NCBI GenBank assembly: GCA_003141525.1
Contig: PLML01000193.1
Coordinates: 719 to 64,718, forward strand
Direction: 5' to 3'
DNA from: Bacteroidales bacterium
GTDB taxonomy: Bacteria; Bacteroidota; Bacteroidia; Bacteroidales; VadinHA17
DNA: 64,000 bases
Within the stretch, counting starts at the first letter, position 1. Every line of letters starts with the position of its first letter. The notes beneath the pieces were generated by a model, which did no database searches, was not told the DNA's origin, and worked only from the letters and a program-made list of their open reading frames with translations. The position numbers were made by a program, and so were the translations under genes. Positions 1 through 64,000 of the stretch are shown here, piece after piece.

Positions 1-408
1 CGAGTTGCCGATTTCCCTTCCAAAATCATTGTATGGGCATTTGTTTTAATCGGTGCCACCTTAATTAATATCATTTACCCAGCTTATCTGCTTACCGTAA
101 GCAAAACGTGGAACATTATTACTAAAAACGGAAGAGAAATCATTCTCAGTATCAGTTATGGATTGCTTTTCTTTATCCCGAGTATCTTGTTAGGAAAAGG
201 GATGCTTCTGTTAGGTATTTTGGGTGCTTCAGTTGGATGGGGTATCGCTCAGGGATCAATTATTTTAGGCGGACAATTGCTAGGTTTTGCCAGTGGTGAA
301 TGGCGAGGCGTAGCAGGGAAACCTAGACATTATATCTATACTGCTATAGCGGTTCTGATATTATCTATGTTGATCCTAACGTTAGGTAATATATTTGCTC
401 AACATTAA
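1..408 (+). CDS. RhaT-like sugar (L-rhamnose)/H+ symporter, C-terminal portion; the 5' end lies outside the window
   Basis: Frame 1 is open from base 1 to the TAA at 406-408. The ORF track reports it only from an internal Met at 163. The product is almost entirely hydrophobic TM helices. The C-terminal 'LGFASGEWRGVAGKPRHY' resembles the EW(K/R)G motif I associate with RhaT/DMT-type sugar symporters. This is family recall, not a search. Confidence 0.5.
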   Translation, partial: RVADFPSKIIVWAFVLIGATLINIIYPAYLLTVSKTWNIITKNGREIILSISYGLLFFIPSILLGKGMLLLGILGASVGWGIAQGSIILGGQLLGFASGEWRGVAGKPRHYIYTAIAVLILSMLILTLGNIFAQH

Positions 409-425
409 ACCCAATTATTTATAAT

Positions 426-1607
426 ATGTCAATAGATCCTGATCGTATTAGTCGAAACAAGAATGCTCTGCGTGAAAATAGTTTGGATGCTTTTATCTGT
501 CGCTTACCTGAAAATGTGGTTTTTCTCTCTGGCTGGTGGCCCTTGACAGGTACATCCTGGATAATATTTACTGCTGACGGATATTCACATCTAATAGTTC
601 CGGCATGTGAGGCACAAGAGGCAACTGCTGAGGGTATTACTGAACTTACGACCTACGAATGGGCTCATCTGGCTGCAAAAGATCCGGTTGGCGAAACAAA
701 AATAGCTTTGAAAGTCGCAGCTGAAAAATTCGGTATTGAAAAAGGTCAGATCGGCATTGAGGAGATCTTCGAAGGTGTTGCCCCACCACTTAATATTGGA
801 GAGCCTTCAATCCCTGGAAAGTGGTCAAAGCAATTAATTCAGCAGATTTTGCCGCAAGCAAAAATATCCGATGCTACAGAGGTTATTAACGGTTTAAGGG
901 TACTCAAGACTCCAACAGAAATTGAAAAGCTTCGTATAGCAAATGAAATCGCTAGTGTTGGCCTAGATACTTTCAAGAAGAATGCTATGCAAGGCATTTC
1001 GGAAATAGAACTTTTAGCATTGATAAATAGTGCAATTGCTGTAAAAGGAAGCGGCTATAAGGGAATAAAATCAGCACGTGGATTTGCACAGATTTCATCA
1101 GGAAAAGGCACAGCAATGGCTTGGCGGCCTTGCGTAATAACTACTAATCGAAAACTGCAAAATGGTGATATCACTATACTTGAGCTGGCAGTTGTAGCTG
1201 ATGGTTTTTGGGCTGATAACACTAGAAGTGTAGTGGTTGGTGGGCCTGACAAATGGCAGAAAAAGATTTATGAAGTTATCCTTAAAGCCCAATCTGCTGC
1301 AAAAGACGCCATTAAGCCAGGTGTAAAAATGTCAATCGTTGATAAAGCTGCCCGAGACATTATTAATAAAAACGGTTATGGAAAATATTTCATCCACATT
1401 ACTGGTCATGGGGTAGGCTGGAGATATCATGAGTTCCCACCCTTACTTAATCCAGGAAACGTTACTCCTATGCAAGAAGGGATGGTTACTTCGGTCGAGC
1501 CAGGTATTTATATCCCTGATTTTGGTGGATTTAGGGTTGAAGATAATGTCGCGGTTAGTAAGTCCGGATTTGATGAATTAAGTACTTTTAATAGAGATTT
1601 AGCCTAG
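426..1607 (+). CDS. M24-family metallohydrolase (Xaa-Pro aminopeptidase/creatinase pita-bread fold)
   Basis: 393 aa with no signal peptide. The blocks 'GDITILELAVVADGFWADNTRS', 'HITGHGVGWRYHEFP', 'VTSVEPGIYIP' and 'GFRVEDNV' align with the D/D/H/E/E metal-ligand blocks of PepP/PepQ-type enzymes. The first Asp position reads Glu. The gene starts 17 nt after the transporter stop. Confidence 0.8.
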   Translation: MSIDPDRISRNKNALRENSLDAFICRLPENVVFLSGWWPLTGTSWIIFTADGYSHLIVPACEAQEATAEGITELTTYEWAHLAAKDPVGETKIALKVAAEKFGIEKGQIGIEEIFEGVAPPLNIGEPSIPGKWSKQLIQQILPQAKISDATEVINGLRVLKTPTEIEKLRIANEIASVGLDTFKKNAMQGISEIELLALINSAIAVKGSGYKGIKSARGFAQISSGKGTAMAWRPCVITTNRKLQNGDITILELAVVADGFWADNTRSVVVGGPDKWQKKIYEVILKAQSAAKDAIKPGVKMSIVDKAARDIINKNGYGKYFIHITGHGVGWRYHEFPPLLNPGNVTPMQEGMVTSVEPGIYIPDFGGFRVEDNVAVSKSGFDELSTFNRDLA

Positions 1608-1610
1608 CAA

Positions 1611-2441
1611 ATGAGTGACACAATACTTGAGAAAATGTTTTCTTTGCAAGGAAAGACAGTTGTCTTAACAGGCGCTGGTGGTATCCTTGTTGGTGAAATG
1701 GCTATGGCAGCTGCCCTATGTGGAGCAAATACAGTCCTTCTAGACATCTCGAAAAATTCAGGCAGAAAAGTAGTAAAAGCAATAAAAGATAAAAATGCTG
1801 AAACAATTTTCCTTCAGTGTGATGTTCTTAACCCAAAAAACTTACAGGACTGTTGCCAAAAGATCCTTGATAAATATGGAAGAATTGACTGTCTGGTAAA
1901 TGGTGCAGGAGGCAACAGGATAGAAGCAACTACATCTGAAACTCTTTCATTTTTCGATATTTCAATTAAAGACCTTAAACAGGTACTTGACCTGAATTTT
2001 ATCGGAACCATGCTTCCGTGTCAGGTATTTGGTAAAGAAATCGCAAAACAAAAACAAGGATCTATAGTCAATATATCATCAATTTCTGGTTTCAGACCGT
2101 TGACCTGTGCATCAGCTTATGCAGCTGGAAAGGCAGCAATCATAAATTTCACAAAGTGGCTCGCTGTATATATTTGTCACAATTACTCCCCACAGATAAG
2201 GGTTAACACCATCGCACCTGGCTTTTTTGTTACGGAACAAAACAGGTTTCTACTATATGATAATCTTGGTCAGTTAACACAGAGAGGTCAAACAATACTT
2301 GACAAAGTACCCCAGAAACGCTTTGGCATGGCTTCTGAATTAACTGGTGCCCTGGTTTGGCTTTTAAGTGAATCCTCATCTTTTTGCACAGGGGCAGTAA
2401 TTACGGTAGATGGAGGGTTTAATGCATTCAGTGGTGTCTAA
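1611..2441 (+). CDS. SDR-family NAD(P)-dependent oxidoreductase (UxuB-like sugar or sugar-acid dehydrogenase type)
   Basis: 276 aa. It has the 'LTGAGGILVGEMA' dinucleotide-binding loop, 'NGAGGN', 'NISSISG' and 'YAAGKAA' (YxxxK). The gene starts 3 nt after the M24 stop. Confidence 0.85.
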   Translation: MSDTILEKMFSLQGKTVVLTGAGGILVGEMAMAAALCGANTVLLDISKNSGRKVVKAIKDKNAETIFLQCDVLNPKNLQDCCQKILDKYGRIDCLVNGAGGNRIEATTSETLSFFDISIKDLKQVLDLNFIGTMLPCQVFGKEIAKQKQGSIVNISSISGFRPLTCASAYAAGKAAIINFTKWLAVYICHNYSPQIRVNTIAPGFFVTEQNRFLLYDNLGQLTQRGQTILDKVPQKRFGMASELTGALVWLLSESSSFCTGAVITVDGGFNAFSGV

Positions 2442-2443
2442 TT

Positions 2444-3061
2444 TTAAAATTTGTATAGTTGTCCAAGCGCAATCATTTTTGAATTGTCAATGTGCTTTCT
2501 CATTAACTCCTTTGCAAGCACTGTATTACGCATGCTAATTGCATCTATTATTTCAATATGTTCTTTGGTTGCTGATTCTTTTGTGTCTTTTTGCATGAAG
2601 CCTAAGCTTCGGAACTTCTGAATTAATCGAAAAAGTTGATTCAACATCTGAATCAATCTTTTTTTCCCAGTTGAATTTATTAAATAGTCATGCAATTTTG
2701 CATCCAAGTCCGCGTGAATTTTCACGTCCTCTTTGTTCAAATTAGTAATCATTTCTCTTTTTAATTCTAGAAGCTTTTGCATGCTAAGAATTGGTGCAGA
2801 AATCTCCAAGCACAACAATTCCAGTGATTTCCGGATTTCGTAAATTTCTTCAATTTCATCAGCTGAAAAAGGCAAAACCTTTGCCCCCTTATTGGGTGAT
2901 ATCTGCACAAGTCCATCCTGCTCAAGTTGTTGTAAAACTGCCCTTACAGGTGTTCGGCTTATATTAAACTCTGCCGAGAGAACTTCTTCTTTAAGTCTTA
3001 TATTTGCAGGGTATTCCCCAGCTATTATTTTATTAAATAAAACTGAATAAATATCTATCAT
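2444..3061 (-). CDS. GntR-family transcriptional regulator (FadR/FCD subfamily)
   Basis: 205 aa. The N-terminal winged HTH is 'SAEFNISRTPVRAVLQQLEQDGLVQISPNKGAKV', followed by an all-helical FCD-like C-terminal domain. The gene is convergent with the SDR gene, with the two stop codons 2 nt apart. Confidence 0.85.
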   Translation of the reverse strand: MIDIYSVLFNKIIAGEYPANIRLKEEVLSAEFNISRTPVRAVLQQLEQDGLVQISPNKGAKVLPFSADEIEEIYEIRKSLELLCLEISAPILSMQKLLELKREMITNLNKEDVKIHADLDAKLHDYLINSTGKKRLIQMLNQLFRLIQKFRSLGFMQKDTKESATKEHIEIIDAISMRNTVLAKELMRKHIDNSKMIALGQLYKF

Positions 3062-3096
3062 ACGTACTATTTTTTCGTTAATTAAAATATAAATGA

Positions 3097-3126
3097 CAAA
3101 GTTAAGAACAAATTCTAAAGCTCAAA
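3097..3126 (-). promoter_or_regulatory. Candidate Bacteroidota-type promoter for the GntR gene
   Basis: Minus-strand TAACTTTG (3104..3097) fits the TAnnTTTG -7 consensus about 36 nt upstream of the ATG at 3061. Minus-strand TTTG (3126..3123) sits 18 nt further upstream as a -33 element. Confidence 0.45.
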
Positions 3127-3186
3127 TGTATACAATTATACAATAAATATTGTATTCTTAAATTATATAATGTATAATTGTATACA
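3127..3186. promoter_or_regulatory. Candidate GntR operator: perfect 16-bp inverted repeat
   Basis: TGTATACAATTATACA (3127-3142) and its exact reverse complement TGTATAATTGTATACA (3171-3186) lie 28 bp apart. Each arm contains the palindrome TGTATACA, which fits the GT...AC core typical of GntR/FadR-family operators. The arms abut or overlap the -33 positions of both divergent promoters. Confidence 0.55.
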
Positions 3187-3206
3187 AATAAATTTCATTA
3201 AGTTTG
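3176..3206 (+). promoter_or_regulatory. Candidate promoter for the VOC / E1 / ALDH operon
   Basis: TAAGTTTG at 3199-3206 fits TAnnTTTG. A degenerate ATTG (3177-3180) sits 18 nt upstream at the -33 position, inside the right operator arm. This promoter implies a leader of about 290 nt before the ATG at 3504. Confidence 0.4.
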
Positions 3207-3503
3207 TTTTGACATTGGTTGTTTGCATAGGTTCCTATTGCTTACTTATGACAACTTTGAGTCCTCTCATACAGGGAGTATCAACAATGAAGCTTGCGTT
3301 GCAAAGTCAGAAATAAGGTTATTGATGATAGTCACAATAAAAAACTTATTTTAATCTTATCGTCGCAGTGACACAATAAAATAATAAAATAAAATTATCA
3401 TGCTACTGTCCAAATGACAAAAAAAACATGTATATGAACCAGCAAATAGATAAATCTTAAAACCTTCTCGATGATAATCTGTCTGAACTTAAACAAATAA
3501 ATT

Positions 3504-3932
3504 ATGATAACCAGTTTTGAACATGTTGGACTTAGTGTTTCTAATCTTGAACGCTCTATAGATTTTTATTGTAAACATGTAAATTGTAAAATAATTCGCA
3601 TTATAGAGGCGAATCCTGAGCTTAAGCTTGGGAAAGTAGTAGGATTAAATGGATGCTCTGCCAGGATAGCACATCTTAAAACTGGAGATAATATGCTGGA
3701 GCTTTTTCAGTATGTTGTCCCCAGAGGAAAGAGAATCCCCAAAAACTATAAACAGGCTGATTTGGGTTTAATACATGTTGGATTCACTTCTACAAATGTT
3801 AGAGATGATTGCAGAAGGATGAAAGAAAACGGCGTCCGTTTTATAAGTGAACCTGTAGAATTCCGTCCAAATGTATGGATTTGTTATTTCTATGGACCTG
3901 ATGGTGAGGTTTGCGAAATAAGAGAAAGTTGA
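3504..3932 (+). CDS. VOC-superfamily protein (glyoxalase I / methylmalonyl-CoA-epimerase-like)
   Basis: 142 aa. The N-terminal 'FEHVGLSVSNLERSIDFY' and the second half 'LIHVGFTSTNV...GPDGEVCEI' are the paired beta-alpha-beta-beta-beta modules typical of VOC proteins. Confidence 0.8.
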   Translation: MITSFEHVGLSVSNLERSIDFYCKHVNCKIIRIIEANPELKLGKVVGLNGCSARIAHLKTGDNMLELFQYVVPRGKRIPKNYKQADLGLIHVGFTSTNVRDDCRRMKENGVRFISEPVEFRPNVWICYFYGPDGEVCEIRES

Positions 3933-3964
3933 TAATTGTTACTTTATAATATTATTATGATTTA

Positions 3965-6139
3965 ATGAGAAAAGAGCTGATAAATTATGATTTCAATGTA
4001 GTTCATTGGAAAAGTGAATCTCCTGACTTAATGTTAATTGACTCCAAACTTATAGCAAGAATGCTTTTTGATATTAATGTAATACATGAATTTGAAAAAG
4101 GTCTTTTATCTTTGAAAAACGATGATTGTGTATGGGGCCCAGTACATTCTAGCATAGGTCAAGAGGCCATTGCAGCTGCAAGTGTAGCTGCTCTCAGAAC
4201 TTCGGATAAGTTTTTCGGTACTCACCGCTCACATCATCAGTTTCTTTCAAAAACCCTTCAATATTATGTCTCGCAACAATGGAACCCGGCAGAGCAAGTT
4301 TTACCTTTTGAGGCAGATACTATTATAAGAAGAACTCTTGCTGAAATAATGGGATTATCTGATGGTTTTTGTGGTGGCAGAGGAGGCTCAATGCATCTCA
4401 GATGCAAGGAAGCTGGATTTCTGGGTTCAAATGCAATAGTAGGTGGTGGTATACCTATTGCTACGGGGGCCGCCTTTGCAGAAAAATTTGAAAAAACCGG
4501 GAACATTGTTGTTTGTTTTTTTGGAGATGGGGCAATAAATCAGGGAGCTTTTCATGAAGCATGCAACCTTGCCGGATTATGGAAATTGCCAATTATTTTC
4601 GTTCTGGAAAATAATGAATATGCTGTGGGAACCTCAATTAAGAATTCATGCGCAGTTTCCAATCTCTCAGTCAGAGCCGCTTCTTATGGGATTAATGCCC
4701 ATCTTGTGGAAGCATATGATATAATTGCAATTTATCAGGCAATAAAAGAGGTTTCAGAGAGCATTCGGAATGGAGATAAACCATGCCTTTTGGAAGTAAA
4801 AACTTACAGGAGGTATCACCACGCTGGAGATCAACCCGGCAGCGCATTTAATTACAGAACCATGGAAGAAGAAGAATATTGGCAAAAAATGGAAATCGTA
4901 ACGACTTTCCCAGATCTTCTAATCAAACATAAAATCCTTACAAAAAAAGAGATTGATTATATTAAAATGCAGGCTATTGAAACTATTCAACGGGCAATAA
5001 ATTATTATACAATTGAAGGAAAGCCTAGAAAAGTAAAAACTAATTTTTATCCATTAACCGATTCTGCCTCTGTTGGAGTGAGGAGTGATGGAAGTGAATT
5101 TGAAAAGGTAACATTTAGTGAAAGAGAAGATTATGATAATTTTAATGAAATTAAATATTCAGATGCAATTTCTGCCATAATAGGAAGATGGCTTGAAAGA
5201 GATTGGAAAACTTTTGTACTAGGTGAAGAAATTGCAAACTTTGGAGGAGGGGCATATGGAGCTACAAAAGGCTTGCCAGTTCTCTATCCTGACCGTGTTA
5301 TTAATACTCCTATTTCAGAATCGGGATTCACTGGATTGGGTTTGGGGGCTGCATTGTCAGGAATGAGACCAATTATCGAAATAATGTTCCCTGATTTTTC
5401 ACTTGTTGCCGCTGATCAGATATTTAATCAAATTGGGAAAGCAAGACATATGTACGGAAACACTACAGATATCCCATTGGTCTTAAGAACACGTATAGCA
5501 ATTGGGTGCGGCTACGGAGGTCAACATTCTATGGACCCTGTTGGCCTATATGCCCTTTTTAGTGGCTGGCGAATTATTGCACCCGCAAATGCCTTTGATT
5601 ATATCGGATTATTTAATACAGCAATGCAGTCAAATGATCCCGTTGCTATTTTGGAGCATCATATGCTATATTCTTTAAAATTTCCTGTTCCGGAAGATGA
5701 TATTGATTATTTCATACCTTTTAATAAAGCAAGAATAATTTCAGTAGGTGATGATGTAACTTTAATAACATATGGAGTAATGGCATATCGTTGTGAAAGA
5801 TTAATATCCGATTTTATAGAAAAAGGAATCTCAGTTGAAATAATTGATTTACGTACTATTGATTTACCAGGACTTGATTTTGATACCATAGGCGAATCTT
5901 TGAAAAAGACTGGCGTAGCAATTGTGGTTGAGGAAGCTCCGACAAACCATTCTATTGGAGCAAAAATAGCTGCTGAAATTACAGAAATGTATTTTGATTA
6001 CCTCGATAGTCCTGTAATGCGTTTAACTTCATTGGATGTTCCAAATTCAGTTTCCAGAGTACTGGAAAAAGCTGCTATGATTGATGATGAAACTATTATT
6101 AACAATACTGTTTTAGCAGCAAAACGACAGTGGAAATAA
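3965..6139 (+). CDS. Fused E1 alpha + beta thiamine-diphosphate-dependent 2-oxoacid/acetoin dehydrogenase component
   Basis: 724 aa. The E1-alpha half carries 'GGRGGSMHL' and the TPP motif 'GDGAINQGAFHEACNLAGLWKLPIIFVLENNEYA'. The E1-beta half begins near 'LGEEIANFGGGAYGATKGL' and continues through 'PISESGFTGLGLGAA'. No E2 or E3 gene is present in the window. Confidence 0.85.
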   Translation: MRKELINYDFNVVHWKSESPDLMLIDSKLIARMLFDINVIHEFEKGLLSLKNDDCVWGPVHSSIGQEAIAAASVAALRTSDKFFGTHRSHHQFLSKTLQYYVSQQWNPAEQVLPFEADTIIRRTLAEIMGLSDGFCGGRGGSMHLRCKEAGFLGSNAIVGGGIPIATGAAFAEKFEKTGNIVVCFFGDGAINQGAFHEACNLAGLWKLPIIFVLENNEYAVGTSIKNSCAVSNLSVRAASYGINAHLVEAYDIIAIYQAIKEVSESIRNGDKPCLLEVKTYRRYHHAGDQPGSAFNYRTMEEEEYWQKMEIVTTFPDLLIKHKILTKKEIDYIKMQAIETIQRAINYYTIEGKPRKVKTNFYPLTDSASVGVRSDGSEFEKVTFSEREDYDNFNEIKYSDAISAIIGRWLERDWKTFVLGEEIANFGGGAYGATKGLPVLYPDRVINTPISESGFTGLGLGAALSGMRPIIEIMFPDFSLVAADQIFNQIGKARHMYGNTTDIPLVLRTRIAIGCGYGGQHSMDPVGLYALFSGWRIIAPANAFDYIGLFNTAMQSNDPVAILEHHMLYSLKFPVPEDDIDYFIPFNKARIISVGDDVTLITYGVMAYRCERLISDFIEKGISVEIIDLRTIDLPGLDFDTIGESLKKTGVAIVVEEAPTNHSIGAKIAAEITEMYFDYLDSPVMRLTSLDVPNSVSRVLEKAAMIDDETIINNTVLAAKRQWK

Positions 6140-6206
6140 ATTTTTTAATAAATAAGAATTATATTATATATTCTGGTACAAAATTTTTTGTCTAAAGAAC
6201 AAAAAC

Positions 6207-7667
6207 ATGAGCGAATTAAAAAGATTCAAAAATTATATGGATGGCCAATGGTTTGATGCCAGTACAAATGAAACATTTGAACAAAGAAATCCGGCTAAAT
6301 TATCTGAGGTAACAGGATTATTCCCTTTTTCATCAAAAGATGATACACTCAAAATCATAGAATCAGCACAAAAAGCTTTCTCAGATTGGAAAGCTATTTC
6401 ACCTGCTAAAAGAGCAGACTATCTTCGTAGTGTTCTCGTTTTAATGGTTCAAAGAAAAGATGAAATATCCAAAATCATTACTCTGGAAAATGGGAAAATT
6501 ATATCTGATTCATTATCCGAAGTAAATTCAGCAATAAACGAAATGGGATTTCAAATAAATGAAGGATTACGCTTATTTGGAGAAACAATCCCGGTTAGTA
6601 TTGAAGAAGTATTTGCATATACTGTAAAAGAACCATTAGGTGTTGTGAGTGTTATTAGTCCATGGAATTTCCCTTTTAATGTGCCGGTTCGAAAAATAAC
6701 GCCAGCATTAATGGCTGGAAACACTTGTGTATTTAAGCCTGCAAGTTTAACACCTCAAACCGGTTATATACTAGCAAAATTATTTGATGATGCCGGTATC
6801 CCTGCCGGTGTTTTTAATATGTTAACAGGCTCAGGAAACGAGGTCGGTAATATAATAGTTTCAGACCCAAGAATTAAAGCTGTATCATTTACTGGATCAA
6901 CAGAAGTGGGAATGGAAATCCTTAAAAAAACAGCTATCTACGCAACTCGCACACAACTTGAACTGGGAGGGAAGAATGCTACTGTTATTTTAGAAGATAC
7001 AGATATTGATTCAGCAATAAAAGACGTTATAAGAGCGGCATTTGCATGTTCAGGACAATGGTGTACCTCGACAAGTCGTGTTATCGTGGTTAAAAAAGTG
7101 GCACAAGAATTTACTGAAAAGCTTGTTGAAGCAACAAATTCGATTATCGTGGGAAATGGTTTCGATAAAAAGGCAGGTATGGGTCCTGTTTGTGGTGCAT
7201 CCCAAGTTGAAACTATTATGAAATATATTGAAATCGGCAAAAAAGAAGGAGCCAAATTATTAGCCGGAGGAAATAGAGTCACAAATAATGATTTCCAAGA
7301 TGGCTGTTTTATAGAGCCTACAATATTTGGATATGTGAATCAAAACATGAAAATCGCACAAGAAGAAATCTTTGGACCAGTACTTTCTATAATTACAGTT
7401 GAAAATCTTGAAGAAGCGATAGAAGTTTCAAATGACATAAAATACGGATTATGTTCTTCAATATACACCAATAATATTAATCATGCTATGAGGTTTATTG
7501 AACAAACTGAGGTAGGATTAACACATGTGAATCTGATGACTTCATTTAAAGAACCTCAGCTTCCATTTGGGGGGATTAAGGAATCGGGTGTAGGTTTGCC
7601 AGAAGCAGGGAAAACAGGCATCGAATTCTTTATAAAATACAAAACCGTTTACATGAAATATACATAA
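6207..7667 (+). CDS. NAD(P)+-dependent aldehyde dehydrogenase
   Basis: 486 aa. It has 'SPWNFP', 'FTGSTEVG', the catalytic Glu block 'LELGGKNA', the catalytic Cys block 'FACSGQWCTS' and 'EEIFGPV'. Confidence 0.9.
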   Translation: MSELKRFKNYMDGQWFDASTNETFEQRNPAKLSEVTGLFPFSSKDDTLKIIESAQKAFSDWKAISPAKRADYLRSVLVLMVQRKDEISKIITLENGKIISDSLSEVNSAINEMGFQINEGLRLFGETIPVSIEEVFAYTVKEPLGVVSVISPWNFPFNVPVRKITPALMAGNTCVFKPASLTPQTGYILAKLFDDAGIPAGVFNMLTGSGNEVGNIIVSDPRIKAVSFTGSTEVGMEILKKTAIYATRTQLELGGKNATVILEDTDIDSAIKDVIRAAFACSGQWCTSTSRVIVVKKVAQEFTEKLVEATNSIIVGNGFDKKAGMGPVCGASQVETIMKYIEIGKKEGAKLLAGGNRVTNNDFQDGCFIEPTIFGYVNQNMKIAQEEIFGPVLSIITVENLEEAIEVSNDIKYGLCSSIYTNNINHAMRFIEQTEVGLTHVNLMTSFKEPQLPFGGIKESGVGLPEAGKTGIEFFIKYKTVYMKYT

Positions 7668-7978
7668 TACTATTCGTACTATCCATCCAACATTTATTGG
7701 CTAAACGAGTTCAGAATTATTATTTGATTAATATACATTATAAAATGAAATGATAGACCGAAAGATTTCAATTGATATGAATTGCTCTTTCTTCTTATTG
7801 CAGTATTATCACTCCCAAAAATCAACTCAATTTTCAATCCCACTGGGAGGTCATCAGCTAATAAGTCTGGAATCTTTTGATTGAATTCCTATTAGGAATC
7901 TTTTTGAAAACGCATAATTTAAAAATGTCAGAGAATAAAAATATAACCATTTCTAAATATTCTAACTTAAAAATAAAA

Positions 7979-9352
7979 CTAGTGATCCCGATAAAAGCTC
8001 TTAAATACAGCATATGGGCATGAAACTGTTGTTAGATATACTTGATTTCCAAAATAATTTGGAGGGAAAATACATTCATATGGAGCTCCGTAGTTGTCCC
8101 CCTTCCTATAATCATTTTCTCTTAAGTCATCTATAAATTCACTAACGATTTTTTGGGCTGCATTAAAATCAACCTTAGCAATGGCGTAAACAACCCAGCC
8201 TGCGGGCGTACCCCAATAAGCACCGTTCTGATACACATTTTTTTTAACAGACCCTAATGTTTTCTCCCAAGCCGTACTGTCATTATAGTCGGCAGAAGTT
8301 GAGATATGTCTAATATTCCCTTTATATGCTAAAGTTCCTTTATGGTATTCATTTGCCAATTTTTTGCAAACAAAAATGGTATGCTCCTGGTCCAAAACAT
8401 TAAGATACACTGCAAATGCTGTGCCCCAAACGTCGGGTTGATTACTCAAACCTGTTGATGCGAGAAGCATCCCGTCTTTATAAAAAACTTCAGTAATCGC
8501 TTTTCTCAATGTTTGAGCTATCTGTTTGTATAAATTTGCTTTATCTTTATTATTAATCATTTCAAACAGCACAGCTAATTCATTCGCTGCCCTAAATTTC
8601 AGTATTGAAGGGAAACATAAGTCTCCGGTAATGATGATCATATCCCTAAAACCGAAGTCACATCCCCTGAAATTTTCTGTTGTCCTAACAATCTGATTCT
8701 CAAGATTAGATGGGGGTACCTTGAACGCAACTTCAAGCCTGTCTATTAAGGACATCTCATTAATTATCTCAGATAATATTTTTTTGTCCGAGGTGGTTTT
8801 TACATAATAATATGTCATATGTATAAAATAAAACTGATCGTCGTATGGAGGTGTCCCTCCTCTTCCTTGTTCCTCATAATCATAAGTGCCCGGATAATAG
8901 ATAGGCAAGCCATTATCAATTCTTATATGGTCGGCAATAGTGCCATAGGGAATTAAACCATCGTTTTTAGTTATCCATGTTTGATTACATTGAGTAGAGG
9001 CTGTCAACATTAGCATGTGCTTTTGTTCTTTGGCAGAAATAAATCCACATTCTAATGACATTGCGTAATCTCGTATCCAAAAAGCAGGATAACTTAGCCT
9101 TCCTCCAGGCCTTATAAGTGTGCCACCGGTATTATTACTACCGTATGTCTTCGAGATAAATTGCCCTGGATAAATTCTTGAACTTTCAAGCACGTCTTTC
9201 GTTAATCCCTCAAGGAATTCAAAATCAGAATTTTTAAATAAACTGCTGACGTTTCTGTTTTGGCTTTGCAATTTTCCTAAGGTTATAAAAAGAAAAAGAA
9301 CAAATGGATAAATGTTGTGCATAATTATTTTAGGTTTTATTCTGGCTATCAT
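7979..9352 (-). CDS. Exported protein of unknown function; possible (alpha/alpha)6-barrel glycosidase-like protein (family 'A', member 1)
   Basis: 457 aa with an SPI-type signal ('...LFITLGKLQSQNR'). The start may be the Met at residue 11. It shares ordered motifs with the 442-aa protein at 12270-13598: 'AFWIRDYAM' vs 'GLWPDDFLYP', 'FGFRDMIIITG' vs 'FGYHDMVAITG', 'DVWGTAFAVY' vs 'NVWGNGLAYW', and 'YQNGAYWGTPAGWV' vs 'YINGGFWSVGTGWV'. The fold guess is weak. Confidence 0.45.
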   Translation of the reverse strand: MIARIKPKIIMHNIYPFVLFLFITLGKLQSQNRNVSSLFKNSDFEFLEGLTKDVLESSRIYPGQFISKTYGSNNTGGTLIRPGGRLSYPAFWIRDYAMSLECGFISAKEQKHMLMLTASTQCNQTWITKNDGLIPYGTIADHIRIDNGLPIYYPGTYDYEEQGRGGTPPYDDQFYFIHMTYYYVKTTSDKKILSEIINEMSLIDRLEVAFKVPPSNLENQIVRTTENFRGCDFGFRDMIIITGDLCFPSILKFRAANELAVLFEMINNKDKANLYKQIAQTLRKAITEVFYKDGMLLASTGLSNQPDVWGTAFAVYLNVLDQEHTIFVCKKLANEYHKGTLAYKGNIRHISTSADYNDSTAWEKTLGSVKKNVYQNGAYWGTPAGWVVYAIAKVDFNAAQKIVSEFIDDLRENDYRKGDNYGAPYECIFPPNYFGNQVYLTTVSCPYAVFKSFYRDH

Positions 9353-9412
9353 GATTTGAATTCAATTTAAGAATCGATTTGGATTATTTGAATAGTAATT
9401 AGTTTTATTAAA

Positions 9413-9441
9413 GATTCTGATTCATGTAAAAAATCAGAATC
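9413..9441 (-). terminator. Stem-loop overlapping the stop codon of the 873-aa gene (possible weak terminator or attenuator)
   Basis: GATTCTGATT (9413-9422) pairs perfectly with AATCAGAATC (9432-9441) across a 9-nt loop. On the minus strand the hairpin is followed by TTTAATAAAAC. The gene's TGA lies inside one arm. Confidence 0.35.
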
Positions 9442-12055
9442 GTTTTGGAGTTATCACAATCAAAAAGCCCTTATTTTGCGAAATTTTCATCGATTGTAAT
9501 GATGGAAATATTTGCGCTTGTTGAAAATCTTGAATTTCGGGTAAATAAAATATATATTCTTTTTCATCATATCCTAATTTATTCCAATCCACTTTAATGT
9601 TGCAGACCTGATCAGTACTTCCCCATGCTGCCACAGAAATAATTGATTCCTTGTTACCTTTGTATAAGGTAGCTTTTACTAAATCATTGTTCACACTGAG
9701 CGGATTATTTTTTTTATCCCAAAAGCCAATCATCTCTTTCCCTATAATATCATACTGATCCCAAAATTTCCACAAAGGACATGGATTCCCTCCCCATCCT
9801 AGACGATTTGATTCACCAAATACCATTCCTTTCCATGGATTACCTTCCCCGATCATTTGTCCGGGTAACCCATAAGGTATACCTGACTGTTCTATCAGCC
9901 AATGATCAGGCATTCGACTATAGTCACGCCCCTCTCCAATCCAGGTAAGATCAATATATGGTAATAAATCCATATATACATTTAAACAGTTAGCATAACC
10001 TCCTGCTTTATTAAAAACATTCCAACTATGTAAATCAATTCTTCCATTAGGTCGATATCGATCTATAATCCTTCGGGCCCGACATAACGTCATTCTGTCA
10101 GAAGCAGCATCATCAATATATATTCCGTCCAATTCCATGTTTCTCACCATCCAATCCAAACCACTTAAATAAAAATTATTTAGTCGGCTATCCGGTGTGG
10201 TTATCACAGATATATCTGTCAACCCTTTAAATATACCTTCATTAATAACTTGACACCATGCAGGTATGTATTTTTCCTTAAGATTATCTTTACACCACGC
10301 TGGTGCGCCACTTCCATTATAAGTGCTAATATAATCGTTGCCCACACCAGGGAAAATAATTTCACTATCTAAAGAACGAAACGCCCAAAATTCAGGAATG
10401 TTTTTAGTTAATTCACGAGTAGTGTAATAAAATTTCATTCTCATATGATTCTTATGAGCGTCATTAATTAATCGCTTTAAATCAGAAATAAATTCATCTG
10501 CAAAAGGGTAATTTATGAATGGATAAACATCGCATCCATGGTGAATTGTAATAATATTTGCTCCATTTTCTTTCGCATTCTGAACTATATCTTTTGTACT
10601 GGTGCCTAAAACAGGATGGAAATATCGATCTCCAAATTGAACAGTTTTGTTGATAGGTTTAAATGGAGTGATAAGAAGTTCAAAATCGTAATGCAGGACA
10701 TCTCCTTTTTTCAATTCTCTATAACCCGAATAGGCATTAACCATCACATCATCTCCATCCTCAGTGATTTTGACTCCGCCGGATCCATGATTCCCCCATG
10801 ATGATGGTAAATTTAATGGGCCATAAGCGTAGTATATATTTACTAAAGGTCGCACATAATTCTCTCCTTTCCATTTTAGCCTCAATCCGCCATTTACCGC
10901 TCCTATCCAAAGCATATCTTGATTACTGATTGTATCCCATTTCCAATTATACGTTCCTTGGGGACGAAAACCTCCTTCAGTATTAAGGCCCATCATATAC
11001 TCGGCTTTCTCCTTTGCCATTGGAACTTCCAATCGCATATCTTTGACTATAATTGGCATTAATGAATTAACAGTCAATTTATATTCAACATGACCATCAA
11101 ACCCCAATGTTCCCTCACATTTTAATTCTACCTCGGATGAAGCGCTATTTACAACCCATGTAATTCCTGTCTTTGTTTCTTTTATAAATTTTATTTTCTC
11201 GGACTTAAACGTTATAATTTTCCCATCGTTCTTTTCTAGGATAAAATTCATAGGCTTATTGAGAATTTCTTCGCCATTTTCTCCAATAGTTTGTACCGAA
11301 GGTGTAAAATAAGTGAGTATTGACGATGGTAATCCATTTTTACCAATTGTAAATTGTCGTCCTAATAATTTGATATTATTGCTCTCCCGTACCAGTGTAG
11401 TGAAAGGTTTTGTGACAACATCCTCTATTCCTACAGTGCTATTGAGCCAATTCAGACGAGACATTCTTTTCCCTTCACTATAGCCATGATCTGCAACTTT
11501 ATCTCCGGCCACTTTTAAAATAATAGATAAAATTCTAGCCTTTCCGTTAGATACAACACTTACCTTACCCTTATAAATGCCTGACGTAGTTTTATCCAGG
11601 TTAATGCCCACCCAAAAACTATGTGCTCTTCCTTTTTGCACTATTACTTGCTTTACAAAAGGTTTGCCGTGAAAGTTAATGCCGCCGGTGTCGAAACAAG
11701 TCATTTCTTTGATCGAAATTGATTTGCCATTGTTACCTTTCAACTCTGAGAATTTAACTTGTACGTTATTTAAATTATCTATTGCCCATACTACCAACTG
11801 GTAAGTGTAATATTCCCCAGGTTTCGCGTTTAATTCAAGTTCATTTTTTGACCAATCTTTTTGAAACCAATTTACACGGAGTGAATCAAACCATTGAACA
11901 GGTTTTTCACGTACTTCAGGAAACAACACAAAAGTTTGTTCCTGATATTTTTCCCCATAGCTTCTCAAAGCATTATCGGTAGAAATATAATTTTTCTCTT
12001 GTGATAGTAATGATAGGCTGGTACATAACATTGAGGCTAATAAGATTGATTTCAT
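9434..12055 (-). CDS. Exported glycoside-hydrolase-like protein, paralog family 'D' (short member lacking the N-terminal ~170-aa module)
   Basis: 873 aa with an SPI signal ('SLLSQEKN'). It shares the family motifs 'SRLNWLNSTVGIED', 'KFYYTTRELT..EFWAFRSLDSEI', 'LDGIYIDDAASDR', 'IDLHSWN', 'TWIGEGRDY' and 'SGIPYGL' with 13882-16950, 16937-20071 and 44971-48006. Confidence 0.6.
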   Translation of the reverse strand: MKSILLASMLCTSLSLLSQEKNYISTDNALRSYGEKYQEQTFVLFPEVREKPVQWFDSLRVNWFQKDWSKNELELNAKPGEYYTYQLVVWAIDNLNNVQVKFSELKGNNGKSISIKEMTCFDTGGINFHGKPFVKQVIVQKGRAHSFWVGINLDKTTSGIYKGKVSVVSNGKARILSIILKVAGDKVADHGYSEGKRMSRLNWLNSTVGIEDVVTKPFTTLVRESNNIKLLGRQFTIGKNGLPSSILTYFTPSVQTIGENGEEILNKPMNFILEKNDGKIITFKSEKIKFIKETKTGITWVVNSASSEVELKCEGTLGFDGHVEYKLTVNSLMPIIVKDMRLEVPMAKEKAEYMMGLNTEGGFRPQGTYNWKWDTISNQDMLWIGAVNGGLRLKWKGENYVRPLVNIYYAYGPLNLPSSWGNHGSGGVKITEDGDDVMVNAYSGYRELKKGDVLHYDFELLITPFKPINKTVQFGDRYFHPVLGTSTKDIVQNAKENGANIITIHHGCDVYPFINYPFADEFISDLKRLINDAHKNHMRMKFYYTTRELTKNIPEFWAFRSLDSEIIFPGVGNDYISTYNGSGAPAWCKDNLKEKYIPAWCQVINEGIFKGLTDISVITTPDSRLNNFYLSGLDWMVRNMELDGIYIDDAASDRMTLCRARRIIDRYRPNGRIDLHSWNVFNKAGGYANCLNVYMDLLPYIDLTWIGEGRDYSRMPDHWLIEQSGIPYGLPGQMIGEGNPWKGMVFGESNRLGWGGNPCPLWKFWDQYDIIGKEMIGFWDKKNNPLSVNNDLVKATLYKGNKESIISVAAWGSTDQVCNIKVDWNKLGYDEKEYIFYLPEIQDFQQAQIFPSLQSMKISQNKGFLIVITPKRF

Positions 12056-12269
12056 AAGGGTCTCCTTAATCTTGCTACTTAAATTTCTAAACTTATTTTA
12101 TAAAACTGCACAATTTATAGTAGGTGGAAGTAGTGAATATCTGAGATTTTAGATTCATTGTCACCGATTATAATTAAAATAAACTCAAGATTTCTATTTA
12201 TTTAATTTTCCTCATAATTTAACCTCAATATCATAGAAAATTGAAAGGTATTTAGCAGGCTGCTTTAAA

Positions 12270-13598
12270 TTAGAAGTAATCACTAAAAGGTTTCTTTTCG
12301 ATGATTGCTTTAAGCCCCATCATTGGTACGGCAATTCCTGCAATGAAACCTGAAGCTCCTCCTCCATTACCATCAGCTGAAACACATTCAGGAAATCCTA
12401 ACTTTACAGAATTTTCTACCATTTCCCTGGCTATTTCTAATGCCAATTCAGGATTTTCTATCTCTATAGCAGGTAATACCCAGCCCGTACCTACTGACCA
12501 AAAACCTCCATTAATATAACTACCAACAAGTGAGCTCTCATATCTACCTAAATTCATATCATACTTTGCCGCCCACATTCTTTGCCAACCTTCAGGTTCT
12601 GCTATCTGTCGTGTTGCTCCTTTTAGGAAGATCGCTTTACGATTCTTTTCGTAATACTGACCTATTCGTTTTCTAATTTCCGGCTTTGACATCCAATATG
12701 CAAGACCATTACCCCAAACATTGATCTGACGACAATCTTTCGATCCAGCAAAATATGCTCCATGTTCCTCATCAAACAAACGATATAAGTTATCAGCAAT
12801 TTCTTTTGACAATCTTTCCCATTTATTGATTTCAGTTTTTTCTATATACCCATTAAAAAACCGTGCTCCACGTTTTAATCCAAAATGGAGCACCATACTG
12901 CTCATCAGTTCAAAACCGGTTATTGCCACCATATCATGATAGCCAAAACCTACTCGCGCATGTTGAGGATCACTATACGCCAGTCCACATGCAAACGATA
13001 TACTATCTATACCTCGCTTAAATAATAGTGCCCAATCTTCTTTTCGAGGAATAGTAGCTCCCATCTTTTCAATATAATCTATCAGTCGAATCCATGCTGC
13101 AGGTAAGTGAAGAGGCATTCGCTCTGTAGGATGTTGGGAAAAGGCATAACCTGGATGCATCATTGGCATTCCATCAGAATCTACTCTATCTGGAAACAGT
13201 TCCAAATCAACCATACTTTCTGTTAAAAATTTACTTATTTGTGTTAGTCTTTCCTTATCATATAGTCCAGACTCAACAAGCATCGGATACAAAAAATCAT
13301 CAGGCCATAACCCTCGATAAGTATTACTCACGCATGGAGAATGTATTTTAAAATTATTATCATATTCTACTTTTGACCGTTCCAAACAATCAATCAAATG
13401 CTTTCTCAAAATCTCATATAGCTCTTTATAAGCCGAAGTATAAATACCACGATAAGAAATAATAGAGCTATTTGTTTTATCAATTAATATTTGTGAATTC
13501 GATATATGATCAGCTTGATTTTCGAAAGTATCAATTGGTAACATAAGTCCTGTTGCCCCTAATGTACCTGTCAATGATAGAAAATGCCGTCTTTTCAT
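12270..13598 (-). CDS. Tat-exported protein of unknown function; possible (alpha/alpha)6-barrel glycosidase-like protein (family 'A', member 2)
   Basis: 442 aa. The twin-arginine leader is 'MKRRHFLSLTGTLGATGLMLP'. Its motif order parallels the 457-aa protein at 7979-9352. Confidence 0.45.
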   Translation of the reverse strand: MKRRHFLSLTGTLGATGLMLPIDTFENQADHISNSQILIDKTNSSIISYRGIYTSAYKELYEILRKHLIDCLERSKVEYDNNFKIHSPCVSNTYRGLWPDDFLYPMLVESGLYDKERLTQISKFLTESMVDLELFPDRVDSDGMPMMHPGYAFSQHPTERMPLHLPAAWIRLIDYIEKMGATIPRKEDWALLFKRGIDSISFACGLAYSDPQHARVGFGYHDMVAITGFELMSSMVLHFGLKRGARFFNGYIEKTEINKWERLSKEIADNLYRLFDEEHGAYFAGSKDCRQINVWGNGLAYWMSKPEIRKRIGQYYEKNRKAIFLKGATRQIAEPEGWQRMWAAKYDMNLGRYESSLVGSYINGGFWSVGTGWVLPAIEIENPELALEIAREMVENSVKLGFPECVSADGNGGGASGFIAGIAVPMMGLKAIIEKKPFSDYF

Positions 13599-13881
13599 TT
13601 TTCTTGTAATTTTGTGTCCTAATTTACGATAGAGGTAATTTAATTTTTTAAAGATTTTTAAGTGTTAATGACTGTGATTCATATATTTGGATTATTTACA
13701 TATAAACCCAAAGATTATCTTTATCAATATCCGCATTCATTGAAGTTTCCGATGTATAGAGCTATAATAGAGTACATTTGATTTCCATATTACTGCATAT
13801 GCAATAAATTAAGGACCATGGCTGTAATTTATTCTATCACGATATAAAAACTTTTTTTGAGGTTCGTGATTAAATTATTCA

Positions 13882-16800
13882 CTACTCTTCTTCCACCACT
13901 AACAACCAACCTTTTTTAGACTCTATTGTAATAGATTCATCTCGAGCAAATGCCTTTTCAGGTTGAAAATTCTTAATTGCGGGTGCAGTAATCTTGATAT
14001 TGTCAGGATTAATACCTGCTCTGGCAAAATCTATTTTAAGTTTAACAGAAGTCGTTTCTTTTGCCCAGCTTGCTATACTAATGAGCATCTTTTTATTCTT
14101 CAAATAGGCTGTAGCCAATACATCTTTATTTGAAGTAGTGACAATAGGTTTTTCATCCCAATAACCTATCATCTTTGCATCAGCAATGCCAAAACTATCC
14201 CATGCCTTCCAAATTTCAGTGGGATCAGAGACTCCTTTATCAGTATAGGGCAAACGAGAAGTCATTCCATATATCATCCCCCTCCATGGGTTTTCACCTC
14301 CTGCTTGTGCCAACGGTAGCATATCGCCCATCAGTCCAAACGGAATTCCCGACACCTCTACCAGCCAGTTGGCTGGTGACATCTCATTATAATTATATAA
14401 TTCGCCAAACCATATTTTATCCAAGTACGGGAAAAATTCAGTATATTGCAAAACAGGAGGACCTCCATAAGTTCCTGCATGCAGATCAATAATGCAATTT
14501 GGTTTCACTTCATTCATTACTTTACGCATACGCATAATCATTTCTCTTCCATAAGCAGCTGCATCGAGATACAGCCCATCTATACCCATCTCCTTTACCA
14601 ACCACTTTAATCCTTCCACGTAATAATTATACCAACGTGTGTTGCCGGGAGATGTCATAATAGCAGCATCGGCTCCTTTTAGGTCACCGAGATACTGATA
14701 CCATTGGGGAATATAGTCATCTACCAAATGCTCTCTTAACCAAGGATATCCCCCACCAGGACCGCTAGCAAGAATCTCGTCACCAAGACTTCTCAATGCC
14801 CATATTTCGGTTGTAAAATTTGAAAGCTCTCTTACTGTGTAGTAAATTTTTACTTTCATCCCTTTGCTATGCCAACGGTCAACAAAGTCCTTCAATTCCT
14901 TTACGGCTATAAAGGGATAATTAATGTTCGGATTGTACTTATTAGCTTGATGCACATTGATAACTTTAACACCATTTGCCACAGCCTTTTCTGAAGGTTC
15001 AGGAGCAAGCGGATCATGAAAATAACGATCAGTAAACTGACTGTATGTATTGAGTTTTTTTACTGGTGTTATCACAAATGCACATTCAAACTTAATGCTT
15101 TCTCCTTTTTTTATAGTCCTAGGACCACTATATACTATTGCATCCCGCTGATTTTCAGAAGTTCTGATTCTGAATCCACCTTTACCATTATTGTCCCAAC
15201 TTGGAGGTGGAGCTGTATTGTAGAACATAAGCAATGGACCACTATACGGTGCCCCCCTGAGCTCGCAGCTTATACCACCATTTGTATTTCCAAGCCAAAA
15301 AGAATCATGTAATATGTCCCATTTACCTTCATGCGTTTCGGGGGTATCTGTCCCTGGAAGTCCCATTCCAATTATATAGCGCGCCATGTTTTTCTTAACG
15401 GGTATTACTAATTGGATATCGGTAACGTTTATATCCTTGTTTGCTTCAATATCAAATGTGTATTTTAGATATCCATCACACCATGCCTCAGAATGAGTCG
15501 TTAGCTTAATCAAATCATTTGTCTGCTCTATCTTTTTGGATAAAGAGCTGGCTGTCTTATTTGTTTCAATTATTTTATTTGTATTGAACTGTATATTGCC
15601 TTTCCCAGTTTTTATTTCAAATTGGATAGGTGCAGCCAAAATCTCTTTGCTCCATACTTTTATTGACGATGGTAGTCCACTTTCGGAAAATGAAAGTTCC
15701 TTCCCCGATAATACTACAACTTTTTCGTCTGGTACTTTTATGAACTCATAAGGAGGAATGGGATTGTCATCTATTCCTGCCGTTGAGTTCAGCCAACGTA
15801 AACGCGAATACCTCCAGGTCTCACCATCACCCCTGTCCACCAATATTTTATCCAATACTTTAATATTTACCTCTATGTATTTTTGTCCACAGTTTTTCGT
15901 ATTTATCGTCATTTTTCCGCTATATTTTCCCGGTGGAATATTTTGCGGTATATCTACCCCGATCCACAAGGTTTGAACTTTGTTTTTTTCAACATTTACC
16001 ATTTTAGAAAAAGGTTTGCCAAAGGGATCAATACCCCCTGTATTGAAACAAGTCATAGAAGTAACAGGTAAGGTATATTTACTACCTTTCAGAGATGTAA
16101 ATTCTACTCTTACATTTTCAATATCTTCCATTGCCCAGAGTCCTACCTGAAAAGCATAATATTCATTTTTATACGCCGTTCCCTCAAAGACATCGGTCAT
16201 TGGATTCAGGATCCATTTCTGCGGGATATTATCCAACATCCGGATGGGATATTTTCTGTCTTCCGGAAAGAGCAGAAATTTGCTGCCGCTAAGAGAGGAT
16301 TTCAGAACTTCTTTCTCCTTCTCAGTGGCAATCACCTCCATAGGATAAAAAGAATCGAATTCCGTGCGGGCCTGAATTTCGACAGGTTTTGCTTCAATAT
16401 AGTTAGATTTTAGATTTTTTTCGATATTAATTTTCTTTAACCAATGTTTATCCGGTGGAGGCTCTTGTGGCAGGTAATTTCTGCTGTACCCCCCCCATCC
16501 TCCTTGTAACTCATAAGGAAGATAATAAAAGTAATATTTACCAGCACTTACTGGTCCAAATAAAAGATTGCATCGCTCATTGTTTACATCTATGCGGTAT
16601 ATGTTTTGAACTGTATCGTTTGCCCGCGCATTTAAGATAATAAATCGATGTCTATCTACATCCTTGTCGTGACGTCGCCACTCCAGATTTAGATGGGCCA
16701 CCTCTCCATCCGATGGGATATTAATTACAGCACGGTGATTACCAATAGATGAAGGAAATTCTGTAGGCATCGAATCGGGTCTGATTTTTTTATGAACCCT

Positions 16801-16950
16801 ACCCATTATTTGCTCCCAAGGTTGGTTCGCAACTGAATAACGAAGTGTTTTTTTCTGATTACAAGCAAATAAAAAAATAAATATCACTCCTGCTAATAAA
16901 ATGTTTTTCATGATGTTATTTTGAATTATCGTTTTTCTATTCTTTAACAA
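13882..16950 (-). CDS. Exported ~1000-aa glycoside-hydrolase-like lipoprotein, paralog family 'D'
   Basis: 1022 aa. The likely true start is the Met at 16911, giving 'MKNILLAGVIFIFLFAC' with a lipobox Cys. That start removes the 14-nt overlap with the upstream gene. The N-terminal module is 'GNHRAVINIP...LEWRRHD...GKYYFYYLPYE'. Family motifs are 'SRLRWLNSTAGIDD', 'KIYYTVRELSNFTTEIWALRSLGDEI', 'DGLYLDAAAYGRE', 'IDLHAGT', 'IWFGELYNY' and 'SGIPFGL'. By eye it is about 70% identical to 44971-48006 in the N-terminal region. Confidence 0.6.
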   Translation of the reverse strand: MLKNRKTIIQNNIMKNILLAGVIFIFLFACNQKKTLRYSVANQPWEQIMGRVHKKIRPDSMPTEFPSSIGNHRAVINIPSDGEVAHLNLEWRRHDKDVDRHRFIILNARANDTVQNIYRIDVNNERCNLLFGPVSAGKYYFYYLPYELQGGWGGYSRNYLPQEPPPDKHWLKKINIEKNLKSNYIEAKPVEIQARTEFDSFYPMEVIATEKEKEVLKSSLSGSKFLLFPEDRKYPIRMLDNIPQKWILNPMTDVFEGTAYKNEYYAFQVGLWAMEDIENVRVEFTSLKGSKYTLPVTSMTCFNTGGIDPFGKPFSKMVNVEKNKVQTLWIGVDIPQNIPPGKYSGKMTINTKNCGQKYIEVNIKVLDKILVDRGDGETWRYSRLRWLNSTAGIDDNPIPPYEFIKVPDEKVVVLSGKELSFSESGLPSSIKVWSKEILAAPIQFEIKTGKGNIQFNTNKIIETNKTASSLSKKIEQTNDLIKLTTHSEAWCDGYLKYTFDIEANKDINVTDIQLVIPVKKNMARYIIGMGLPGTDTPETHEGKWDILHDSFWLGNTNGGISCELRGAPYSGPLLMFYNTAPPPSWDNNGKGGFRIRTSENQRDAIVYSGPRTIKKGESIKFECAFVITPVKKLNTYSQFTDRYFHDPLAPEPSEKAVANGVKVINVHQANKYNPNINYPFIAVKELKDFVDRWHSKGMKVKIYYTVRELSNFTTEIWALRSLGDEILASGPGGGYPWLREHLVDDYIPQWYQYLGDLKGADAAIMTSPGNTRWYNYYVEGLKWLVKEMGIDGLYLDAAAYGREMIMRMRKVMNEVKPNCIIDLHAGTYGGPPVLQYTEFFPYLDKIWFGELYNYNEMSPANWLVEVSGIPFGLMGDMLPLAQAGGENPWRGMIYGMTSRLPYTDKGVSDPTEIWKAWDSFGIADAKMIGYWDEKPIVTTSNKDVLATAYLKNKKMLISIASWAKETTSVKLKIDFARAGINPDNIKITAPAIKNFQPEKAFARDESITIESKKGWLLVVEEE

Positions 16951-19900
16951 TTAATATTAAACCTTTTGATGCCGGGATTATTAAATTATTTATTTCCACT
17001 TCTGATTGCGTTTGTAATTTGTCAATTTCAGGAGCCTCAATTTTTACTGTAGATGAATTTAATCCCAACTTATTCCAATCAATATCTAATTTTACAGATT
17101 GATCTTTATCTGCCCAATTCCCCATTGCTATCATTACTTCACCTTTTTTGATATATGTACTTGCTAATACATTTTTGTTATTAGTTTTAACAGCAATTTC
17201 AGGATCCCAATAACCCACATATCTTGAATCGGATATACCAAAATAGTCCCATAATTTCCATATGTTTGTGGGATCACAACCTTGCCATCCTAACCTGGAA
17301 GTCATTCCATAAACCATTCCTCGATAAACATTGCCACAACCAGCCAGCATTTCACCATATAGTCCAAAAGGAATTCCCGAAATTTCAATGAGCCAATAAT
17401 CCGGATTTGTATTATAATCAAACCCTTCACCAAACCATAGGCTATTTATATAGGGGAGCAACTCCATATTTTGATTCGCAGGACTATTCATACCGAAATA
17501 TTTATTAAATGTATTACCTGCATGAAAATCAAACAAGCCACCATCTGATGTTCTATCCATAGTCTTACGCAGCCTTTTCATAAATTCTCTATCGTAACCT
17601 ATGCCATCTAAATACAAACCACTCACTCCTAAATTTTTTATTAACCAACTAAATCCTTCTACATAATAATTGAGCCATCGGGATAATGTTTGTGTCCTTA
17701 TAGACATATCCCAATCTACACCTGTTCCGGACGGAAGAGGACTATGCCATTTCCCATCATATCTTGACCGAAGATGTTCATACAGCCACGGATGTCCCAT
17801 TGTACCCATCGCATTAAAGTCCAAATCAATATTTTCTTTAATAGAAAAATCAGGCATCTTAATAACATTATCACGGGTATAAACTTCATCACCGAGTGAT
17901 CGTAAAGCCCATAATTCAGGAAGATATACAGACAATTCTCTTACGGTATAATACAATTTTGTTTTAATATCATGACCTTTAGCATAGCTTATCACTTCTT
18001 TTAACAAATCCGGAGTAAGAAATGGATAATTAATAAAAGGATTGTATATATTACCCTGATGTAAAATCATAACTTTTGCTTTATTATTATTAATTACATC
18101 TTTAATGGCCGCCTCATCCGCATTAGAATCATGATAATAACGTTGTTCCCAATGCTTGTCATCCAAGGTCTTAAAAGGAGTAATAGCCAAACCAAAATTC
18201 AAAACCATCGTATCTCCGCTCATCATTGTCTTATTTCCTATATAAGCGGTTATCACAACTTCATTGCCAAATGATTTAATATTACATCCTCCTTTACCAT
18301 CATTACTCCAATCTCTGTAAGGTCCCGTTTTCTTTAAGTCAAACATTGGCCAGTCAGGAGTCAAGTTTTTTAATTTCAATTGCATTCCTGCATTAACTGC
18401 ACCCATCCAAACCATATTGCTTGTAATATTTGTATCCCATTTCCAATCTAAGTTTAGATTTTCAGGTGTTCGTCCTCCTTGTCTTCCCATTCCCATTAAA
18501 TATGTTGCTGCAGATTTTTTGTAGGGAAGAATAAGTTTTACATCGTCTAATGTTACGTTCTTTTTAGCAACTATTTTTGTTTCATAATTAACATAACCAT
18601 CACATTCCATCTTGGCTTTAATATAAACAGCTATATTTGCAGAATATAATGAGGTTTCCCAGGCAACAGTACCACTGGTCCTTAAGGTAATTACCGGGTC
18701 TTTTGCCTTCAAATCAATTACTTTATCTCCTTGCAATACATTAAGCCGTATTTCTTCAGATATTATCTCTTTTTCAGGTCCATTAACATCATGATTACTC
18801 GCTGAAAAAGAACTTGTTATCCTAGCTGGAAGTCCATATTTATTAAATGTTAATTTTCTTCCAAATATGGATACCGTATTTTTCTCTAACTTTACAGGAG
18901 TAAACGGTGAAAAAACCTCATTATCCAATCCCATATCTGAATCTAGCCAATTTAAACGAGACTGATTTTGGGGTGTATTATAACCTCTATTTTCCGCTAT
19001 TCTTTCACCAACTTTTATCGTTACATCTATATTATATTCTTTTGTGCCTTGTGCTGATACAATTACCTTACCCTTATAAATTCCTGCAGGTTGATTCTCT
19101 TTTATATCTGTTATAATCCACATTGCCTGTACTTCACCTTTTGGCACATTCACATTTTTAGTAAAGCTTTTACCTAAATGATCACGGCCTCCTGTATTAA
19201 TACATTTAAATGCAGTTGAGGGTATAGAAGACCCCTGGTCTGTCTTTAAATTAGAAAAGAATATTTGCACTCCTCTTAACTCCTTAAATGGGGCAAAAAC
19301 CCCTAATTGCCATACATAAATTTCATTCTTAAGCGCTGTCCCTTCAAAGGGATAATTCGCTCCTTTTTTATACCACCTGTAAGGAATTGTTTCAAACATT
19401 CGAATAGGAAATTTTCTATCTTCCGGAAATATCAAAAACTCTTTATCCCTGTTTTTTTCCAAAATCTCTGATAACTCTTTCTGAGTAACAGGTATTTCCA
19501 TTGGATAAAAACTATGAAAATCATTTTTACTCTCAAATCGAATAGTCTTTGCTATTCCTTGGATAATACTGTTTGCAATGCTGTTTTTCCAGTTAACATC
19601 AAATGTCTCTGCCGGTTTTACATAGTCAGGGTAAGGAAACCACCACATTCGACTGTCATTAACCTTTCCAGGCATGTAATACAAATAATATTTCCCTTCT
19701 CCCGAAGTTGGTTCAAATACGATTTCTGCATAATCTTTATTTAACTCTGTACTATAAATATTGTTTACTCGTTGGTCAGTAAATGCATCTATTAATATTA
19801 GAGTTTTTTCTTTAACATTATCCAATCTACGCCATGGAACAACTAAGCTAACTGCATTTGCTGCCTTTTCGACATAAATAACAGCCCTGTGGTTCCCAAG

Positions 19901-20071
19901 CCCTTGTGAGTTCCACTGACCTGTTCCATAAGTAATGTTCTGAATGTCCTGGGCATAAATTTGGACATTAAATAATACCAAAATGAAAAAAAATGTATTT
20001 TTTTTCATAAAATTTTTAATTTTTCTCATAATTGACTCCTTGCTTTTAATTAATTTGTCTTTCATGTTCAT
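16937..20071 (-). CDS. Exported ~1000-aa glycoside-hydrolase-like protein, paralog family 'D'
   Basis: 1044 aa as listed in the track. The probable real start is the Met at 20008 ('MKKNTFFFILVLFNVQIYAQ', SPI signal). Motifs are 'GNHRAVIYV...VPWRRLD...GKYYLYYMP', 'SRLNWLDSDMGLDN', 'KLYYTVRELSVYLPELWALRSLGDEV', 'SGLYLDGIGYDRE', 'FDFHAGN', 'LWFGEGFDY' and 'SGIPFGL'. Confidence 0.6.
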   Translation of the reverse strand: MNMKDKLIKSKESIMRKIKNFMKKNTFFFILVLFNVQIYAQDIQNITYGTGQWNSQGLGNHRAVIYVEKAANAVSLVVPWRRLDNVKEKTLILIDAFTDQRVNNIYSTELNKDYAEIVFEPTSGEGKYYLYYMPGKVNDSRMWWFPYPDYVKPAETFDVNWKNSIANSIIQGIAKTIRFESKNDFHSFYPMEIPVTQKELSEILEKNRDKEFLIFPEDRKFPIRMFETIPYRWYKKGANYPFEGTALKNEIYVWQLGVFAPFKELRGVQIFFSNLKTDQGSSIPSTAFKCINTGGRDHLGKSFTKNVNVPKGEVQAMWIITDIKENQPAGIYKGKVIVSAQGTKEYNIDVTIKVGERIAENRGYNTPQNQSRLNWLDSDMGLDNEVFSPFTPVKLEKNTVSIFGRKLTFNKYGLPARITSSFSASNHDVNGPEKEIISEEIRLNVLQGDKVIDLKAKDPVITLRTSGTVAWETSLYSANIAVYIKAKMECDGYVNYETKIVAKKNVTLDDVKLILPYKKSAATYLMGMGRQGGRTPENLNLDWKWDTNITSNMVWMGAVNAGMQLKLKNLTPDWPMFDLKKTGPYRDWSNDGKGGCNIKSFGNEVVITAYIGNKTMMSGDTMVLNFGLAITPFKTLDDKHWEQRYYHDSNADEAAIKDVINNNKAKVMILHQGNIYNPFINYPFLTPDLLKEVISYAKGHDIKTKLYYTVRELSVYLPELWALRSLGDEVYTRDNVIKMPDFSIKENIDLDFNAMGTMGHPWLYEHLRSRYDGKWHSPLPSGTGVDWDMSIRTQTLSRWLNYYVEGFSWLIKNLGVSGLYLDGIGYDREFMKRLRKTMDRTSDGGLFDFHAGNTFNKYFGMNSPANQNMELLPYINSLWFGEGFDYNTNPDYWLIEISGIPFGLYGEMLAGCGNVYRGMVYGMTSRLGWQGCDPTNIWKLWDYFGISDSRYVGYWDPEIAVKTNNKNVLASTYIKKGEVMIAMGNWADKDQSVKLDIDWNKLGLNSSTVKIEAPEIDKLQTQSEVEINNLIIPASKGLILIVKE

Positions 20072-20112
20072 TTTGAGTTATTTCAATAAGATTCAAATAT
20101 TAAATTTAAAAA

Positions 20113-23100
20113 TTACTTATGTTGCAATTTCAAATGGCCTTTCGCCTTTTCATCATTTATTTTAATAAGCTGCATAAAGTCATTATTCTTTGCTACAAGG
20201 ATGTTTCGGGTTTTATCTTGACCAAGATGAATTATTGCTATTTGCCTTACTTCTCCTTTTATGAATAATCCGCTTTTCAAAGCAACTACAGGTTCAAAAT
20301 TACCAGCACCATCACCTTTTAAAAAAAGTCCAATACTGGCGTCGTTTCTGACAGCATCAACATCAGAACCATACATATTTCCTGCAATTACAAGGTCTAA
20401 TAGCCCATCTCCGTCGATATCTTCCGCTATAATGCTGTTTGTTGAAGAAATCTGGGCCAAATTCTTTAAAGGATGAATCTTGAAAGTCCCATTTCCTTTG
20501 TTTTCAAAATAACAAGTAGAAAAATTCGTGGCTTTATAGTTCAGGGCACTTTGCAGATTTTCAGCTCCATATATATCTTGCAGAGTGGCTTTACCATAAG
20601 CGTCGTAAGATGGGAATTTTTGCAAAATAAAAGGACATTGCTCTGCAGAACGATCTCTACCATACAAAGGATATAGCGTTTCGCCATAATAATAGCCTAA
20701 TACCAGATCTAATGTGCCATTATTATCAAAATCTTTTGCATATATTTCAAACGGTCTATTTTTGCTCGCTTTGTATTTATAATTCAAACCAAGATTCCCG
20801 GCTACAAAATCCATGTTGCCATCCTGGTTAAAATCAGCAGATGTAATGCAATTCCACCAACCAATATCTTGAGACAATCCTGACTCAACAGTAACGTCTT
20901 TAAAAACATTACCACAATTTTTAAATACTTTTGGTGACATCCATTCGCCCACTATTAATAGATCGAGTTTGCCATCATTGTTAATATCGGTCCAATTAGC
21001 ATCTGTAACCATCCCTATATTTTTTAGTTGTGGGGCAATTTCGGAAGTTACATCCTTGAATTTGACTGTACCCGATTTACTCTCATTTCTTAGAATAAAG
21101 CTTGATGCAGGAAGTGGATACTTGCCTGGCCTTTGACGACCACCGACAAAAAGGTCCATATAACCATCTCCGTCATAATCTCCTGCTCTAACACAGGAAC
21201 CACTTTTTATCATACTTGGTAAAGCTCCTTTTGCTTTTATAAAATTGTTTGAACCAACATTTAAATAAAGACGATCCTGCAGATATTGAGACCCCTCTTC
21301 AAACTCATCACTGCCACTAACCACGTATAAATCCAGTAGACCATCATTATTTGCATCAAAAAAAACTGCGCCAACATCTTCGCAATCCTTGTCTTCTGAC
21401 CATGGTTGATTACCCAAAGCTTCAAAAGTACCACCACTAGTTTGAAAATATAATTTCCCAGAATACCCTTTAGCCCCTCCAATATAAAAATCGTCCATTC
21501 CATCATTATTAACATCACCCACAGCCATTGCCGGTCCCAGATCTGACATTTTATGTGGTAATAAACTTTCGCGGACAATATTATTAATTTTATTTTCTTC
21601 ATGTTTATGATGGAGATTCATCTTTTTAGTTATATCAGTAAATAAGGAAGGTGTGTAAAAGGAGAAGTTATGTATTTGATTTGCTTCTTTATAATACAAG
21701 TTTTTACGCTGATTGCAGGGTATATTTGTAATTACCTGTTCTTTTCCATCAGGCCATATAACCTGGATTTCAGGTACAATAGTGTCTGATCCCAGCCCAA
21801 AATGTAGAATAGGACTTACAGAAGATTGGAAACCACGAGTTAGATATTGCTCTAGTACTTGAATACGAGTTGCTTGTTTTAGAATAATTTTCGTGCCTAT
21901 ACCCAAAGGATTTTGTCTCGGACCTATAAGATTAAACTGTATATAATTTCCCAAACCTTTTTCCCTGCAATTGTTTTTATAAATAAACGATATTCCCAAT
22001 GTATTATTCACAACAATGTCCATGTCCCCGTCGTTATCAAAATCGGCATAAGCTGCTCCATTAGAGCAAGTAAGAAAATCGTTCGACCATACTCCATTCA
22101 TTTTTTCAAAAGTTAAATCTCCATTGTTCCTGAAAAAATAGTTATTCTTTTTTCTTTGAGGCATTTGATTTAGAATGCCAAGGGTTGTGGGGTTATAAAT
22201 GGAGCTATTTCTGCCCAATTGTCCAGATTTTGCTAATTCTTCAATTTTTTTTCTGAAATAAATCGCAAAATCATAATTCAAATAATCTTGTTTGTAGCCA
22301 TTTGATACAAACAAATCTTTATTACCATCGTTGTCCATATCAAAAAGTAATGGTCCCCAGCTCCAATCGGTAGCTGAAATGCCAGCGATTTGAGCAATAT
22401 CTGAAAAGCTTGGTTTTTGATTTTGTGCAATAATTCCATTATTCAGCTGAAGTGTATTATAAGGGTACTGATAGTGTAATCCCAAATTAACCATTTGTTG
22501 GAAATTCATTAAATTCATTGATCCATAGCTAGTTTTACTATTGTAATTATCTTCGGCCTGCATATCTAAAGTAATAATATCCGTCCATCCATCATTATTA
22601 AAATCAGCCAAATCGTTGCCCATTGAAGAATAAGATATATGATTTAAAGATTCATTAATACATTCAGTAAATGTTCCATTCTTGTTATTTAAATATAAGG
22701 CATCCTTGCCCAGAAAATCATTGCTTACGTATATATCAGGCCATCCATCATTATTTAAATCGCTCACTCCGACACCCAAACTCATAATTAGGCTATTATT
22801 AATTAGTCCTGCTTTTTTTGATACGTCAAAAAATTTCCCATTTCGGTTTTCATATAGTCGATCTCCGGTAATATTACTTTCAGTTTTTAAATTTTTGTTC
22901 AAGTATCTAAAATCGATAGCATTCATATCAGGCGAGGCATTTATCAAAAACATATCTAGGTCACCGTCACGATCATAATCAAAAAATACAGCCTGAGTAG
23001 AGCATAAATCTATATCAAGGCCATATTTTGAACTCTCTTCCTTGAACGTAGGAATACCCTCCTTATTTAAACCTTGATTTACTAATAGCTTATTCTTCCT

Positions 23101-23550
23101 CATTTCTGGGTCCATATATGGCCCGGCATTGCAAATATAAATATCCATCCATCCATCAGAATTTATATCTACGGTAGTTACACCAGTATGAAATCCAGCA
23201 ATATTATCTGTTCCAGATTCTTCTGAAACATCTTTAAAGCTTAAGTTCCCTTTGTTTAAATAAAGTTTATTGCGACCAAGTGTAGACAAAAAAAACACAT
23301 CCTGAAGTCCGTCGTTATTAAAATCAGCAACAGCAACCCCAGCACCATTGTTAAAATTCAAATAAGTTAATTGATCCATAGTGAACGACTCTGGAAGTTT
23401 ATTTTCAAAATTAATTCCTGTTTCTTGTGGGGTTAATATTTCGAATAGTCTTTTTGGTTCTTGAGGAGAACTTGAAGAATTAGCTGTGTGATTTTTTGTT
23501 TTGCAAGAAAAGACCATGAATATCACGATATAAACTAAAAGATTTCTCAT
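20113..23550 (-). CDS. VCBS/FG-GAP repeat lipoprotein with ASPIC/UnbV-like region (CRTAC1-like)
   Basis: 1145 aa with the lipobox 'FMVFSC'. At least 14 Ca-binding-type repeats of the form DxNxDGxxD are present, for example 'DFNNDGLQDVF', 'DINSDGWMDIY', 'DLNNDGWPDIY', 'DFDNDGDMDIV' and 'DIDGDGLLDLV'. A central 'RGFQSSVSPILHFGLG' is typical of the ASPIC/UnbV domain. Confidence 0.8.
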   Translation of the reverse strand: MRNLLVYIVIFMVFSCKTKNHTANSSSSPQEPKRLFEILTPQETGINFENKLPESFTMDQLTYLNFNNGAGVAVADFNNDGLQDVFFLSTLGRNKLYLNKGNLSFKDVSEESGTDNIAGFHTGVTTVDINSDGWMDIYICNAGPYMDPEMRKNKLLVNQGLNKEGIPTFKEESSKYGLDIDLCSTQAVFFDYDRDGDLDMFLINASPDMNAIDFRYLNKNLKTESNITGDRLYENRNGKFFDVSKKAGLINNSLIMSLGVGVSDLNNDGWPDIYVSNDFLGKDALYLNNKNGTFTECINESLNHISYSSMGNDLADFNNDGWTDIITLDMQAEDNYNSKTSYGSMNLMNFQQMVNLGLHYQYPYNTLQLNNGIIAQNQKPSFSDIAQIAGISATDWSWGPLLFDMDNDGNKDLFVSNGYKQDYLNYDFAIYFRKKIEELAKSGQLGRNSSIYNPTTLGILNQMPQRKKNNYFFRNNGDLTFEKMNGVWSNDFLTCSNGAAYADFDNDGDMDIVVNNTLGISFIYKNNCREKGLGNYIQFNLIGPRQNPLGIGTKIILKQATRIQVLEQYLTRGFQSSVSPILHFGLGSDTIVPEIQVIWPDGKEQVITNIPCNQRKNLYYKEANQIHNFSFYTPSLFTDITKKMNLHHKHEENKINNIVRESLLPHKMSDLGPAMAVGDVNNDGMDDFYIGGAKGYSGKLYFQTSGGTFEALGNQPWSEDKDCEDVGAVFFDANNDGLLDLYVVSGSDEFEEGSQYLQDRLYLNVGSNNFIKAKGALPSMIKSGSCVRAGDYDGDGYMDLFVGGRQRPGKYPLPASSFILRNESKSGTVKFKDVTSEIAPQLKNIGMVTDANWTDINNDGKLDLLIVGEWMSPKVFKNCGNVFKDVTVESGLSQDIGWWNCITSADFNQDGNMDFVAGNLGLNYKYKASKNRPFEIYAKDFDNNGTLDLVLGYYYGETLYPLYGRDRSAEQCPFILQKFPSYDAYGKATLQDIYGAENLQSALNYKATNFSTCYFENKGNGTFKIHPLKNLAQISSTNSIIAEDIDGDGLLDLVIAGNMYGSDVDAVRNDASIGLFLKGDGAGNFEPVVALKSGLFIKGEVRQIAIIHLGQDKTRNILVAKNNDFMQLIKINDEKAKGHLKLQHK

Positions 23551-23617
23551 ATGGATAGAAGTTTAAAAATTCGTTGCCCGGTCTATAATTTATTTATGTT
23601 ATAAAACTCATGTTTTA

Positions 23618-25786
23618 TCAGAGTGACTTGATAACTGCCAGGTCTGTGTCCCACGGTTTCATTATTTTACTAACAGTTAACCGATCATTACTTATTTTAA
23701 CCCAATCTTTATCAGATGTATATTTTTTCTTCGGGTCTAATCCTATTTCTGATAGAGTTATTATACCCTGCGTTGTCTTTGAAGTATCAGAAAGATTAAA
23801 AATATTTATTACACACTGCTGTTTTTCTGATAAAGAGTGAATGTGTATTTCTTCGTTTATCCCATAAAAATCGCCATGTTTGAAAAAATCTTGTAGTTGA
23901 ATATATAGCTTCATATTTTTGTGATGGTTTTCGGTAACTATTGAATCAGGGCTATCTCCTCCGATTCCGAGATGACGGGCAGTGGAGGCGTACCACCACA
24001 GCACAATACTGTTAGCATTATCGCGTCCCGTGTTAACATGCAAATAAATAGGGACATTGCATCCCAGATTGTAATAATACATGGCTAAAGCTGTTTTATC
24101 TTTCAGATGCTGGAATGGTTCCCACATGAGTTCAAATCCCCAATTCTCATCATAACTTCCCGGAAGGCCATATTTATAATATACAGGTGTAGACCTGGTC
24201 CAATGTCCTCCATTAATCATGTCATGCATCTCAATCAAAATGTTTGGATATTTAACATGAATACGCCTTGCCATTTCTACACAGGCATCAATATGATCTT
24301 CGTATAAATAAGGAATAGGATGCCCATGATTGAAATCCTCGCAAGAGCCATTCCACCATGTCCCATCAAACATAAGAAAAGAGACACCTGCTTCACAAAG
24401 TTTTAATAAACGTTGCTCTGCTTCATCCTGAAACTGTTTTGATCCCATGCATACTTGAGGTCCTATTTTAGCTGGTATTACCCTGTCTTTTAAGGTCACA
24501 CTATCTTTTGTTTTTATTAGTCGCCTACATGATTCAGGCCAATCACTGATATTACTTCCAAAGTTGGATGTCCATGGAGGCATTGGTGTGTGCATAGATG
24601 TTTTTAGACCATATGTCTTTTCAATCATGTTAACGTAATTTTTACATTCACACAACCTTACTGTATCCCATATAAATGAACCAAATTCAGTGTCCCATCC
24701 GGGATCTAAATAAAGAGCTTGACAAGAATGTTCTACAGCCTTTTGGGCTTCTTTTTTCAAATTTTCGATTGTATAAACTTTATGATCTTCACCAATATCG
24801 TAAAGTTCATTCCAATGTACCGGAGGATTGAAATTCTTTGGGAACCGACACCCCATTTCATCCAACATATCCCTGTACTTGTAAGCAACTTGATTATATC
24901 CACCTGTAATTGGGTAAAAACGGTTCAAACCTAAATAAATAGTACATAAAGGTTCAAAGCGTTCCATTGTTGAAAGGCAAACCCCTTCTTTGTTAAATCC
25001 ACCAAAATTCAGCCATCCGACATTGTCGAATGATAGTGTACTAAATATCATATTGTCTTGATTAAAACTAAAAATGCCTAATGTTGCTTTGTTATGTCGC
25101 CAGGCCCATCCTTCAGAAATAAAACTGTGAGAAGGAAGACGACGTGGAACATCCCAGGTAAATTCACTCGTCTGATAAACAAAGCCTTGGCCTTCAATTA
25201 TTTGCTTGATATTATAGTCAATTTCGTTCTTATCGGGTAAGGTCCCCATCGATTTCGGATAATCGGAACGATGCAGAAATGGGACTCCTTGAAAATGGTC
25301 TTGTGTGAAATCATTCAATATTTTTCCATCCGCACCAATAACTTTTTTACTGAATGCCGTGTGAAAATGTTTAACATTTCTGCGTTCACCATGTGTGTTT
25401 ACAATTTTCATCTCTTCAGCCAGAAAGGGACTCTCTGCCGAAAGTATCAGGTCATGTTCAATCTCGAAACCGCCGATTAACCCTCGAATATGAATTCGGT
25501 CAGATTGACATACTATCTTTGGCAATTCCAGACCAGAATATTCCTTGAGTTGTCCTGAAATCATTTCTCCAAGTTCATAATGATAAATCCCATCTGCCCA
25601 AACTACATTTTGCTTGAGGTCGGTAACCTTTACCTGGATTTTACCGGCATCGATTAAAACATCAACCTGAAAATTCTTATTGGTTAACTTAACGGTCTTT
25701 TCATTTTGTGAAGAAACCTTATGATTAATGCCCAGAAATATTATGAGTGTAAAAATTACTTTAAAATAACATAAAAAGTGTTTCAT
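23618..25786 (-). CDS. Exported ~720-aa protein, paralog family 'X' (unassigned; putative TIM-barrel glycosidase)
   Basis: 722 aa with an SPI signal ('NHKVSSQNE'). Motifs shared with 37453-39624 and 51131-53386 are 'ALYLDPGWDTEFGSF', 'FLMFDGTWWNGSCED', 'HGHPIPY', 'LIEMHDM' and 'LWWYASTARHLGIGG'. By eye it is about 60-65% identical to 37453-39624. Confidence 0.55.
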   Translation of the reverse strand: MKHFLCYFKVIFTLIIFLGINHKVSSQNEKTVKLTNKNFQVDVLIDAGKIQVKVTDLKQNVVWADGIYHYELGEMISGQLKEYSGLELPKIVCQSDRIHIRGLIGGFEIEHDLILSAESPFLAEEMKIVNTHGERRNVKHFHTAFSKKVIGADGKILNDFTQDHFQGVPFLHRSDYPKSMGTLPDKNEIDYNIKQIIEGQGFVYQTSEFTWDVPRRLPSHSFISEGWAWRHNKATLGIFSFNQDNMIFSTLSFDNVGWLNFGGFNKEGVCLSTMERFEPLCTIYLGLNRFYPITGGYNQVAYKYRDMLDEMGCRFPKNFNPPVHWNELYDIGEDHKVYTIENLKKEAQKAVEHSCQALYLDPGWDTEFGSFIWDTVRLCECKNYVNMIEKTYGLKTSMHTPMPPWTSNFGSNISDWPESCRRLIKTKDSVTLKDRVIPAKIGPQVCMGSKQFQDEAEQRLLKLCEAGVSFLMFDGTWWNGSCEDFNHGHPIPYLYEDHIDACVEMARRIHVKYPNILIEMHDMINGGHWTRSTPVYYKYGLPGSYDENWGFELMWEPFQHLKDKTALAMYYYNLGCNVPIYLHVNTGRDNANSIVLWWYASTARHLGIGGDSPDSIVTENHHKNMKLYIQLQDFFKHGDFYGINEEIHIHSLSEKQQCVINIFNLSDTSKTTQGIITLSEIGLDPKKKYTSDKDWVKISNDRLTVSKIMKPWDTDLAVIKSL

Positions 25787-25807
25787 GACGAGAATATTAT
25801 TATATGT

Positions 25808-28800
25808 TTATTTTGTTGTGGATATAGACCTTAAATCAAGTGCATCCCAGGTAAACCAACCTTCGCCCATAACTTTTATCCGGAGAAGATTGTCCCCTTG
25901 CTTCACTACCCCTTTAGGGATTATTACTTCAACTGTTTTTGCCTGGGCAAGGTGTGCCTGGTCGGACTTCTGAAATCCATAACCTTCCGGGAGCTCAGTT
26001 TCAAAGGATTTTCCGTTAAGATCAATACTTATCATTGCCCCTGTCGTTGCCTGATCCGAAGAGTGGATGCTCAGTAATGCTCCCTGGCTCATAGATAGGG
26101 CAGTTCCCTTGAACTCCCATTCCAAAGTTTTACTTTCGTCCGATAAAAATGGCACTTTTACTGCATCCGGCTGCCTCCCTTTTACTTGAATCAGGTTTGT
26201 ATTAATCGAAGGGGCTAAGCCCGGATACCCTGCAAATTCCCAACACATGCGGTCTTCACGTCCAAGAGCCAGGAGTATGTCCGCTGAGGGTTTAATTTCA
26301 ACTGGATCAGCATTCCAGCTTTCTACTCGCCATCCGGTTTGAATAAGTGTTAAACCATCCTTAGGATAAAGAGGAGCGCGTATCTGTATAGTTCTTGATT
26401 CATTCGGTGCAATACAGACATAAAGATTATACATAATCAGGTCCGTTCGATAGTTTAGCATAGGTTTCGGTTCGCAGAAAAGAGCTGTCATTTTTCCTGT
26501 GTTAGTTAATTTCAGGTCAAGCACCTCTTCTTCACCTTCTATGCGTAGAACAATTGACGTTACTTTTAGTGTTGTTCGCATTATAGGACGGAATATTTCG
26601 GGAAGTTGCCGTCCTTTTACATTCGCATAGCCTGTCGTATCTTGCAACTTTGCTAACATTTTTAAATTATCGTCCGAATCAGGGATATGGTTGTCAAGCA
26701 AACCCTTCAATGGAGCTCGCACACCTCCCAAACCAAAAATATGTACTCGTTCGTTCAGAACGTTGCCCACAGAGTCGGAAAGTTGCAACTCTACCAACAC
26801 AGGACCGAAGGCAGTTTTTTCTGGTAACTTAATGGATATGTCCGCCAATTTCTTTACTTCGATAGGGTTAATTTCCACACTACCCTTACCTGAAGAAATA
26901 ACTCTACCTCGACGGTCCCTGGCTTTCCATGACCAATGCAAGTTTTTTACCGGTATATCCGCATCGCTTGTTATATAGAGTGTTGTTTTAATACCATCAC
27001 GAATATTATAGAGTGAAGAAAGATGTCTTAGTGATAAAGATAATTGTGCAGCTGCCTGCCTCACAAATGTATTATTCATAAGCAGGCGTCCGTCATAATC
27101 AACCTGATAGCTTCCGGCTCCATTGGTCCAGGGTTCATTAAAGTCCCAGGTCATCATTCCTCCCACTGCCGTTCCCCTGCGACGTATAGCATCTAGCGCA
27201 TAACGCAATCCTTCAGCACCAATATACTGTCCTGCTTTCAATAAAAACTCCAGATTAGGAGCATCCCCAAAAAGAAAATCAATTACTGGTTTTTCGAGCC
27301 ATGCATCTTCATCGAATACAGCATATGTTATATTTTTACGAATTACTATCGGATTCTCTTTCTCAAAAGGCCATTGTGCAGATGGGGGAATTTCACGTTG
27401 CCATACTTCTAAATGAGCTGGTGTCTGATAACCGAACTCTCCGTAACGCATCCTCGGATAAACATAACTTGAAGGCCCTGTCGGTATCGATCCGGTCTCA
27501 TCAGGCACTCTTGGAATCAATTGATCCCATGTAAAATATACACCTATTGGATCAGTAAAATTCCATGGTCCATGGCATCCTCCGGTAATAGGGTCGGTAT
27601 CACGGAAAACCCTTTCCGTATCTTCTTCTTCAAATATCTTGCGGATATGCTTAATCACTGTGAAATCACCTCCTCCACCATACCCCATTTCATTTCCACC
27701 GTTGTATTCGATAATCGAAGGATGATTCCAAACCTGATGGATAATATTACGTAATGTAGTATCTAAATTATTTAATAAACCAGGGTAAGGTTTCGGGTCT
27801 AGGGATGCAATAGGTATCTCTAACAACATCATAATACCTAATTCATCTGCTAAATCATAAACTTCAGGAGTAAAAATCACACCGCCTCCCCAGATTCGAA
27901 GTGCTGTAAATCCTGATGCCTTGGCCAGTCGCAGCAGATGTGGAGCACGCTCAGGAATACGTGCAAATAACAGGTCGGGGGGTACCAGGTTTGAGCCAAT
28001 CATTCGTATTGCAAGTCCATTCACAACAGGCATATATTTCTCCGGAAAATCTGCCCGTGCTTCAGCTGTGAGTTGCCAACGAAGCTCGCGTACCCCAAAG
28101 TGTGTATGAATTGAATGTATTACTTTTCCCGAAGTATCAACTAATGTAACTTCCAAATTGTAAAGGTTTTGTTCTCCATGTCCATTAGGCCACCACAAGG
28201 CAGGATTTTCAAGGGCTATTTCCACATAAAGTTTATTTGAGCCTTCTGTCACGGAAAAGGGCGTTTCGGCGATGCGTTCTAACCCATTACCGCTGATCTT
28301 AAGTTTCAGCGTTCCCTTTTCCCTTGTCTGACTGTTTACCGCCACGTTCACCTGAACTTTTGCTTTCTTATAATTATCCGAAAGAGGTGTTTCAATTTTC
28401 AGATATTCTATAGCAGCCACTCCGCTTGCCTCAAGACGTACATCTTTCCATATACCCAATGTCCAAATATTCACTCCCCAGTCCCATCCAAAATTTGTAG
28501 GACTTTTCAAATCCTTAAGCGTTTCGAGTGTCTTAGTCAGACCCTCAACAAAATACCATTCCGTACGAGCTCCACTTTCTTTACCATCACTTTTCTCAAT
28601 GTAAGGCGCCGAAATTGCCGGAATACTGGCTATCCGGACATCAAGCCGATTGGTCTCTCCAATTTTGAGAATATTGGCTACATCAAATTCAAAACGACGA
28701 AACATATTTGGGTTACTGCCAATCTTTTTGCCATTAAGCCACACTTCACAAGCGTAGTCCACTCCATCAAAAACCAGGCGAATTCGTTTAGCAGAAAAAT

Positions 28801-29092
28801 CGGTCGGAACCTTAAATTCTTTGCGATAACACCATTCATTTTTTGCCACATCATATAGACGTATATCGCCGGCACCATACCATATGGGCTTCAATATCCG
28901 TGCTGCCTCCAAATCTGACTGAATGTTTCCGGGGACAGTCGCAGGTATCCAATTGCTGCAGAATGCTGCGGTCGAGTCGTTGGGGATATCTTTTATTTTC
29001 CAATCATTCCCATTTAATAATAAGGTTTGTGCAGTAATTATAGAAATATTGTTTATAATTGAAAAAATAAATAAAAAAATAATCCTGTGCAT
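25808..29092 (-). CDS. GH2-family glycosidase (divergent long member)
   Basis: 1094 aa with an SPI signal. Motifs are 'VPGNIQSDLEAA', 'LVFDGVDYACEVWLNGKKIG', 'FGWDWG', 'WWPNGHGEQNLYNLEV', 'RIWGGG', the acid/base block 'NGGNEMGY' and the nucleophile block 'YGEFGYQ'. A ~250-aa C-terminal extension is absent from the other three GH2 genes. Confidence 0.8.
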   Translation of the reverse strand: MHRIIFLFIFSIINNISIITAQTLLLNGNDWKIKDIPNDSTAAFCSNWIPATVPGNIQSDLEAARILKPIWYGAGDIRLYDVAKNEWCYRKEFKVPTDFSAKRIRLVFDGVDYACEVWLNGKKIGSNPNMFRRFEFDVANILKIGETNRLDVRIASIPAISAPYIEKSDGKESGARTEWYFVEGLTKTLETLKDLKSPTNFGWDWGVNIWTLGIWKDVRLEASGVAAIEYLKIETPLSDNYKKAKVQVNVAVNSQTREKGTLKLKISGNGLERIAETPFSVTEGSNKLYVEIALENPALWWPNGHGEQNLYNLEVTLVDTSGKVIHSIHTHFGVRELRWQLTAEARADFPEKYMPVVNGLAIRMIGSNLVPPDLLFARIPERAPHLLRLAKASGFTALRIWGGGVIFTPEVYDLADELGIMMLLEIPIASLDPKPYPGLLNNLDTTLRNIIHQVWNHPSIIEYNGGNEMGYGGGGDFTVIKHIRKIFEEEDTERVFRDTDPITGGCHGPWNFTDPIGVYFTWDQLIPRVPDETGSIPTGPSSYVYPRMRYGEFGYQTPAHLEVWQREIPPSAQWPFEKENPIVIRKNITYAVFDEDAWLEKPVIDFLFGDAPNLEFLLKAGQYIGAEGLRYALDAIRRRGTAVGGMMTWDFNEPWTNGAGSYQVDYDGRLLMNNTFVRQAAAQLSLSLRHLSSLYNIRDGIKTTLYITSDADIPVKNLHWSWKARDRRGRVISSGKGSVEINPIEVKKLADISIKLPEKTAFGPVLVELQLSDSVGNVLNERVHIFGLGGVRAPLKGLLDNHIPDSDDNLKMLAKLQDTTGYANVKGRQLPEIFRPIMRTTLKVTSIVLRIEGEEEVLDLKLTNTGKMTALFCEPKPMLNYRTDLIMYNLYVCIAPNESRTIQIRAPLYPKDGLTLIQTGWRVESWNADPVEIKPSADILLALGREDRMCWEFAGYPGLAPSINTNLIQVKGRQPDAVKVPFLSDESKTLEWEFKGTALSMSQGALLSIHSSDQATTGAMISIDLNGKSFETELPEGYGFQKSDQAHLAQAKTVEVIIPKGVVKQGDNLLRIKVMGEGWFTWDALDLRSISTTK

Positions 29093-29104
29093 ATTTCTTT
29101 TTTT

Positions 29105-31918
29105 CTAATTAACAGGTACATCTAAAGTTTTAAGATAACTATTCCAGGCTTTAGCAGATAATTTTATTGAGCTTAAATTTTGATTCGACTTCTCCGAAAG
29201 CAAATTTACCTTTATCTGGCGTTTCTGCCCAAGTGGTAAGAAGAAATAATTGTCAGTAAAATAAGCTCGAATTTCACTTGTCGAATCAACATTTAATTCA
29301 ACAAAGAGTCCAACATTGTTCCCAACATTCTCGACTTCAATCACGCCTTCAGTATTTCCTTTCCCCATATTATGAAAATTGATCGCTTGAACCTTAAGAT
29401 TAGTAGATGTTGCATGCAATAATGCTTTTAATAAGGGAGGGGAAGTGTTTTTTGCGGATGTTTCTGATTTGGATTTCTGGATTCCAAATGTGTATAAATT
29501 TTCTGCAATTACTTTTTCGTTCAAGTCTAGCAACTCTACATAGAGCAATGCAACATCGCCTTCCATTCCGGGGGAAGGTCTCCACATTATTTTGTCTACT
29601 ATTTCGCTTTTTTCAGAATCAATATTAATAATCTCCTTTCCTTCATAACAAGTTTGACCATGAGTATTAAAAATACGCCAGCGTAACTTGTGATTAAGCA
29701 TTTTGTTTATATTATTATTACTAACCCATACTTCTATCGTAAGTGGTTGTTCCTGGTTACAGTAAAGGTTAGAATATACACAGCTTACATCAACCGGAAA
29801 GCAAGTATTCTTAGCATAGTAGTAAGCCATCTTAGGTTTACCATAATATTCCACAAGACAACCATGTGCAGCATTAGGCCATGGCTCGTTTAAAGTCCAG
29901 GAGGTGAATGCACTTCGATGCCATTGGTTGCGGCGCATACTTTGGTTGGCATAACGAAGTCCTTCTGCCTGAACAAACTGACTACAGCGAACGGTGGTTT
30001 CCAAATCTGGAAGCTGTCCAAACAAAAATGTATATTGTGAAGGGAGCAACCAAAGTTCATTTGTAGTTCCAAAAGCACCCAATCCTTTATGCCATTTCCA
30101 ATATGGATCTGAAAGTCTGACAGGCCAGAGGCTCTTTTCCGGCAAAATGCGCTTAAGCGTTTTTACTGAAGATGCCCCGGAGGCACCATATTCAGTCCAT
30201 TCGATCGGGTCATCAGGACCATCTGTCAGGGGATAGCCTGTGTTATAGGTCTGGTAATGAGTTTTATATTCATATCCGTATGGGCCATGCCGCTGGCCAA
30301 TTGTCTCAGGGTCGGGATCGTGAAACGGCCGGGAAGGGTCAACTTCATTGCATATCCGTCGTAACTGAGCCATCTGTCTGCTGTTTTGAGCATTTGTATA
30401 CCACTCGTTGCCGCCTCCATAACGAACAATGCAAGGATGATTTATTAATAATGGCAGGATTTGGCGTGTTTCTGAAGCTGTAATCTTGAGTGCTTCGTCA
30501 TTCTCAGGCAGTGGTACTCCTCCGTTAGGGAATTCTGCAAACAGCATAATACCATAGCGATCACACAGATCATAAAAAATCTGCTTGTCAATTATCCCCC
30601 CACCCCAAATTCTAAAAAGATTAAAGTTGGCCTGAGCTGCAAGACGTATCAAATGCTCATAAAATTCAACTCCCGGCCTGCCAAAAAGAAGATCGCACGG
30701 AAGCCAGTTCGCCCCCATCCCCATAATACGCTTGCCGTTAATTTGCATAAGATATTTAGGTGGCGTGATTGAATCAGTAATTTCAGCAATACGTGGCGGT
30801 GTATAAGGAAAATCCGGGGATAACGGATAATATACCTGGTAATTCTTATAAATTGGGGATCCGGGATTAGCAAGCAATTTTAGGTCACGGATTCCAAAGG
30901 TGGTCGAAATCTGGTCAAGCTGAGTATTTTTTTTAGCATCGCTGATAGTCACCAACATTTCGTATAGCTGCTGCCTGCCATAGCCATTGGGCCACCAAAG
31001 TTGCGGATTTTTTATTTCCACCACACCTTCAACTTCTTGTTCTCCATGTGAGAATGTAGCTTCTTTCTCAACGGTTGTTGGCTTATCATTTGCGGTGAGG
31101 CATTTTACATTGTAAGTCAGCCTAATGCGTTTATCTTTGTATGCCTGCAAGTTCATTTTTATGTTGAGCGTTGCTTTATCGTAAGGCGGTGATACCTTTG
31201 GTATTACAGTCAAATTTGAGACATATACATTTTCTATGGCAATCAATCGGACATCCTGCCAGATACCCATGGAAATCAGATCAGCACCCCAATCCCATCC
31301 CGAACTGGTCATACTCTTCCAATAAGGATAGGCAGGTCGCATACTTCCCATAACATCCCACTCATTAACTTCGGCAGCAATTTTCTGTCGAACTGATTCA
31401 GGAACCGAATGAATTAGAACCTTTAGTACATTTTTTTGCTCTAAGTGAATTTTTTCCGTTACATCAAATTCAAATGGAGTAAATTGTCCTTCATGTTTTC
31501 CGAGGTATTTACCATTTAACCATACATCCGTTAAATAATCAACAGCATCAAAACGAAGCCGAACATTTTTCCCTTTCCATTCTTGCCCTGCTTTGAATAT
31601 TTTCGTATACCACCATTCTTTGCCAGTTACCCACCGGGCTTCCTTGGTATTCATCAGGTAGTAAAGATCAGGGATTTTATGCGCTCGCTCGAGATCCCAA
31701 TGAATATCACCAGGTACATGTGCAGGAATGGCCTTCCCCTGCGGATAATCCATATTATATGCCTGTTCTTTCAATCCCTGCCCCGGGTTAAACGACATGA
31801 TGCTCCAGTCGTCTCCTGATAATAGCATCTCGTCTCGGACTGATTGCGTAATAGGTTGCTTTGAGCATGAAACAATAATGAATATTGATAATGCATAAAA
31901 AAACGATTTTGTTTTCAT
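29105..31918 (-). CDS. GH2-family glycosidase (beta-mannosidase / exo-beta-glucosaminidase-like subgroup), lipoprotein
   Basis: 937 aa with the lipobox 'FIIVSC'. Motifs are 'VPGDIHWDLERA', 'RFDAVDYLTDVWLNGKYLGKHEGQFTPFEFDVT', 'SGWDWG', 'WWPNGYGRQQLY', 'RIWGGG', 'GGGNEWY' and 'WTEYGASGASS'. Confidence 0.8.
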   Translation of the reverse strand: MKTKSFFYALSIFIIVSCSKQPITQSVRDEMLLSGDDWSIMSFNPGQGLKEQAYNMDYPQGKAIPAHVPGDIHWDLERAHKIPDLYYLMNTKEARWVTGKEWWYTKIFKAGQEWKGKNVRLRFDAVDYLTDVWLNGKYLGKHEGQFTPFEFDVTEKIHLEQKNVLKVLIHSVPESVRQKIAAEVNEWDVMGSMRPAYPYWKSMTSSGWDWGADLISMGIWQDVRLIAIENVYVSNLTVIPKVSPPYDKATLNIKMNLQAYKDKRIRLTYNVKCLTANDKPTTVEKEATFSHGEQEVEGVVEIKNPQLWWPNGYGRQQLYEMLVTISDAKKNTQLDQISTTFGIRDLKLLANPGSPIYKNYQVYYPLSPDFPYTPPRIAEITDSITPPKYLMQINGKRIMGMGANWLPCDLLFGRPGVEFYEHLIRLAAQANFNLFRIWGGGIIDKQIFYDLCDRYGIMLFAEFPNGGVPLPENDEALKITASETRQILPLLINHPCIVRYGGGNEWYTNAQNSRQMAQLRRICNEVDPSRPFHDPDPETIGQRHGPYGYEYKTHYQTYNTGYPLTDGPDDPIEWTEYGASGASSVKTLKRILPEKSLWPVRLSDPYWKWHKGLGAFGTTNELWLLPSQYTFLFGQLPDLETTVRCSQFVQAEGLRYANQSMRRNQWHRSAFTSWTLNEPWPNAAHGCLVEYYGKPKMAYYYAKNTCFPVDVSCVYSNLYCNQEQPLTIEVWVSNNNINKMLNHKLRWRIFNTHGQTCYEGKEIINIDSEKSEIVDKIMWRPSPGMEGDVALLYVELLDLNEKVIAENLYTFGIQKSKSETSAKNTSPPLLKALLHATSTNLKVQAINFHNMGKGNTEGVIEVENVGNNVGLFVELNVDSTSEIRAYFTDNYFFLPLGQKRQIKVNLLSEKSNQNLSSIKLSAKAWNSYLKTLDVPVN

Positions 31919-31978
31919 CTTTTCTATTTATCTGATTAATATATTATATCCATATTTTCCTGCTTTAACACATATGGT

Positions 31979-34579
31979 TTAGTCAATCAAATCAATTTCT
32001 ATAGTGAATTCACCCTCCTCATGCTTTTCAGAATCAATCCAATATACCGTATCGTTTTCCGGATCTCCATCTCCGCGTTCGTCTGCTGCGTAGTACCAGC
32101 CTGCCATAGGTTTTATCCACGTAGTTTTGAGCTGTTTGTCATAAAACCAGCCTTTCTTAGTGCCGTCTGAGACTAACTCTTCCTTTGTTTTGTTTTGGAT
32201 TAAGATTTGGGTTCCTTTAGATATCTGAACCGGCTCATCCTGACAGTGGACGCTTAGGAGATAGCTTCTGTTTTTAGGCATATTACCATAGGTTCCCTCT
32301 CTTTTACCTATAGTTATCAGGATGTTCTTTCTGGTTTGACGGCAACTAAAATTTGTTGTAGTGAAGACGCCGGTTTCATAATCATAGGTTGTGCCATCAT
32401 CTTCATACAAAATATAAGCGGAAGTTTCAAAAGGATAAATATCTAAAACGACAATTTTTAATGGTTCCTTATCGACATAAGCCATAACCGGTCCTGTTGG
32501 AATAATTGCTCCTCCTTTTACAAAAAGAGGACCTCCCACAATGACAGGGCAACTATGATTTTTCTTCCATTCTCCCGCACTTTTGAATTCCTCACCTGTC
32601 CAATAATCAAACCATTTTCCTGCAGGCAAATAGACATCGTTGTTATAGGCTGCCAATAAAAACCAGTCGCCCAACATACATTGATGATCAAGCTTATAGG
32701 TGATCGGATCGTCCTGGTATTCCAGTACCATTGCGCGCATGTATGGAGTACCTGTTTTATGAGCCTGCCAGTGTGTGCTGTAGATATAGGGGATGAGTTT
32801 ATATCTCAATTTAAGATATAACTGACACATACTGGCAATCGATGCATCTGTAGGAGCCTTATTCTGTATTTGTATTCCAGGGATATCGCCCTGGGGTGCG
32901 GGGCTCAATGCACCGGGCATCCAGGGTCCCAGAAGCGACCAGTGTATTCCGGCCGGACTACGGTCGGTGAAATCATGCGAAGTATAGGTATGTCCCGACA
33001 TTCCCAGGTTCATTTCCCCCACAAACATTTGGTATCCTCCTCCGGAATCGCCACTGGGCCAGATGCCAGGGTATTGCTGCTGTGCAGGGCCAACCGCTGG
33101 GTTAAAGTTTACATACCTTTTACCGGTATGCTCTTTATATCCCTCATACATTATTTTTGAATACAGGGTTGGGATGATATTATGCATTTCTTTCCCTGTC
33201 AGGCCATTTTTATAAGGCTCATCCGGATACCATTCGCTTTGCCCGCATCCATCCTGTTTAAAAAAGGATATTCCCTGGTCATAGAAATGATTGTGAATAT
33301 TTTTATATTTTTTAACATCATCTGGATTAGTTATATCAACACCCCATTCATTGGCATTACGTTTCAACAAATCCCATGAAGTAAAAATCCAATCAGCAGG
33401 ACCACATTGCCAGAGCCCTAACTTAAAGCCCAGATTTGTCAATTCAGCAATCATTGCATCGGGATTAGGGAATCTTTCCGGGCTCCAGCCATCCATACGA
33501 TAGGGTCGTTTTGTCCAACCAGGTTCCAAAAGGAGTATATCGCAGGGAAAATCTTTCTTGCGAAAATCGTGAGCAATTTTTAACACATCGGGCTGAATCT
33601 GGTCAAAATGACAGATTTGAAAATACCCCAAGCTCCATTTTGGCAGCAGGGGCGTTTTTCCGGTGAGCCCTGTATAACTGTCGAGTATTTTTTTGAAAGA
33701 AGGGCCGTAAATGAAATAGTAATCAAGAGAATCAGTATTGGGAACATGGTTTGGAACGCCGCCAAGGGTTATGGACCAGGAATTTGTATTGGTATTTCCA
33801 AGGTCAAAAATACTATCCCGGAAATTATTCAGATAAATTCCATACCCTTTTGTGCTCATAAAGAACGGGATTACTGCAGGAGTCATGCATTGACCCGACC
33901 AGTTGGGACCGAGACAGAAAAACGTTTTCTTACCGGTTTGATCCAAGCCAATAATCCCTTCTTCCAATTGTGTCCCATGAATTGATAAATTACCATATTG
34001 AGGATACCGGTAATACTTAAAAGGGGCATCAGGATTTTTTGTACCAATCCCTTCTCCCATGCCAAAAAAGTGCTCATCATCAGATTTATCCATTTGTAAA
34101 CGGGCGCCATCTCCGGCGACCATCCCCCGTGAACTTTCTTTTGTCAATATGTTACCTTTCTTATCCAGAACTGTAATTCTGAAAGGGCTTTTCTTGATCT
34201 CTATTTTAATCTCAGGTGTTTCAATTATTATCATCCTGTCACTATCTTTTACCGTAAACTTTGGGGCGGGGAAAGAGTCATCCTGCTTTACCAATCCCCA
34301 GTCTATCAGTTCTGAAAGCTTGAAAATCCCATTGGCAGAGTATTGAACCCTAAATATGTCGTCGGCAAGAATATTTATTTTTACTTTTTGTTGTTTGTAA
34401 CAATCAAAAGCGATTGCACTACCATCCCTCTTCCATGTTCTTACATCACCTATAATTTCCATGCCTGAATAACCTGATCTTATCTGTCTGGCTATTGACG
34501 AAGTTCTGCCAAAAAGCAGTGCAGTACCAACAATACCACATCGCTTTAAAAAATCTCTTCTATCCTGTTTTTTTGACAT
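31979..34579 (-). CDS. GH31-family alpha-glycosidase (alpha-xylosidase/alpha-glucosidase type), Tat-exported
   Basis: 866 aa with the twin-arginine leader 'MSKKQDRRDFLKRCGIVGTALLFG'. 'ISFFKQDGCGQSEW' parallels the YicI-type nucleophile block 'CFKTDFGE'. 'IWPSGDSGGGY' parallels the 'WSGD' acid/base block. Confidence 0.75.
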   Translation of the reverse strand: MSKKQDRRDFLKRCGIVGTALLFGRTSSIARQIRSGYSGMEIIGDVRTWKRDGSAIAFDCYKQQKVKINILADDIFRVQYSANGIFKLSELIDWGLVKQDDSFPAPKFTVKDSDRMIIIETPEIKIEIKKSPFRITVLDKKGNILTKESSRGMVAGDGARLQMDKSDDEHFFGMGEGIGTKNPDAPFKYYRYPQYGNLSIHGTQLEEGIIGLDQTGKKTFFCLGPNWSGQCMTPAVIPFFMSTKGYGIYLNNFRDSIFDLGNTNTNSWSITLGGVPNHVPNTDSLDYYFIYGPSFKKILDSYTGLTGKTPLLPKWSLGYFQICHFDQIQPDVLKIAHDFRKKDFPCDILLLEPGWTKRPYRMDGWSPERFPNPDAMIAELTNLGFKLGLWQCGPADWIFTSWDLLKRNANEWGVDITNPDDVKKYKNIHNHFYDQGISFFKQDGCGQSEWYPDEPYKNGLTGKEMHNIIPTLYSKIMYEGYKEHTGKRYVNFNPAVGPAQQQYPGIWPSGDSGGGYQMFVGEMNLGMSGHTYTSHDFTDRSPAGIHWSLLGPWMPGALSPAPQGDIPGIQIQNKAPTDASIASMCQLYLKLRYKLIPYIYSTHWQAHKTGTPYMRAMVLEYQDDPITYKLDHQCMLGDWFLLAAYNNDVYLPAGKWFDYWTGEEFKSAGEWKKNHSCPVIVGGPLFVKGGAIIPTGPVMAYVDKEPLKIVVLDIYPFETSAYILYEDDGTTYDYETGVFTTTNFSCRQTRKNILITIGKREGTYGNMPKNRSYLLSVHCQDEPVQISKGTQILIQNKTKEELVSDGTKKGWFYDKQLKTTWIKPMAGWYYAADERGDGDPENDTVYWIDSEKHEEGEFTIEIDLID

Positions 34580-34599
34580 AGCTTAAATTTTTAAATTAT

Positions 34600-37428
34600 C
34601 TATAAATTCCAGGCATCAGCGAAAATACTTGTTGGTCTGAAGATGTTCTTAACATTCGGAGAGACCAAAATATCAACTATCCTTTCTTCTCCTGGTAATA
34701 GTATAAAGTAATTATCCCTAAAGTACACCTCATCGGGCTTATTATAACATTTTAATTGCACAAATAGGGCAGGCACTTTTGAAGTGTTTTTTACACTTGC
34801 TTGATAGCAGAACATTTTATCATCACCCCACTGCTCTTTAGTATAGTATTTGACAAATAGTTTTAAATGTGTTCGGGGTGCATCTAACATTGGGCGCATA
34901 TAGGCGTCCTGGTTTGTCCAGGTCTGATATAAATCACCGGAGGGTGCATCTATCATTGGGCGCATATAAGATATATTTTCCCCTTCCGATGCCGAATTTT
35001 TAACTCCTAAAGTGTAGGTTTCGCTTGACAGTGATTTGTTTTTATCATCCGACAAATCAAAACGAACCAGCAAGACATTGTTATTTACTTCCTGTGGAAC
35101 TATAAAACTCAGACTATCTATTTCATGTGATGAAATAGCATCAATTACCACCTCTTTGCTGTTTTTATAATACACTTTACCATTTAAGTCGACAATTTGT
35201 GTTATTAACTTAGTTCCTTTAATTGCTATGGGCTTCGCATTAGTCGCAAATATTGTCAGTTTTATGGTATCGGCGGTATGAAAGGTTATGGTATTGAGTT
35301 TGGCACTTACATCAATTTGTGCAAATGAGTTCCGAACATAATATAATGCCATTTTGGGTAGTCCGTAATATTCGACGATCGAGCCATGAGCAACATTGGG
35401 CCATGGTTCATTAAATGTCCACATAAAACAGCCACTACGATGCCATTTTGCCCTTCGGTGAGACTGGTTGGCATAACGATAACCTTCAGACTGGACAAAT
35501 TGACTCATTTTGATTTCGGTTTCCAAATCGGAGGACTCGCCAAATATACTTCTGTAAGTTTCAGGTACCAACCAACATAAAGGATCAAATGCATGTAAGC
35601 CATTATGCCATCGCCAAACGGAATCTATTATTGTTGGTAAAGGACCATTATTGATAGGAGCTCCTTTAAAGAAAGAATCAAGGGGTGATATGGGCCATCT
35701 GTCTTTTTCTTCCGGAATAACACGTTTAATTGTTTCGAAAGAGGAAGCTCCTGATGCCCCGTATTCAGAGAATTCCACAGGATTAGCTGGTCCGGCATAT
35801 TCTCGTGGATAACCTGTGTTGTATTGATTGTACGTCCCCGGGAATCTAAAATAGTAAGGACCATGTCTTTGCATACCGGGTATAGGGTCGGATGCAATTA
35901 CGGCTCGGTGTGGATCAAGTTCTGAACAAATTTTCTCATATAGTCTTACGTGTATGCTATTTTCTCTTGTAAGAACCAGTTCGTTACCAAAACCATATCG
36001 AAAGACCGAGGGGTGATTAATCAACAACGGCATGACCTGCTGTTGTTCTTTTGATACATTGGCAAATATTTCCGGTGTTTCTAAGGGCTGTGCGAAGGCA
36101 TTAGGCATTTCTTGATAAACCAAGATACCATACTGGTCACACAAATCATAAAATATTTGCTTTTCAATCAGACCTCCGCTGAAAATACGGAATGCATTAT
36201 AATTTGCTAAAGAAGCCATGCGTATCAGATGCTCATATTCTTTTTTGCCTGGACGACCATACAGCAGGTCGGCAGGAAGCCAATTGCCCCCATGCAGAAA
36301 AATACGTTGTCCATTAATCTCTGTAAGAAATTTTTCAGGATTTACAGGCTGGATATAATCACTCGCCCCAGGATTATCAAGTATTTTTATCTCCCGGATA
36401 CCAAAACGATTACTGATTTGATCTAACACTCTACCAGTTTTCGGATCTCTGGCCGTGACAGTTAAAAGGTACAGAATCTGTTTGCCATAGCCATTAGGCC
36501 ACCAAAGGGCAGGATTATTAATTTCTAAAGAATCCTCAATTTGTTTATTGACAATTCCAGTATTTAAAGTTTGAGAACCAATTGCCTGTGGGGCTTTTGC
36601 GTTAATACATTCTGCTTTATAATTAAGTTCCACATCCTCGGAAGAGATATTATTTATATCAAGCTTAATTTTAAGTTTTGCTTTCTGATAAGGTGCTTTT
36701 GTTTCAGGAAAAATTAGTAGCCGGTCAAGATAGAGCCCATTTGTAGCAGAAATGGTAACATCCTGCCAAATACCCATACTCCAAAGTCGGGTCCCCCAGT
36801 CCCATCCTGTCATAGCGCGGCATTTCCAGAATTTTAGTGTTTCGTTAACTATTTTGTATGCATTAGAAGCCCATCTGTTACCATTAATAAATGCATCAAT
36901 AATGTTCTTGGGAGCAGGTTCTATTAGCATAATCAGCTCATTTTCTTTATCAAAATTCATCTTGTCACTTACCTCAAATTCAAAAGGTGTAAACTGTCCA
37001 TCGTGACTTCCCAAAAATTTTCCATTGAGCCATATCTTTGTAGCATAATCAACCCCTGCAAAATTCAGTCGTATTCGCTTATTCTCCCATTCTTTTTTTG
37101 AGATGGTGAATATTTTGCGATACCACCACTCTTTGAGTGCATAAGGGTAAGTTTCCTTTGCATTCATACCTATGAATATATCGGGTAATTCGCCGGCACG
37201 CATCAAATCCCAATAAATATCACCCGGCACCTTTGCCGGAATAGCCCTCATTGCATCATATTTATTTGCATAATACTCTTCCTTTTCACCTTTTTCAGGA
37301 ATAGTAGAAACTACTTCCCAATCTTCGCCGTTCAAATTATAAGTTAACCGACCTTCTTGTGCAAAAGATCTCATTGGAATTAAAGCAATTATTAAATACA
37401 AATAAGTTGATGCGAATAGAAGTTTCAT
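34600..37428 (-). CDS. GH2-family glycosidase (beta-mannosidase-like subgroup)
   Basis: 942 aa with an SPI signal ('SFAQEG'). Motifs are 'VPGDIYWDLMRA', 'NFAGVDYATKIWLNGKFLGSHDGQFTPFEFEVS', 'TGWDWG', 'WWPNGYGKQILY', 'GFGNELV' and 'FSEYGASGASS'. It contains an internal 27-nt direct repeat (see findings). Confidence 0.8.
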   Translation of the reverse strand: MKLLFASTYLYLIIALIPMRSFAQEGRLTYNLNGEDWEVVSTIPEKGEKEEYYANKYDAMRAIPAKVPGDIYWDLMRAGELPDIFIGMNAKETYPYALKEWWYRKIFTISKKEWENKRIRLNFAGVDYATKIWLNGKFLGSHDGQFTPFEFEVSDKMNFDKENELIMLIEPAPKNIIDAFINGNRWASNAYKIVNETLKFWKCRAMTGWDWGTRLWSMGIWQDVTISATNGLYLDRLLIFPETKAPYQKAKLKIKLDINNISSEDVELNYKAECINAKAPQAIGSQTLNTGIVNKQIEDSLEINNPALWWPNGYGKQILYLLTVTARDPKTGRVLDQISNRFGIREIKILDNPGASDYIQPVNPEKFLTEINGQRIFLHGGNWLPADLLYGRPGKKEYEHLIRMASLANYNAFRIFSGGLIEKQIFYDLCDQYGILVYQEMPNAFAQPLETPEIFANVSKEQQQVMPLLINHPSVFRYGFGNELVLTRENSIHVRLYEKICSELDPHRAVIASDPIPGMQRHGPYYFRFPGTYNQYNTGYPREYAGPANPVEFSEYGASGASSFETIKRVIPEEKDRWPISPLDSFFKGAPINNGPLPTIIDSVWRWHNGLHAFDPLCWLVPETYRSIFGESSDLETEIKMSQFVQSEGYRYANQSHRRAKWHRSGCFMWTFNEPWPNVAHGSIVEYYGLPKMALYYVRNSFAQIDVSAKLNTITFHTADTIKLTIFATNAKPIAIKGTKLITQIVDLNGKVYYKNSKEVVIDAISSHEIDSLSFIVPQEVNNNVLLVRFDLSDDKNKSLSSETYTLGVKNSASEGENISYMRPMIDAPSGDLYQTWTNQDAYMRPMLDAPRTHLKLFVKYYTKEQWGDDKMFCYQASVKNTSKVPALFVQLKCYNKPDEVYFRDNYFILLPGEERIVDILVSPNVKNIFRPTSIFADAWNL

Positions 37429-37452
37429 ATTTGTCTTTTTAGCAAAAATTAG

Positions 37453-39624
37453 TTAATGTTGTTTTATAGTCGCCAAATCGGCATCCCATGGGTTCATCTC
37501 CTTGCATACTGTTATTTTTCCTTTACTGATTTTAATCCAATCCTTATCTGCTCTATTTTTTCCCCTGGGGTCTAAGCCTATTTCTTCCAATGTGATAGAT
37601 CCTTTAATTACCGCTGAACTGTCAGACAGATTGAATATGTTTATAACACACTCCTTCTTATCTGCTAAAACGTGAATATGGATATCTTCGTTGATGCCAT
37701 AGAAATCTCCCCGTTTAAAGAAATCCTCCAGCTCAATATATCGTTTCATCTCACGGTGGTGATTCTCAATAACTTTGGGATTGGGACTGTCACCGCCTAT
37801 GCCAAGGTGACGGGCAGTAGAAGCAAACCACCAAAGCCCCAGACTGTTTTCATTATCCAAACCGGTATTGATATGAAGATATAATGGTATGTTACACCCG
37901 AGATTGTAATAATACATGGCCAGGCCATTTTTATCCTTAATGTGATCCAAAGGATTCGCCCATAGCTCAAAACCCCAGTTTTCATCATAGCTTCCGGGAA
38001 GGCCGTATTTATAGTAAACCGGAGTAGATCGGGTCGGGTGTCCACCGTTCAACATGTCGTGCATCTCAATCAGCACATTCGGATACGCGTGATGAACACG
38101 GCGAGCCATTTCCACACAGGCATCAATATGGTCTTCGTAGAGATAGGGAACCGGGTGTCCGTGACTTTCATCTTCACAGAGACCATTCCACCATGTACCA
38201 TCAAACATTAAAAACACTACACCAGCTTCACAGAGATTAATAAGGCGTTTTTCAGCTTCAGCAAGAAACTGTTTTGATCCCATGCATATTTGAGGTCCGT
38301 CTTTGGCAGGAATGAGTAATCTTATTTTATTATCCATAGTATCTCTGAGCATACGACGGCTCGAAATCGGCCAGCTTTCAATGGCTGAAGGTCCCATCAA
38401 ATGTGGAATATTGGTTGTCCAGGGCGGCATGGGAGTGTGTAACGAAGTTTTAAGTCCGTAATTGTTTTCCATTACATGGATATAATCCTTGCAATCTCCC
38501 AGCCAATCAGTTCCCCATAAGAATGAGCCAAAACCTGTGTCCCAACCCGGATCAAGATAAAGTGCCTGACAGGAATGCTCTTTAGCCTTTTGTGCTTCTT
38601 TGAACATTCTGGTTCGGGAGTAAAGATTACGATTGGTCCAGGCGTCTCCAACGCTATAAAGCTCCTCCCAGTGTATAGGCGGATTGTAATTCTCCGGAAA
38701 CCGGCAGCCCATTTCGTCAAGCATGCTACGATATTGATAGGCAATCTGATTATAATCTCCTGAAATAGAATAAAACCGGTTCATACCCAGATAAACTGTA
38801 GCCGCTGGTTCAATTCGCTCTAACGCGGAGAGGTTGAGCCCTTCTTTATTGAAGCCCCCAAAACGAAGGTTACCTTTATCGTCGCAAGTTAAAGAACTGA
38901 AAATCATATTATCCTGATTGAAACTGAAGATACCCAATATCGCATTGCCGTGTCGCCAACCCCACCCTTCAGAAATGAAACTTTTAGAAGGATGGCGCTT
39001 AGGCAAGTTCCAGGTTATCTCACTTGTCTGAAAAACAAAACCATTTCCTTCAAATATCTCCTCGATAGTATAATCCTGGTACCTGGGTTTTGTTGGGACT
39101 GGGTATTCGGAACGATACAAAAATGGAACTGCCTGAAAATGATCCTGACAAAAATCAGTTGCAATCCTACCGTTGGTCTCTTTAACTTTTTTACAAAATG
39201 ATGTATTGAAATTTTTAACGTACCGGGTTACTCCTTGTGTGTTTGTAAGCTTCATCGTTTCCGTAAAAAAATTACTATTGGGGCTTACTATTATATCATG
39301 TTCTACTTCAAATCCACCCAGTAATCCTCTGATGCGAATCCTGTCGGATTGTACATTCAGTTTTGGAAGGGTCAACCCGGAAATTTGTCTGACTTTGTTT
39401 TCTTTTATCTCTTTAAGTTCATAAAGGTAATCTCCGTCTGCCCAAACTACATTTCGTTTGAGGTCGGTAATCTTTATATTAATATTGGTTGACATTATTA
39501 ACACTTCGACCTGGAAATATTGATTCACAATTTTAGCATGATCCGCATTATTTGAAAAGGCTTGAATATTAATGCATAACAGCAGCCCAACAACTAAATA
39601 GAGCATTATTTTTCTCATGGGCAA
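37453..39624 (-). CDS. Exported ~720-aa protein, paralog family 'X'
   Basis: 723 aa with an SPI signal ('IQAFSNNAD'). Motifs are 'ALYLDPGWDTGFGSF', 'FLMFDGTWWNGLCED', 'HGHPVPY', 'LIEMHDM' and 'LWWFASTARHLGIGG'. Confidence 0.55.
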   Translation of the reverse strand: MPMRKIMLYLVVGLLLCINIQAFSNNADHAKIVNQYFQVEVLIMSTNINIKITDLKRNVVWADGDYLYELKEIKENKVRQISGLTLPKLNVQSDRIRIRGLLGGFEVEHDIIVSPNSNFFTETMKLTNTQGVTRYVKNFNTSFCKKVKETNGRIATDFCQDHFQAVPFLYRSEYPVPTKPRYQDYTIEEIFEGNGFVFQTSEITWNLPKRHPSKSFISEGWGWRHGNAILGIFSFNQDNMIFSSLTCDDKGNLRFGGFNKEGLNLSALERIEPAATVYLGMNRFYSISGDYNQIAYQYRSMLDEMGCRFPENYNPPIHWEELYSVGDAWTNRNLYSRTRMFKEAQKAKEHSCQALYLDPGWDTGFGSFLWGTDWLGDCKDYIHVMENNYGLKTSLHTPMPPWTTNIPHLMGPSAIESWPISSRRMLRDTMDNKIRLLIPAKDGPQICMGSKQFLAEAEKRLINLCEAGVVFLMFDGTWWNGLCEDESHGHPVPYLYEDHIDACVEMARRVHHAYPNVLIEMHDMLNGGHPTRSTPVYYKYGLPGSYDENWGFELWANPLDHIKDKNGLAMYYYNLGCNIPLYLHINTGLDNENSLGLWWFASTARHLGIGGDSPNPKVIENHHREMKRYIELEDFFKRGDFYGINEDIHIHVLADKKECVINIFNLSDSSAVIKGSITLEEIGLDPRGKNRADKDWIKISKGKITVCKEMNPWDADLATIKQH

Positions 39625-39680
39625 TTGTATTAATTGATAACTTCAACAGGTTTGAGGAGTTCATTTTTAGAGAAAGGTAT

Positions 39681-42536
39681 TCATTGTTTTATATCATATA
39701 CAGGAGCTGTAACTGATTTTGAGTTCCACGCCTTGGCATAAACCTGCATAACCCCGATTTCCTCCGATTTATCTTTGTCCGGTATAAACATATAAACATC
39801 ACGCTTTTCACCTGCCAAAAGCGTAAAATAATTATCCTCAATATAAACTGTCTTGCTGTCCTCACAGTCCGTATCCAGCTTCACAAATAACCCAGGCGCC
39901 TTACCCGTGTTCCGTACTATCACTCTATATGTCTTTGTCTTCTTACCGTACCATTCCTGAATTTTTTCTAGCTTCACCGATATAGCCAGGTTCGTCTGCG
40001 TGGCAGTCAGCAGATTATTCATATACCCCTTTGGTATCGACTGCTCCTTATCAGCCCCAATGACCCCAAATGTATAAGTATGACCTGATAGTCTTTCTCC
40101 CTCTCTGTTATATAACTCAGTCACTATGAGAATCACCTTTCCTTCCAATTCCTTTGAAGGCACAAAAGTCACATCACCAACCCTGGTATTATCCTCCGCC
40201 ACTACATCGACCGCCCACTCCTGCTGACCCATAACCCTTCCATCCAGATCTACAACTTTCGCTTTAACTATAGACTTCTTCAATGCTTCCTTTCGTTCAC
40301 TGGTGACAAACAGCTTCATTCTCAATTGTTCCCCGCTACGTACATAAAGTGCCCCATACTCTGCACTCACATCAACCTCCGCGTAAGAATCCCGTGCATA
40401 ATAATAAGCCATCTTAGGCTGCCCATAATACTCCACAACACACCCATGTGCTGCATTCGGCCATGGCTCATTAAATGTCCAGGAAACGCAGGCGCTGCGA
40501 TGCCACTTATGCCTGCGATGTGCCTGGTTCGCGTATCTCAGCCCTTCTGCCTGGGCAAATTGACTTACCTGTACTTCCGTTCCCAGATCCTTCAGCTCGT
40601 TAAACAAAGGGCGATATATCTGCGACATCAACCACCACGACGTTTTCGGTGCATGATGATGATTCCAGTAAACGTTCTCACCGACAGGCCACAAACTGTC
40701 GGCAGGTATTATCCGCTTAAGTGTCTTAACCGATGATAAGCCGCTTGCCCCATATTCTGTCCATTCGATCGGGTCTGCGGGGCCGACATGAATATTTTGG
40801 CCTGTGTTGTATATGGCATACGCGTTGGGCCAGCCCTCGCCCTCTCCTCCGGGCGGGAAACTGAAATACCACGGGGCATGACGTTGAGCATCACAAACAG
40901 GGTCTGCTCTGTAAAACGGTCTCGTAGGGTCCATTTCCCTGCAAATATCCTCGAATTGGGCTACCTGGCTGCTGTTTTCACGCGTAGAATACAACTCATT
41001 ACCGAAAACATATCGCATAACACAGGGATGATTGATCAGAAGCCCCATTACCTGTCTCTGCTGCTGCGCACTGTTTGCCAATACCTCAGGTGTTTCAAGT
41101 GGTCGTGCTCCGGCGTTAGGCATCTCCTGCCATATCATTATTCCATACTCATCGCACAGATCATAAAATATCTGCTTTTCAATTAGTCCGCCTCCCCATA
41201 TCCGAAATACATTATAATTGCCCATTGCCGCCATCCTGATCAGATGCTCATATTCGCTCTTCCCGCTCCTGCCGGGCATCATATCAGTTGGCAAAAGATT
41301 TCCTCCTCTTGCAAATATTCTTCTTCCATTTATCGAAATCAGGTATTTCTGCTCCTTATCCTCGGGTAGCTCTTTTACTCCCGTTGTCCACTCAGCCTTC
41401 AACGCCCAATCATCGAAAACTTCAGAATCTTTCCCGCCCTCGTACCAATAATCCTGGTATTTCCTATTCTCTGATTTCGGGTTTGCCAGGATCTCCAACT
41501 CTCGAATCCCAAACCGAATTGACGCCTCATCCAGTACATCCCCCGTTCCCCTATCCTTCACAGTTACTTTCATTTCATACAGATTCTGTTCCCCGTATCC
41601 ATTAGGCCACCATAATTTAGGGCCATTAATGTCGACCGGAAACTCCAGAAGCTGCTTATCACCATAAATCCTCGTGTTATAACTCGCCGTCGCCTCTTGG
41701 GCCTCGGCAGTCACACATCGAACCTGGTAAATTATCTTGCAATCGTGAAATCCTTTCGAGCAAACTTTCACTTTCGACTTTATCCTTGCCTTATTATAAG
41801 GGTTTTTTGTCTCAGGGAATACCAGCACCTCACCGATAGATACTCCACTGCTCCCGACAAGCCGCACATCCTGCCATATCCCCACCGACCACAACGGTAT
41901 CCCGAAATCCCATCCTGTAACCACTCTGCTCTTCCAGAATTTCATCGTTCTGGTTATCTCATTATGAAAATCCTGGTGCTTCCCCGACGACAGTAACCTG
42001 ACTATATTCTTTGGAGCCGCTTCAATCAGTACAGTTAAAACATTCTCATCCCCGACTTTAACCAATTCCGTAACATCAAACTCAAAAGGCGTGAACTGTC
42101 CCTCGTGTGTACCCAAAAACTTCCGGTTAAGCCAAACCTTCGTCGCGTAATCTACTGCCTCAAACTTCAAGCGTACCTCTTTCCCTTTCCACTCTTCTCC
42201 AAGCTTAAAACTTTTCCGGTACCACCATTCCTTCGCAGGTACCTCAAACGCATTTAGGCTGTTTCGTCCCACATAGATATCCGCCAGTTTTCCCGCCCGC
42301 TCAAGATCCCAATGTACATCTCCCGGAACTTTAGCCGGAATGGCTTGAGTAAATGAATACTCATCTTTATAAAATCCTTCCTTCTCGCCTTGTTCGGGAG
42401 AAGCTGATACTATCTTCCAATCATCTCCACTTAAATTATAGGTTAATCTACCACCTCCCTGGGGAAAAGAGGTCACTGGGATTGTAATAATTAACAAATA
42501 CAGGAAACTGTTTTTAATGAGTTGAATTTTATTCAT
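39681..42536 (-). CDS. GH2-family glycosidase (beta-mannosidase-like subgroup), GC-rich paralog
   Basis: 951 aa with an SPI signal ('SFPQGG'). Motifs are 'VPGDVHWDLERA', 'KFEAVDYATKVWLNRKFLGTHEGQFTPFEFDVT', 'TGWDFG', 'WWPNGYGEQNLY', 'RIWGGG', 'VFGNELY' and 'WTEYGASGLSS'. Confidence 0.8.
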   Translation of the reverse strand: MNKIQLIKNSFLYLLIITIPVTSFPQGGGRLTYNLSGDDWKIVSASPEQGEKEGFYKDEYSFTQAIPAKVPGDVHWDLERAGKLADIYVGRNSLNAFEVPAKEWWYRKSFKLGEEWKGKEVRLKFEAVDYATKVWLNRKFLGTHEGQFTPFEFDVTELVKVGDENVLTVLIEAAPKNIVRLLSSGKHQDFHNEITRTMKFWKSRVVTGWDFGIPLWSVGIWQDVRLVGSSGVSIGEVLVFPETKNPYNKARIKSKVKVCSKGFHDCKIIYQVRCVTAEAQEATASYNTRIYGDKQLLEFPVDINGPKLWWPNGYGEQNLYEMKVTVKDRGTGDVLDEASIRFGIRELEILANPKSENRKYQDYWYEGGKDSEVFDDWALKAEWTTGVKELPEDKEQKYLISINGRRIFARGGNLLPTDMMPGRSGKSEYEHLIRMAAMGNYNVFRIWGGGLIEKQIFYDLCDEYGIMIWQEMPNAGARPLETPEVLANSAQQQRQVMGLLINHPCVMRYVFGNELYSTRENSSQVAQFEDICREMDPTRPFYRADPVCDAQRHAPWYFSFPPGGEGEGWPNAYAIYNTGQNIHVGPADPIEWTEYGASGLSSVKTLKRIIPADSLWPVGENVYWNHHHAPKTSWWLMSQIYRPLFNELKDLGTEVQVSQFAQAEGLRYANQAHRRHKWHRSACVSWTFNEPWPNAAHGCVVEYYGQPKMAYYYARDSYAEVDVSAEYGALYVRSGEQLRMKLFVTSERKEALKKSIVKAKVVDLDGRVMGQQEWAVDVVAEDNTRVGDVTFVPSKELEGKVILIVTELYNREGERLSGHTYTFGVIGADKEQSIPKGYMNNLLTATQTNLAISVKLEKIQEWYGKKTKTYRVIVRNTGKAPGLFVKLDTDCEDSKTVYIEDNYFTLLAGEKRDVYMFIPDKDKSEEIGVMQVYAKAWNSKSVTAPVYDIKQ

Positions 42537-42606
42537 TTCGTAATTTTATCATTTATAAAATAGTCAGAATTTCCAAAAGGTTATTTAATGATGACGCGGT
42601 AATGAA

Positions 42607-43824
42607 TTAGCTATTTTCTTTTTGAATTAATCTTATTTTATGCCCTTTCTTTGCATAAAACAATAAGTATAGATAAATGGGGACACAAATCAAATAAGCC
42701 ATTTGCATCGGATTACTACCAATATGTAAATCTGAAAGCAATCCAAACAAAAGCGGGATAACAGCTCCTCCGGCAATTCCCATTACTAATAAGGCAGCTC
42801 CATCATTTGTAAATTCTCCTAAGTCAGCTATTGCCAAGGGCCAAATAGTGGGCCAAATCAGTGAATTTCCCAAGCCTAACAATGCTACAAAATAAATAGC
42901 ATAGGTAAGAGGTAATAGACAAATAAAGGCGGAACTTATTATACCTATACAAGCACATATCTGTAAAGCAGCTGTTTGGGTCAGTTTTTTAGGAATAAAC
43001 AAAACTCCACATATATATCCTATTATCGTTGCAATAACTGTATAAGAACCATATTGCTCAGGATTTTCAAGCCCAATATTTGAAGCAAAATCAACTATAG
43101 AAGCCAAGGCAATTACTTCAACTCCTGAAAATAGGAATAGACCAGCAACTCCCAATAAAAGATGTGGAAATTGAAAAATGCTTGTTTTTAAGTTTGTTCC
43201 GTGTATGGAAGACGAATTTTCTTCATTGGCTATTTTGATTTCAGGAAGAGGTAAAAAGGGAGATAAAACACCAATTATAACAAATATTACTGTCATCAAC
43301 ATAAATGGGAAAGTTACATCAGACAAACTAACATTATTTAAATTAAGAAATAAACTAAGAAAAATTGGAGCTGCTGCCCATGCCAGTTTATTAAGTATTC
43401 CCATGATACTAATGCGTTTTGCAGCACTTTCTATTGGGCCTATAATAGTAATATATGGATTTACCGCAGCTTGCAATAAAGTATTTCCAGCGCCACTTAT
43501 AAATGAAGCTAATAAAAACAAGGGAAAACTTTGATATCTGGCTGATGGAATAAATAAAAAGAAGCCAACTGCAAAAATGAGGAAAGAAATCATCATGCTT
43601 CTTTTATAGCCTATTTTTTTAATAATTTTTCCTGAAGGATAACCACATACAACAAAAGCTGTATAAGCAGATGCAAGGATCAAGTAGGCTTGTGCAGAAG
43701 AAATACTAAATGCCTTTTTGAAAAATGGAATCAAAAAAGAATTAATTCCTAATGCAAAACCTATGAAAAAAAATTGGACGCCAATAATTAAAATCGGTAT
43801 TGCAAGATTATTTTTAGCAGTCAT
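42607..43824 (-). CDS. MFS sugar transporter (FucP / glucose-galactose GluP type)
   Basis: 405 aa with about 12 TM segments. 'FFFIGFALGINSFLIPFFKKAF', 'GKIIKKIGYKRSM' and 'GAGNTLLQAAVNPYITIIGPIESAAKR' match the conserved blocks of FucP/GluP-family permeases as I recall them. Confidence 0.75.
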   Translation of the reverse strand: MTAKNNLAIPILIIGVQFFFIGFALGINSFLIPFFKKAFSISSAQAYLILASAYTAFVVCGYPSGKIIKKIGYKRSMMISFLIFAVGFFLFIPSARYQSFPLFLLASFISGAGNTLLQAAVNPYITIIGPIESAAKRISIMGILNKLAWAAAPIFLSLFLNLNNVSLSDVTFPFMLMTVIFVIIGVLSPFLPLPEIKIANEENSSSIHGTNLKTSIFQFPHLLLGVAGLFLFSGVEVIALASIVDFASNIGLENPEQYGSYTVIATIIGYICGVLFIPKKLTQTAALQICACIGIISSAFICLLPLTYAIYFVALLGLGNSLIWPTIWPLAIADLGEFTNDGAALLVMGIAGGAVIPLLFGLLSDLHIGSNPMQMAYLICVPIYLYLLFYAKKGHKIRLIQKENS

Positions 43825-43835
43825 TTTGGGATATC

Positions 43836-44915
43836 TTAATAATTTCTTGATTGAGTAATTAAACCTAAACGATATAATTCTTCATGAATGAACAGACAAT
43901 TATTGATGTCATATTCATTTTCCAAGTGATAAGCGATCTTCAAAGGTCCATTATTATTTTCTTCCAAAATTCTATACAACCATTCTTTTACTTTTTCTTT
44001 TGAACTACCTTTCATCAAAATTTCAACAGCAGGAAATACATTGATTTCTATATTATTTCCTAGAATTTCTCTGATTTTTTTTACAGAAGTACCCGAACCA
44101 GTATCAATAACTCCCAGGTTTCTGATTTTAGCAAATGACTCTATTAAATAATCCGATTTGCCACAGCTATGAAGACGAATTTTACCTAATTTATCACCTA
44201 ATGTACTTATGTAAGGTACTATAAATTCTTCATACAATTCACGCGATAGCATTGTCCCTGAACATTCCCCGATATGAACGGATGTGACAGGCAAATTTGC
44301 TAATTTTGAAAAATATTTAATAATAGCAATATATACATCAGCAATCCATTGATTAATCGAATGTGCCAATTGTGGATTAACAAGTAGAAGAGTAATTATA
44401 TTTTCTCCCACTAGTTTGAGCGATGTAGTAATAATTCCATGAATTGTAGCTCTTCCCGAAAGATCCCAGAAAAAAGGAGGAATAACTGTCAAATCTGGTC
44501 GTGATTTTTGAATTTTAACAACTTCTTTGGTTAAATCTTTTATGAATTGGTGATTAAGCAATTTGTCAACTGGTGGTAATTCAAATGCATCTTTAATGTC
44601 TTTTAAAGGATATCCTGTCACATCAGAATCTTTATCTGCAAAGAATGAAAATTTAGCACCTAACATGACTGCTATTATCATATTCGGTTGTATAGCACCT
44701 ACCTGCACCAAATTTTCATTATAGAACTCTGCCTGAACTAAGTTATCTTCCATATTGTAAAGAGCATAGTTTGGAAATTTCTCTCGAAGAAATTTATTAA
44801 TTTCTCTATCTCTTTCAAGGCGAAATAATGGATTTAAATAATACTGACTATCAAATGTAAAACTCCCAGCTTGATGTAGCCATCCTTTTGAAACACTAGC
44901 TTGTATCTTTATCAT
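43836..44915 (-). CDS. Cytoplasmic uroporphyrinogen-decarboxylase (URO-D)-superfamily-like protein; function unknown
   Basis: 359 aa with no signal peptide. The N-terminal 'KGWLHQAGSF' resembles the URO-D signature 'PxWxMRQAGR'. The size and the later 'RLHSCGKSDYLIE' block fit the URO-D/MtaA TIM-barrel family. The stop is 11 nt from the MFS start. Assignment is tentative. Confidence 0.4.
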   Translation of the reverse strand: MIKIQASVSKGWLHQAGSFTFDSQYYLNPLFRLERDREINKFLREKFPNYALYNMEDNLVQAEFYNENLVQVGAIQPNMIIAVMLGAKFSFFADKDSDVTGYPLKDIKDAFELPPVDKLLNHQFIKDLTKEVVKIQKSRPDLTVIPPFFWDLSGRATIHGIITTSLKLVGENIITLLLVNPQLAHSINQWIADVYIAIIKYFSKLANLPVTSVHIGECSGTMLSRELYEEFIVPYISTLGDKLGKIRLHSCGKSDYLIESFAKIRNLGVIDTGSGTSVKKIREILGNNIEINVFPAVEILMKGSSKEKVKEWLYRILEENNNGPLKIAYHLENEYDINNCLFIHEELYRLGLITQSRNY

Positions 44916-44970
44916 GGCTTTAAATTTTGATATTTATTTTTAAGTTCATTTATTTATTATGTAAAAGTAC

Positions 44971-47900
44971 TTACTGCTGCTCCACAATCAATAACCACCC
45001 TTTTGTTGGCTCAATTGAAATCTTATCAAATATTCCAAAAGTTTTTTCTGGTTGAAATTTATCTATAAATGGGGCGGTTATTTTAACTTTATTTGGATTC
45101 AGTCCTGCCCGTGTGAAATCGATAGCAAGCGTAACTTCTGCTTTTTCTTTAGCCCAACTTGCAACACTTATAAGCATTCTCTTGTCTTTCAAATATGCTG
45201 TTGCTAACACATCTTTATTGGATGTAGTAACTACAGGTTTATCTTCCCAGTATCCGACCATCTGAGCATCAGCTATTCCAAAGCTATCCCATACCTTCCA
45301 AATTTCACTCGGACTACAAATTACGCCTTCTGTTGACCAGGGCAAGCGATTTGTCATTCCATAGACCATTCCACGCCATGGATTTCCTCCGGCGTGTAGC
45401 ATATCTCCCGTTAATCCAAATGGAATACCTGAAACTTCCACTAACCAATTTGCCGGAGGCATTGCATTATAATTAAAACTTTCTCCAAACCATAATTTAT
45501 CAATGTAAGGGAAGAACTCGGTATATTGTGTAGCCGGACCAATTGAAAATGCTGTATTGGAATGCAAATCAATCAAACAGCCAGGCTTTGTTTCGTTCAT
45601 TACTTTTCGAATACGTTTTAACATCTCTCTATCAAAAGAAACATCGTCAAGGTACAAACCATCTATATCAACATTTTTCACCAACCATTTCAATCCTTCA
45701 ATATAGTAATTGAACCAGCGAGAAGTACCTATAGAGGTTAATACTGATGCATCTACCAAGGTTGAATCAAGGTACTGATACCATTGTGGTGTATAATTAT
45801 CTACTAAATGCTCGCGCAACCAGGGATAGCCGCCACCATCGCCGCCTGAAAGAACTTCATCACCCAAACTGCGTAATGCCCAAATTTCTGTAACAAAATT
45901 GGTCAGCTCACGGATGGTATAATAAATTTTTACTTTCAAATCATTGCTATGCCACCGCCGAACAAAGTCTTTCATTGCATCGACCTCAACAAAGGGATAG
46001 TTTAAATGAGGATTGTACTTATTTGCGTGATGTAAATTTACAATTTTAATGCCGGCCAACAAATCTTCCGGACGAGGATCAGGACTTAATCCATCGTGAA
46101 AATAGCGATTTGTAAATTGACCTTTTGTATCTATTATTTTTACGGGAGTGATAATAAAAGCACATTCAAATTTAAGTTTTTCTCCCTGCTTTAGATCCCG
46201 CTCACCTGAATAAACTATGGCATTACGTTGCTCTCCGAAAGTTCTAATTTTGAAACCTCCTTTGCTATCGTTGTCCCAAGATTTAGGAAATTCTGGATGA
46301 TAAAGATTTAAGAGCGGTCCCATATATGATGCCCCTCGCAATTCGCAATACAAACCACCTTTGGTATTACCAATCCAAAGGGCATCGTGAGGGCCTTTCC
46401 ATTTTGCGTCATGATTTTCGGGCGTTTCGGTTCCAGGAAGTCCCATGCCCATCATATAATTGGAAAGGTCTTTTCTAAATGGTATATCCAATTGAATATC
46501 TGAAAAATCAATATCCTTTTTTGCCTCAATGTTAAAAGTATATTTTAGCCATCCATCAGATTCTACCTCTAAATGTGTAATTAAATTGATAAAATCATTA
46601 GATTGATAAATTTCTTTAATAAAGATCCCTGAGGCTTCTTTGAGAACTTTTGTTTCTTTCGTTTCGAAATGTAAAGGTTCATTATTTTTAAGAATGGAAT
46701 ACTTAATGGAAGCCGACAAAATCTCATTACCATATACATTTATTGAAGCAGGTAACCCGTCTTTTGCCAATTCCAGGTATTTGCCTGTAAGCAGCATTTT
46801 ATTTCCATTCAAAAGTTCTATTGGCTGATAGGGCGCTACATTTTCATCGTCAATTCCGGCAGTAGAGTTTAGCCAACGTAAGCGTGAATGTCGCCAGGTT
46901 TCGCTATCGCCTCTATCAGCCAATACATTATTTGTTACTTTTATTTCAAGTTCAATTTCTTTTTGTCCGGCATTTTTTGTTATAACAACAAGCTTCCCCT
47001 TGTAAGTATCGGCGGGAATATTCTGAGGAATATCAATACCTATCCACAATGGTAGTACCTTGGTTGTTGCAATATTTACTATTTTGGTAAAGGGCTTTCC
47101 CAAAGGGCTTATGCCATTTGTGTTAAAACAGGTAAAAGCAGATTTCTGCAAGGTGAATTTCGTGCTTTTTAAATCGTTGAATTCAATTTTTACATCCTCA
47201 ATATTATTAATAGCCCACAGTCCGACCTGGAAAGCATAATATTCGTTTTTATCGACAAGTCCCGAAAATTTATTGCTATTAGGCGTAATAATCCATCGTT
47301 GCGGAATATTGTCGAGCATTCGAATGGGAAATTTTCTATCTTCAGGAAAGAGTAAAAATTTATCCCTTGTGTTTCTGGCTAAATTCTCTTTTTCTTTTTT
47401 TGTAGCAATAATCTCCATCGGATAGAATGAGTCAAATGCTGTACGTGCTTGCATCTCAATGCATTCTGCTTCAATAAATTGCTTATTATTTTTGTTGATT
47501 AGGTTATTTTTCACCCATGCTTCGTCAGGCGGTTTTTCTTGCGGCAAATAATTTCGTCCATAGAATCCCCATCCTCCCTGAAGTTCGAATGGGAGGTAAT
47601 AGAAATAATACTTACCTGCATTAACTGGTCCAAACAGAAGTTCGCAAAACTCGTTATTTACATCTTTGCGATAGATATTTTTTACTGTATCACTTGTATT
47701 GGCATTGATGATAATGAATTTATGTTTATCCACCCCCTTATCATGACGTCGCCACTCAAGTAAAAGTCGTGCAACCTCTCCCGATTTAGGGATCTCAATT
47801 ACTGCTCGATGATTGCCAACAGATAAAGGAAAGAATGTAGGCATTGAATCTTTTCTTATTTTTGAAGGGTATTTCCCCATAATATCAGCCCAGGGTGTTT

Positions 47901-48006
47901 TCGGTATAGTATAAGTTATTTGTGCATTTGATAGGAATGCAGAAAACAATGGGAGAAATGTGGCCGATAGCAAGATTTTTTTTCTCATGAGGGTTTTATT
48001 TTTCAT
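44971..48006 (-). CDS. Exported ~1000-aa glycoside-hydrolase-like protein, paralog family 'D'
   Basis: 1011 aa. The start may be the Met at 47988 ('MRKKILLSATFLPLFSAFLSNAQ'), which removes the 11-nt overlap with the upstream gene. Motifs are 'GNHRAVIEIP...LEWRRHD...GKYYFYYLPFE', 'SRLRWLNSTAGIDD', 'KIYYTIRELTNFVTEIWALRSLGDEV', 'DGLYLDDVSFDRE', 'IDLHSNT', 'LWFGESFNY' and 'SGIPFGL'. Confidence 0.6.
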   Translation of the reverse strand: MKNKTLMRKKILLSATFLPLFSAFLSNAQITYTIPKTPWADIMGKYPSKIRKDSMPTFFPLSVGNHRAVIEIPKSGEVARLLLEWRRHDKGVDKHKFIIINANTSDTVKNIYRKDVNNEFCELLFGPVNAGKYYFYYLPFELQGGWGFYGRNYLPQEKPPDEAWVKNNLINKNNKQFIEAECIEMQARTAFDSFYPMEIIATKKEKENLARNTRDKFLLFPEDRKFPIRMLDNIPQRWIITPNSNKFSGLVDKNEYYAFQVGLWAINNIEDVKIEFNDLKSTKFTLQKSAFTCFNTNGISPLGKPFTKIVNIATTKVLPLWIGIDIPQNIPADTYKGKLVVITKNAGQKEIELEIKVTNNVLADRGDSETWRHSRLRWLNSTAGIDDENVAPYQPIELLNGNKMLLTGKYLELAKDGLPASINVYGNEILSASIKYSILKNNEPLHFETKETKVLKEASGIFIKEIYQSNDFINLITHLEVESDGWLKYTFNIEAKKDIDFSDIQLDIPFRKDLSNYMMGMGLPGTETPENHDAKWKGPHDALWIGNTKGGLYCELRGASYMGPLLNLYHPEFPKSWDNDSKGGFKIRTFGEQRNAIVYSGERDLKQGEKLKFECAFIITPVKIIDTKGQFTNRYFHDGLSPDPRPEDLLAGIKIVNLHHANKYNPHLNYPFVEVDAMKDFVRRWHSNDLKVKIYYTIRELTNFVTEIWALRSLGDEVLSGGDGGGYPWLREHLVDNYTPQWYQYLDSTLVDASVLTSIGTSRWFNYYIEGLKWLVKNVDIDGLYLDDVSFDREMLKRIRKVMNETKPGCLIDLHSNTAFSIGPATQYTEFFPYIDKLWFGESFNYNAMPPANWLVEVSGIPFGLTGDMLHAGGNPWRGMVYGMTNRLPWSTEGVICSPSEIWKVWDSFGIADAQMVGYWEDKPVVTTSNKDVLATAYLKDKRMLISVASWAKEKAEVTLAIDFTRAGLNPNKVKITAPFIDKFQPEKTFGIFDKISIEPTKGWLLIVEQQ

Positions 48007-51000
48007 TTATTAAAAGTTCTAGCATCCTCACTGACACGTTTTTATCGATCATTGAAAAATCTATCTTTTTCTTGTCAAGAAAGGCTTTATACCACATTAT
48101 TAATATTTCTCTGTTTTTAACATCTTTATTAATCCGCTCGATCCATTTGTCGTGTTGGTAGAGTTTATCGAATGCCCACGCGGTAGCCAGATCATTTGCA
48201 ATAGAGAAATTGTTTCCACCTGTTGTAGCTGGATTCGGAAAAAAGTCGATGATTTTATTTAAAACATCATATGCTTCTTTCTTTTTATTCATATTCGAAT
48301 AGCAGAGATAGCTCATCCAATATTCAATACGAAAATCTATTTCGTTTTCATAAGGTTTCCCGGTTCCTAAATGATCAGGATACAATTTTGCTTGTTGAAT
48401 AAACGCCAGTGCTTTATCGTATTTTTTTGACTGCATCATTTCCCATGCTTGCATTAATTTCACTTCACGGTATATGTCGCGTGCCTCTGTTGCTCCTTCA
48501 AAAGGAATTACATGCAATTTCCCCAATACTTTATCGGCAGCAGCATATTTTTTATTCAATAACAAAGTTTTTGCATACAGTACCCCGATGATGTACTGTG
48601 AAGGATTTGTCAGATAATATTTTTCTACAACCGGCAAGGCATTTTCGGGCTTCGAAATGGTATTGAAATATTCTGCCAACAGTTTTACATAACGCCAGTG
48701 TCCATCCAATGAAAGAGCTTTTTGCAAATCAAATTCATTTTTATAGGTATTACCTCCTTTATTGACTTCGGCACGCATTACATAAAAAGGAGCAAAATCT
48801 GGTTCGCCACCACAAGAAACAAGAAGTTTTTTACTTTCTTCCATGCGGTTTCGGTTGGCATAAATAAGCGCCAACTGATATTTCAACTTCCAGTGGTTTT
48901 GACTTTTCAACAATGCCTCCATTATTTGTCCTGTCTCGGACCTAAATGGAAAAGAAAGTGTCAGATTAATTTTGGAGAAATCAATTGTCAGTCCGCGTAG
49001 ATAGCTTAACCAATAAGTGGCTTCAGGACATATCGGCGATAACTCAAATAGTTTTTCCGCCTCCGTTTTACATCCTGCATTGTAATAGAAAATGCCCAAC
49101 TCATTGAAGGTTTCTTGCGGTAATTCGTTACGAATTTGACTTATGAATTTTGTCTTATTTTCTTCAGTTGGATTGTTGAGATAGTTTTCAAAGTTTACAA
49201 AATGACTAATTTTGTCAAGACTTGAAATTGTATTTAAAATTTCATTCGATTTTACTGCATTTTTTTGTAGTCTGTAAACAATAGCCTGATATTGCAGGGC
49301 GATAATGTTAAAGCGATTAAAATCTAAAGCTTTCCGGGCAAAAGAAAGGGTTTTGTCGAAGTTCTTTTCACACAAATAAATATTTGCCAAAGCAGTGTAA
49401 GCTGCACTTCGATATTCAGGCGAGAGTGTTGCTAAATCAAATCCATCTTTTGCATCAGCTATTTTTCCTAAAGCTTCGTTAATGAGTCCGTAGTAATAGT
49501 TTGCATCTCCGGCGTGTGCATCAATACTGATAGCACGAGTAGCATATACCAAAGCATCCTCATAGCGCATATTGCGATACATTAGCTCTGACATTTGCAC
49601 CAAAGCAGGAAAGAAATTATTATCTTTTTTCAGAGCGGCTATTAAGTGTGTTTCCGCTTCGGGAAATAATCTTTGAGCCATCTCGCTCTTCGCTAGAAAA
49701 TATAAGCCTTGCACGTTTTGCCAATCGAAATCGGCAGGAGTGTTGACCGGGCGACTCAGTTCATTTATTTTCTCATTAAACGAGTAAACCAATTTTTGAT
49801 TTCCTAAAACGGCTTTCCAATCTGCGCTTGGCTCTACGGTTAGGATAGAATCCTTAAATGTCTGCAAAGTCCTTAAATTTAATGTTTTGTTGTAAATTTT
49901 TTGTTCTCCGTCTCTAATTTCCAGTACATCATTGATTGCCTGCGCGGGAGAGAAATAAATTTTCAACCAACCGTTTTCATATTTGACATTCAAAGCTCCA
50001 AATTCATTGGCCTCTACCGCGCCATTTGTACCCAAAATCGGATACCAATATTCTGTCCAGTCATCCGTAGAATAAGGTGAAAAACTTTTATGCTTAAAGG
50101 GAGTGAGTGAACTCTTTTCCATACCCTGGTTAAACAATCTTCCCGATTGCAATTCAAAATACTGTCCATCAGTATCGGTCAATAGATCTTCCCAAATCAT
50201 CCCTTGGCGTGAAAGTCCCCAAATCCAAAGTTTTGTGCCTGCCTTTTCATCGCGCATTCCGTAACGAATCATTCCGAAATTGTAGTCGTGATAGTAAGCT
50301 CCTGAAAAATGACAATACGTTCCCAAAACGTGGTAAGATTTGTATCCTCCGAAATCATTTTGATCATAAAAATTAATTTGTTTCCCGTTTTCTTTATTCA
50401 ACGGCCAATCAGCCCACTCGCCATTGTGCCCGATGTATTTTGTTCCCGGATAGAGAAATTCCAAATGCCCTTTTACAGGAAGTGCTGCATTCATCCAATG
50501 ATAGTAAGATTGTTCGATGGCTGTACCGTTATACCAAAACGAATGTGTGGTAAAATAGGCTTTGTCTTTGGGCAAATTGATTTCCATTCTCCATGTACTA
50601 CGTGTCAGCAAATCTAAAGTACCAATGGTGCAAGTAATACTTCCGTCATCGTTGTTTTGAATATTATAATCGACAGGAGTAACGCAGTTAGGTGTGTGTC
50701 CCATAATTCCATAATTGGGTTCCAAACCACCACTTGTCCATGGACCCCGCATGGCTAAATCCCTGAATTTAACTACCTTGTTGTAATAGATAAATTCCTT
50801 CCCTGTTGACTTTTCAATTGCACCCCAGATTTTACCACCAATTTCAGGTAAAATAATTAATTTGATATAATCATTTTCCAGTTCAATCACTTTCCATTCT
50901 TTCTGAACAGACTCGTCAGTATATCCATCGAAACGAAAATATGGATATAGGGCATTTCGATAGAACGGATGATTAAATATTGGCACAGGATTCGGATCTG

Positions 51001-51112
51001 AAAACGGATATGTTAGGAATACTTGTTTGTATTCTTTAACTCTTGTGGGAGTATTTTGTCCCATTACTGCCAAAGAGCAAAACAAGAACGTAATGATGAT
51101 ATGTTTTTTCAT
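47996..51112 (-). CDS. Exported DUF5107-like N-terminal domain + TPR-repeat protein
   Basis: 1038 aa with an SPI signal ('LAVMGQNT'). The N-terminal ~400 aa ('VKEYKQVFLTYPFSDPNPVP...') matches my recollection of the DUF5107 / aldose-epimerase-like domain that precedes TPR arrays in Bacteroidota. The C-terminal ~600 aa is helical-repeat (TPR-like) sequence. Confidence 0.55.
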   Translation of the reverse strand: MKKHIIITFLFCSLAVMGQNTPTRVKEYKQVFLTYPFSDPNPVPIFNHPFYRNALYPYFRFDGYTDESVQKEWKVIELENDYIKLIILPEIGGKIWGAIEKSTGKEFIYYNKVVKFRDLAMRGPWTSGGLEPNYGIMGHTPNCVTPVDYNIQNNDDGSITCTIGTLDLLTRSTWRMEINLPKDKAYFTTHSFWYNGTAIEQSYYHWMNAALPVKGHLEFLYPGTKYIGHNGEWADWPLNKENGKQINFYDQNDFGGYKSYHVLGTYCHFSGAYYHDYNFGMIRYGMRDEKAGTKLWIWGLSRQGMIWEDLLTDTDGQYFELQSGRLFNQGMEKSSLTPFKHKSFSPYSTDDWTEYWYPILGTNGAVEANEFGALNVKYENGWLKIYFSPAQAINDVLEIRDGEQKIYNKTLNLRTLQTFKDSILTVEPSADWKAVLGNQKLVYSFNEKINELSRPVNTPADFDWQNVQGLYFLAKSEMAQRLFPEAETHLIAALKKDNNFFPALVQMSELMYRNMRYEDALVYATRAISIDAHAGDANYYYGLINEALGKIADAKDGFDLATLSPEYRSAAYTALANIYLCEKNFDKTLSFARKALDFNRFNIIALQYQAIVYRLQKNAVKSNEILNTISSLDKISHFVNFENYLNNPTEENKTKFISQIRNELPQETFNELGIFYYNAGCKTEAEKLFELSPICPEATYWLSYLRGLTIDFSKINLTLSFPFRSETGQIMEALLKSQNHWKLKYQLALIYANRNRMEESKKLLVSCGGEPDFAPFYVMRAEVNKGGNTYKNEFDLQKALSLDGHWRYVKLLAEYFNTISKPENALPVVEKYYLTNPSQYIIGVLYAKTLLLNKKYAAADKVLGKLHVIPFEGATEARDIYREVKLMQAWEMMQSKKYDKALAFIQQAKLYPDHLGTGKPYENEIDFRIEYWMSYLCYSNMNKKKEAYDVLNKIIDFFPNPATTGGNNFSIANDLATAWAFDKLYQHDKWIERINKDVKNREILIMWYKAFLDKKKIDFSMIDKNVSVRMLELLINEK

Positions 51113-51130
51113 AAGAATTATTTATATCTG

Positions 51131-53386
51131 TTATTTCATGCCTTCAGGCCTAAAAATCAGAACCTTTGGAGATAAAGCCTTGAGGATACATTCAACAAAT
51201 AATGTCGAATCCTTCCATACAAATTTTGTATCTGAAACAGGCAGCAATTTTGTTCCTGGATTAACTTTTAATTCCTTAGCAGGTATTTGGCACGAAACAA
51301 CTGTGTCTTTGTCATCAACATTAAAAAGATTCAGTACACCGCCCGATCTTTCAGGTAAAGTGTGCAGATGTGCATATTCATTTAAGCCAACAAATTTGCC
51401 ATTCACATAATATCGTTCTAGTGACCTGTAAAGTTTCATTGCATCTTGCTGAACCTTAACTACCTTTGGGTAAGGATGGGTATTTCCGATACCCAAATGC
51501 CGGCAAGTTGAGGCGAACCACCATAATCCAAGCGCATTCTCATTATCCCGCCCTAGATTGATGTGCATATACAGAGGAATATCATAAGCGAGATTGTAAT
51601 AGTATAAACACAATGCGAGTTTATTTTTCACGTATTCCGCCGGACTTTCAGACATCATCTCATAGGCCCATATTTCGTCAAATCCTCCACCGTGACGATA
51701 GCCAATATATACAGGACAATATGGAAATAACGTCATAAAGTCGTGCATTTCGATTTTTATATCAGGATTAATCTTGTGGACCTCCTGTGCCAGCCATTTG
51801 CATGCCATAAGATGATCGTCTCGTGTATAAGGAATTGGGTGACCATGATCCGGATCATAGCAAGGTCCTGTGTACCATGAACCGTCAAACATCATGAACT
51901 GAATTCCGCCTTTTGCTAACACTTTTAATCGCTCCGCTTTAGTTTGCAGATATGGCTTTGAACCACCGCAAAGACTGTTGTATGAATTTTCATCATGACG
52001 TTTTCCATTTTCATCCATGCGGAATGTCGATTTGGGATAGCTTTCCGTCTCAGTCCAACCTGCCAATGGTACATGAATACCCACCTTCAAACCGTATTCG
52101 TTACTTAACCTTTTTGTAAACTCTTTCAGAGGACCCAAAAGCTTCTCATTCCAGATGGCAGTACCAAACTCTGTATCCCAGCCTGGATCCATATAAAAAG
52201 TTTCGCAGTGGTATGCAAGCGCCTTTTTAATTTGGTCATTTATAAAGTCCATACAATAATGCATATTTGGCCATCTGCCCTTGTTTTCAAAATGCTCGTT
52301 CCAATGGAGATAGCCCAGGTAGTTTTCAGGCAAACCGTTCCCCCATCCATTCATAGTTGTTTTAAAAAGGGCAAATGCCTCTTTCCAATCTCCATCAAAA
52401 AGTTGATAACGAGTCACCCCGAATTTATATTTTTCTCCTGCCTGTATTAATCCAGGACTTGGATCCTGATGGTAACGTTTTGATCCGCCGAACAGCAGAT
52501 CTTCGACATATTCCGATCTTGCTCCAGGTATCATTGGTCCCTGCCGCGTCACATCATAGCGTAACACACTATATTCGAGCATAGAAGGCGCATATTTCAT
52601 TACTAATAGCCCAGAGCCATTGTTAAGCAAAGCCCAGGCTTCACTTCCAAGATCGTTACTCAGGGGTTGGAGTCTCCACCATCCGGTACCCGGTTCAAAA
52701 TCTGCACCTCCTTTACTTTTCAGGTTTGGCAATGTTTTGAAATCGTAGTCCTGAACGGTTTGAGGATCCAATATCTGACGTCGCCATGGAATAGCAGCAG
52801 CTCTGAATTTTGTCATATCAATTAACGGAACAGTAGCAGCAATTGTACGTTTTCCAGGACCAAAATCCCATTCTGTTATTCGTATAGGGTGAGTGCTATT
52901 ATTAACTACTGTGATTGTTTCATCCAGCCAATTTCCGTCAGCAGAGAGTTTATAGTCAACGATAACTTTACATTCACCCAATTTCCCGGTAACACAGATT
53001 ATCCAACCATCAGAACCCAGATTGTTAAATGTTGTTTCAGCATCTTTCAGCATCGTAGCTTTAGTGAACTGGGCCGGTGCAGGATCATCGCCTGTAGAGT
53101 ATTCCAAAATCCAACTATATTCGGTATCCACCCAGGCAATTTTATTCGAAGTATCCGTAAAGCTGCACAGTCCTGGTATTTTTGACGTTGAGAAACGCAG
53201 TTCTGTTTTCCCTGCCCGTAAATACCATGAATCATCTTTTTGTACAAGTGCTTCAGCACTATTTTGAGCTATCATTATTTCTGGGGCAGAAAACATTACC
53301 ATTACCAAAAAGACTATTGTTATAATAGTTGATATCAGGGTTTTGATACCAAGGTTTCTTTTTGTTTTTCTGCTATTTACTTTCAT
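51131..53386 (-). CDS. Exported ~750-aa protein, divergent member of paralog family 'X'
   Basis: 751 aa. Motifs are 'TFYMDPGWDTEFGTA', 'FMMFDGSWYTGPCYD', 'HGHPIPY', 'KIEMHDF' and 'LWWFASTCRHLGIGN'. The N-terminal leader 'MKVNSRKTKRNLGIKT...' is homologous to those of the next two upstream genes. Confidence 0.55.
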   Translation of the reverse strand: MKVNSRKTKRNLGIKTLISTIITIVFLVMVMFSAPEIMIAQNSAEALVQKDDSWYLRAGKTELRFSTSKIPGLCSFTDTSNKIAWVDTEYSWILEYSTGDDPAPAQFTKATMLKDAETTFNNLGSDGWIICVTGKLGECKVIVDYKLSADGNWLDETITVVNNSTHPIRITEWDFGPGKRTIAATVPLIDMTKFRAAAIPWRRQILDPQTVQDYDFKTLPNLKSKGGADFEPGTGWWRLQPLSNDLGSEAWALLNNGSGLLVMKYAPSMLEYSVLRYDVTRQGPMIPGARSEYVEDLLFGGSKRYHQDPSPGLIQAGEKYKFGVTRYQLFDGDWKEAFALFKTTMNGWGNGLPENYLGYLHWNEHFENKGRWPNMHYCMDFINDQIKKALAYHCETFYMDPGWDTEFGTAIWNEKLLGPLKEFTKRLSNEYGLKVGIHVPLAGWTETESYPKSTFRMDENGKRHDENSYNSLCGGSKPYLQTKAERLKVLAKGGIQFMMFDGSWYTGPCYDPDHGHPIPYTRDDHLMACKWLAQEVHKINPDIKIEMHDFMTLFPYCPVYIGYRHGGGFDEIWAYEMMSESPAEYVKNKLALCLYYYNLAYDIPLYMHINLGRDNENALGLWWFASTCRHLGIGNTHPYPKVVKVQQDAMKLYRSLERYYVNGKFVGLNEYAHLHTLPERSGGVLNLFNVDDKDTVVSCQIPAKELKVNPGTKLLPVSDTKFVWKDSTLFVECILKALSPKVLIFRPEGMK

Positions 53387-53474
53387 ATTCTTATATAAAT
53401 ATCTAAGGTAAGATATTTGAACACTTCATGCTGATCAACAATATTATTGTCGCCAGGTTGAAAGCATTTTCCGG

Positions 53475-55355
53475 TTAACGGGCATTTTTAGCATCGGGAT
53501 CATCAATTCGTGGCACATGTATCGCAATCGAGGTGTTTTCAGAGTGATATATACGGGTCAATTCTTCGAATGCTGCCTTGAGTGTGGGGCCTTCGAGCCA
53601 GCCGTTGGTGCTGACTAATTCCTTATCAATAATGGCACGAAGGTAAAGTATCCGCCACCGCCAGCTTGCCCGTGCATGAGGTGTCAACTGCGCGTCTGCC
53701 TGTTGAATGAGCCTGAACGCTTCCCCAGAAGTCTGTTCGAGTTGGAGGCGTTCGGCCTGGGACAATGGCAACCGATTGGTATTTTGAAACTCAATCCGGC
53801 TGCCACCGAGAATAACACCGAATAAGAATCCGCTACCCGAGTTTATGTTTTTTTCAACCACGAGTTTGCGCATATGGTTGTGTTCGAGTAATTCAATGGC
53901 TTTCGAAACTGAATCCACAACGTTGGGCGAGTATTCATACGCGATATACTCTTGAACCGTTTCCTTTGTCGAACGGTCGGGATCCCAATATAACTGGCTG
54001 CAAACCGTCTTATTGATGTCTTCGTAGATGCCTTCTGAATAGGGAAAACCACCGGACATCTTCTTTTGGGTTTGATCCCACAGGTATTGGAACCGTTGAG
54101 GAAGTGGATTGGCGCCAAAGCCGCCCCAAGGATATTGGCCAACCATACTGATCTCGGGAAAGTTAACCATCGACAGCCCTCCGGGTACACCAACTTTTAG
54201 TGGATAGGCAGGGAATTCTTCATGGGCATCGATCATCAGGTAGTCAACCCAGCTATTATCCTTTGCCAGGTACTCCGACAGTCCCGCATACTCACCATCC
54301 TTCTTAAGCGCGATGGTAATTCTACCATTCTCATCATTTCCACCGGCATCGAACCACCATGTGCTAAGAATAACCTTGGCTTTGGGGTATTTTGCCCGGA
54401 GCACAGTGGTAAATTCCTGACACATCTTAGGATAACCGCGCGACCCCCAGGGAGCACAGTCCTTACAGTTACACCCACCTTCGTCATATGGCCAGAACAC
54501 AACTTGATCCAATCCGGGTTCGGCAAACTTGTCGATCAACTTGTCCCAGTCTTTCAACATGAGTTTCATTGCCGCCGGTTTGCTTGGGCAAAGTATAGTG
54601 CCCCAACACCTTGGGCTGTGGGTGGCTAAAAGTTCCTTCGGTGTGGAAGTAAATCCAAAATTCCCGGTGATTACGCCAACCCGCATCCCCACTGCCTTAG
54701 CATCGCACATAATGAGATTCAGTTTTCGAAGCGATTCCCGCGCCTTCGGATCATCAAATCCCTGCAACCACTGATTGGGAAAATGGACAACCAATGCATT
54801 CGTACCCCACAGGGCCAGGCTTTCGATATAACAAAGCCTCTCTTCATCAGATGCCGCTTCGTAGAAGTTATTGAAATGCGTGGCAAAGTAAATACCGCGT
54901 ATCGTTCCTTTTGGCACGGATGTACCGCGCCAAACGCCTGCCGTGAAGCCTCCCTGATCATAACGTGAAGTATGAAGGAACTTGCCTACGCCATAAAGCA
55001 ACCCGCGTTCGTCATTCCCGGTAATCCGAACTGACCTGTTCGGGCCATTAGCGATATTATAACCTTCCGTTCCGATACCCGGCTTAACGACCAGCTTAAC
55101 CGTTAGCTTCGCGTTGCCGGTTGTAATAACTTTGGCGCCGCAACGTTCCGTAATTTCGCGTCCGAGAATTTCGGAGGCGCGTTTGGCTATTGAGCCGGCA
55201 CCGGAGGGTAATACTACACGAACTGATTGTACGGGTCCATCTGCCCTGATGCAGGCGGTAAGTGTTACTATGACTGACACGGTCATGATTAAAATGAGAA
55301 ACTTCAGGATTTTGATACCAAAACTTTTTTCAGTTTTATGGTTTGTTACTTTCAT
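53475..55355 (-). CDS. Putative glycoside hydrolase with a GH20b/GH67/GH115-type N-terminal domain and a TIM-barrel-like core; lipoprotein
   Basis: 626 aa with the lipobox 'VTLTAC'. 'GYNIANGPNRSVRITGNDERGLLYGVGKFLH' is the characteristic motif of the N-terminal alpha/beta domain found in GH20, GH67, GH84, GH89 and GH115 enzymes. It is followed by 'IRGIYFATHFNNF'. A 'WPYDEGGCNCKDCAPW' CxCxxC cluster is present. The gene is GC-rich. Confidence 0.45.
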   Translation of the reverse strand: MKVTNHKTEKSFGIKILKFLILIMTVSVIVTLTACIRADGPVQSVRVVLPSGAGSIAKRASEILGREITERCGAKVITTGNAKLTVKLVVKPGIGTEGYNIANGPNRSVRITGNDERGLLYGVGKFLHTSRYDQGGFTAGVWRGTSVPKGTIRGIYFATHFNNFYEAASDEERLCYIESLALWGTNALVVHFPNQWLQGFDDPKARESLRKLNLIMCDAKAVGMRVGVITGNFGFTSTPKELLATHSPRCWGTILCPSKPAAMKLMLKDWDKLIDKFAEPGLDQVVFWPYDEGGCNCKDCAPWGSRGYPKMCQEFTTVLRAKYPKAKVILSTWWFDAGGNDENGRITIALKKDGEYAGLSEYLAKDNSWVDYLMIDAHEEFPAYPLKVGVPGGLSMVNFPEISMVGQYPWGGFGANPLPQRFQYLWDQTQKKMSGGFPYSEGIYEDINKTVCSQLYWDPDRSTKETVQEYIAYEYSPNVVDSVSKAIELLEHNHMRKLVVEKNINSGSGFLFGVILGGSRIEFQNTNRLPLSQAERLQLEQTSGEAFRLIQQADAQLTPHARASWRWRILYLRAIIDKELVSTNGWLEGPTLKAAFEELTRIYHSENTSIAIHVPRIDDPDAKNAR

Positions 55356-55388
55356 ATGATTCCTTTTTTATTTTTTAAGGTCGTATGG

Positions 55389-55437
55389 AACCCACATGAT
55401 AATCATTTTTGTATGTGATATAGGTATCATGTGGGTT
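55389..55437. repeat. Perfect 13-bp inverted repeat in the intergenic gap between the 524-aa and 626-aa genes
   Basis: AACCCACATGATA (55389-55401) and TATCATGTGGGTT (55425-55437) are separated by 23 nt. No U-run follows on either strand. Confidence 0.7.
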
Positions 55438-55474
55438 TCATGTTCTTATATTTAATTAATTCTTACTTATAAGC

Positions 55475-57049
55475 CTATTCCAACATTTCATAAATCAACT
55501 TAACGGTTTCATCAACCAACATTTTTCCTCCTTCAGGACCTACAATAGTAACTTTTGCACTATAACCTCCTCCTTTGATAGCCCTTTCTGTGGGCAGGTA
55601 ATCGCCATAATTGCCGCTGCTTAATTGAACTAGGAAGGTTTGCTTTGCCTTGCTTCTTCCCATAATCCTGAAACCAAAATCTGTGTAAAGCTCAAATGGG
55701 TTTGTAGCAAATGCTATATCTCCAAGTCGGATGACATGAAGCTCAACCCTGAATAATGGATTTTTATCTTGGTTTTTATATTTTTCAACCAAAGCTTCTT
55801 CTTCCTTCACGATCCCGAAATCGGAATTCTTATTATCCCATGGCCCGAAATCTTTTACTTTTTCATTATCCCTAATCTCATTAAGGAACCTGTTCCAGGC
55901 GGTGTTCGGAAAGTTTGGGTCCTTAGGTTCACGTGAATGTATTTCATTTGCAATTTTAAGCGCTTCCTCATATTCTTTTTCGGTTACCCTCCGGGTTGGA
56001 AGATCAATATCTTTGACTAAATGGTTAAAGACTACTTTTGTCTGAATGGATTCCAAGGCATGAGGATAAGCAACGTCAATGGTATGGATCAGCCGTTCGC
56101 CAATTTCAACAATGCCGGGAAGATTCCACATATTGGGTTCTCCGGATTTATACCCGTGTGGAAGGTCTCGGGGAGAAAGATCACCGGCCGCACCGCATTG
56201 TGGTAAAACATAAACATCATCAGAAAATCTTTTCCCGATTTGCTTTCTTACTTCTCCCCAGTAATCAGATGAAACGTAATATTTTGCCTCGGTTACCTGT
56301 GCCGGGCATGATACGTTCATTACAATCCCTGTTAGTTTTTTATCCATGTCCCAGCAAAAAAGCATGCCAACTCCTGGATTGTTTCCTCCTTCCATCCCGA
56401 TAAAGTCTTCCCGGTCGGTTAAACCGTACATTTCCGTTGTTCCGTTGGAATATTGTACCCTCCGATTGTGACCAACCACGGCATAACCTATTTCGCTGCT
56501 GATCCCTGCCGGTTTACGGTTATTCCAGGCACTGATTATGGCTTCGCCTACCCGTTTCAGAATCAAATTCCGGTATTCTTTTAAATCAGGATCGGGAGCA
56601 GAATGGGTATGAGTTGCGTTCAGAAAAAGTTTCTTTTTATCAAAATCTGGTATCTGCTTTTTAACGATGGCTCTCAGTGAATCCTGCATATACCTGCCGA
56701 TATTCAACAAATCCATGGAAACCATTATCGCCTGCTCTTTGGAGCCATCAGCATTTGTTGACTCTATAGCAAATGCCGTAACCTTTAGCGGGCTCTGTAC
56801 AAATTTTGAAATACGTTTATAATACTGGCCACATAATGAAACCGGGCCTTCCGGAGTAATATCACCCATGGCCCAACCAATATGCAGGCCGCCATTTGTT
56901 AATCTTTTTGAACTGAACGATTGCACCCGCCCGGAGGCTCTGGTGCAGGCAGCAAGCGTTACCATGACAAATACGATTATAGTCAAAATGATTGACATCA
57001 CGGTCATTATGCCGAAACTTCTTTTTGTTTTTCTGTTAATTGCTTTCAT
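55475..57049 (-). CDS. Neutral/alkaline-ceramidase-like (N-terminal domain) hydrolase; lipoprotein
   Basis: 524 aa with the lipobox 'VTLAAC'. 'LHIGWAMGDITPEGPVSLCGQY', 'PLKVTAFAIES....AIMVSMDL' and 'LFLNATHTHSAPDP' align by eye with the 'GxxKxDITG', 'ARAFVIE....VxxDL' and 'ATHTHSGPGG' blocks of bacterial neutral ceramidase. Confidence 0.5.
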   Translation of the reverse strand: MKAINRKTKRSFGIMTVMSIILTIIVFVMVTLAACTRASGRVQSFSSKRLTNGGLHIGWAMGDITPEGPVSLCGQYYKRISKFVQSPLKVTAFAIESTNADGSKEQAIMVSMDLLNIGRYMQDSLRAIVKKQIPDFDKKKLFLNATHTHSAPDPDLKEYRNLILKRVGEAIISAWNNRKPAGISSEIGYAVVGHNRRVQYSNGTTEMYGLTDREDFIGMEGGNNPGVGMLFCWDMDKKLTGIVMNVSCPAQVTEAKYYVSSDYWGEVRKQIGKRFSDDVYVLPQCGAAGDLSPRDLPHGYKSGEPNMWNLPGIVEIGERLIHTIDVAYPHALESIQTKVVFNHLVKDIDLPTRRVTEKEYEEALKIANEIHSREPKDPNFPNTAWNRFLNEIRDNEKVKDFGPWDNKNSDFGIVKEEEALVEKYKNQDKNPLFRVELHVIRLGDIAFATNPFELYTDFGFRIMGRSKAKQTFLVQLSSGNYGDYLPTERAIKGGGYSAKVTIVGPEGGKMLVDETVKLIYEMLE

Positions 57050-57165
57050 TCGTAAATAGTTTTAATTCATCGAATATCTTTTGAATCTTACGAATGGAAT
57101 ACTCATAAGTATTTTCATCCTTGTTTGCGGTGATAGGAAGGTAGTATCTACTTTCCCTTTAAAAA

Positions 57166-58590
57166 TCAGGGTTGTATTTCACCTTCCACTTCCAACTCCA
57201 CCACTGATGTATACTCATTCGGAGCTTTTTTTACTGCATGTATATGGGGTTCCCATGCTGCAGGTTCTTCTGGCAGCTGAATCTCTATAGTTTCGCTGTT
57301 GATACGGCTAATCGGTAAAAATTCACCTGTTGCTAATAGTTTGGCGGTTTTAATATTGTTCTTAATATTTAATGACAAAATTCCTGTACGCTCTGGCCAG
57401 TCAAAAACAAGTAGATAAATCTTTTGCCCTTTACGGGTTATTACACCCCACTCAGGAATACTTTTTAATGGACTCCGGGTGGTACCATAAATCGCCATGC
57501 CATTTACCCGGAGCCATTTACCCATTTGTTCTAATAACTCGACTTGTGGTTCAGGTATTGTCCCATCCGGTAAAGGTCCGACACCTAGAAGCAGGTTGCC
57601 GCCCTTGGAAGCCACGGTGCATAGAGACTGGATTAATTCTTTGATGCTCTTGTACTCCATATTCGGACCCTGATAATCAAACCAACCATCTCCAATAGTC
57701 ATCCATTCTTTATTAATATTACTTTGTCTGGGTACAACCCAGCCGCCCTTGCCAGGGAGACCCATGCATGTTTCCCAATATCCGGTCGTCACCGTTCTTG
57801 GAATGCAACTTTCTGGTGTCTCAGCAACATCAGCCATGTTCATTGTTCCCCTGTTATTTAAAATAATATCTGGTTGGAGTTCCCTCATCATCTTAAGAAT
57901 AGGCAATGCATCTTCTGGCCGGCCACCGTCTTGATAAGATCCGTCAAACCAAAAATAATCAATAGTCCCATATTGTGTCATAAGTTCTTTAAGCTGGTCC
58001 TTTTCAAACTTTACGAAATTAGCCCATCGTTCGGGGTACTTTTCAATGAAACCTGGGATATAACGGTCAGGATGACCTGAAAACCATCGACAATCGGGAT
58101 GTTCTTTGTCGTCCCAGGGATAGTAGAACCCGATACCCAATCCTGCTTTCCGCATACTTTTTACATACTGGTCAACAAAATCAGGATCTTGCCGTTTACT
58201 GTATGGACAGTCGGGGAATGTGATGCCATAGTCTGTGGTCTTTGTGCGCCATAATGGAAAATCGAAAGATGAAGTGTGCTTTGTGGTTAAGACAACATAA
58301 TTCATTCCAGCCTCTTTTGCAACCTTCGCCCACTGCTCAGTGGCATCTTTGATAGGATTAAATGATTTAATTGCTTCTTCCTTCTTTTTAGTAGTTTGTG
58401 TCCACTTCCCATTCTTATAGGTTCTATCCGCATTATGAGACCAGGGACCGTAATGAATGAACATTCCGAATTTTTGATCATTCCACCATTTCATTCTGTC
58501 CTGAATTACATTTTGTCCATCTGCATAAAGCAGTCCTATAGTTGCCACTATGATACTGCATACACCAGTTTTAAAATTAATTTTTTTCAT
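57166..58590 (-). CDS. GH29-family alpha-L-fucosidase
   Basis: 474 aa with an SPI signal. Motifs are 'WWNDQKFGMFIHYGPWS', 'AKEAGMNYVVLTTKHTSSFDFPLW', 'IDYFWFDGSY' and 'LLLGVGPLPDGTIP'. Confidence 0.8.
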   Translation of the reverse strand: MKKINFKTGVCSIIVATIGLLYADGQNVIQDRMKWWNDQKFGMFIHYGPWSHNADRTYKNGKWTQTTKKKEEAIKSFNPIKDATEQWAKVAKEAGMNYVVLTTKHTSSFDFPLWRTKTTDYGITFPDCPYSKRQDPDFVDQYVKSMRKAGLGIGFYYPWDDKEHPDCRWFSGHPDRYIPGFIEKYPERWANFVKFEKDQLKELMTQYGTIDYFWFDGSYQDGGRPEDALPILKMMRELQPDIILNNRGTMNMADVAETPESCIPRTVTTGYWETCMGLPGKGGWVVPRQSNINKEWMTIGDGWFDYQGPNMEYKSIKELIQSLCTVASKGGNLLLGVGPLPDGTIPEPQVELLEQMGKWLRVNGMAIYGTTRSPLKSIPEWGVITRKGQKIYLLVFDWPERTGILSLNIKNNIKTAKLLATGEFLPISRINSETIEIQLPEEPAAWEPHIHAVKKAPNEYTSVVELEVEGEIQP

Positions 58591-58790
58591 TTTTGTATTG
58601 AATTTTTAAATCAGATATAAGGATAATAGAAGGGTATCCTTAAATGACCCAAATTAATAGCGACACGAAACTATTGAATTCTGATTTTATTAATTCGGTG
58701 CTATAATTGATTAGACAAATGCTCTAACCATTCTGGCGTTAGGAATTTTGGCCAAAAAGATAACCGTTTAGCAATGAATTTAAAAATCAT

Positions 58791-58827
58791 AAAAAGTCTG
58801 ATAATATTCCATATCAGACTTTTTTTA
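58791..58827 (-). terminator. Bidirectional rho-independent-type terminator after the SusC/SusD/lipoprotein unit
   Basis: AGTCTGAT (58795-58802) pairs with ATCAGACT (58813-58820) across a 10-nt loop. The hairpin is flanked by A5 on the left and T8 on the right. On the minus strand it starts 27 nt after the stop of the 148-aa gene and is followed by TTTTTATGATTTTTA. Confidence 0.6.
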
Positions 58828-58847
58828 TTTTACACTAACCCCAATTA

Positions 58848-59294
58848 TTATGGAGTAATACTGGCAGTTATTGTCCAGGTTTTGCTTGTGCCATCTGCTG
58901 CAGTTACTAAGTAACTGTGGGGTTGAGACCAATCGGCAACTACACCCAGTTCAGGGGCACCATTAATAGGCTTTATTGTAGCAGCGTCGGAGATGTCACA
59001 AGATCCAACAATATCTGTAAGATTAACTTTGGCAGCCTCTTGAGCAGTAAAAACACCCGAAGGATTGGGTATTGTGATTACACTAGTAATATTATTACCT
59101 GTGATGGTATTATCTGTAGTCAATGTTACAAATTCTAGTTGCGAATAGCCATTTGCATTTGTAGAAGAAAAACGATACTCGAAATAAAAATGAGTAATAT
59201 CTGAACCGCTAGCTAATGGTAAATTCTCAAGACCCCATTTAATACATGAGCTTGTTATCAACAGTATTCCTAAAATATACAAATATTTTTTCAT
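58848..59294 (-). CDS. Small surface lipoprotein in the SusE/F position (function unknown)
   Basis: 148 aa with the lipobox 'LLITSSC'. The sequence is beta-rich and Ser/Thr-rich, ending '...YLVTAADGTSKTWTITASITP'. It lies immediately downstream of SusD, the usual position of accessory glycan-binding lipoproteins. Confidence 0.5.
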   Translation of the reverse strand: MKKYLYILGILLITSSCIKWGLENLPLASGSDITHFYFEYRFSSTNANGYSQLEFVTLTTDNTITGNNITSVITIPNPSGVFTAQEAAKVNLTDIVGSCDISDAATIKPINGAPELGVVADWSQPHSYLVTAADGTSKTWTITASITP

Positions 59295-59337
59295 ATCTTA
59301 TTAGTTTAATGTTATATTACTACATATTACCAGTATA

Positions 59338-61011
59338 TTACCAGTTTGGATTTTGTGTCAAATTAGTATTATTTAGGATTTCAGCATCCGGAACAGGGAA
59401 GTACTTTCGTTTTGGCCAATCAAAAGTCAATGAACCAGTGATATGAAACCAGGGTACAATATACACTAACCCATCCTTCTTAATATCCAGAGAATGGTAT
59501 TGACCTGTAAGTTCAGGGATTGAAGAAGCATTATCTGCTTTTGCCCAACGAAGTAATGACCAATATCTATCATTCTCATATACGAGTTCCACTCTTCTTT
59601 CAATTTTGTATAATGTATAAAATTCATCAGAAGTTACACTGTTTATAGGAGGCAGTTGACCATGTCGTGTGCGGGTTTTATTGGTATACAAAATAGCATT
59701 TGGTAAGTCTCCAAGTCGGTAATAAGCTTCTGCTTTATTAAGATAAATTTCTCCCAACCGTAAAAGCGGCAGGGCATAGTTTATGGGTGTGGGGTAACCT
59801 TGCGGTTGATCTTCAAATATAAATTTCCTGAAATAATAGCCTGAAGCCGTTTGCTGACTCGGGACTGCTGGCCATGAACCATGGTAACAATTACCACCCT
59901 CCCGAATAGTTACAAGCTGATTATAAAATAAAGTAGAATCATGTACAATTGTAAGTTCAAACCGTGCATCACGATTCTTCCACATTAAACCCGGGTACTT
60001 GCCCACAAACTCCGTACCAAAATGTTGTACCGCATTACCCCCTTCATTAAACAGGTATGCATCAACAAGTTCCTGAGGTGGATAAAGCTGCAACCATCCA
60101 GCTAATCCCTGACCAGTAAATAGAGTTAGACAACTGGGATCCAAAGAAGCATTACTAATCCCTGGCAAAAAACGTTGCATATATGTGTCGCCAAAAATGC
60201 AATGTGTGGCATCCCTTGCCATGCTCAAAATTATCTCTGGTGAATTTATAATACTTGTGAAACTCTTAGTAATATTGTAATAATCGTCCAAAACATAGTT
60301 ACCTTGTTCAACCGAATCACAGTATTGAATCGCTAGATTATACTGCCCGTCATCAAGTAAGACGCGTGAAAGAAATCCATATGCCGCATACTTTGATAAT
60401 CTACCCTGACTTACAACCGCAGGCAAGCCCTTACCAGCATCTTCCAGATCCTTGATGATAAAATTATATGTATCGCTTTCGCTACTGCGGGTCAGTTTTA
60501 GATTATCCTTAGGTGTCAATGCATGATCAACTATTATAACCCCTCCAAATCGCCTTACTAGCCAATGATATGTTATTGCCCTCAGCAGTTTTGCTTCAGC
60601 AATCATTACCGTTGTTTGAGATGGTAATATTACCTTATTCCCTGTTAGATTATCAATTGCAAGGTCACACTCTCTTATTATATTGTACTTATTCCATCCA
60701 GCATCAAAACTTTTATCAAATACTCCCGTTTTAATAACTGGACCTAGCTGATCTCCATTCCACATTGAGTTAAATGCATACCCGAACTCACTTAACATAA
60801 CATTATCAGTCCAATCATCAGAGACCGATGAATAATATTGCGTCAATGCGTCCGTATAAATATTATTAATAAATGCTGCAGAGAGGTTGGCATCATTCCA
60901 AACCGCTTCTCCAGTAAATTTATCTAAAGGTTTCGTATCCAGTAAATCCTTATTACATGAATAAAACGCAGTGATAAGTACAGTCAGTAATATATAATAT
61001 ATTTTTTTCAT
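59338..61011 (-). CDS. SusD/RagB-family outer-membrane glycan-binding lipoprotein
   Basis: 557 aa with the lipobox 'ITAFYSC'. It has TPR-like helical N-terminal blocks, 'LRLGEIYLNKAEAYYRLGD' and 'ERRVELVYENDRYWSLLRW', both typical of SusD. It starts 12 nt after the SusC stop. Confidence 0.9.
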   Translation of the reverse strand: MKKIYYILLTVLITAFYSCNKDLLDTKPLDKFTGEAVWNDANLSAAFINNIYTDALTQYYSSVSDDWTDNVMLSEFGYAFNSMWNGDQLGPVIKTGVFDKSFDAGWNKYNIIRECDLAIDNLTGNKVILPSQTTVMIAEAKLLRAITYHWLVRRFGGVIIVDHALTPKDNLKLTRSSESDTYNFIIKDLEDAGKGLPAVVSQGRLSKYAAYGFLSRVLLDDGQYNLAIQYCDSVEQGNYVLDDYYNITKSFTSIINSPEIILSMARDATHCIFGDTYMQRFLPGISNASLDPSCLTLFTGQGLAGWLQLYPPQELVDAYLFNEGGNAVQHFGTEFVGKYPGLMWKNRDARFELTIVHDSTLFYNQLVTIREGGNCYHGSWPAVPSQQTASGYYFRKFIFEDQPQGYPTPINYALPLLRLGEIYLNKAEAYYRLGDLPNAILYTNKTRTRHGQLPPINSVTSDEFYTLYKIERRVELVYENDRYWSLLRWAKADNASSIPELTGQYHSLDIKKDGLVYIVPWFHITGSLTFDWPKRKYFPVPDAEILNNTNLTQNPNW

Positions 61012-61023
61012 CTTTATTTTTTT

Positions 61024-64000
61024 TTATAATCTCATTCTTACTCCAAAGCTAAAGGATCTAGTTACATCAAACCCTAAATCTGTATATAGAGAAGGAGGAG
61101 ATTCAGGGTCAATATAGTACTTGTTAAGAGGAGAAATTGTAAATACATTTGTGCAACTAAAATATAATGTGAACTCTTGTATTGTTTTAAGATTCTTAAG
61201 CAAGATTCTCTTAAAATCATACCCAATATTTAAACTTTTTAAGCGTAAATAAGCGCCATTCACAATATACTTTGTAGAAGTTATACCATTATCACTTACA
61301 ACTGTGGAGAGAATTGGCCACATTGCGTTAGGATTAGTCGGCGTCCAACAATTTTGTGTTCCCTGGATATCGTAAGTTCTTTGCCCACTTATAGAAGCAT
61401 ACCATACATACCCTAGATAAAGCTGACGATTTGCAGCTCCCTGAAAGAGCCCATCAAGCGAAAATCCTTTATAACTGAAATCAAAGTTCAGTCCGTACGT
61501 TGTATGAGGGAAGCTAGATGTTCCAATTCTTTCTTTATCACGAGAATCAACTTTCCCATCTCCGTTTATATCCTGGTAATAAGTCTGACCTGGTATGTAT
61601 TTTGTAAGACCTATCAAGCGAGGATTATTATAAATATCATTCATTGATTGATAATAGCCTAAGGCTTGATAGCCTACAGTATAATAATCGGTTTGTTGGG
61701 TCAACCTTGTGAAGGGATTTTCTAAAGTAGCTTCGGATTCACTAGCTAGTCTCTCCCACAATTGGTTATAGAAAGCAATATTACCTCCAATGGTAATATT
61801 TATTCCGGCAACTTGAGTTTTATAGTTTAGCGAAAATTCAGCTCCACCCCTACGTTGAGCAGAATTGGACAAAATTTGCGGCAAAGCCGTCCCTAGAGGA
61901 GTGGAATATATACCTGTCGGACTGGTAAGAAAATTAGTTGTTCTATAATAAAACCAATCCGCAGTACCGGATAATTTACCATTAAAAATGGTAAAATCAA
62001 TACCACCATCTAATGAGGTTCTTTTATACCAAGTGAAATCAGGACTTACTAATGGCCCTTCTGAAAAACTAGGAGACCAGCTTCCACCAGAATAATAATA
62101 ATCATTATTATAATTATAGACAGGTATATAACCAAACCTGTTGGCACCGGTAATTAATCCTGTTACTCCCCAGGATGCCCTCACTTTAAAAGATTTCATG
62201 CCTAACAAGTTATTGATACTTTGCATAAAAGACTCATCTGCTATATTCCAGCCTGCTGAGATAGATGGGAAAAATCCCCATCTTTTGTTTGGTGCGAAAT
62301 TATCACTTCCATCATATCTGCCGCTAAATTCAAGCAGATATTTTGACTTATAGTCATAACTTACTCGTCCAACCCAAGCCCGATTTGCTTCTTCGAATTC
62401 ACTACCGAAATTCGACTGACCAGTTGTAGAACCAGCAAAAATCTCATCAACCGAACTGGAAATGAAGCCTCTTCTATACGCGGCAGTAGTGTCCTTAATT
62501 TGATTATATTGAGTATAAACACCTGTAAAAGAAATAGTGTGGCCACCAAATGTTCTGCTATAATTTATATGTGTTTCAAGATCAAGTTTACTTCTATTTG
62601 TTAAACTTTGAGTTAAATTAGGACTTCCCCATCCACCTGCTGGAATTGAATTATCCCAATTATAAAAGGGTGCACAACCGTTAGCATTTACGTTCCACTT
62701 TTTAAAATCATCGTTTTCATACAAATAATTTCCAAAAGTACTAATCCTCAATCCTTTAACCCAAGGAAGTTCCCATAATAAAGATATCCTGTTATTTATC
62801 CAATTCCGCTTATCGTGTTGGTATCCGGCCAGATCACTCGCAGCAGCTAATGGATCTCCATATTGATAAAAATTGCCCGCTGGATTATATAAAGGTACAC
62901 CGATTCCAGTTCGCGTCCAACTATAAACTGCCCAGGAACCAGGAGCCGGATATATTGCATTAAATTGCGACCAATCTGATTCCCCGCTTACCGTTAGTCC
63001 AATGTTTTCTAGTTTATGAGATACACTGGCCCTGATAGAATACCTGTCAGTACCTTGTTTTGTGCTACCATTAAATAGTCCATCCTGCGTATCGTAATTA
63101 AGCGATAAATATAATGTCGTATTCCCTGATGCACCGCTTAATGTTAAGTTTTGTTTTGTAAGTGGTGCAAACTTTTTAACAACCGCATTATAGTAATTGG
63201 TATTTAAATATTGCGGATTAGTTTGATCTTTATATGTTTGAAGCATTTGATCTGAAAAAGTATGAGCTATTCCATCAACATCATCTGCTGTATTCATAAG
63301 AACCGCCTGTTGATATAGATTGAGAAAACTGGGACTTATAATTCGTGTTTGAAAAGAAACATTAGCACTGTAATTAACAGAAAGCTTTTCACCGGTTCCT
63401 TTTTTGGTTGTAACCAGAACAATCCCATCACCAGCTTGTGAACCATATACTGCAGTAGAAGATGCGTCTTTTAAAATTGAAATATTATCAATATCCTCAG
63501 GTACTATCATTGAAAACATCTCTTTGGTGGCTTTTATACCATCAATAATATATAAAGGTTCTCCACCTCCACGTATAGAAATTCGGTCTAATCCTCCATC
63601 TGAAGCAGAAGGGTTATGTTCCATAAAAACACCTGATGACCTTCCAGCCAAAGCATCAACGATGGTTTCATAAGGAACTCCTTCAATTTTATCAGTCTTT
63701 ATTTGTGAAACAGAGCTTACTAGTTTCGCTTGGGATGAAGTACCGTAACCTATAACTACTACCTCGCCAAGACCAATTGTCGACTCGGTCATTGTTACGT
63801 TAATCTGGGTTAATGTTCCTATACTTATTTCCTGGGTTTCCATCCCCACTAATGAGAATTTCAGGCTTTTTGATCCTTGAGGAATGTTAATACTGTATTT
63901 ACCAGTTGCATCAGTTACTATTCCGAGAGTTGTTCCAGTAACAAGAACGGTTACACCAGCAAGAGGCGTGCCATTTTTGTCGGAAACGACACCTGTTATT
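61024..64000 (-). CDS. SusC/RagA-family TonB-dependent outer-membrane transporter (N-terminus outside the window)
   Basis: The frame stays open upstream of the track's GTG start at 63849, through to base 64000. That stretch translates to '...VTVLVTGTTLGIVTDATGKYSINIPQGSKSLKFSLVGMETQEISIG', a carboxypeptidase-regulatory-like domain. It is followed by a plug ('RISIRGGGEPLYIIDGI') and a long beta-barrel. Confidence 0.9.
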   Translation of the reverse strand, partial: ITGVVSDKNGTPLAGVTVLVTGTTLGIVTDATGKYSINIPQGSKSLKFSLVGMETQEISIGTLTQINVTMTESTIGLGEVVVIGYGTSSQAKLVSSVSQIKTDKIEGVPYETIVDALAGRSSGVFMEHNPSASDGGLDRISIRGGGEPLYIIDGIKATKEMFSMIVPEDIDNISILKDASSTAVYGSQAGDGIVLVTTKKGTGEKLSVNYSANVSFQTRIISPSFLNLYQQAVLMNTADDVDGIAHTFSDQMLQTYKDQTNPQYLNTNYYNAVVKKFAPLTKQNLTLSGASGNTTLYLSLNYDTQDGLFNGSTKQGTDRYSIRASVSHKLENIGLTVSGESDWSQFNAIYPAPGSWAVYSWTRTGIGVPLYNPAGNFYQYGDPLAAASDLAGYQHDKRNWINNRISLLWELPWVKGLRISTFGNYLYENDDFKKWNVNANGCAPFYNWDNSIPAGGWGSPNLTQSLTNRSKLDLETHINYSRTFGGHTISFTGVYTQYNQIKDTTAAYRRGFISSSVDEIFAGSTTGQSNFGSEFEEANRAWVGRVSYDYKSKYLLEFSGRYDGSDNFAPNKRWGFFPSISAGWNIADESFMQSINNLLGMKSFKVRASWGVTGLITGANRFGYIPVYNYNNDYYYSGGSWSPSFSEGPLVSPDFTWYKRTSLDGGIDFTIFNGKLSGTADWFYYRTTNFLTSPTGIYSTPLGTALPQILSNSAQRRGGAEFSLNYKTQVAGINITIGGNIAFYNQLWERLASESEATLENPFTRLTQQTDYYTVGYQALGYYQSMNDIYNNPRLIGLTKYIPGQTYYQDINGDGKVDSRDKERIGTSSFPHTTYGLNFDFSYKGFSLDGLFQGAANRQLYLGYVWYASISGQRTYDIQGTQNCWTPTNPNAMWPILSTVVSDNGITSTKYIVNGAYLRLKSLNIGYDFKRILLKNLKTIQEFTLYFSCTNVFTISPLNKYYIDPESPPSLYTDLGFDVTRSFSFGVRMRL

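Follow-up and report, generated by a model that had tools for sequence, protein, structure and literature searches.

Four exported PF19543 (DUF6067) proteins of a Bacteroidales polysaccharide utilisation locus, probable retaining glycosidases with a predicted barrel unlike that of GH123

Four genes (D1 to D4, Table 1) in a window of 64,000 nucleotides from a Bacteroidales bacterium (contig PLML01000193.1) encode proteins that, judging from their sequences, are exported paralogues of the family PF19543 (formerly DUF6067), and that are not substrate-assisted HexNAc-ases of the GH123 type. The four proteins are probably retaining glycosidases or transglycosidases that use an Asp on strand beta4 and a Glu on strand beta6 of a GH66/GH13/GH36-type barrel and act on a galactose- and fucose-rich glycan. 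PF19543 comprises more than 1000 clusters from many phyla, and its current Pfam name, GH123_N, invites annotation as beta-N-acetylgalactosaminidase.

Family membership was assigned with the 969-position PF19543 HMM (gathering score, 22 bits). D2, D3 and D4 match it with 1194, 1138 and 1225 bits over about positions 2-969, and D1 with 896 bits over positions 143-968; homology supported by profile scores of 896-1225 bits is far above chance. The family is represented by 4903 clusters at E<=1e-3 and by 1024 at E<=1e-30 (clusters at 50% identity), and its members come from at least 526 species genomes of Bacteroidota, Verrucomicrobiota, Planctomycetota, Acidobacteriota and other phyla, often with several copies per polysaccharide utilisation locus (PUL). 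D1 to D4 are ordinary new members of this catalogued, misleadingly named family. An NCBIfam scan of the four proteins gave no match, a phmmer search of D4 against the PDB produced nothing but spurious matches between a Gly-rich loop and gp41, and a literature search found no characterised member of PF19543/DUF6067/IPR045711 and no measured activity.

The original prediction had described a four-member paralogue family, and every motif that it listed is present in the four-way alignment: SRL(R/N)WL(N/D)S, YYTxREL...WA(L/F)RSL, G(L/I)Y(L/I)D, D(L/F)H, W(F/I)GE and SGIP(F/Y)GL. Pairwise identities range from 33 to 62%, the other three copies being 62%, 39% and 35% identical to D4. D2 and D4 are the only relatively close pair (68% identity over residues 28-200, 61-62% overall), and their genes are 28.0 kb apart, in line with the earlier estimate by eye of about 70% in the N-terminal region and 28 kb. 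We considered, and rejected, that all four copies arose by recent duplication, as D1 and D3 are closer to proteins from other genomes (39-47%) than to those within the window (33-38%). The nearest representatives of D1 are likewise short forms.

As predicted, the N-terminal module of about 170 aa (GNHRAV...WRRxD...GKYYxYYxP) is carried by three of the four copies and missing from the 873-aa copy, where the PF19543 match begins only at position 143. It is present in about 72% of 154 family sequences, and when searched alone against Pfam it matches PF19543 only (positions 5-156). All four N-termini, read directly from the sequence, resemble signal peptides, and that of D2 contains a lipoprotein-type LFAC motif. 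Public gene calls begin slightly downstream of the open reading frames, at M14 (16911) for D2 and at M7 (47988) for D4. The start of D2 is likely this M14, which is followed by the LFAC signal, and D2 is probably a lipoprotein.

Table 1. PF19543 genes, modelled domains, candidate catalytic residues and neighbouring genes, with positions in the window
Feature	Position	Strand	Description
D1	9434..12055	-	873 aa; PF19543 member, short form without N-terminal module
D2	13882..16950	-	1022 aa as ORF (TTG start); PF19543 member
D3	16937..20071	-	1044 aa; PF19543 member, tandem, upstream of D2
D4	44971..48006	-	1011 aa as ORF; PF19543 member; copy used for modelling
D1 candidate residues	Asp648 codon 10112-10114; Glu708 codon 9932-9934	-	DGIYIDD, candidate nucleophile; WIGE, candidate acid/base
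D2 candidate residues	Asp796 codon 14563-14565; Glu850 codon 14401-14403	-	DGLYLDA (Asp796)
D3 candidate residues	Asp822 codon 17606-17608; Glu882 codon 17426-17428	-	SGLYLDG (Asp822)
D4 candidate residues	Asp787 codon 45646-45648; Glu842 codon 45481-45483	-	Asp787 ends beta4; Glu842 ends beta6
D4 N-terminal beta-rich module	47437..47829	-	residues ~60-190; in D2-D4, absent from D1
D4 beta-sandwich	46921..47364	-	residues ~215-362; PF22680-like; sole GH123-related part
D4 (beta/alpha)8 barrel	45271..46107	-	residues ~634-912; from strand ends in models, conservation and fold matches
DUF5107 + TPR protein	47996..51112	-	1038 aa; directly upstream of D4; recurrent family neighbour
FG-GAP/ASPIC protein	20113..23550	-	upstream of D3; recurrent family neighbour
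Glycosidase block	25808..42536	-	between D genes: four GH2, one GH31, one unknown 722/723-aa protein
722/723-aa paralogue pair	37453-39624; 23618-25786	- (first)	unknown; first in glycosidase block, second just outside it
GH29 fucosidase + SusD/SusC-like pair	57166..63849	-	mark region as polysaccharide utilisation locus

The prediction had likened the layout of these proteins to GH123/DUF4091/DUF6067 while doubting that all four could be GH123-type enzymes. The DUF6067 part of this comparison holds over the full length of PF19543, but the GH123/DUF4091 catalytic part does not: PF13320 (GH123_cat, formerly DUF4091) has no match in any of D1 to D4 at E<=0.01, whereas the positive control NgaDssm (first 399 aa) matches it at E 1.3e-21. 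NgaDssm, a genuine GH123-type enzyme, touches PF19543 at profile positions 255-307 only. The consecutive DE motif, 94% conserved in DUF4091 proteins (PMC11087588), is absent from D1 to D4, in which the YLD Asp is followed by D, A, G and D, respectively, exactly as had been read. The proteins do match PF22680, the GH123 N-terminal beta-sandwich, with 25-45 bits, and a profile match to 5l7r/5l7v (E 1.5e-6) covers about 55 residues of this sandwich. When the D4 model was searched with Foldseek at full length, GH123 structures aligned over 166-191 columns, in the N-terminal sandwich only, and no GH123 chain was among the top 50 matches of the barrel alone. D1 to D4 and true GH123 enzymes have in common only this N-terminal beta-sandwich of about 55-120 residues, and the doubt about GH123-type enzymes was justified.

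The AF2 model of D4 (pLDDT 88.9, pTM 0.87; barrel-only model, pLDDT 83.8, pTM 0.86) predicts five domains. A beta module at the N-terminus, which is optional in the family, is followed by a beta-sandwich resembling that of GH123-N, a large beta-supersandwich, the (beta/alpha)8 barrel and a C-terminal beta-sandwich. Structural comparison with GH123, GH20 and GH84 had been proposed with the prediction; the GH123 N-terminal sandwich aligns, but the modelled barrel is of the GH66/GH13/GH36 type (dextranase/alpha-galactosidase-like) and not of the GH123 type. The best full-length match of D4 is the GH36 enzyme FpGalNase (E 3e-16, 738 columns), followed by GH97, GH101, GH31, GH36, GH13 and GH66, and alignments of 620-830 columns to 8x1b, 9awt, 1zy9, 5i0d and 7qqh take in the beta-supersandwich, the barrel and the C-terminal sandwich. 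The top 50 matches of the barrel alone include GH13, GH66 dextranase/CITase, GH36, PelA and GH168. GH66 structures (8iu8, 3vmn, 3wnk, 5axg, 5x7g) are matched at E 4e-7 to 6e-6 with probability 1.00, and the Foldseek TM-scores of the barrel are just 0.45-0.59, with high rmsd.

At the profile level, GH66 (PF13199) matches the barrel in 8 of 25 sequences (best E 0.0015; 11-14 bits where inspected, below the gathering score of 23.7 bits) over beta2-beta4, spanning the YLD Asp. GHL6 (PF14871, best E 3.2e-6) and DUF6259 (PF19773, best E 1.7e-4) also match the barrel below their gathering thresholds; these sub-threshold matches to the three families recur, and either stop at the YLD Asp or extend across it. 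The barrel profile found nothing relevant among PDB sequences at E<=10, the Melibiase, Glyco_hydro_31 and GH97 Pfam models have no match in D1 to D4, and hhalign gave no signal between the barrel profile and the window's own GH31.

The conservation of the YLD Asp and the WFGE Glu, which the prediction had proposed to follow across homologues, is nearly complete (D787 in 150 and E842 in 148 of 151 sequences, D4 numbering), as is that of H815 (149/151), R763 (150) and N766 (150). In both the full-length and the barrel-only model, beta4 ends exactly at D787 and beta6 exactly at E842. W378, N669, R763, N766, D787, H815, E842 and SGIP are invariant in the four copies and 95-99% conserved across 154 sequences. 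In the models, the positions of the YLD Asp and the WFGE Glu agree with those at which retaining alpha-glycosidases usually carry their nucleophile and acid/base. The most likely mechanism would be that of a double-displacement retaining glycosidase (or transglycosidase), with the Asp ending beta4 as putative nucleophile, the Glu ending beta6 as putative general acid/base, and His815, Arg763, Asn766, Trp729 and the INYP loop possibly lining the sugar pocket. Going by all close fold relatives, the glycosidic linkage that is cleaved is probably of the alpha (axial) type.

The residue after the YLD Asp, taken in the prediction as the catalytic-pair position of a HexNAc-ase, does not have that role, because the barrel is not GH123/GH20/GH84-like. 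Family-wide it is G in 77 sequences (50%), D in 66 (43%), E in 4 and A in 1; with Gly in half of the family it is therefore not catalytic but a normal polymorphism. We discarded the idea that DD, DA and DG separate active from inactive copies, as every copy retains the remaining conserved residues, and as G and D alternate family-wide irrespective of the presence of the N-terminal module. Very little credence can be given to a reading of the DD copies D1 and D4 as substrate-assisted beta-HexNAc-ases (GH123/GH84/GH20 type) with the A/G copies D2 and D3 diverged or inactive. YLDD does look like a GH84-type Asp-Asp pair at a barrel strand end, the N-terminal sandwich is homologous to that of GH123, and a protein weakly similar to GH20b is encoded close by. 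However, the contrast in PF13320 with NgaDssm and the confinement of GH123 alignments to the sandwich speak against this reading, E842 is invariant in the DD and DG sets alike, and D2 (A), 62% identical to D4 (D), keeps the remaining conserved sites.

The chemistry of the same barrel and beta4 Asp could also differ: the proteins might be transglycosylases or cyclising enzymes, as are GH66 CITase and the GH31 cycloalternan-forming enzymes, or be GH13-like, with another residue as acid/base and E842 as transition-state stabiliser. CITase (3wnk-3wno), cycloalternan-forming enzymes (5i0d, 4kwu) and GH13 amylases are all among the top structural matches, and sequence cannot separate hydrolysis from transfer. 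GH13 enzymes have their acid/base on beta5, and D4 has Asp813 and His815 on this strand; D813 is, however, conserved in only 109 of 151 sequences (72%), against 148 for E842 on beta6, and the exo-glycosidases and SusC/D proteins of the PUL fit catabolic hydrolysis, so that we consider these other chemistries unlikely. It is quite improbable that the proteins are non-catalytic glycan-binding proteins or pseudo-enzymes whose dead barrel and beta-sandwiches capture substrate for the PUL. The several beta-sandwich (CBM-like) domains of the model, the lipoprotein signal of D2, which resembles those of surface glycan-binding proteins, and a literature without known activity for any PF19543 member would agree with such a role, but in about 150 diverse representatives and in all four copies the C-terminal ends of the barrel strands bear a cluster of carboxylates and of His, Arg, Asn and Trp residues that hardly vary, a conservation that is typical of active sites and usually lost in pseudo-enzymes.

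The gene neighbourhood is also compatible with retaining glycosidases. The DUF5107 + TPR gene is paired with PF19543 at two other loci (L005 and L006), and the FG-GAP/ASPIC neighbour recurs at L004 and L007. Elsewhere, orthologues adjoin genes for GH95 (9), GH35 (7), GH110 (6), GH27, GH97 and GH101-like proteins and SusC/D genes; these neighbours point to a galactose- and fucose-rich glycan as a candidate substrate. For the GH110/GH95/GH35 PUL context, the literature search yielded a mucin review only. Such a glycan may be taken up through the SusC/D pair of the locus, and D1 to D4 may trim it alongside the GH2, GH31 and GH29 enzymes. Probably, the four diverged copies serve different linkages of one complex substrate. 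In this window, the D genes are what one would expect of a large Bacteroidia PUL and no anomaly.

Whether PF19543 is a new GH family not yet in CAZy, of retaining alpha-glycosidases or endo-glycanases with a GH66/GH36-like barrel and a novel activity, and with the four paralogues as four linkage specificities for a complex marine or host-type galactose/fucose-rich glycan, is in our view evenly balanced. If so, the 'GH123' label in Pfam/InterPro, together with CAZyOGH, a recent tool that takes PF19543 as a GH123 signature (PMC13355591), would systematically mis-annotate thousands of genes as beta-GalNAc-ases. That sharing is limited to a small N-terminal sandwich, and that the predicted beta4-Asp/beta6-Glu layout is like that of GH66/GH36, corrects the GH123 expectation and names concrete mutants and substrate classes.

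Among known systems, the GH123 beta-N-acetylgalactosaminidases (BvGH123 5l7r, CpNga123 5fqe, NgaDssm 8k2j, NgaCa 8k2f) have an N-terminal beta-sandwich homologous to that of D1 to D4, but they carry the PF13320 domain and the DE motif, neither of which is found in the D proteins, and the barrels do not match. A GH66-like barrel without DE has already been described for a member of the family, DSSM_1 (deep-sea metagenome, 1038 aa; Sumida et al. 2024, Nat Commun, PMC11087588), which lacks the DE motif and DUF4091, has five domains, of which domain 2 is GH123 N-domain-like and domain 4 a (beta/alpha)8 barrel like that of GH66 CITase 3WNM, and is entered as 'not tested, not assigned'. DSSM_1 (37% identity over 342 aa, E 2e-70) carries the motifs GNHR(A/V)V, WRRxD, FPEDR(K/R)(F/Y)PIRM and SRLRWL(N/D)S, as the D copies do; it is a distant orthologue from another organism and brings no functional information. 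GHL6 and DUF6259, weakly similar over beta1-beta4, are hypothetical GH-like barrels and themselves uncharacterised.

Clan GH-D and its relatives (GH36, GH97, GH101, GH31) are alpha-glycoside-active barrels with a carboxylate nucleophile on beta4. These families, with the GH36 alpha-galactosaminidase FpGalNase (8x1b, 9awt), provide the best whole-protein matches (E 3e-16 to 1e-10, at identities of about 10% and query-normalised TM-scores of 0.22-0.32), but their enzymes lack the two extra N-terminal domains of the D proteins. In GH66, the nucleophile is an Asp on beta4 and the acid/base a Glu on beta6. The domains outside the barrel differ from those of GH66 and are more numerous in D1 to D4, and the D locus is without dextran-related genes, but GH66 enzymes (8iu8, 3vmn, 3wnk, 5axg) are among the best barrel matches, and their catalytic residues are of the types, and on the strands, predicted in the models for the candidates D787 and E842.

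The window is a large polysaccharide utilisation locus (PUL) in a long run of minus-strand genes, and its four paralogous genes D1-D4 (see table) are unremarkable representatives of PF19543 (formerly DUF6067, now "GH123_N"), a catalogued family that is uncharacterised and carries a misleading name. The four ORFs were recovered as originally predicted, and all of them match PF19543 over its full length in a Pfam scan (896-1225 bits), in agreement with the DUF6067-type resemblance first proposed. No NCBIfam model matched any of the four, and family members are named "DUF6067 family protein" or "glycoside hydrolase domain-containing protein" in databases. Every motif described earlier is present in the four-way alignment (62%, 39% and 35% identity to D4), the residue after the conserved YLD is indeed D, A, G and D in D1, D2, D3 and D4, and the N-terminal module of ~170 amino acids is carried by D2-D4 and lacking in D1. 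D2 and D4 lie 28 kb apart and are 68% identical over residues 28-200, close to the ~70% estimated by eye, and 61-62% identical over their full length. Public gene calls for identical proteins place the starts of D2 and D4 a few codons downstream (M14 and M7, respectively); read from there, neither gene any longer seems to overlap its upstream neighbour. As read from the sequence, the N-termini of D1-D4 are hydrophobic and signal-like, and that of D2 includes LFAC, a lipobox-type sequence.

Features of the window (nucleotide positions) and predicted regions of D4 (residues)
Feature	Position	Strand	Remark
D1	9434-12055	minus	ORF, 873 aa
D2	13882-16950	minus	ORF, 1022 aa
D3	16937-20071	minus	ORF, 1044 aa
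D4	44971-48006	minus	ORF, 1011 aa
SusC/D-like pair	59338-63849	minus	PUL component
GH29	57166-58590	minus	PUL component
Four GH2 genes	25808-42536	minus	PUL component
One GH31 gene	within window	minus	PUL component
FG-GAP/ASPIC (UnbV) repeat protein	20113-23550	minus	upstream of D3
DUF5107+TPR protein	47996-51112	minus	~1040 aa, directly upstream of D4
URO-D-like protein and MFS transporter	43836-44915 and 42607-43824	minus	immediately downstream of D4
Exported-looking family	23618-25786, 37453-39624, 51131-53386	minus	722, 723, 751 aa
Genes sharing a signal-anchor	51131-57049	minus	three consecutive, 751, 626, 524 aa
D1 flanking genes	12270-13598, 7979-9352	minus	442, 457 aa
D4 signal helix	N-terminal		AlphaFold2 model
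D4 beta-rich N-module	~60-190		AlphaFold2 model
D4 GH123-N-like sandwich	~215-362		AlphaFold2 model
D4 short helix with SRLRWLNS	between GH123-N-like sandwich and beta-supersandwich		AlphaFold2 model
D4 large beta-supersandwich	~403-620		AlphaFold2 model
D4 (beta/alpha)8 barrel	~634-912		AlphaFold2 model
D4 C-terminal sandwich	915-1010		AlphaFold2 model

The AlphaFold2 model of D4, built from a 38-sequence alignment, is confident (pLDDT 88.9, pTM 0.87). In a Foldseek search of the PDB its top match is the GH36 alpha-galactosaminidase FpGalNase (E 3e-16, 738 columns), followed by GH97, GH101, GH31, GH36, GH13 and GH66 enzymes, whereas GH123 structures align over just 166-191 columns, corresponding to the N-sandwich. 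A model of the barrel on its own (pLDDT 83.8, pTM 0.86) resembles GH13 amylases, GH66 dextranases/CITase, GH36, PelA and a GH168 fucanase, with no GH123 chain among its top 50 matches. Barrel fragments compared with Pfam recurrently gave sub-threshold matches to GH66 (8/25), GHL6 (best E 3e-6) and DUF6259, covering the barrel up to the YLD Asp.

The likeness to GH123 is confined to one sandwich. A PF19543-family profile matches BvGH123 (5l7r/5l7v, E 1.5e-6) and the GH123-like NgaDssm/NgaCa structures, limited to ~55 beta-sandwich residues (D4 ~300-350). The GH123 catalytic-domain model PF13320 matched none of D1-D4 in the Pfam scan, while the control, the characterised enzyme NgaDssm (first 399 aa), gave PF13320 at E 1e-21, plus PF22680, and matched PF19543 at profile positions 255-307 only. 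The name GH123_N therefore mirrors one common N-terminal sandwich, not a common catalytic domain. We noted that true GH123-type enzymes exceed the 22-bit gathering score of PF19543 through this ~55-residue stretch alone. The naming of PF19543 (InterPro IPR045711) and such cross-matches can produce reciprocal mis-annotation, an example of this risk being the CAZyOGH paper, which takes PF19543 as a GH123 signature (PMC13355591).

Conservation was counted over 154 diverse sequences (D4 numbering). D787 (the YLD Asp) is conserved in 150/151, E842 (the WFGE Glu) in 148/151 and H815 in 149/151; R763, N766 and N669 reach 150 each, W378 and W729 about 147-152, and the beta5 Asp D813 just 109/151. The position after D787, taken originally as half of an expected catalytic pair, is a commonplace variable site: the diverse set has Gly (77), Asp (66), Glu (4) and Ala (1) there, and 124 close homologues have D (105), A (16) and G (3). 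This position does not belong to a catalytic pair, and the puzzle of its variation among D1-D4 dissolves. In both models beta4 ends exactly at D787 and beta6 exactly at E842, and the conserved residues are located at the C-terminal ends of the barrel strands, the usual catalytic face. GH27/31/36 and GH66 enzymes carry a carboxylate nucleophile on beta4 and the acid/base on beta6. Because the conserved strand-end residues would fit this layout, a retaining double displacement is the most likely mechanism, in which D787 would be the candidate nucleophile and E842 the candidate acid/base; the linkage cleaved is probably of alpha type.

PF19543 is widespread. A profile search against 1.84 billion representatives retrieved 4903 clusters at E<=1e-3 and, at the stricter cut-off of E<=1e-30, 1024. 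Scanning genomes gave relatives in no fewer than 526 species genomes, spanning Bacteroidota (marine, soil, gut), Verrucomicrobiota, Kiritimatiellae, Planctomycetota, Armatimonadota, Acidobacteriota, Gemmatimonadales, Calditrichota, Eubacteriales and others. Cultivable carriers include Echinicola shivajiensis, Arenibacter spp. and Parabacteroides faecis. The window itself comes from metagenomic data (ERZ19980153), and the genomes most closely related to it are uncultured Bacteroidales/Bacteroidia. Forms with and without the N-module are both widespread (~111 long vs 43 short among the 154 sequences), and D1 clusters with short-form representatives. The top match of D3 (47%) lies outside the window, so D1-D4 are old paralogues; D2 and D4 form a younger pair.

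Orthologue loci elsewhere are likewise PUL-like. The DUF5107+TPR gene beside D4 has counterparts adjoining PF19543 genes of two unrelated genomes (L005, 17367-20498; L006, 21250-22958), which suggests a functional pairing; no characterisation of DUF5107 was apparent in the literature searched. FG-GAP/ASPIC (UnbV) proteins occur near PF19543 genes in three loci (the window; L004, 21821-23114; L007, 1190-3091). Among 79 immediate neighbours of ~45 orthologues, GH95 (9), GH35 (7) and GH110 (6) are the commonest families, pointing to galactose/fucose-rich complex glycans as the target class, although context alone does not single out a substrate. Besides these three families, the orthologue loci hold GH97, GH27, GH38, GH43, GH89 and GH101-like genes. 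Within a PUL, a URO-D-like protein (uroporphyrinogen decarboxylase fold) is unusual; the other contigs carrying D4 have this neighbour too.

Several further proteins in the window have no Pfam match. The exported-looking family of 722, 723 and 751 aa (64% and 30-31% identity) has neither a Pfam nor a PDB sequence match, is interleaved with the GH2 genes (two of which flank the 723-aa gene), and may be an undescribed CAZyme-like family. The GH2 paralogues (28-44% identity) have beta-mannosidase/exo-beta-glucosaminidase-type Ig domains; gene-family expansion at this locus extends beyond D1-D4. The 751-, 626- and 524-aa proteins share a near-identical N-terminal signal-anchor (MKxxNxKTxxxxGIKxL...) and little past it; the 626-aa protein has just weak GH20b/GH67N-like N-domain matches, and the 524-aa protein a weak neutral-ceramidase-like match. 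The proteins flanking D1 show weak kinship (23% over 185 aa) and no significant Pfam match; the 442-aa protein has a twin-arginine-like signal (MKRRHFLSLTG) and the 457-aa protein a GH94-like match (E 0.01). The GH2/GH31 block (24000-44000) and the stretch at 52000-56000 have a GC content of 0.40-0.44, against 0.34-0.37 around D1-D4; the difference suggests a mosaic PUL whose segments have differing histories.

The remaining interest lies in PF19543 itself, present here in four diverged copies. It is a widespread, probably catalytic barrel of GH66/GH36 type, and the chances are roughly even that it will turn out to be a novel GH family whose activity is new as well. Our literature search on DUF6067/PF19543 found no characterisation. 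The core of our conclusion, a GH66-like barrel distinct from GH123, is already in print for one member, the deep-sea sequence DSSM_1, which was retrieved by a GH123 domain search and put aside by its authors without an activity assay (Sumida et al. 2024, PMC11087588). Its 342 available residues are 37% identical to D4 (E 2e-70), which places it in PF19543. DSSM_1 has five domains and lacks both the DE motif and DUF4091; its likeness to the GH123 N-domain is confined to domain 2, and its domain 4 is a barrel resembling the GH66 CITase 3WNM (PMC11087588).

Follow-up and report, generated by a model that had tools for sequence, protein, structure and literature searches.

A leader sequence shared by three neighbouring enzymes of a Bacteroidota polysaccharide utilisation locus, probably copied from one gene to the other two

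Three adjacent genes, here called g751, g626 and g524 (Table 1), belong to a polysaccharide utilisation locus of an uncultured Bacteroidota bacterium that lies in the window, the whole stretch of 64,000 nucleotides that was analysed. We found the three open reading frames, with their starts, strand and N-termini, exactly as the original prediction had described them. g751 had no sequence match in Pfam, NCBIfam or PDB; the top PDB fold matches of its AlphaFold2 model (pLDDT 89.5) were GH36 alpha-galactosidases and a galactosaminidase. g626 gave weak Pfam matches to GH20b/GH67N, and its model (pLDDT 89.9) matched the folds of GH67, GH115, GH138, GH20 and GH84. The sole Pfam match of g524, a weak one, was to Ceramidase_alk (ceramidase-N). 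All three bodies, GH36-like in g751, GH67/115/20-like in g626 and ceramidase-like in g524, are members of uncharacterised enzyme families. It had been claimed that the proteins have different folds beyond their N-termini. This is true of g524, the mature part of which was unrelated to those of g626 and g751 in profile-profile comparison, and the AlphaFold2 architectures of the other two differ (GH67/GH115/GH20/GH84-like in g626, GH36-like in g751); their mature parts, however, gave a weak profile match to each other (43% probability over ~117 columns), as fits a TIM barrel in both. Family homology begins at residues 41-42 in g751 and, judged by alignment coverage, near residue 47-50 in g524.

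Table 1. Positions, in the window, of the three genes, their leaders and the predicted processing sites
Feature	Position	Strand	Description
g751	51131-53386	minus	751 aa, GH36-like glycosidase of an uncharacterised family, carries the shared leader; ORF starts at 53386
g626	53475-55355	minus	626 aa, GH20b/GH67N-like N-domain and TIM barrel; ORF starts at 55355
g524	55475-57049	minus	524 aa, neutral-ceramidase-like; ORF starts at 57049
g751 leader, codons 1-34 (MKVNSRKTKRNLGIKTLISTIITIVFLVMVMFSA)	53285-53386	minus	reference copy of the repeat (repeat 53285-53386)
g626 leader and first mature residues, codons 1-44 (MKVTNHKTEKSFGIKILKFLILIMTVSVIVTLTA-C-IRADGPVQS)	55224-55355	minus	repeat copy (repeat 55254-55355)
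g524 leader, codons 1-44 (MKAINRKTKRSFGIMTVMSIILTIIVFVMVTLAA-C-TRASGRVQS)	56918-57049	minus	repeat copy (repeat 56948-57049), including the g626-type 'GRVQS'
g626 lipobox Cys35 (L-T-A-C)	55251-55253	minus	PROSITE-style regular expression match
g524 lipobox Cys35 (L-A-A-C)	56945-56947	minus	PROSITE-style regular expression match
g751 Ala40-Gln41, putative signal peptidase I site (MIA/QN)	53264-53269	minus	read from the sequence, outside the repeat

A repeat search revealed one three-copy direct repeat of 102 nt, and the ATG of each gene is the exact border of every copy. Alignment of the copies with their flanks found no similarity among the three genes upstream of the ATG, and likewise none downstream of the repeat. 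Between g626 and g524 the homology reaches codon 44 (132 nt in total; 19/30 nt, 63%, over codons 35-44), and that of g751 to the other leaders ends at codon 34. Over the first 102 nt the identity was 75% for g751/g524, 69% for g626/g524 and 64% for g751/g626. Other 5' ends in the window that encode signal peptides set the background (mean 34%, sd 4.6%, maximum 45%; 120 pairs from 16 other exported genes), and the three values exceed it by 6-9 standard deviations. The counts of identical positions given earlier, 24/44 residues for g626/g524 and 37/48 nt for g751/g524, were reproduced. In BLASTP between pairs the N-termini alone matched (E = 3e-10 for g626/g524, 2e-7 and 0.002 for the other pairs), and the claim of one leader on otherwise unrelated enzymes was thus borne out. 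The first ~48 nt are the most identical part of the leaders (69-77%). Third codon positions are the least conserved (18-22/34, versus 25-29/34 for first positions), and pN was lower than pS in all three pairs, with dN/dS of about 0.3-0.7 and dS of 0.5-0.9; the copies are also in frame, and these features point to old, translated copies and not to recent ones. One leader, with mapped borders, is present as homologous copies at all three N-termini.

The leaders have an n-region of 10-18 aa with a charge of +4 to +6 and an h-region of 18-26 aa (in g751, 15 aa, +6 and 20 aa), and AlphaFold2 placed a helix over the hydrophobic core in the models of g626 (helix 11-36, first strand 44-48) and g751. 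As had been noted, they stand apart from the leaders of other exported proteins: no other signal backbone in the window is as long, and the lipobox Cys is at position 35 in g626 and g524 versus 16-19 in other window lipoproteins. In one further lipoprotein ORF the Cys is at 30, counted from a listed TTG that probably lies upstream of the true start; a few other ORFs of the window have long N-termini, none homologous to the shared leader. The leader was not found on the ~18 other exported proteins of the locus.

A lipobox was taken to be [LVI][ASTVI][GAS]-C, its Cys lying no later than about residue 35. By their charged n-region, hydrophobic core and lipobox, the leaders of g626 and g524 are predicted Sec/SPII lipoprotein signals. 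g751 has no lipobox Cys, and so was not counted as SPII but treated as of the SPI or anchor type. In g751, Pro35 following 'FSA' speaks against cleavage there. The sequence MIA40/Q41NS has the small residue at -1 and the Gln at +1 of the Bacteroidetes Q-rule, by which signal peptidase I cleavage exposes an N-terminal Gln (PMC5837995), and would be a candidate site, with an unusual Met at -3. Residues after the Cys decide between surface and periplasmic location of Bacteroidota lipoproteins, the surface-lipoprotein export signal (LES) being a K-(D/E)2, Q-A-(D/E)2 or S-D-D-D-D-like acidic motif at +2 to +6 from the Cys (PMC5080379). No LES was found at +2 to +6 of g626 (IRADG) or g524 (TRASG), which both carry Arg at +3 and no more than one acidic residue. 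The leader resembles Bacteroidota Sec/SPII signals (PMC11554821, PMC5080379) in its charged n-region, its hydrophobic core and, in g626 and g524, its lipobox Cys. It differs from typical ones in that its 34-residue backbone is at the upper limit of the 16-34 residues spanned by functional signal backbones in B. thetaiotaomicron (PMC11554821), its n-region of 10-18 residues contains a conserved motif, one leader is common to non-homologous neighbours and lacks an LES, and the g751 copy lost, or never had, the Cys.

We also compared the leader with signals that have a motif in a long n-region. T-K-R-S-F-G-I superficially resembles the Tat motif S/T-R-R-x-F-L-K, and a long n-region is common to both. 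A Tat signal was rejected, however: the leaders read TKRNLGI, TEKSFGI and TKRSFGI, with KR in two and EK in one where RR is expected, and TAT_signal and TIGR01409 did not match the isolated leaders even at E<=10. Apparent genuine Tat substrates in the same window carry canonical RR motifs (DRRDFLK, KRRHFL). The ESPR of autotransporters and the YSIRK-G/S signal of Gram-positive surface proteins likewise place a motif in an overlong n-region before a normal Sec signal. Membership of these classes was rejected, as there was no sequence similarity, no Pfam match in the N-termini and only noise from NCBIfam. Furthermore, unlike ESPR and YSIRK, the present motif comes from another phylum and was seen in one enzyme family and two neighbours, with no evidence beyond them.

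The n-region, MK.TN..xK+..GI, is present in three g626 orthologues from other organisms, P0123, P0128 and P0158 (58-62% identity). In P0158 it matches at 9/15 residues, against 58% identity overall; conservation about as high as that of the enzyme hints at a function beyond that of a generic signal. In a neighbour-joining tree (crude, no support values) the three orthologues and g626 form one subclade, in which leader-bearing members are interleaved with short-leader ones. The leaders of P0123 and P0128 were 42-52% identical in nucleotides to the window leaders, mostly over the 34% background, and the three window leaders are closer to one another than to any orthologue leader. In the one orthologue neighbourhood that was checked, that of P0123, the neighbouring genes have ordinary short signals. 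Mature proteins of the g626 family begin with the consensus 'PVxSVR', and g626 itself has 'GPVQS'. In g524 the corresponding residues are 'GRVQS', after which the sequence is unrelated. The tripeptide [VAL]QS occurs before the domain in 4/120 g524 homologues, always at positions other than that in g524 (two in the n-region, one in the h-region, one at an N-terminus that is probably mis-called); in 0/120 does it immediately follow a lipobox Cys. These comparisons suggest that the leader is likely native to the g626 family, with g626 as its likely donor.

The shared leader was absent from all 120 g524 homologues and all 150 g751 homologues retrieved. The nearest g524 homologues (72-76% identity) have no leader of any kind, and in a neighbour-joining tree, again crude and without support values, 12 leaderless proteins form the sister clade of g524. 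One of these, P0008, has stop codons immediately upstream of its start and sits in an AraC/MFS/PfkB/SIS/TIM cluster. The nearest leader-bearing relative of g524, P0007, has an unrelated SPII leader (29-37/102 nt). This tree does not favour gain by g524 over loss in the leaderless clade, the two being equally parsimonious, so that it is safer to speak of g524 replacing or acquiring a leader; a move from cytoplasm to periplasm is not necessarily implied. The majority of g751 relatives are leaderless. The junctions of the acquired segment fall at codons 35-41 in g751 and 45-49 in g524. As a control, we considered a locus of another organism with the order SusC-SusD-[g524 homologue]-[g626 homologue]. 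The two homologues have ordinary, unrelated leaders, 45% identical to each other in nucleotides, which is the background level.

Taken together, these results suggest that the 5' end of a g626-type gene was probably copied locally, by recombination, onto its two neighbours. Leader exchange of this kind was among the options listed by the original prediction, and it is favoured by the leader in g626 orthologues, the 'GRVQS' copy in g524 and the leaderless relatives of g524. The direction of transfer, which we infer along with the recombination mechanism, the processing and the localisation, rests on a ten-codon stretch and three orthologues. No additional function of the n-region is needed by this explanation.

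The steps proposed here combine sequence features with what is established about the Sec and lipoprotein pathways. A segment of ~100-130 nt from the ATG of the g626-type gene would have been duplicated or recombined onto the non-homologous g751 and g524. The basic n-region (+4 to +6) and the hydrophobic core of 18-26 residues would target the pre-proteins to the Sec translocon, and LTA-C of g626 and LAA-C of g524 (Cys35) would direct lipidation and cleavage by the globomycin-sensitive signal peptidase II. Because no Bacteroidota surface-export signal follows the Cys, g626 and g524 should stay periplasm-facing lipoproteins; g751 is probably cut by signal peptidase I at A40/Q41, or anchored by its uncleaved helix. 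Enzyme bodies whose nearest (g524) or most (g751) relatives are leaderless, and presumably cytoplasmic, would in this way have moved to the cell envelope.

The OspE/OspF/Elp proteins of Borrelia burgdorferi (Erp, 'upstream homology box') are lipoproteins whose mature parts are unrelated and whose leader peptides are homologous, which is attributed to 5'-end recombination; their shared block includes the upstream promoter region, and their genes are on multicopy plasmids. The genes described here are alike in having a homologous leader on non-homologous mature parts. They are unlike the Erp genes in that homology starts exactly at the ATG, with no shared upstream or 5' untranslated region, that they are three adjacent chromosomal genes of glycan degradation, and that the copies are old (dS 0.5-0.9). 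Orthologous families in Enterobacterales mix members with and without signal peptides, and acquisition of an N-terminal segment is one route of gain (PMC5952966). The present case differs in that a plausible donor, the adjacent g626-type gene, can be named and the junctions can be mapped.

Other explanations were weighed against local copying. It is unlikely that a specific factor reads the extended basic leader as a signal dedicated to sorting, anchoring or pre-translocation, with a logic like that of YSIRK or ESPR, and that the leader is shared because the three enzymes must reach the same place or complex. Such a signal, also an option in the original prediction, could account for an n-region motif that g626 orthologues keep about as faithfully as the rest of the enzyme, for pN < pS among the copies and for leaders that no other in the window equals in length or basic charge. 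We found no support for it, however: the syntenic g524-g626 pair manages with unrelated ordinary leaders, the leader is interleaved with short ones inside the g626 subclade, ~18 other exported proteins of the locus do without it, no Pfam or NCBIfam model matches it, and its motif pattern gave only six matches, all attributable to chance, in 185,579 species-representative genomes, the host genome not being among them. Still a little less likely is a reading in which the motif MK-x-[TN]-[NS]-x-K-[TS]-x-[KR]-x-[FL]-G-I, far from being a passive component of a Sec signal, serves in targeting or retention in a Bacteroidota lineage. We give the same low weight to its being a pre-translocation or membrane-microdomain signal that gathers periplasmic glycan-degrading lipoproteins and was transferred to g524 and g751 because the three enzymes have to be in one place for the pathway.

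Joint acquisition of the three genes from a foreign lineage in which the leader is the usual signal peptide, to which the original prediction leaned, now appears improbable. Many g626 homologues at ~50% identity come from Planctomycetota and Verrucomicrobiota, and the GC content of g626 (0.489) is the highest in the window, with g524 and g751 slightly over the window average. Elevated GC, however, does not mark out these genes, as other genes of this heterogeneous locus reach 0.42-0.46, and the leaders, unlike the bodies, are AT-rich (GC 0.29-0.35). Moreover, the three bodies do not share their nearest relatives, which have different N-termini or none, and the greater closeness of the leaders to one another than to those of orthologues fits spread within this genome.

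We regard as very improbable an element at the mRNA level, in which the A-rich first ~48 nt serve as a translation-initiation enhancer or small-RNA target co-regulating the three genes, the peptide similarity being a by-product. Bacteroidota depend on unstructured A-rich start regions, and this stretch is both strongly A-rich and the peak of identity (69-77%), but the in-frame homology runs on through the hydrophobic core to 102-132 nt, nothing upstream of the ATG is conserved, there was no Rfam match, and the poorly conserved third positions together with pN < pS indicate constraint on the protein. Finally, chance or compositional convergence, or untranslated leaders with true starts downstream, is scarcely credible: signal peptides are compositionally biased, g751 has Met codons M29, M31 and M38 and most of its family is leaderless, yet 64-75% nucleotide identity lies far above background, the motif pattern occurs three times in the window where zero matches are expected, the repeat begins at the first ATG of every ORF, later Met codons leave no usable signal in g626 and g751, and a start at Met15 of g524 leaves a core without a charged n-region.

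[quoted passage not shown] If local copying is the true explanation, an enzyme here changed its cellular address because its gene received a copy of a neighbour's 5' end, the donor can be named and the junctions are mapped to within a few codons, and a polysaccharide utilisation locus can draw mostly cytoplasmic enzyme families into the cell envelope. The 35-residue leader would be a natural, portable predicted export tag, found on three protein architectures, and is a candidate for Bacteroidota secretion toolkits. Judged from sequence, the locus most likely illustrates, clearly if modestly, how enzymes come to be exported from the bacterial cytoplasm.

The leader shared by the N-termini of three adjacent enzyme genes, g751, g626 and g524 (named by length in amino acids; their bodies are GH36-like, GH20b/GH67N-like and ceramidase-like), is not a product of chance. 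The N-termini quoted in the original prediction match the ORFs exactly, and its counts of 24/44 identical residues and 37/48 identical nucleotides both reproduce. Over the first 102 nt (codons 1-34), ungapped identity is 75% for g751/g524, 69% for g626/g524 and 64% for g751/g626, far beyond the background from 16 other exported genes of the window, compared over their 5′ ends (mean 34%, s.d. 4.6%, maximum 45%). In a repeat search of the window these segments came out as one direct repeat of 102 nt in three copies, each of which ends exactly at the ATG; in an alignment including 95-nt upstream flanks we found no similarity before the ATG among the three genes. Downstream, the similarity of g751 to the other leaders ends at codon 34, and that between g626 and g524 runs on to codon 44 (CIRADGPVQS versus CTRASGRVQS, 19/30 nt). 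In BLASTP comparisons of the three proteins the N-termini alone align (E = 3e-10, 2e-7 and 0.002). Across the copies, synonymous sites differ more often than non-synonymous ones (pS 0.38-0.53 versus pN 0.22-0.34). A mobile or repeat element at the gene starts was rejected, because flanking repeats are absent and each copy keeps the reading frame and has the ATG as its border.

The start codons can be trusted: in each ORF this is the earliest start, and it coincides with the beginning of the repeat. If translation of g626 or g751 began at a later Met codon, no usable signal would remain, and a start at Met15 of g524 would leave the hydrophobic core without a charged n-region. Chance similarity and untranslated leaders are thus effectively excluded. 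The degenerate n-region DNA pattern ATGAARNNNNNNARYNNNAARACNNNNARRNNNYTNGGNATH finds every one of the three copies in the window, where zero matches are expected by chance. In two contig collections, both of which lack this organism's locus, it gave 6 (genome_contigs) and 7 (metagenome_contigs) matches, all of them chance, as judged by stop codons, a missing hydrophobic core or unrelated taxa.

Coordinates of the three genes and of neighbouring features in the window
Feature	Position	Strand
g751	51131-53386	minus
g626	53475-55355	minus
g524	55475-57049	minus
Polysaccharide utilization locus	7979-63849	minus
GH123-like ORF, first	13882-16950	minus
GH123-like ORF, second	16937-20071	minus
MFS transporter and URO-D-like gene pair	42607-44915	
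Hairpin in the g524/g626 spacer	55385-55441	
Hairpin between DUF5018-related and GH29 genes	58791-58824	

The leader is an ordinary kind of element, a Sec/SPII signal peptide (SPI-type in g751), unusual in length and history. All three copies have an n-region of 10-18 residues with a net charge of +4 to +6 and an uncharged hydrophobic core of 18-26 residues, and no other signal backbone in the window is as long. In g626 and g524 the leader runs up to a lipobox, LTA-C and LAA-C respectively, whose Cys is residue 35, the upper limit of the PROSITE-style lipoprotein rule and the top of the range of functional signal backbones in B. thetaiotaomicron, 16-34 residues (PMC11554821). The residues after the Cys are IRADG in g626 and TRASG in g524; they carry Arg at +3, lack a run of acidic residues and so do not form a Bacteroidota lipoprotein export signal (criterion of PMC5080379), from which we infer that both proteins are periplasm-facing lipoproteins. 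The Cys is absent from g751, which beyond the shared part reads PEIMIA-QNS; its A-Q site fits the Bacteroidetes Q-rule for signal peptidase I (PMC5837995), and A/S/G-Q stands at the same place in many other proteins of the window. A Tat signal, considered for the likeness of 'TKRSFGI', was rejected: no copy has RR, one has EK, TAT models do not match the three leaders, and canonical RR motifs do occur in two further proteins of the window. Neither the leader nor its DNA matches a Pfam, NCBIfam or Rfam family, and a structured RNA over the 5′ ends was likewise rejected (no Rfam match at E<=1).

Beyond the leader, the mature part of g524 shows no relation to g626 or g751 in profile-profile comparison. 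The modelled architectures of g626 and g751 differ but have a TIM barrel in common, which accounts for their weak profile-profile match (43% probability). Folds were assigned to g751 and g626 by AlphaFold2 and Foldseek alone; both models are confident (pLDDT ~90). The g626 model resembles GH67, GH115, GH138, GH20 and GH84 enzymes, and that of g751 resembles GH36 enzymes, with the Flavonifractor plautii blood-group-A galactosaminidase 8x1b as top match. Sequence searches of the PDB with all three proteins gave no match, neither g751 nor g626 has an NCBIfam match, g751 has no Pfam match above the curated gathering score, and g626 has weak GH20b/GH67N matches at most. With 318 representatives among 1.84 billion at E<=0.001, the g751 family is a small one. 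Both g751 and g626 are candidates for new glycoside hydrolase families.

The three genes of this uncultured Bacteroidota bacterium are consecutive inside a very large polysaccharide utilization locus (~55 kb) that fills nearly the whole window, in the order SusC, SusD, DUF5018-related protein, GH29 fucosidase, g524, g626, g751 and DUF5107/TPR protein, followed by four GH123-like, four GH2-like, one GH31 and other genes. Metagenome contigs of several samples, among them ERZ27254253, JGI 3300037086, 3300038461 and 3300037225, and SRR7151665, carry this locus with identical proteins; on them an ECF sigma factor and a FecR anti-sigma factor precede it. The locus also holds an FG-GAP/ASPIC protein, its GH31 bears a canonical Tat signal (DRRDFLK), and a mid-locus MFS transporter and URO-D-like gene pair has notably low GC (0.31-0.33). 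Two GH123-like ORFs have long N-terminal extensions, LLKNRKTIIQNNIMKNILL... (TTG start) and MNMKDKLIKSKESIMRKIKNFMKKNTFFF..., respectively, and their true starts are probably internal Met codons; 'NRKT' in the first extension is a 4-residue coincidence, with nucleotide identity to the leaders at background level. The 119-nt spacer between g524 and g626 carries a near-perfect 17-nt inverted repeat, which occurs once in the window and folds into a strong hairpin on the transcript; the spacer as a whole has a minimum free energy of -25.1 kcal/mol, whereas shuffled sequences give -10.3 (z = -5.3). Lacking a U-tail, the hairpin is no canonical terminator; it could be a processing or stabilizing hairpin, or an attenuator. 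A 13-bp hairpin flanked on both sides by A and T runs, between the DUF5018-related and fucosidase genes, resembles a bidirectional terminator and may divide the locus into transcription units. A scan of the region for sigma-70 promoters and terminators, with models ill-suited to Bacteroidota, gave counts at the level of shuffles.

The distribution of the leader points to the g626 family as its source. Three of 120 g626 homologues, among the closer ones (58-62% identity), begin MMRTNQQNKRIPGI (P0123), MKRTNRPIKRITGI (P0128) and MKITNKKSKKSFTV (P0158) and match the n-region motif of the window leaders. The leader is absent from 120/120 g524 homologues and 150/150 g751 homologues. Over 102 nt the leaders of P0123 and P0128 share 42-52% of their nucleotides with the window leaders, values that mostly exceed the background maximum of 45%. 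In a neighbour-joining tree without support values, g626 and these three orthologues fall into one subclade, interleaved with short-leader members; on the 113-kb contig of P0123 the neighbouring glycosidases all have ordinary short signals. The g626-family mature protein starts with the consensus A-x-P-V-x-S-V-R, and at the matching position g524 has GRVQS, then unrelated sequence, its own family domain starting at about residue 50. We take the orthologue leaders, the distribution and GRVQS together as evidence for copying of the g524 N-terminus, through codon 44, from a g626-type gene. Since the three window leaders are nearer each other than to any orthologue's leader, they spread within this lineage; dS of 0.5-0.9 between copies shows that the spread was not recent.

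Among relatives of the putative recipients, the g524 family (P0001-P0120) shows three N-terminal states: no signal (46/121), short SPII, and a long n-region plus SPII with recurrent 'MKTxKKST...ILKS'. The long leaders of the last group were rejected as relatives (E 0.09-0.5 against the leader HMM, 390-sequence set). No signal of any kind is present in the twelve closest relatives of g524 (72-76% identity), which form its sister group in a neighbour-joining tree without support values; in that tree a loss of the leader by the leaderless clade and a gain by g524 are equally parsimonious. One leaderless relative, P0008 (6.6-Mb contig), has stop codons immediately upstream of its start and AraC, MFS, PfkB, SIS and TIM genes as neighbours, a cytoplasmic catabolic context; the next relative with a signal, P0007, has an SPII leader unrelated to those of the window. 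Both lie in AraC-MFS-unknown-PfkB sugar-catabolism clusters (L022, L023), so localization apparently switches often in a single genomic context. Of the eight top matches of g751 inspected, six are leaderless, one bears a Tat signal and P0241 has a long leader of a different kind.

Homologues of g524 and g626 (64% identity each) also form a pair in another organism (L025, 3468-6905), where they keep the gene order of the window and follow SusC and SusD immediately, an arrangement suggestive of joint action by the ceramidase-like protein and the GH20b-like enzyme. That pair has ordinary 21-22-residue leaders with a mutual nucleotide identity of just 45%. A dedicated sorting signal, for which the n-region conserved among g626 orthologues as well as the enzyme itself would speak, is therefore unlikely: besides this control pair, the leader is patchily distributed and roughly 18 other exported proteins of the locus do without it. 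It is rather improbable that the extended basic n-region functions in its own right as a co-localization or targeting motif. Co-acquisition of the three genes from a lineage using the leader generally, which the original prediction saw as fitting the GC-rich composition of two of the three genes, is contradicted by the differing nearest relatives of the three bodies, by the AT-rich leaders and by GC heterogeneity across the whole locus, and we consider it very unlikely. A role of the A-rich first 48 nt in the mRNA is improbable and leaves the in-frame homology through the hydrophobic core unexplained.

Local copying probably explains the shared leader. The closest parallel is the Borrelia OspE/OspF/Elp group, in which unrelated lipoproteins reportedly share a leader through recombination; there, however, the shared block includes the upstream region, whereas here similarity is absent upstream of the ATG. 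Signal-peptide gain by acquisition of N-terminal segments has been documented in general terms (PMC5952966); here, in contrast, a plausible donor and the junctions can be named. The homology, borders and distribution of the leader are observed directly, and we infer the direction, mechanism and localization: one long Sec signal would have originated in a g626-type gene, whose 5′ end was duplicated or recombined onto the neighbours g524 and g751, the long-standing g524/g626 adjacency giving opportunity for recombination between their 5′ ends. The leader would now export three unrelated enzyme bodies, g626 and g524 as periplasm-facing lipoproteins and g751 via signal peptidase I, unless it leaves the latter anchored. 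Given the ordinary leaders of the L025 pair and the leaderless relatives, the shared leader is a peculiarity of this genome and no requirement of the enzymes.
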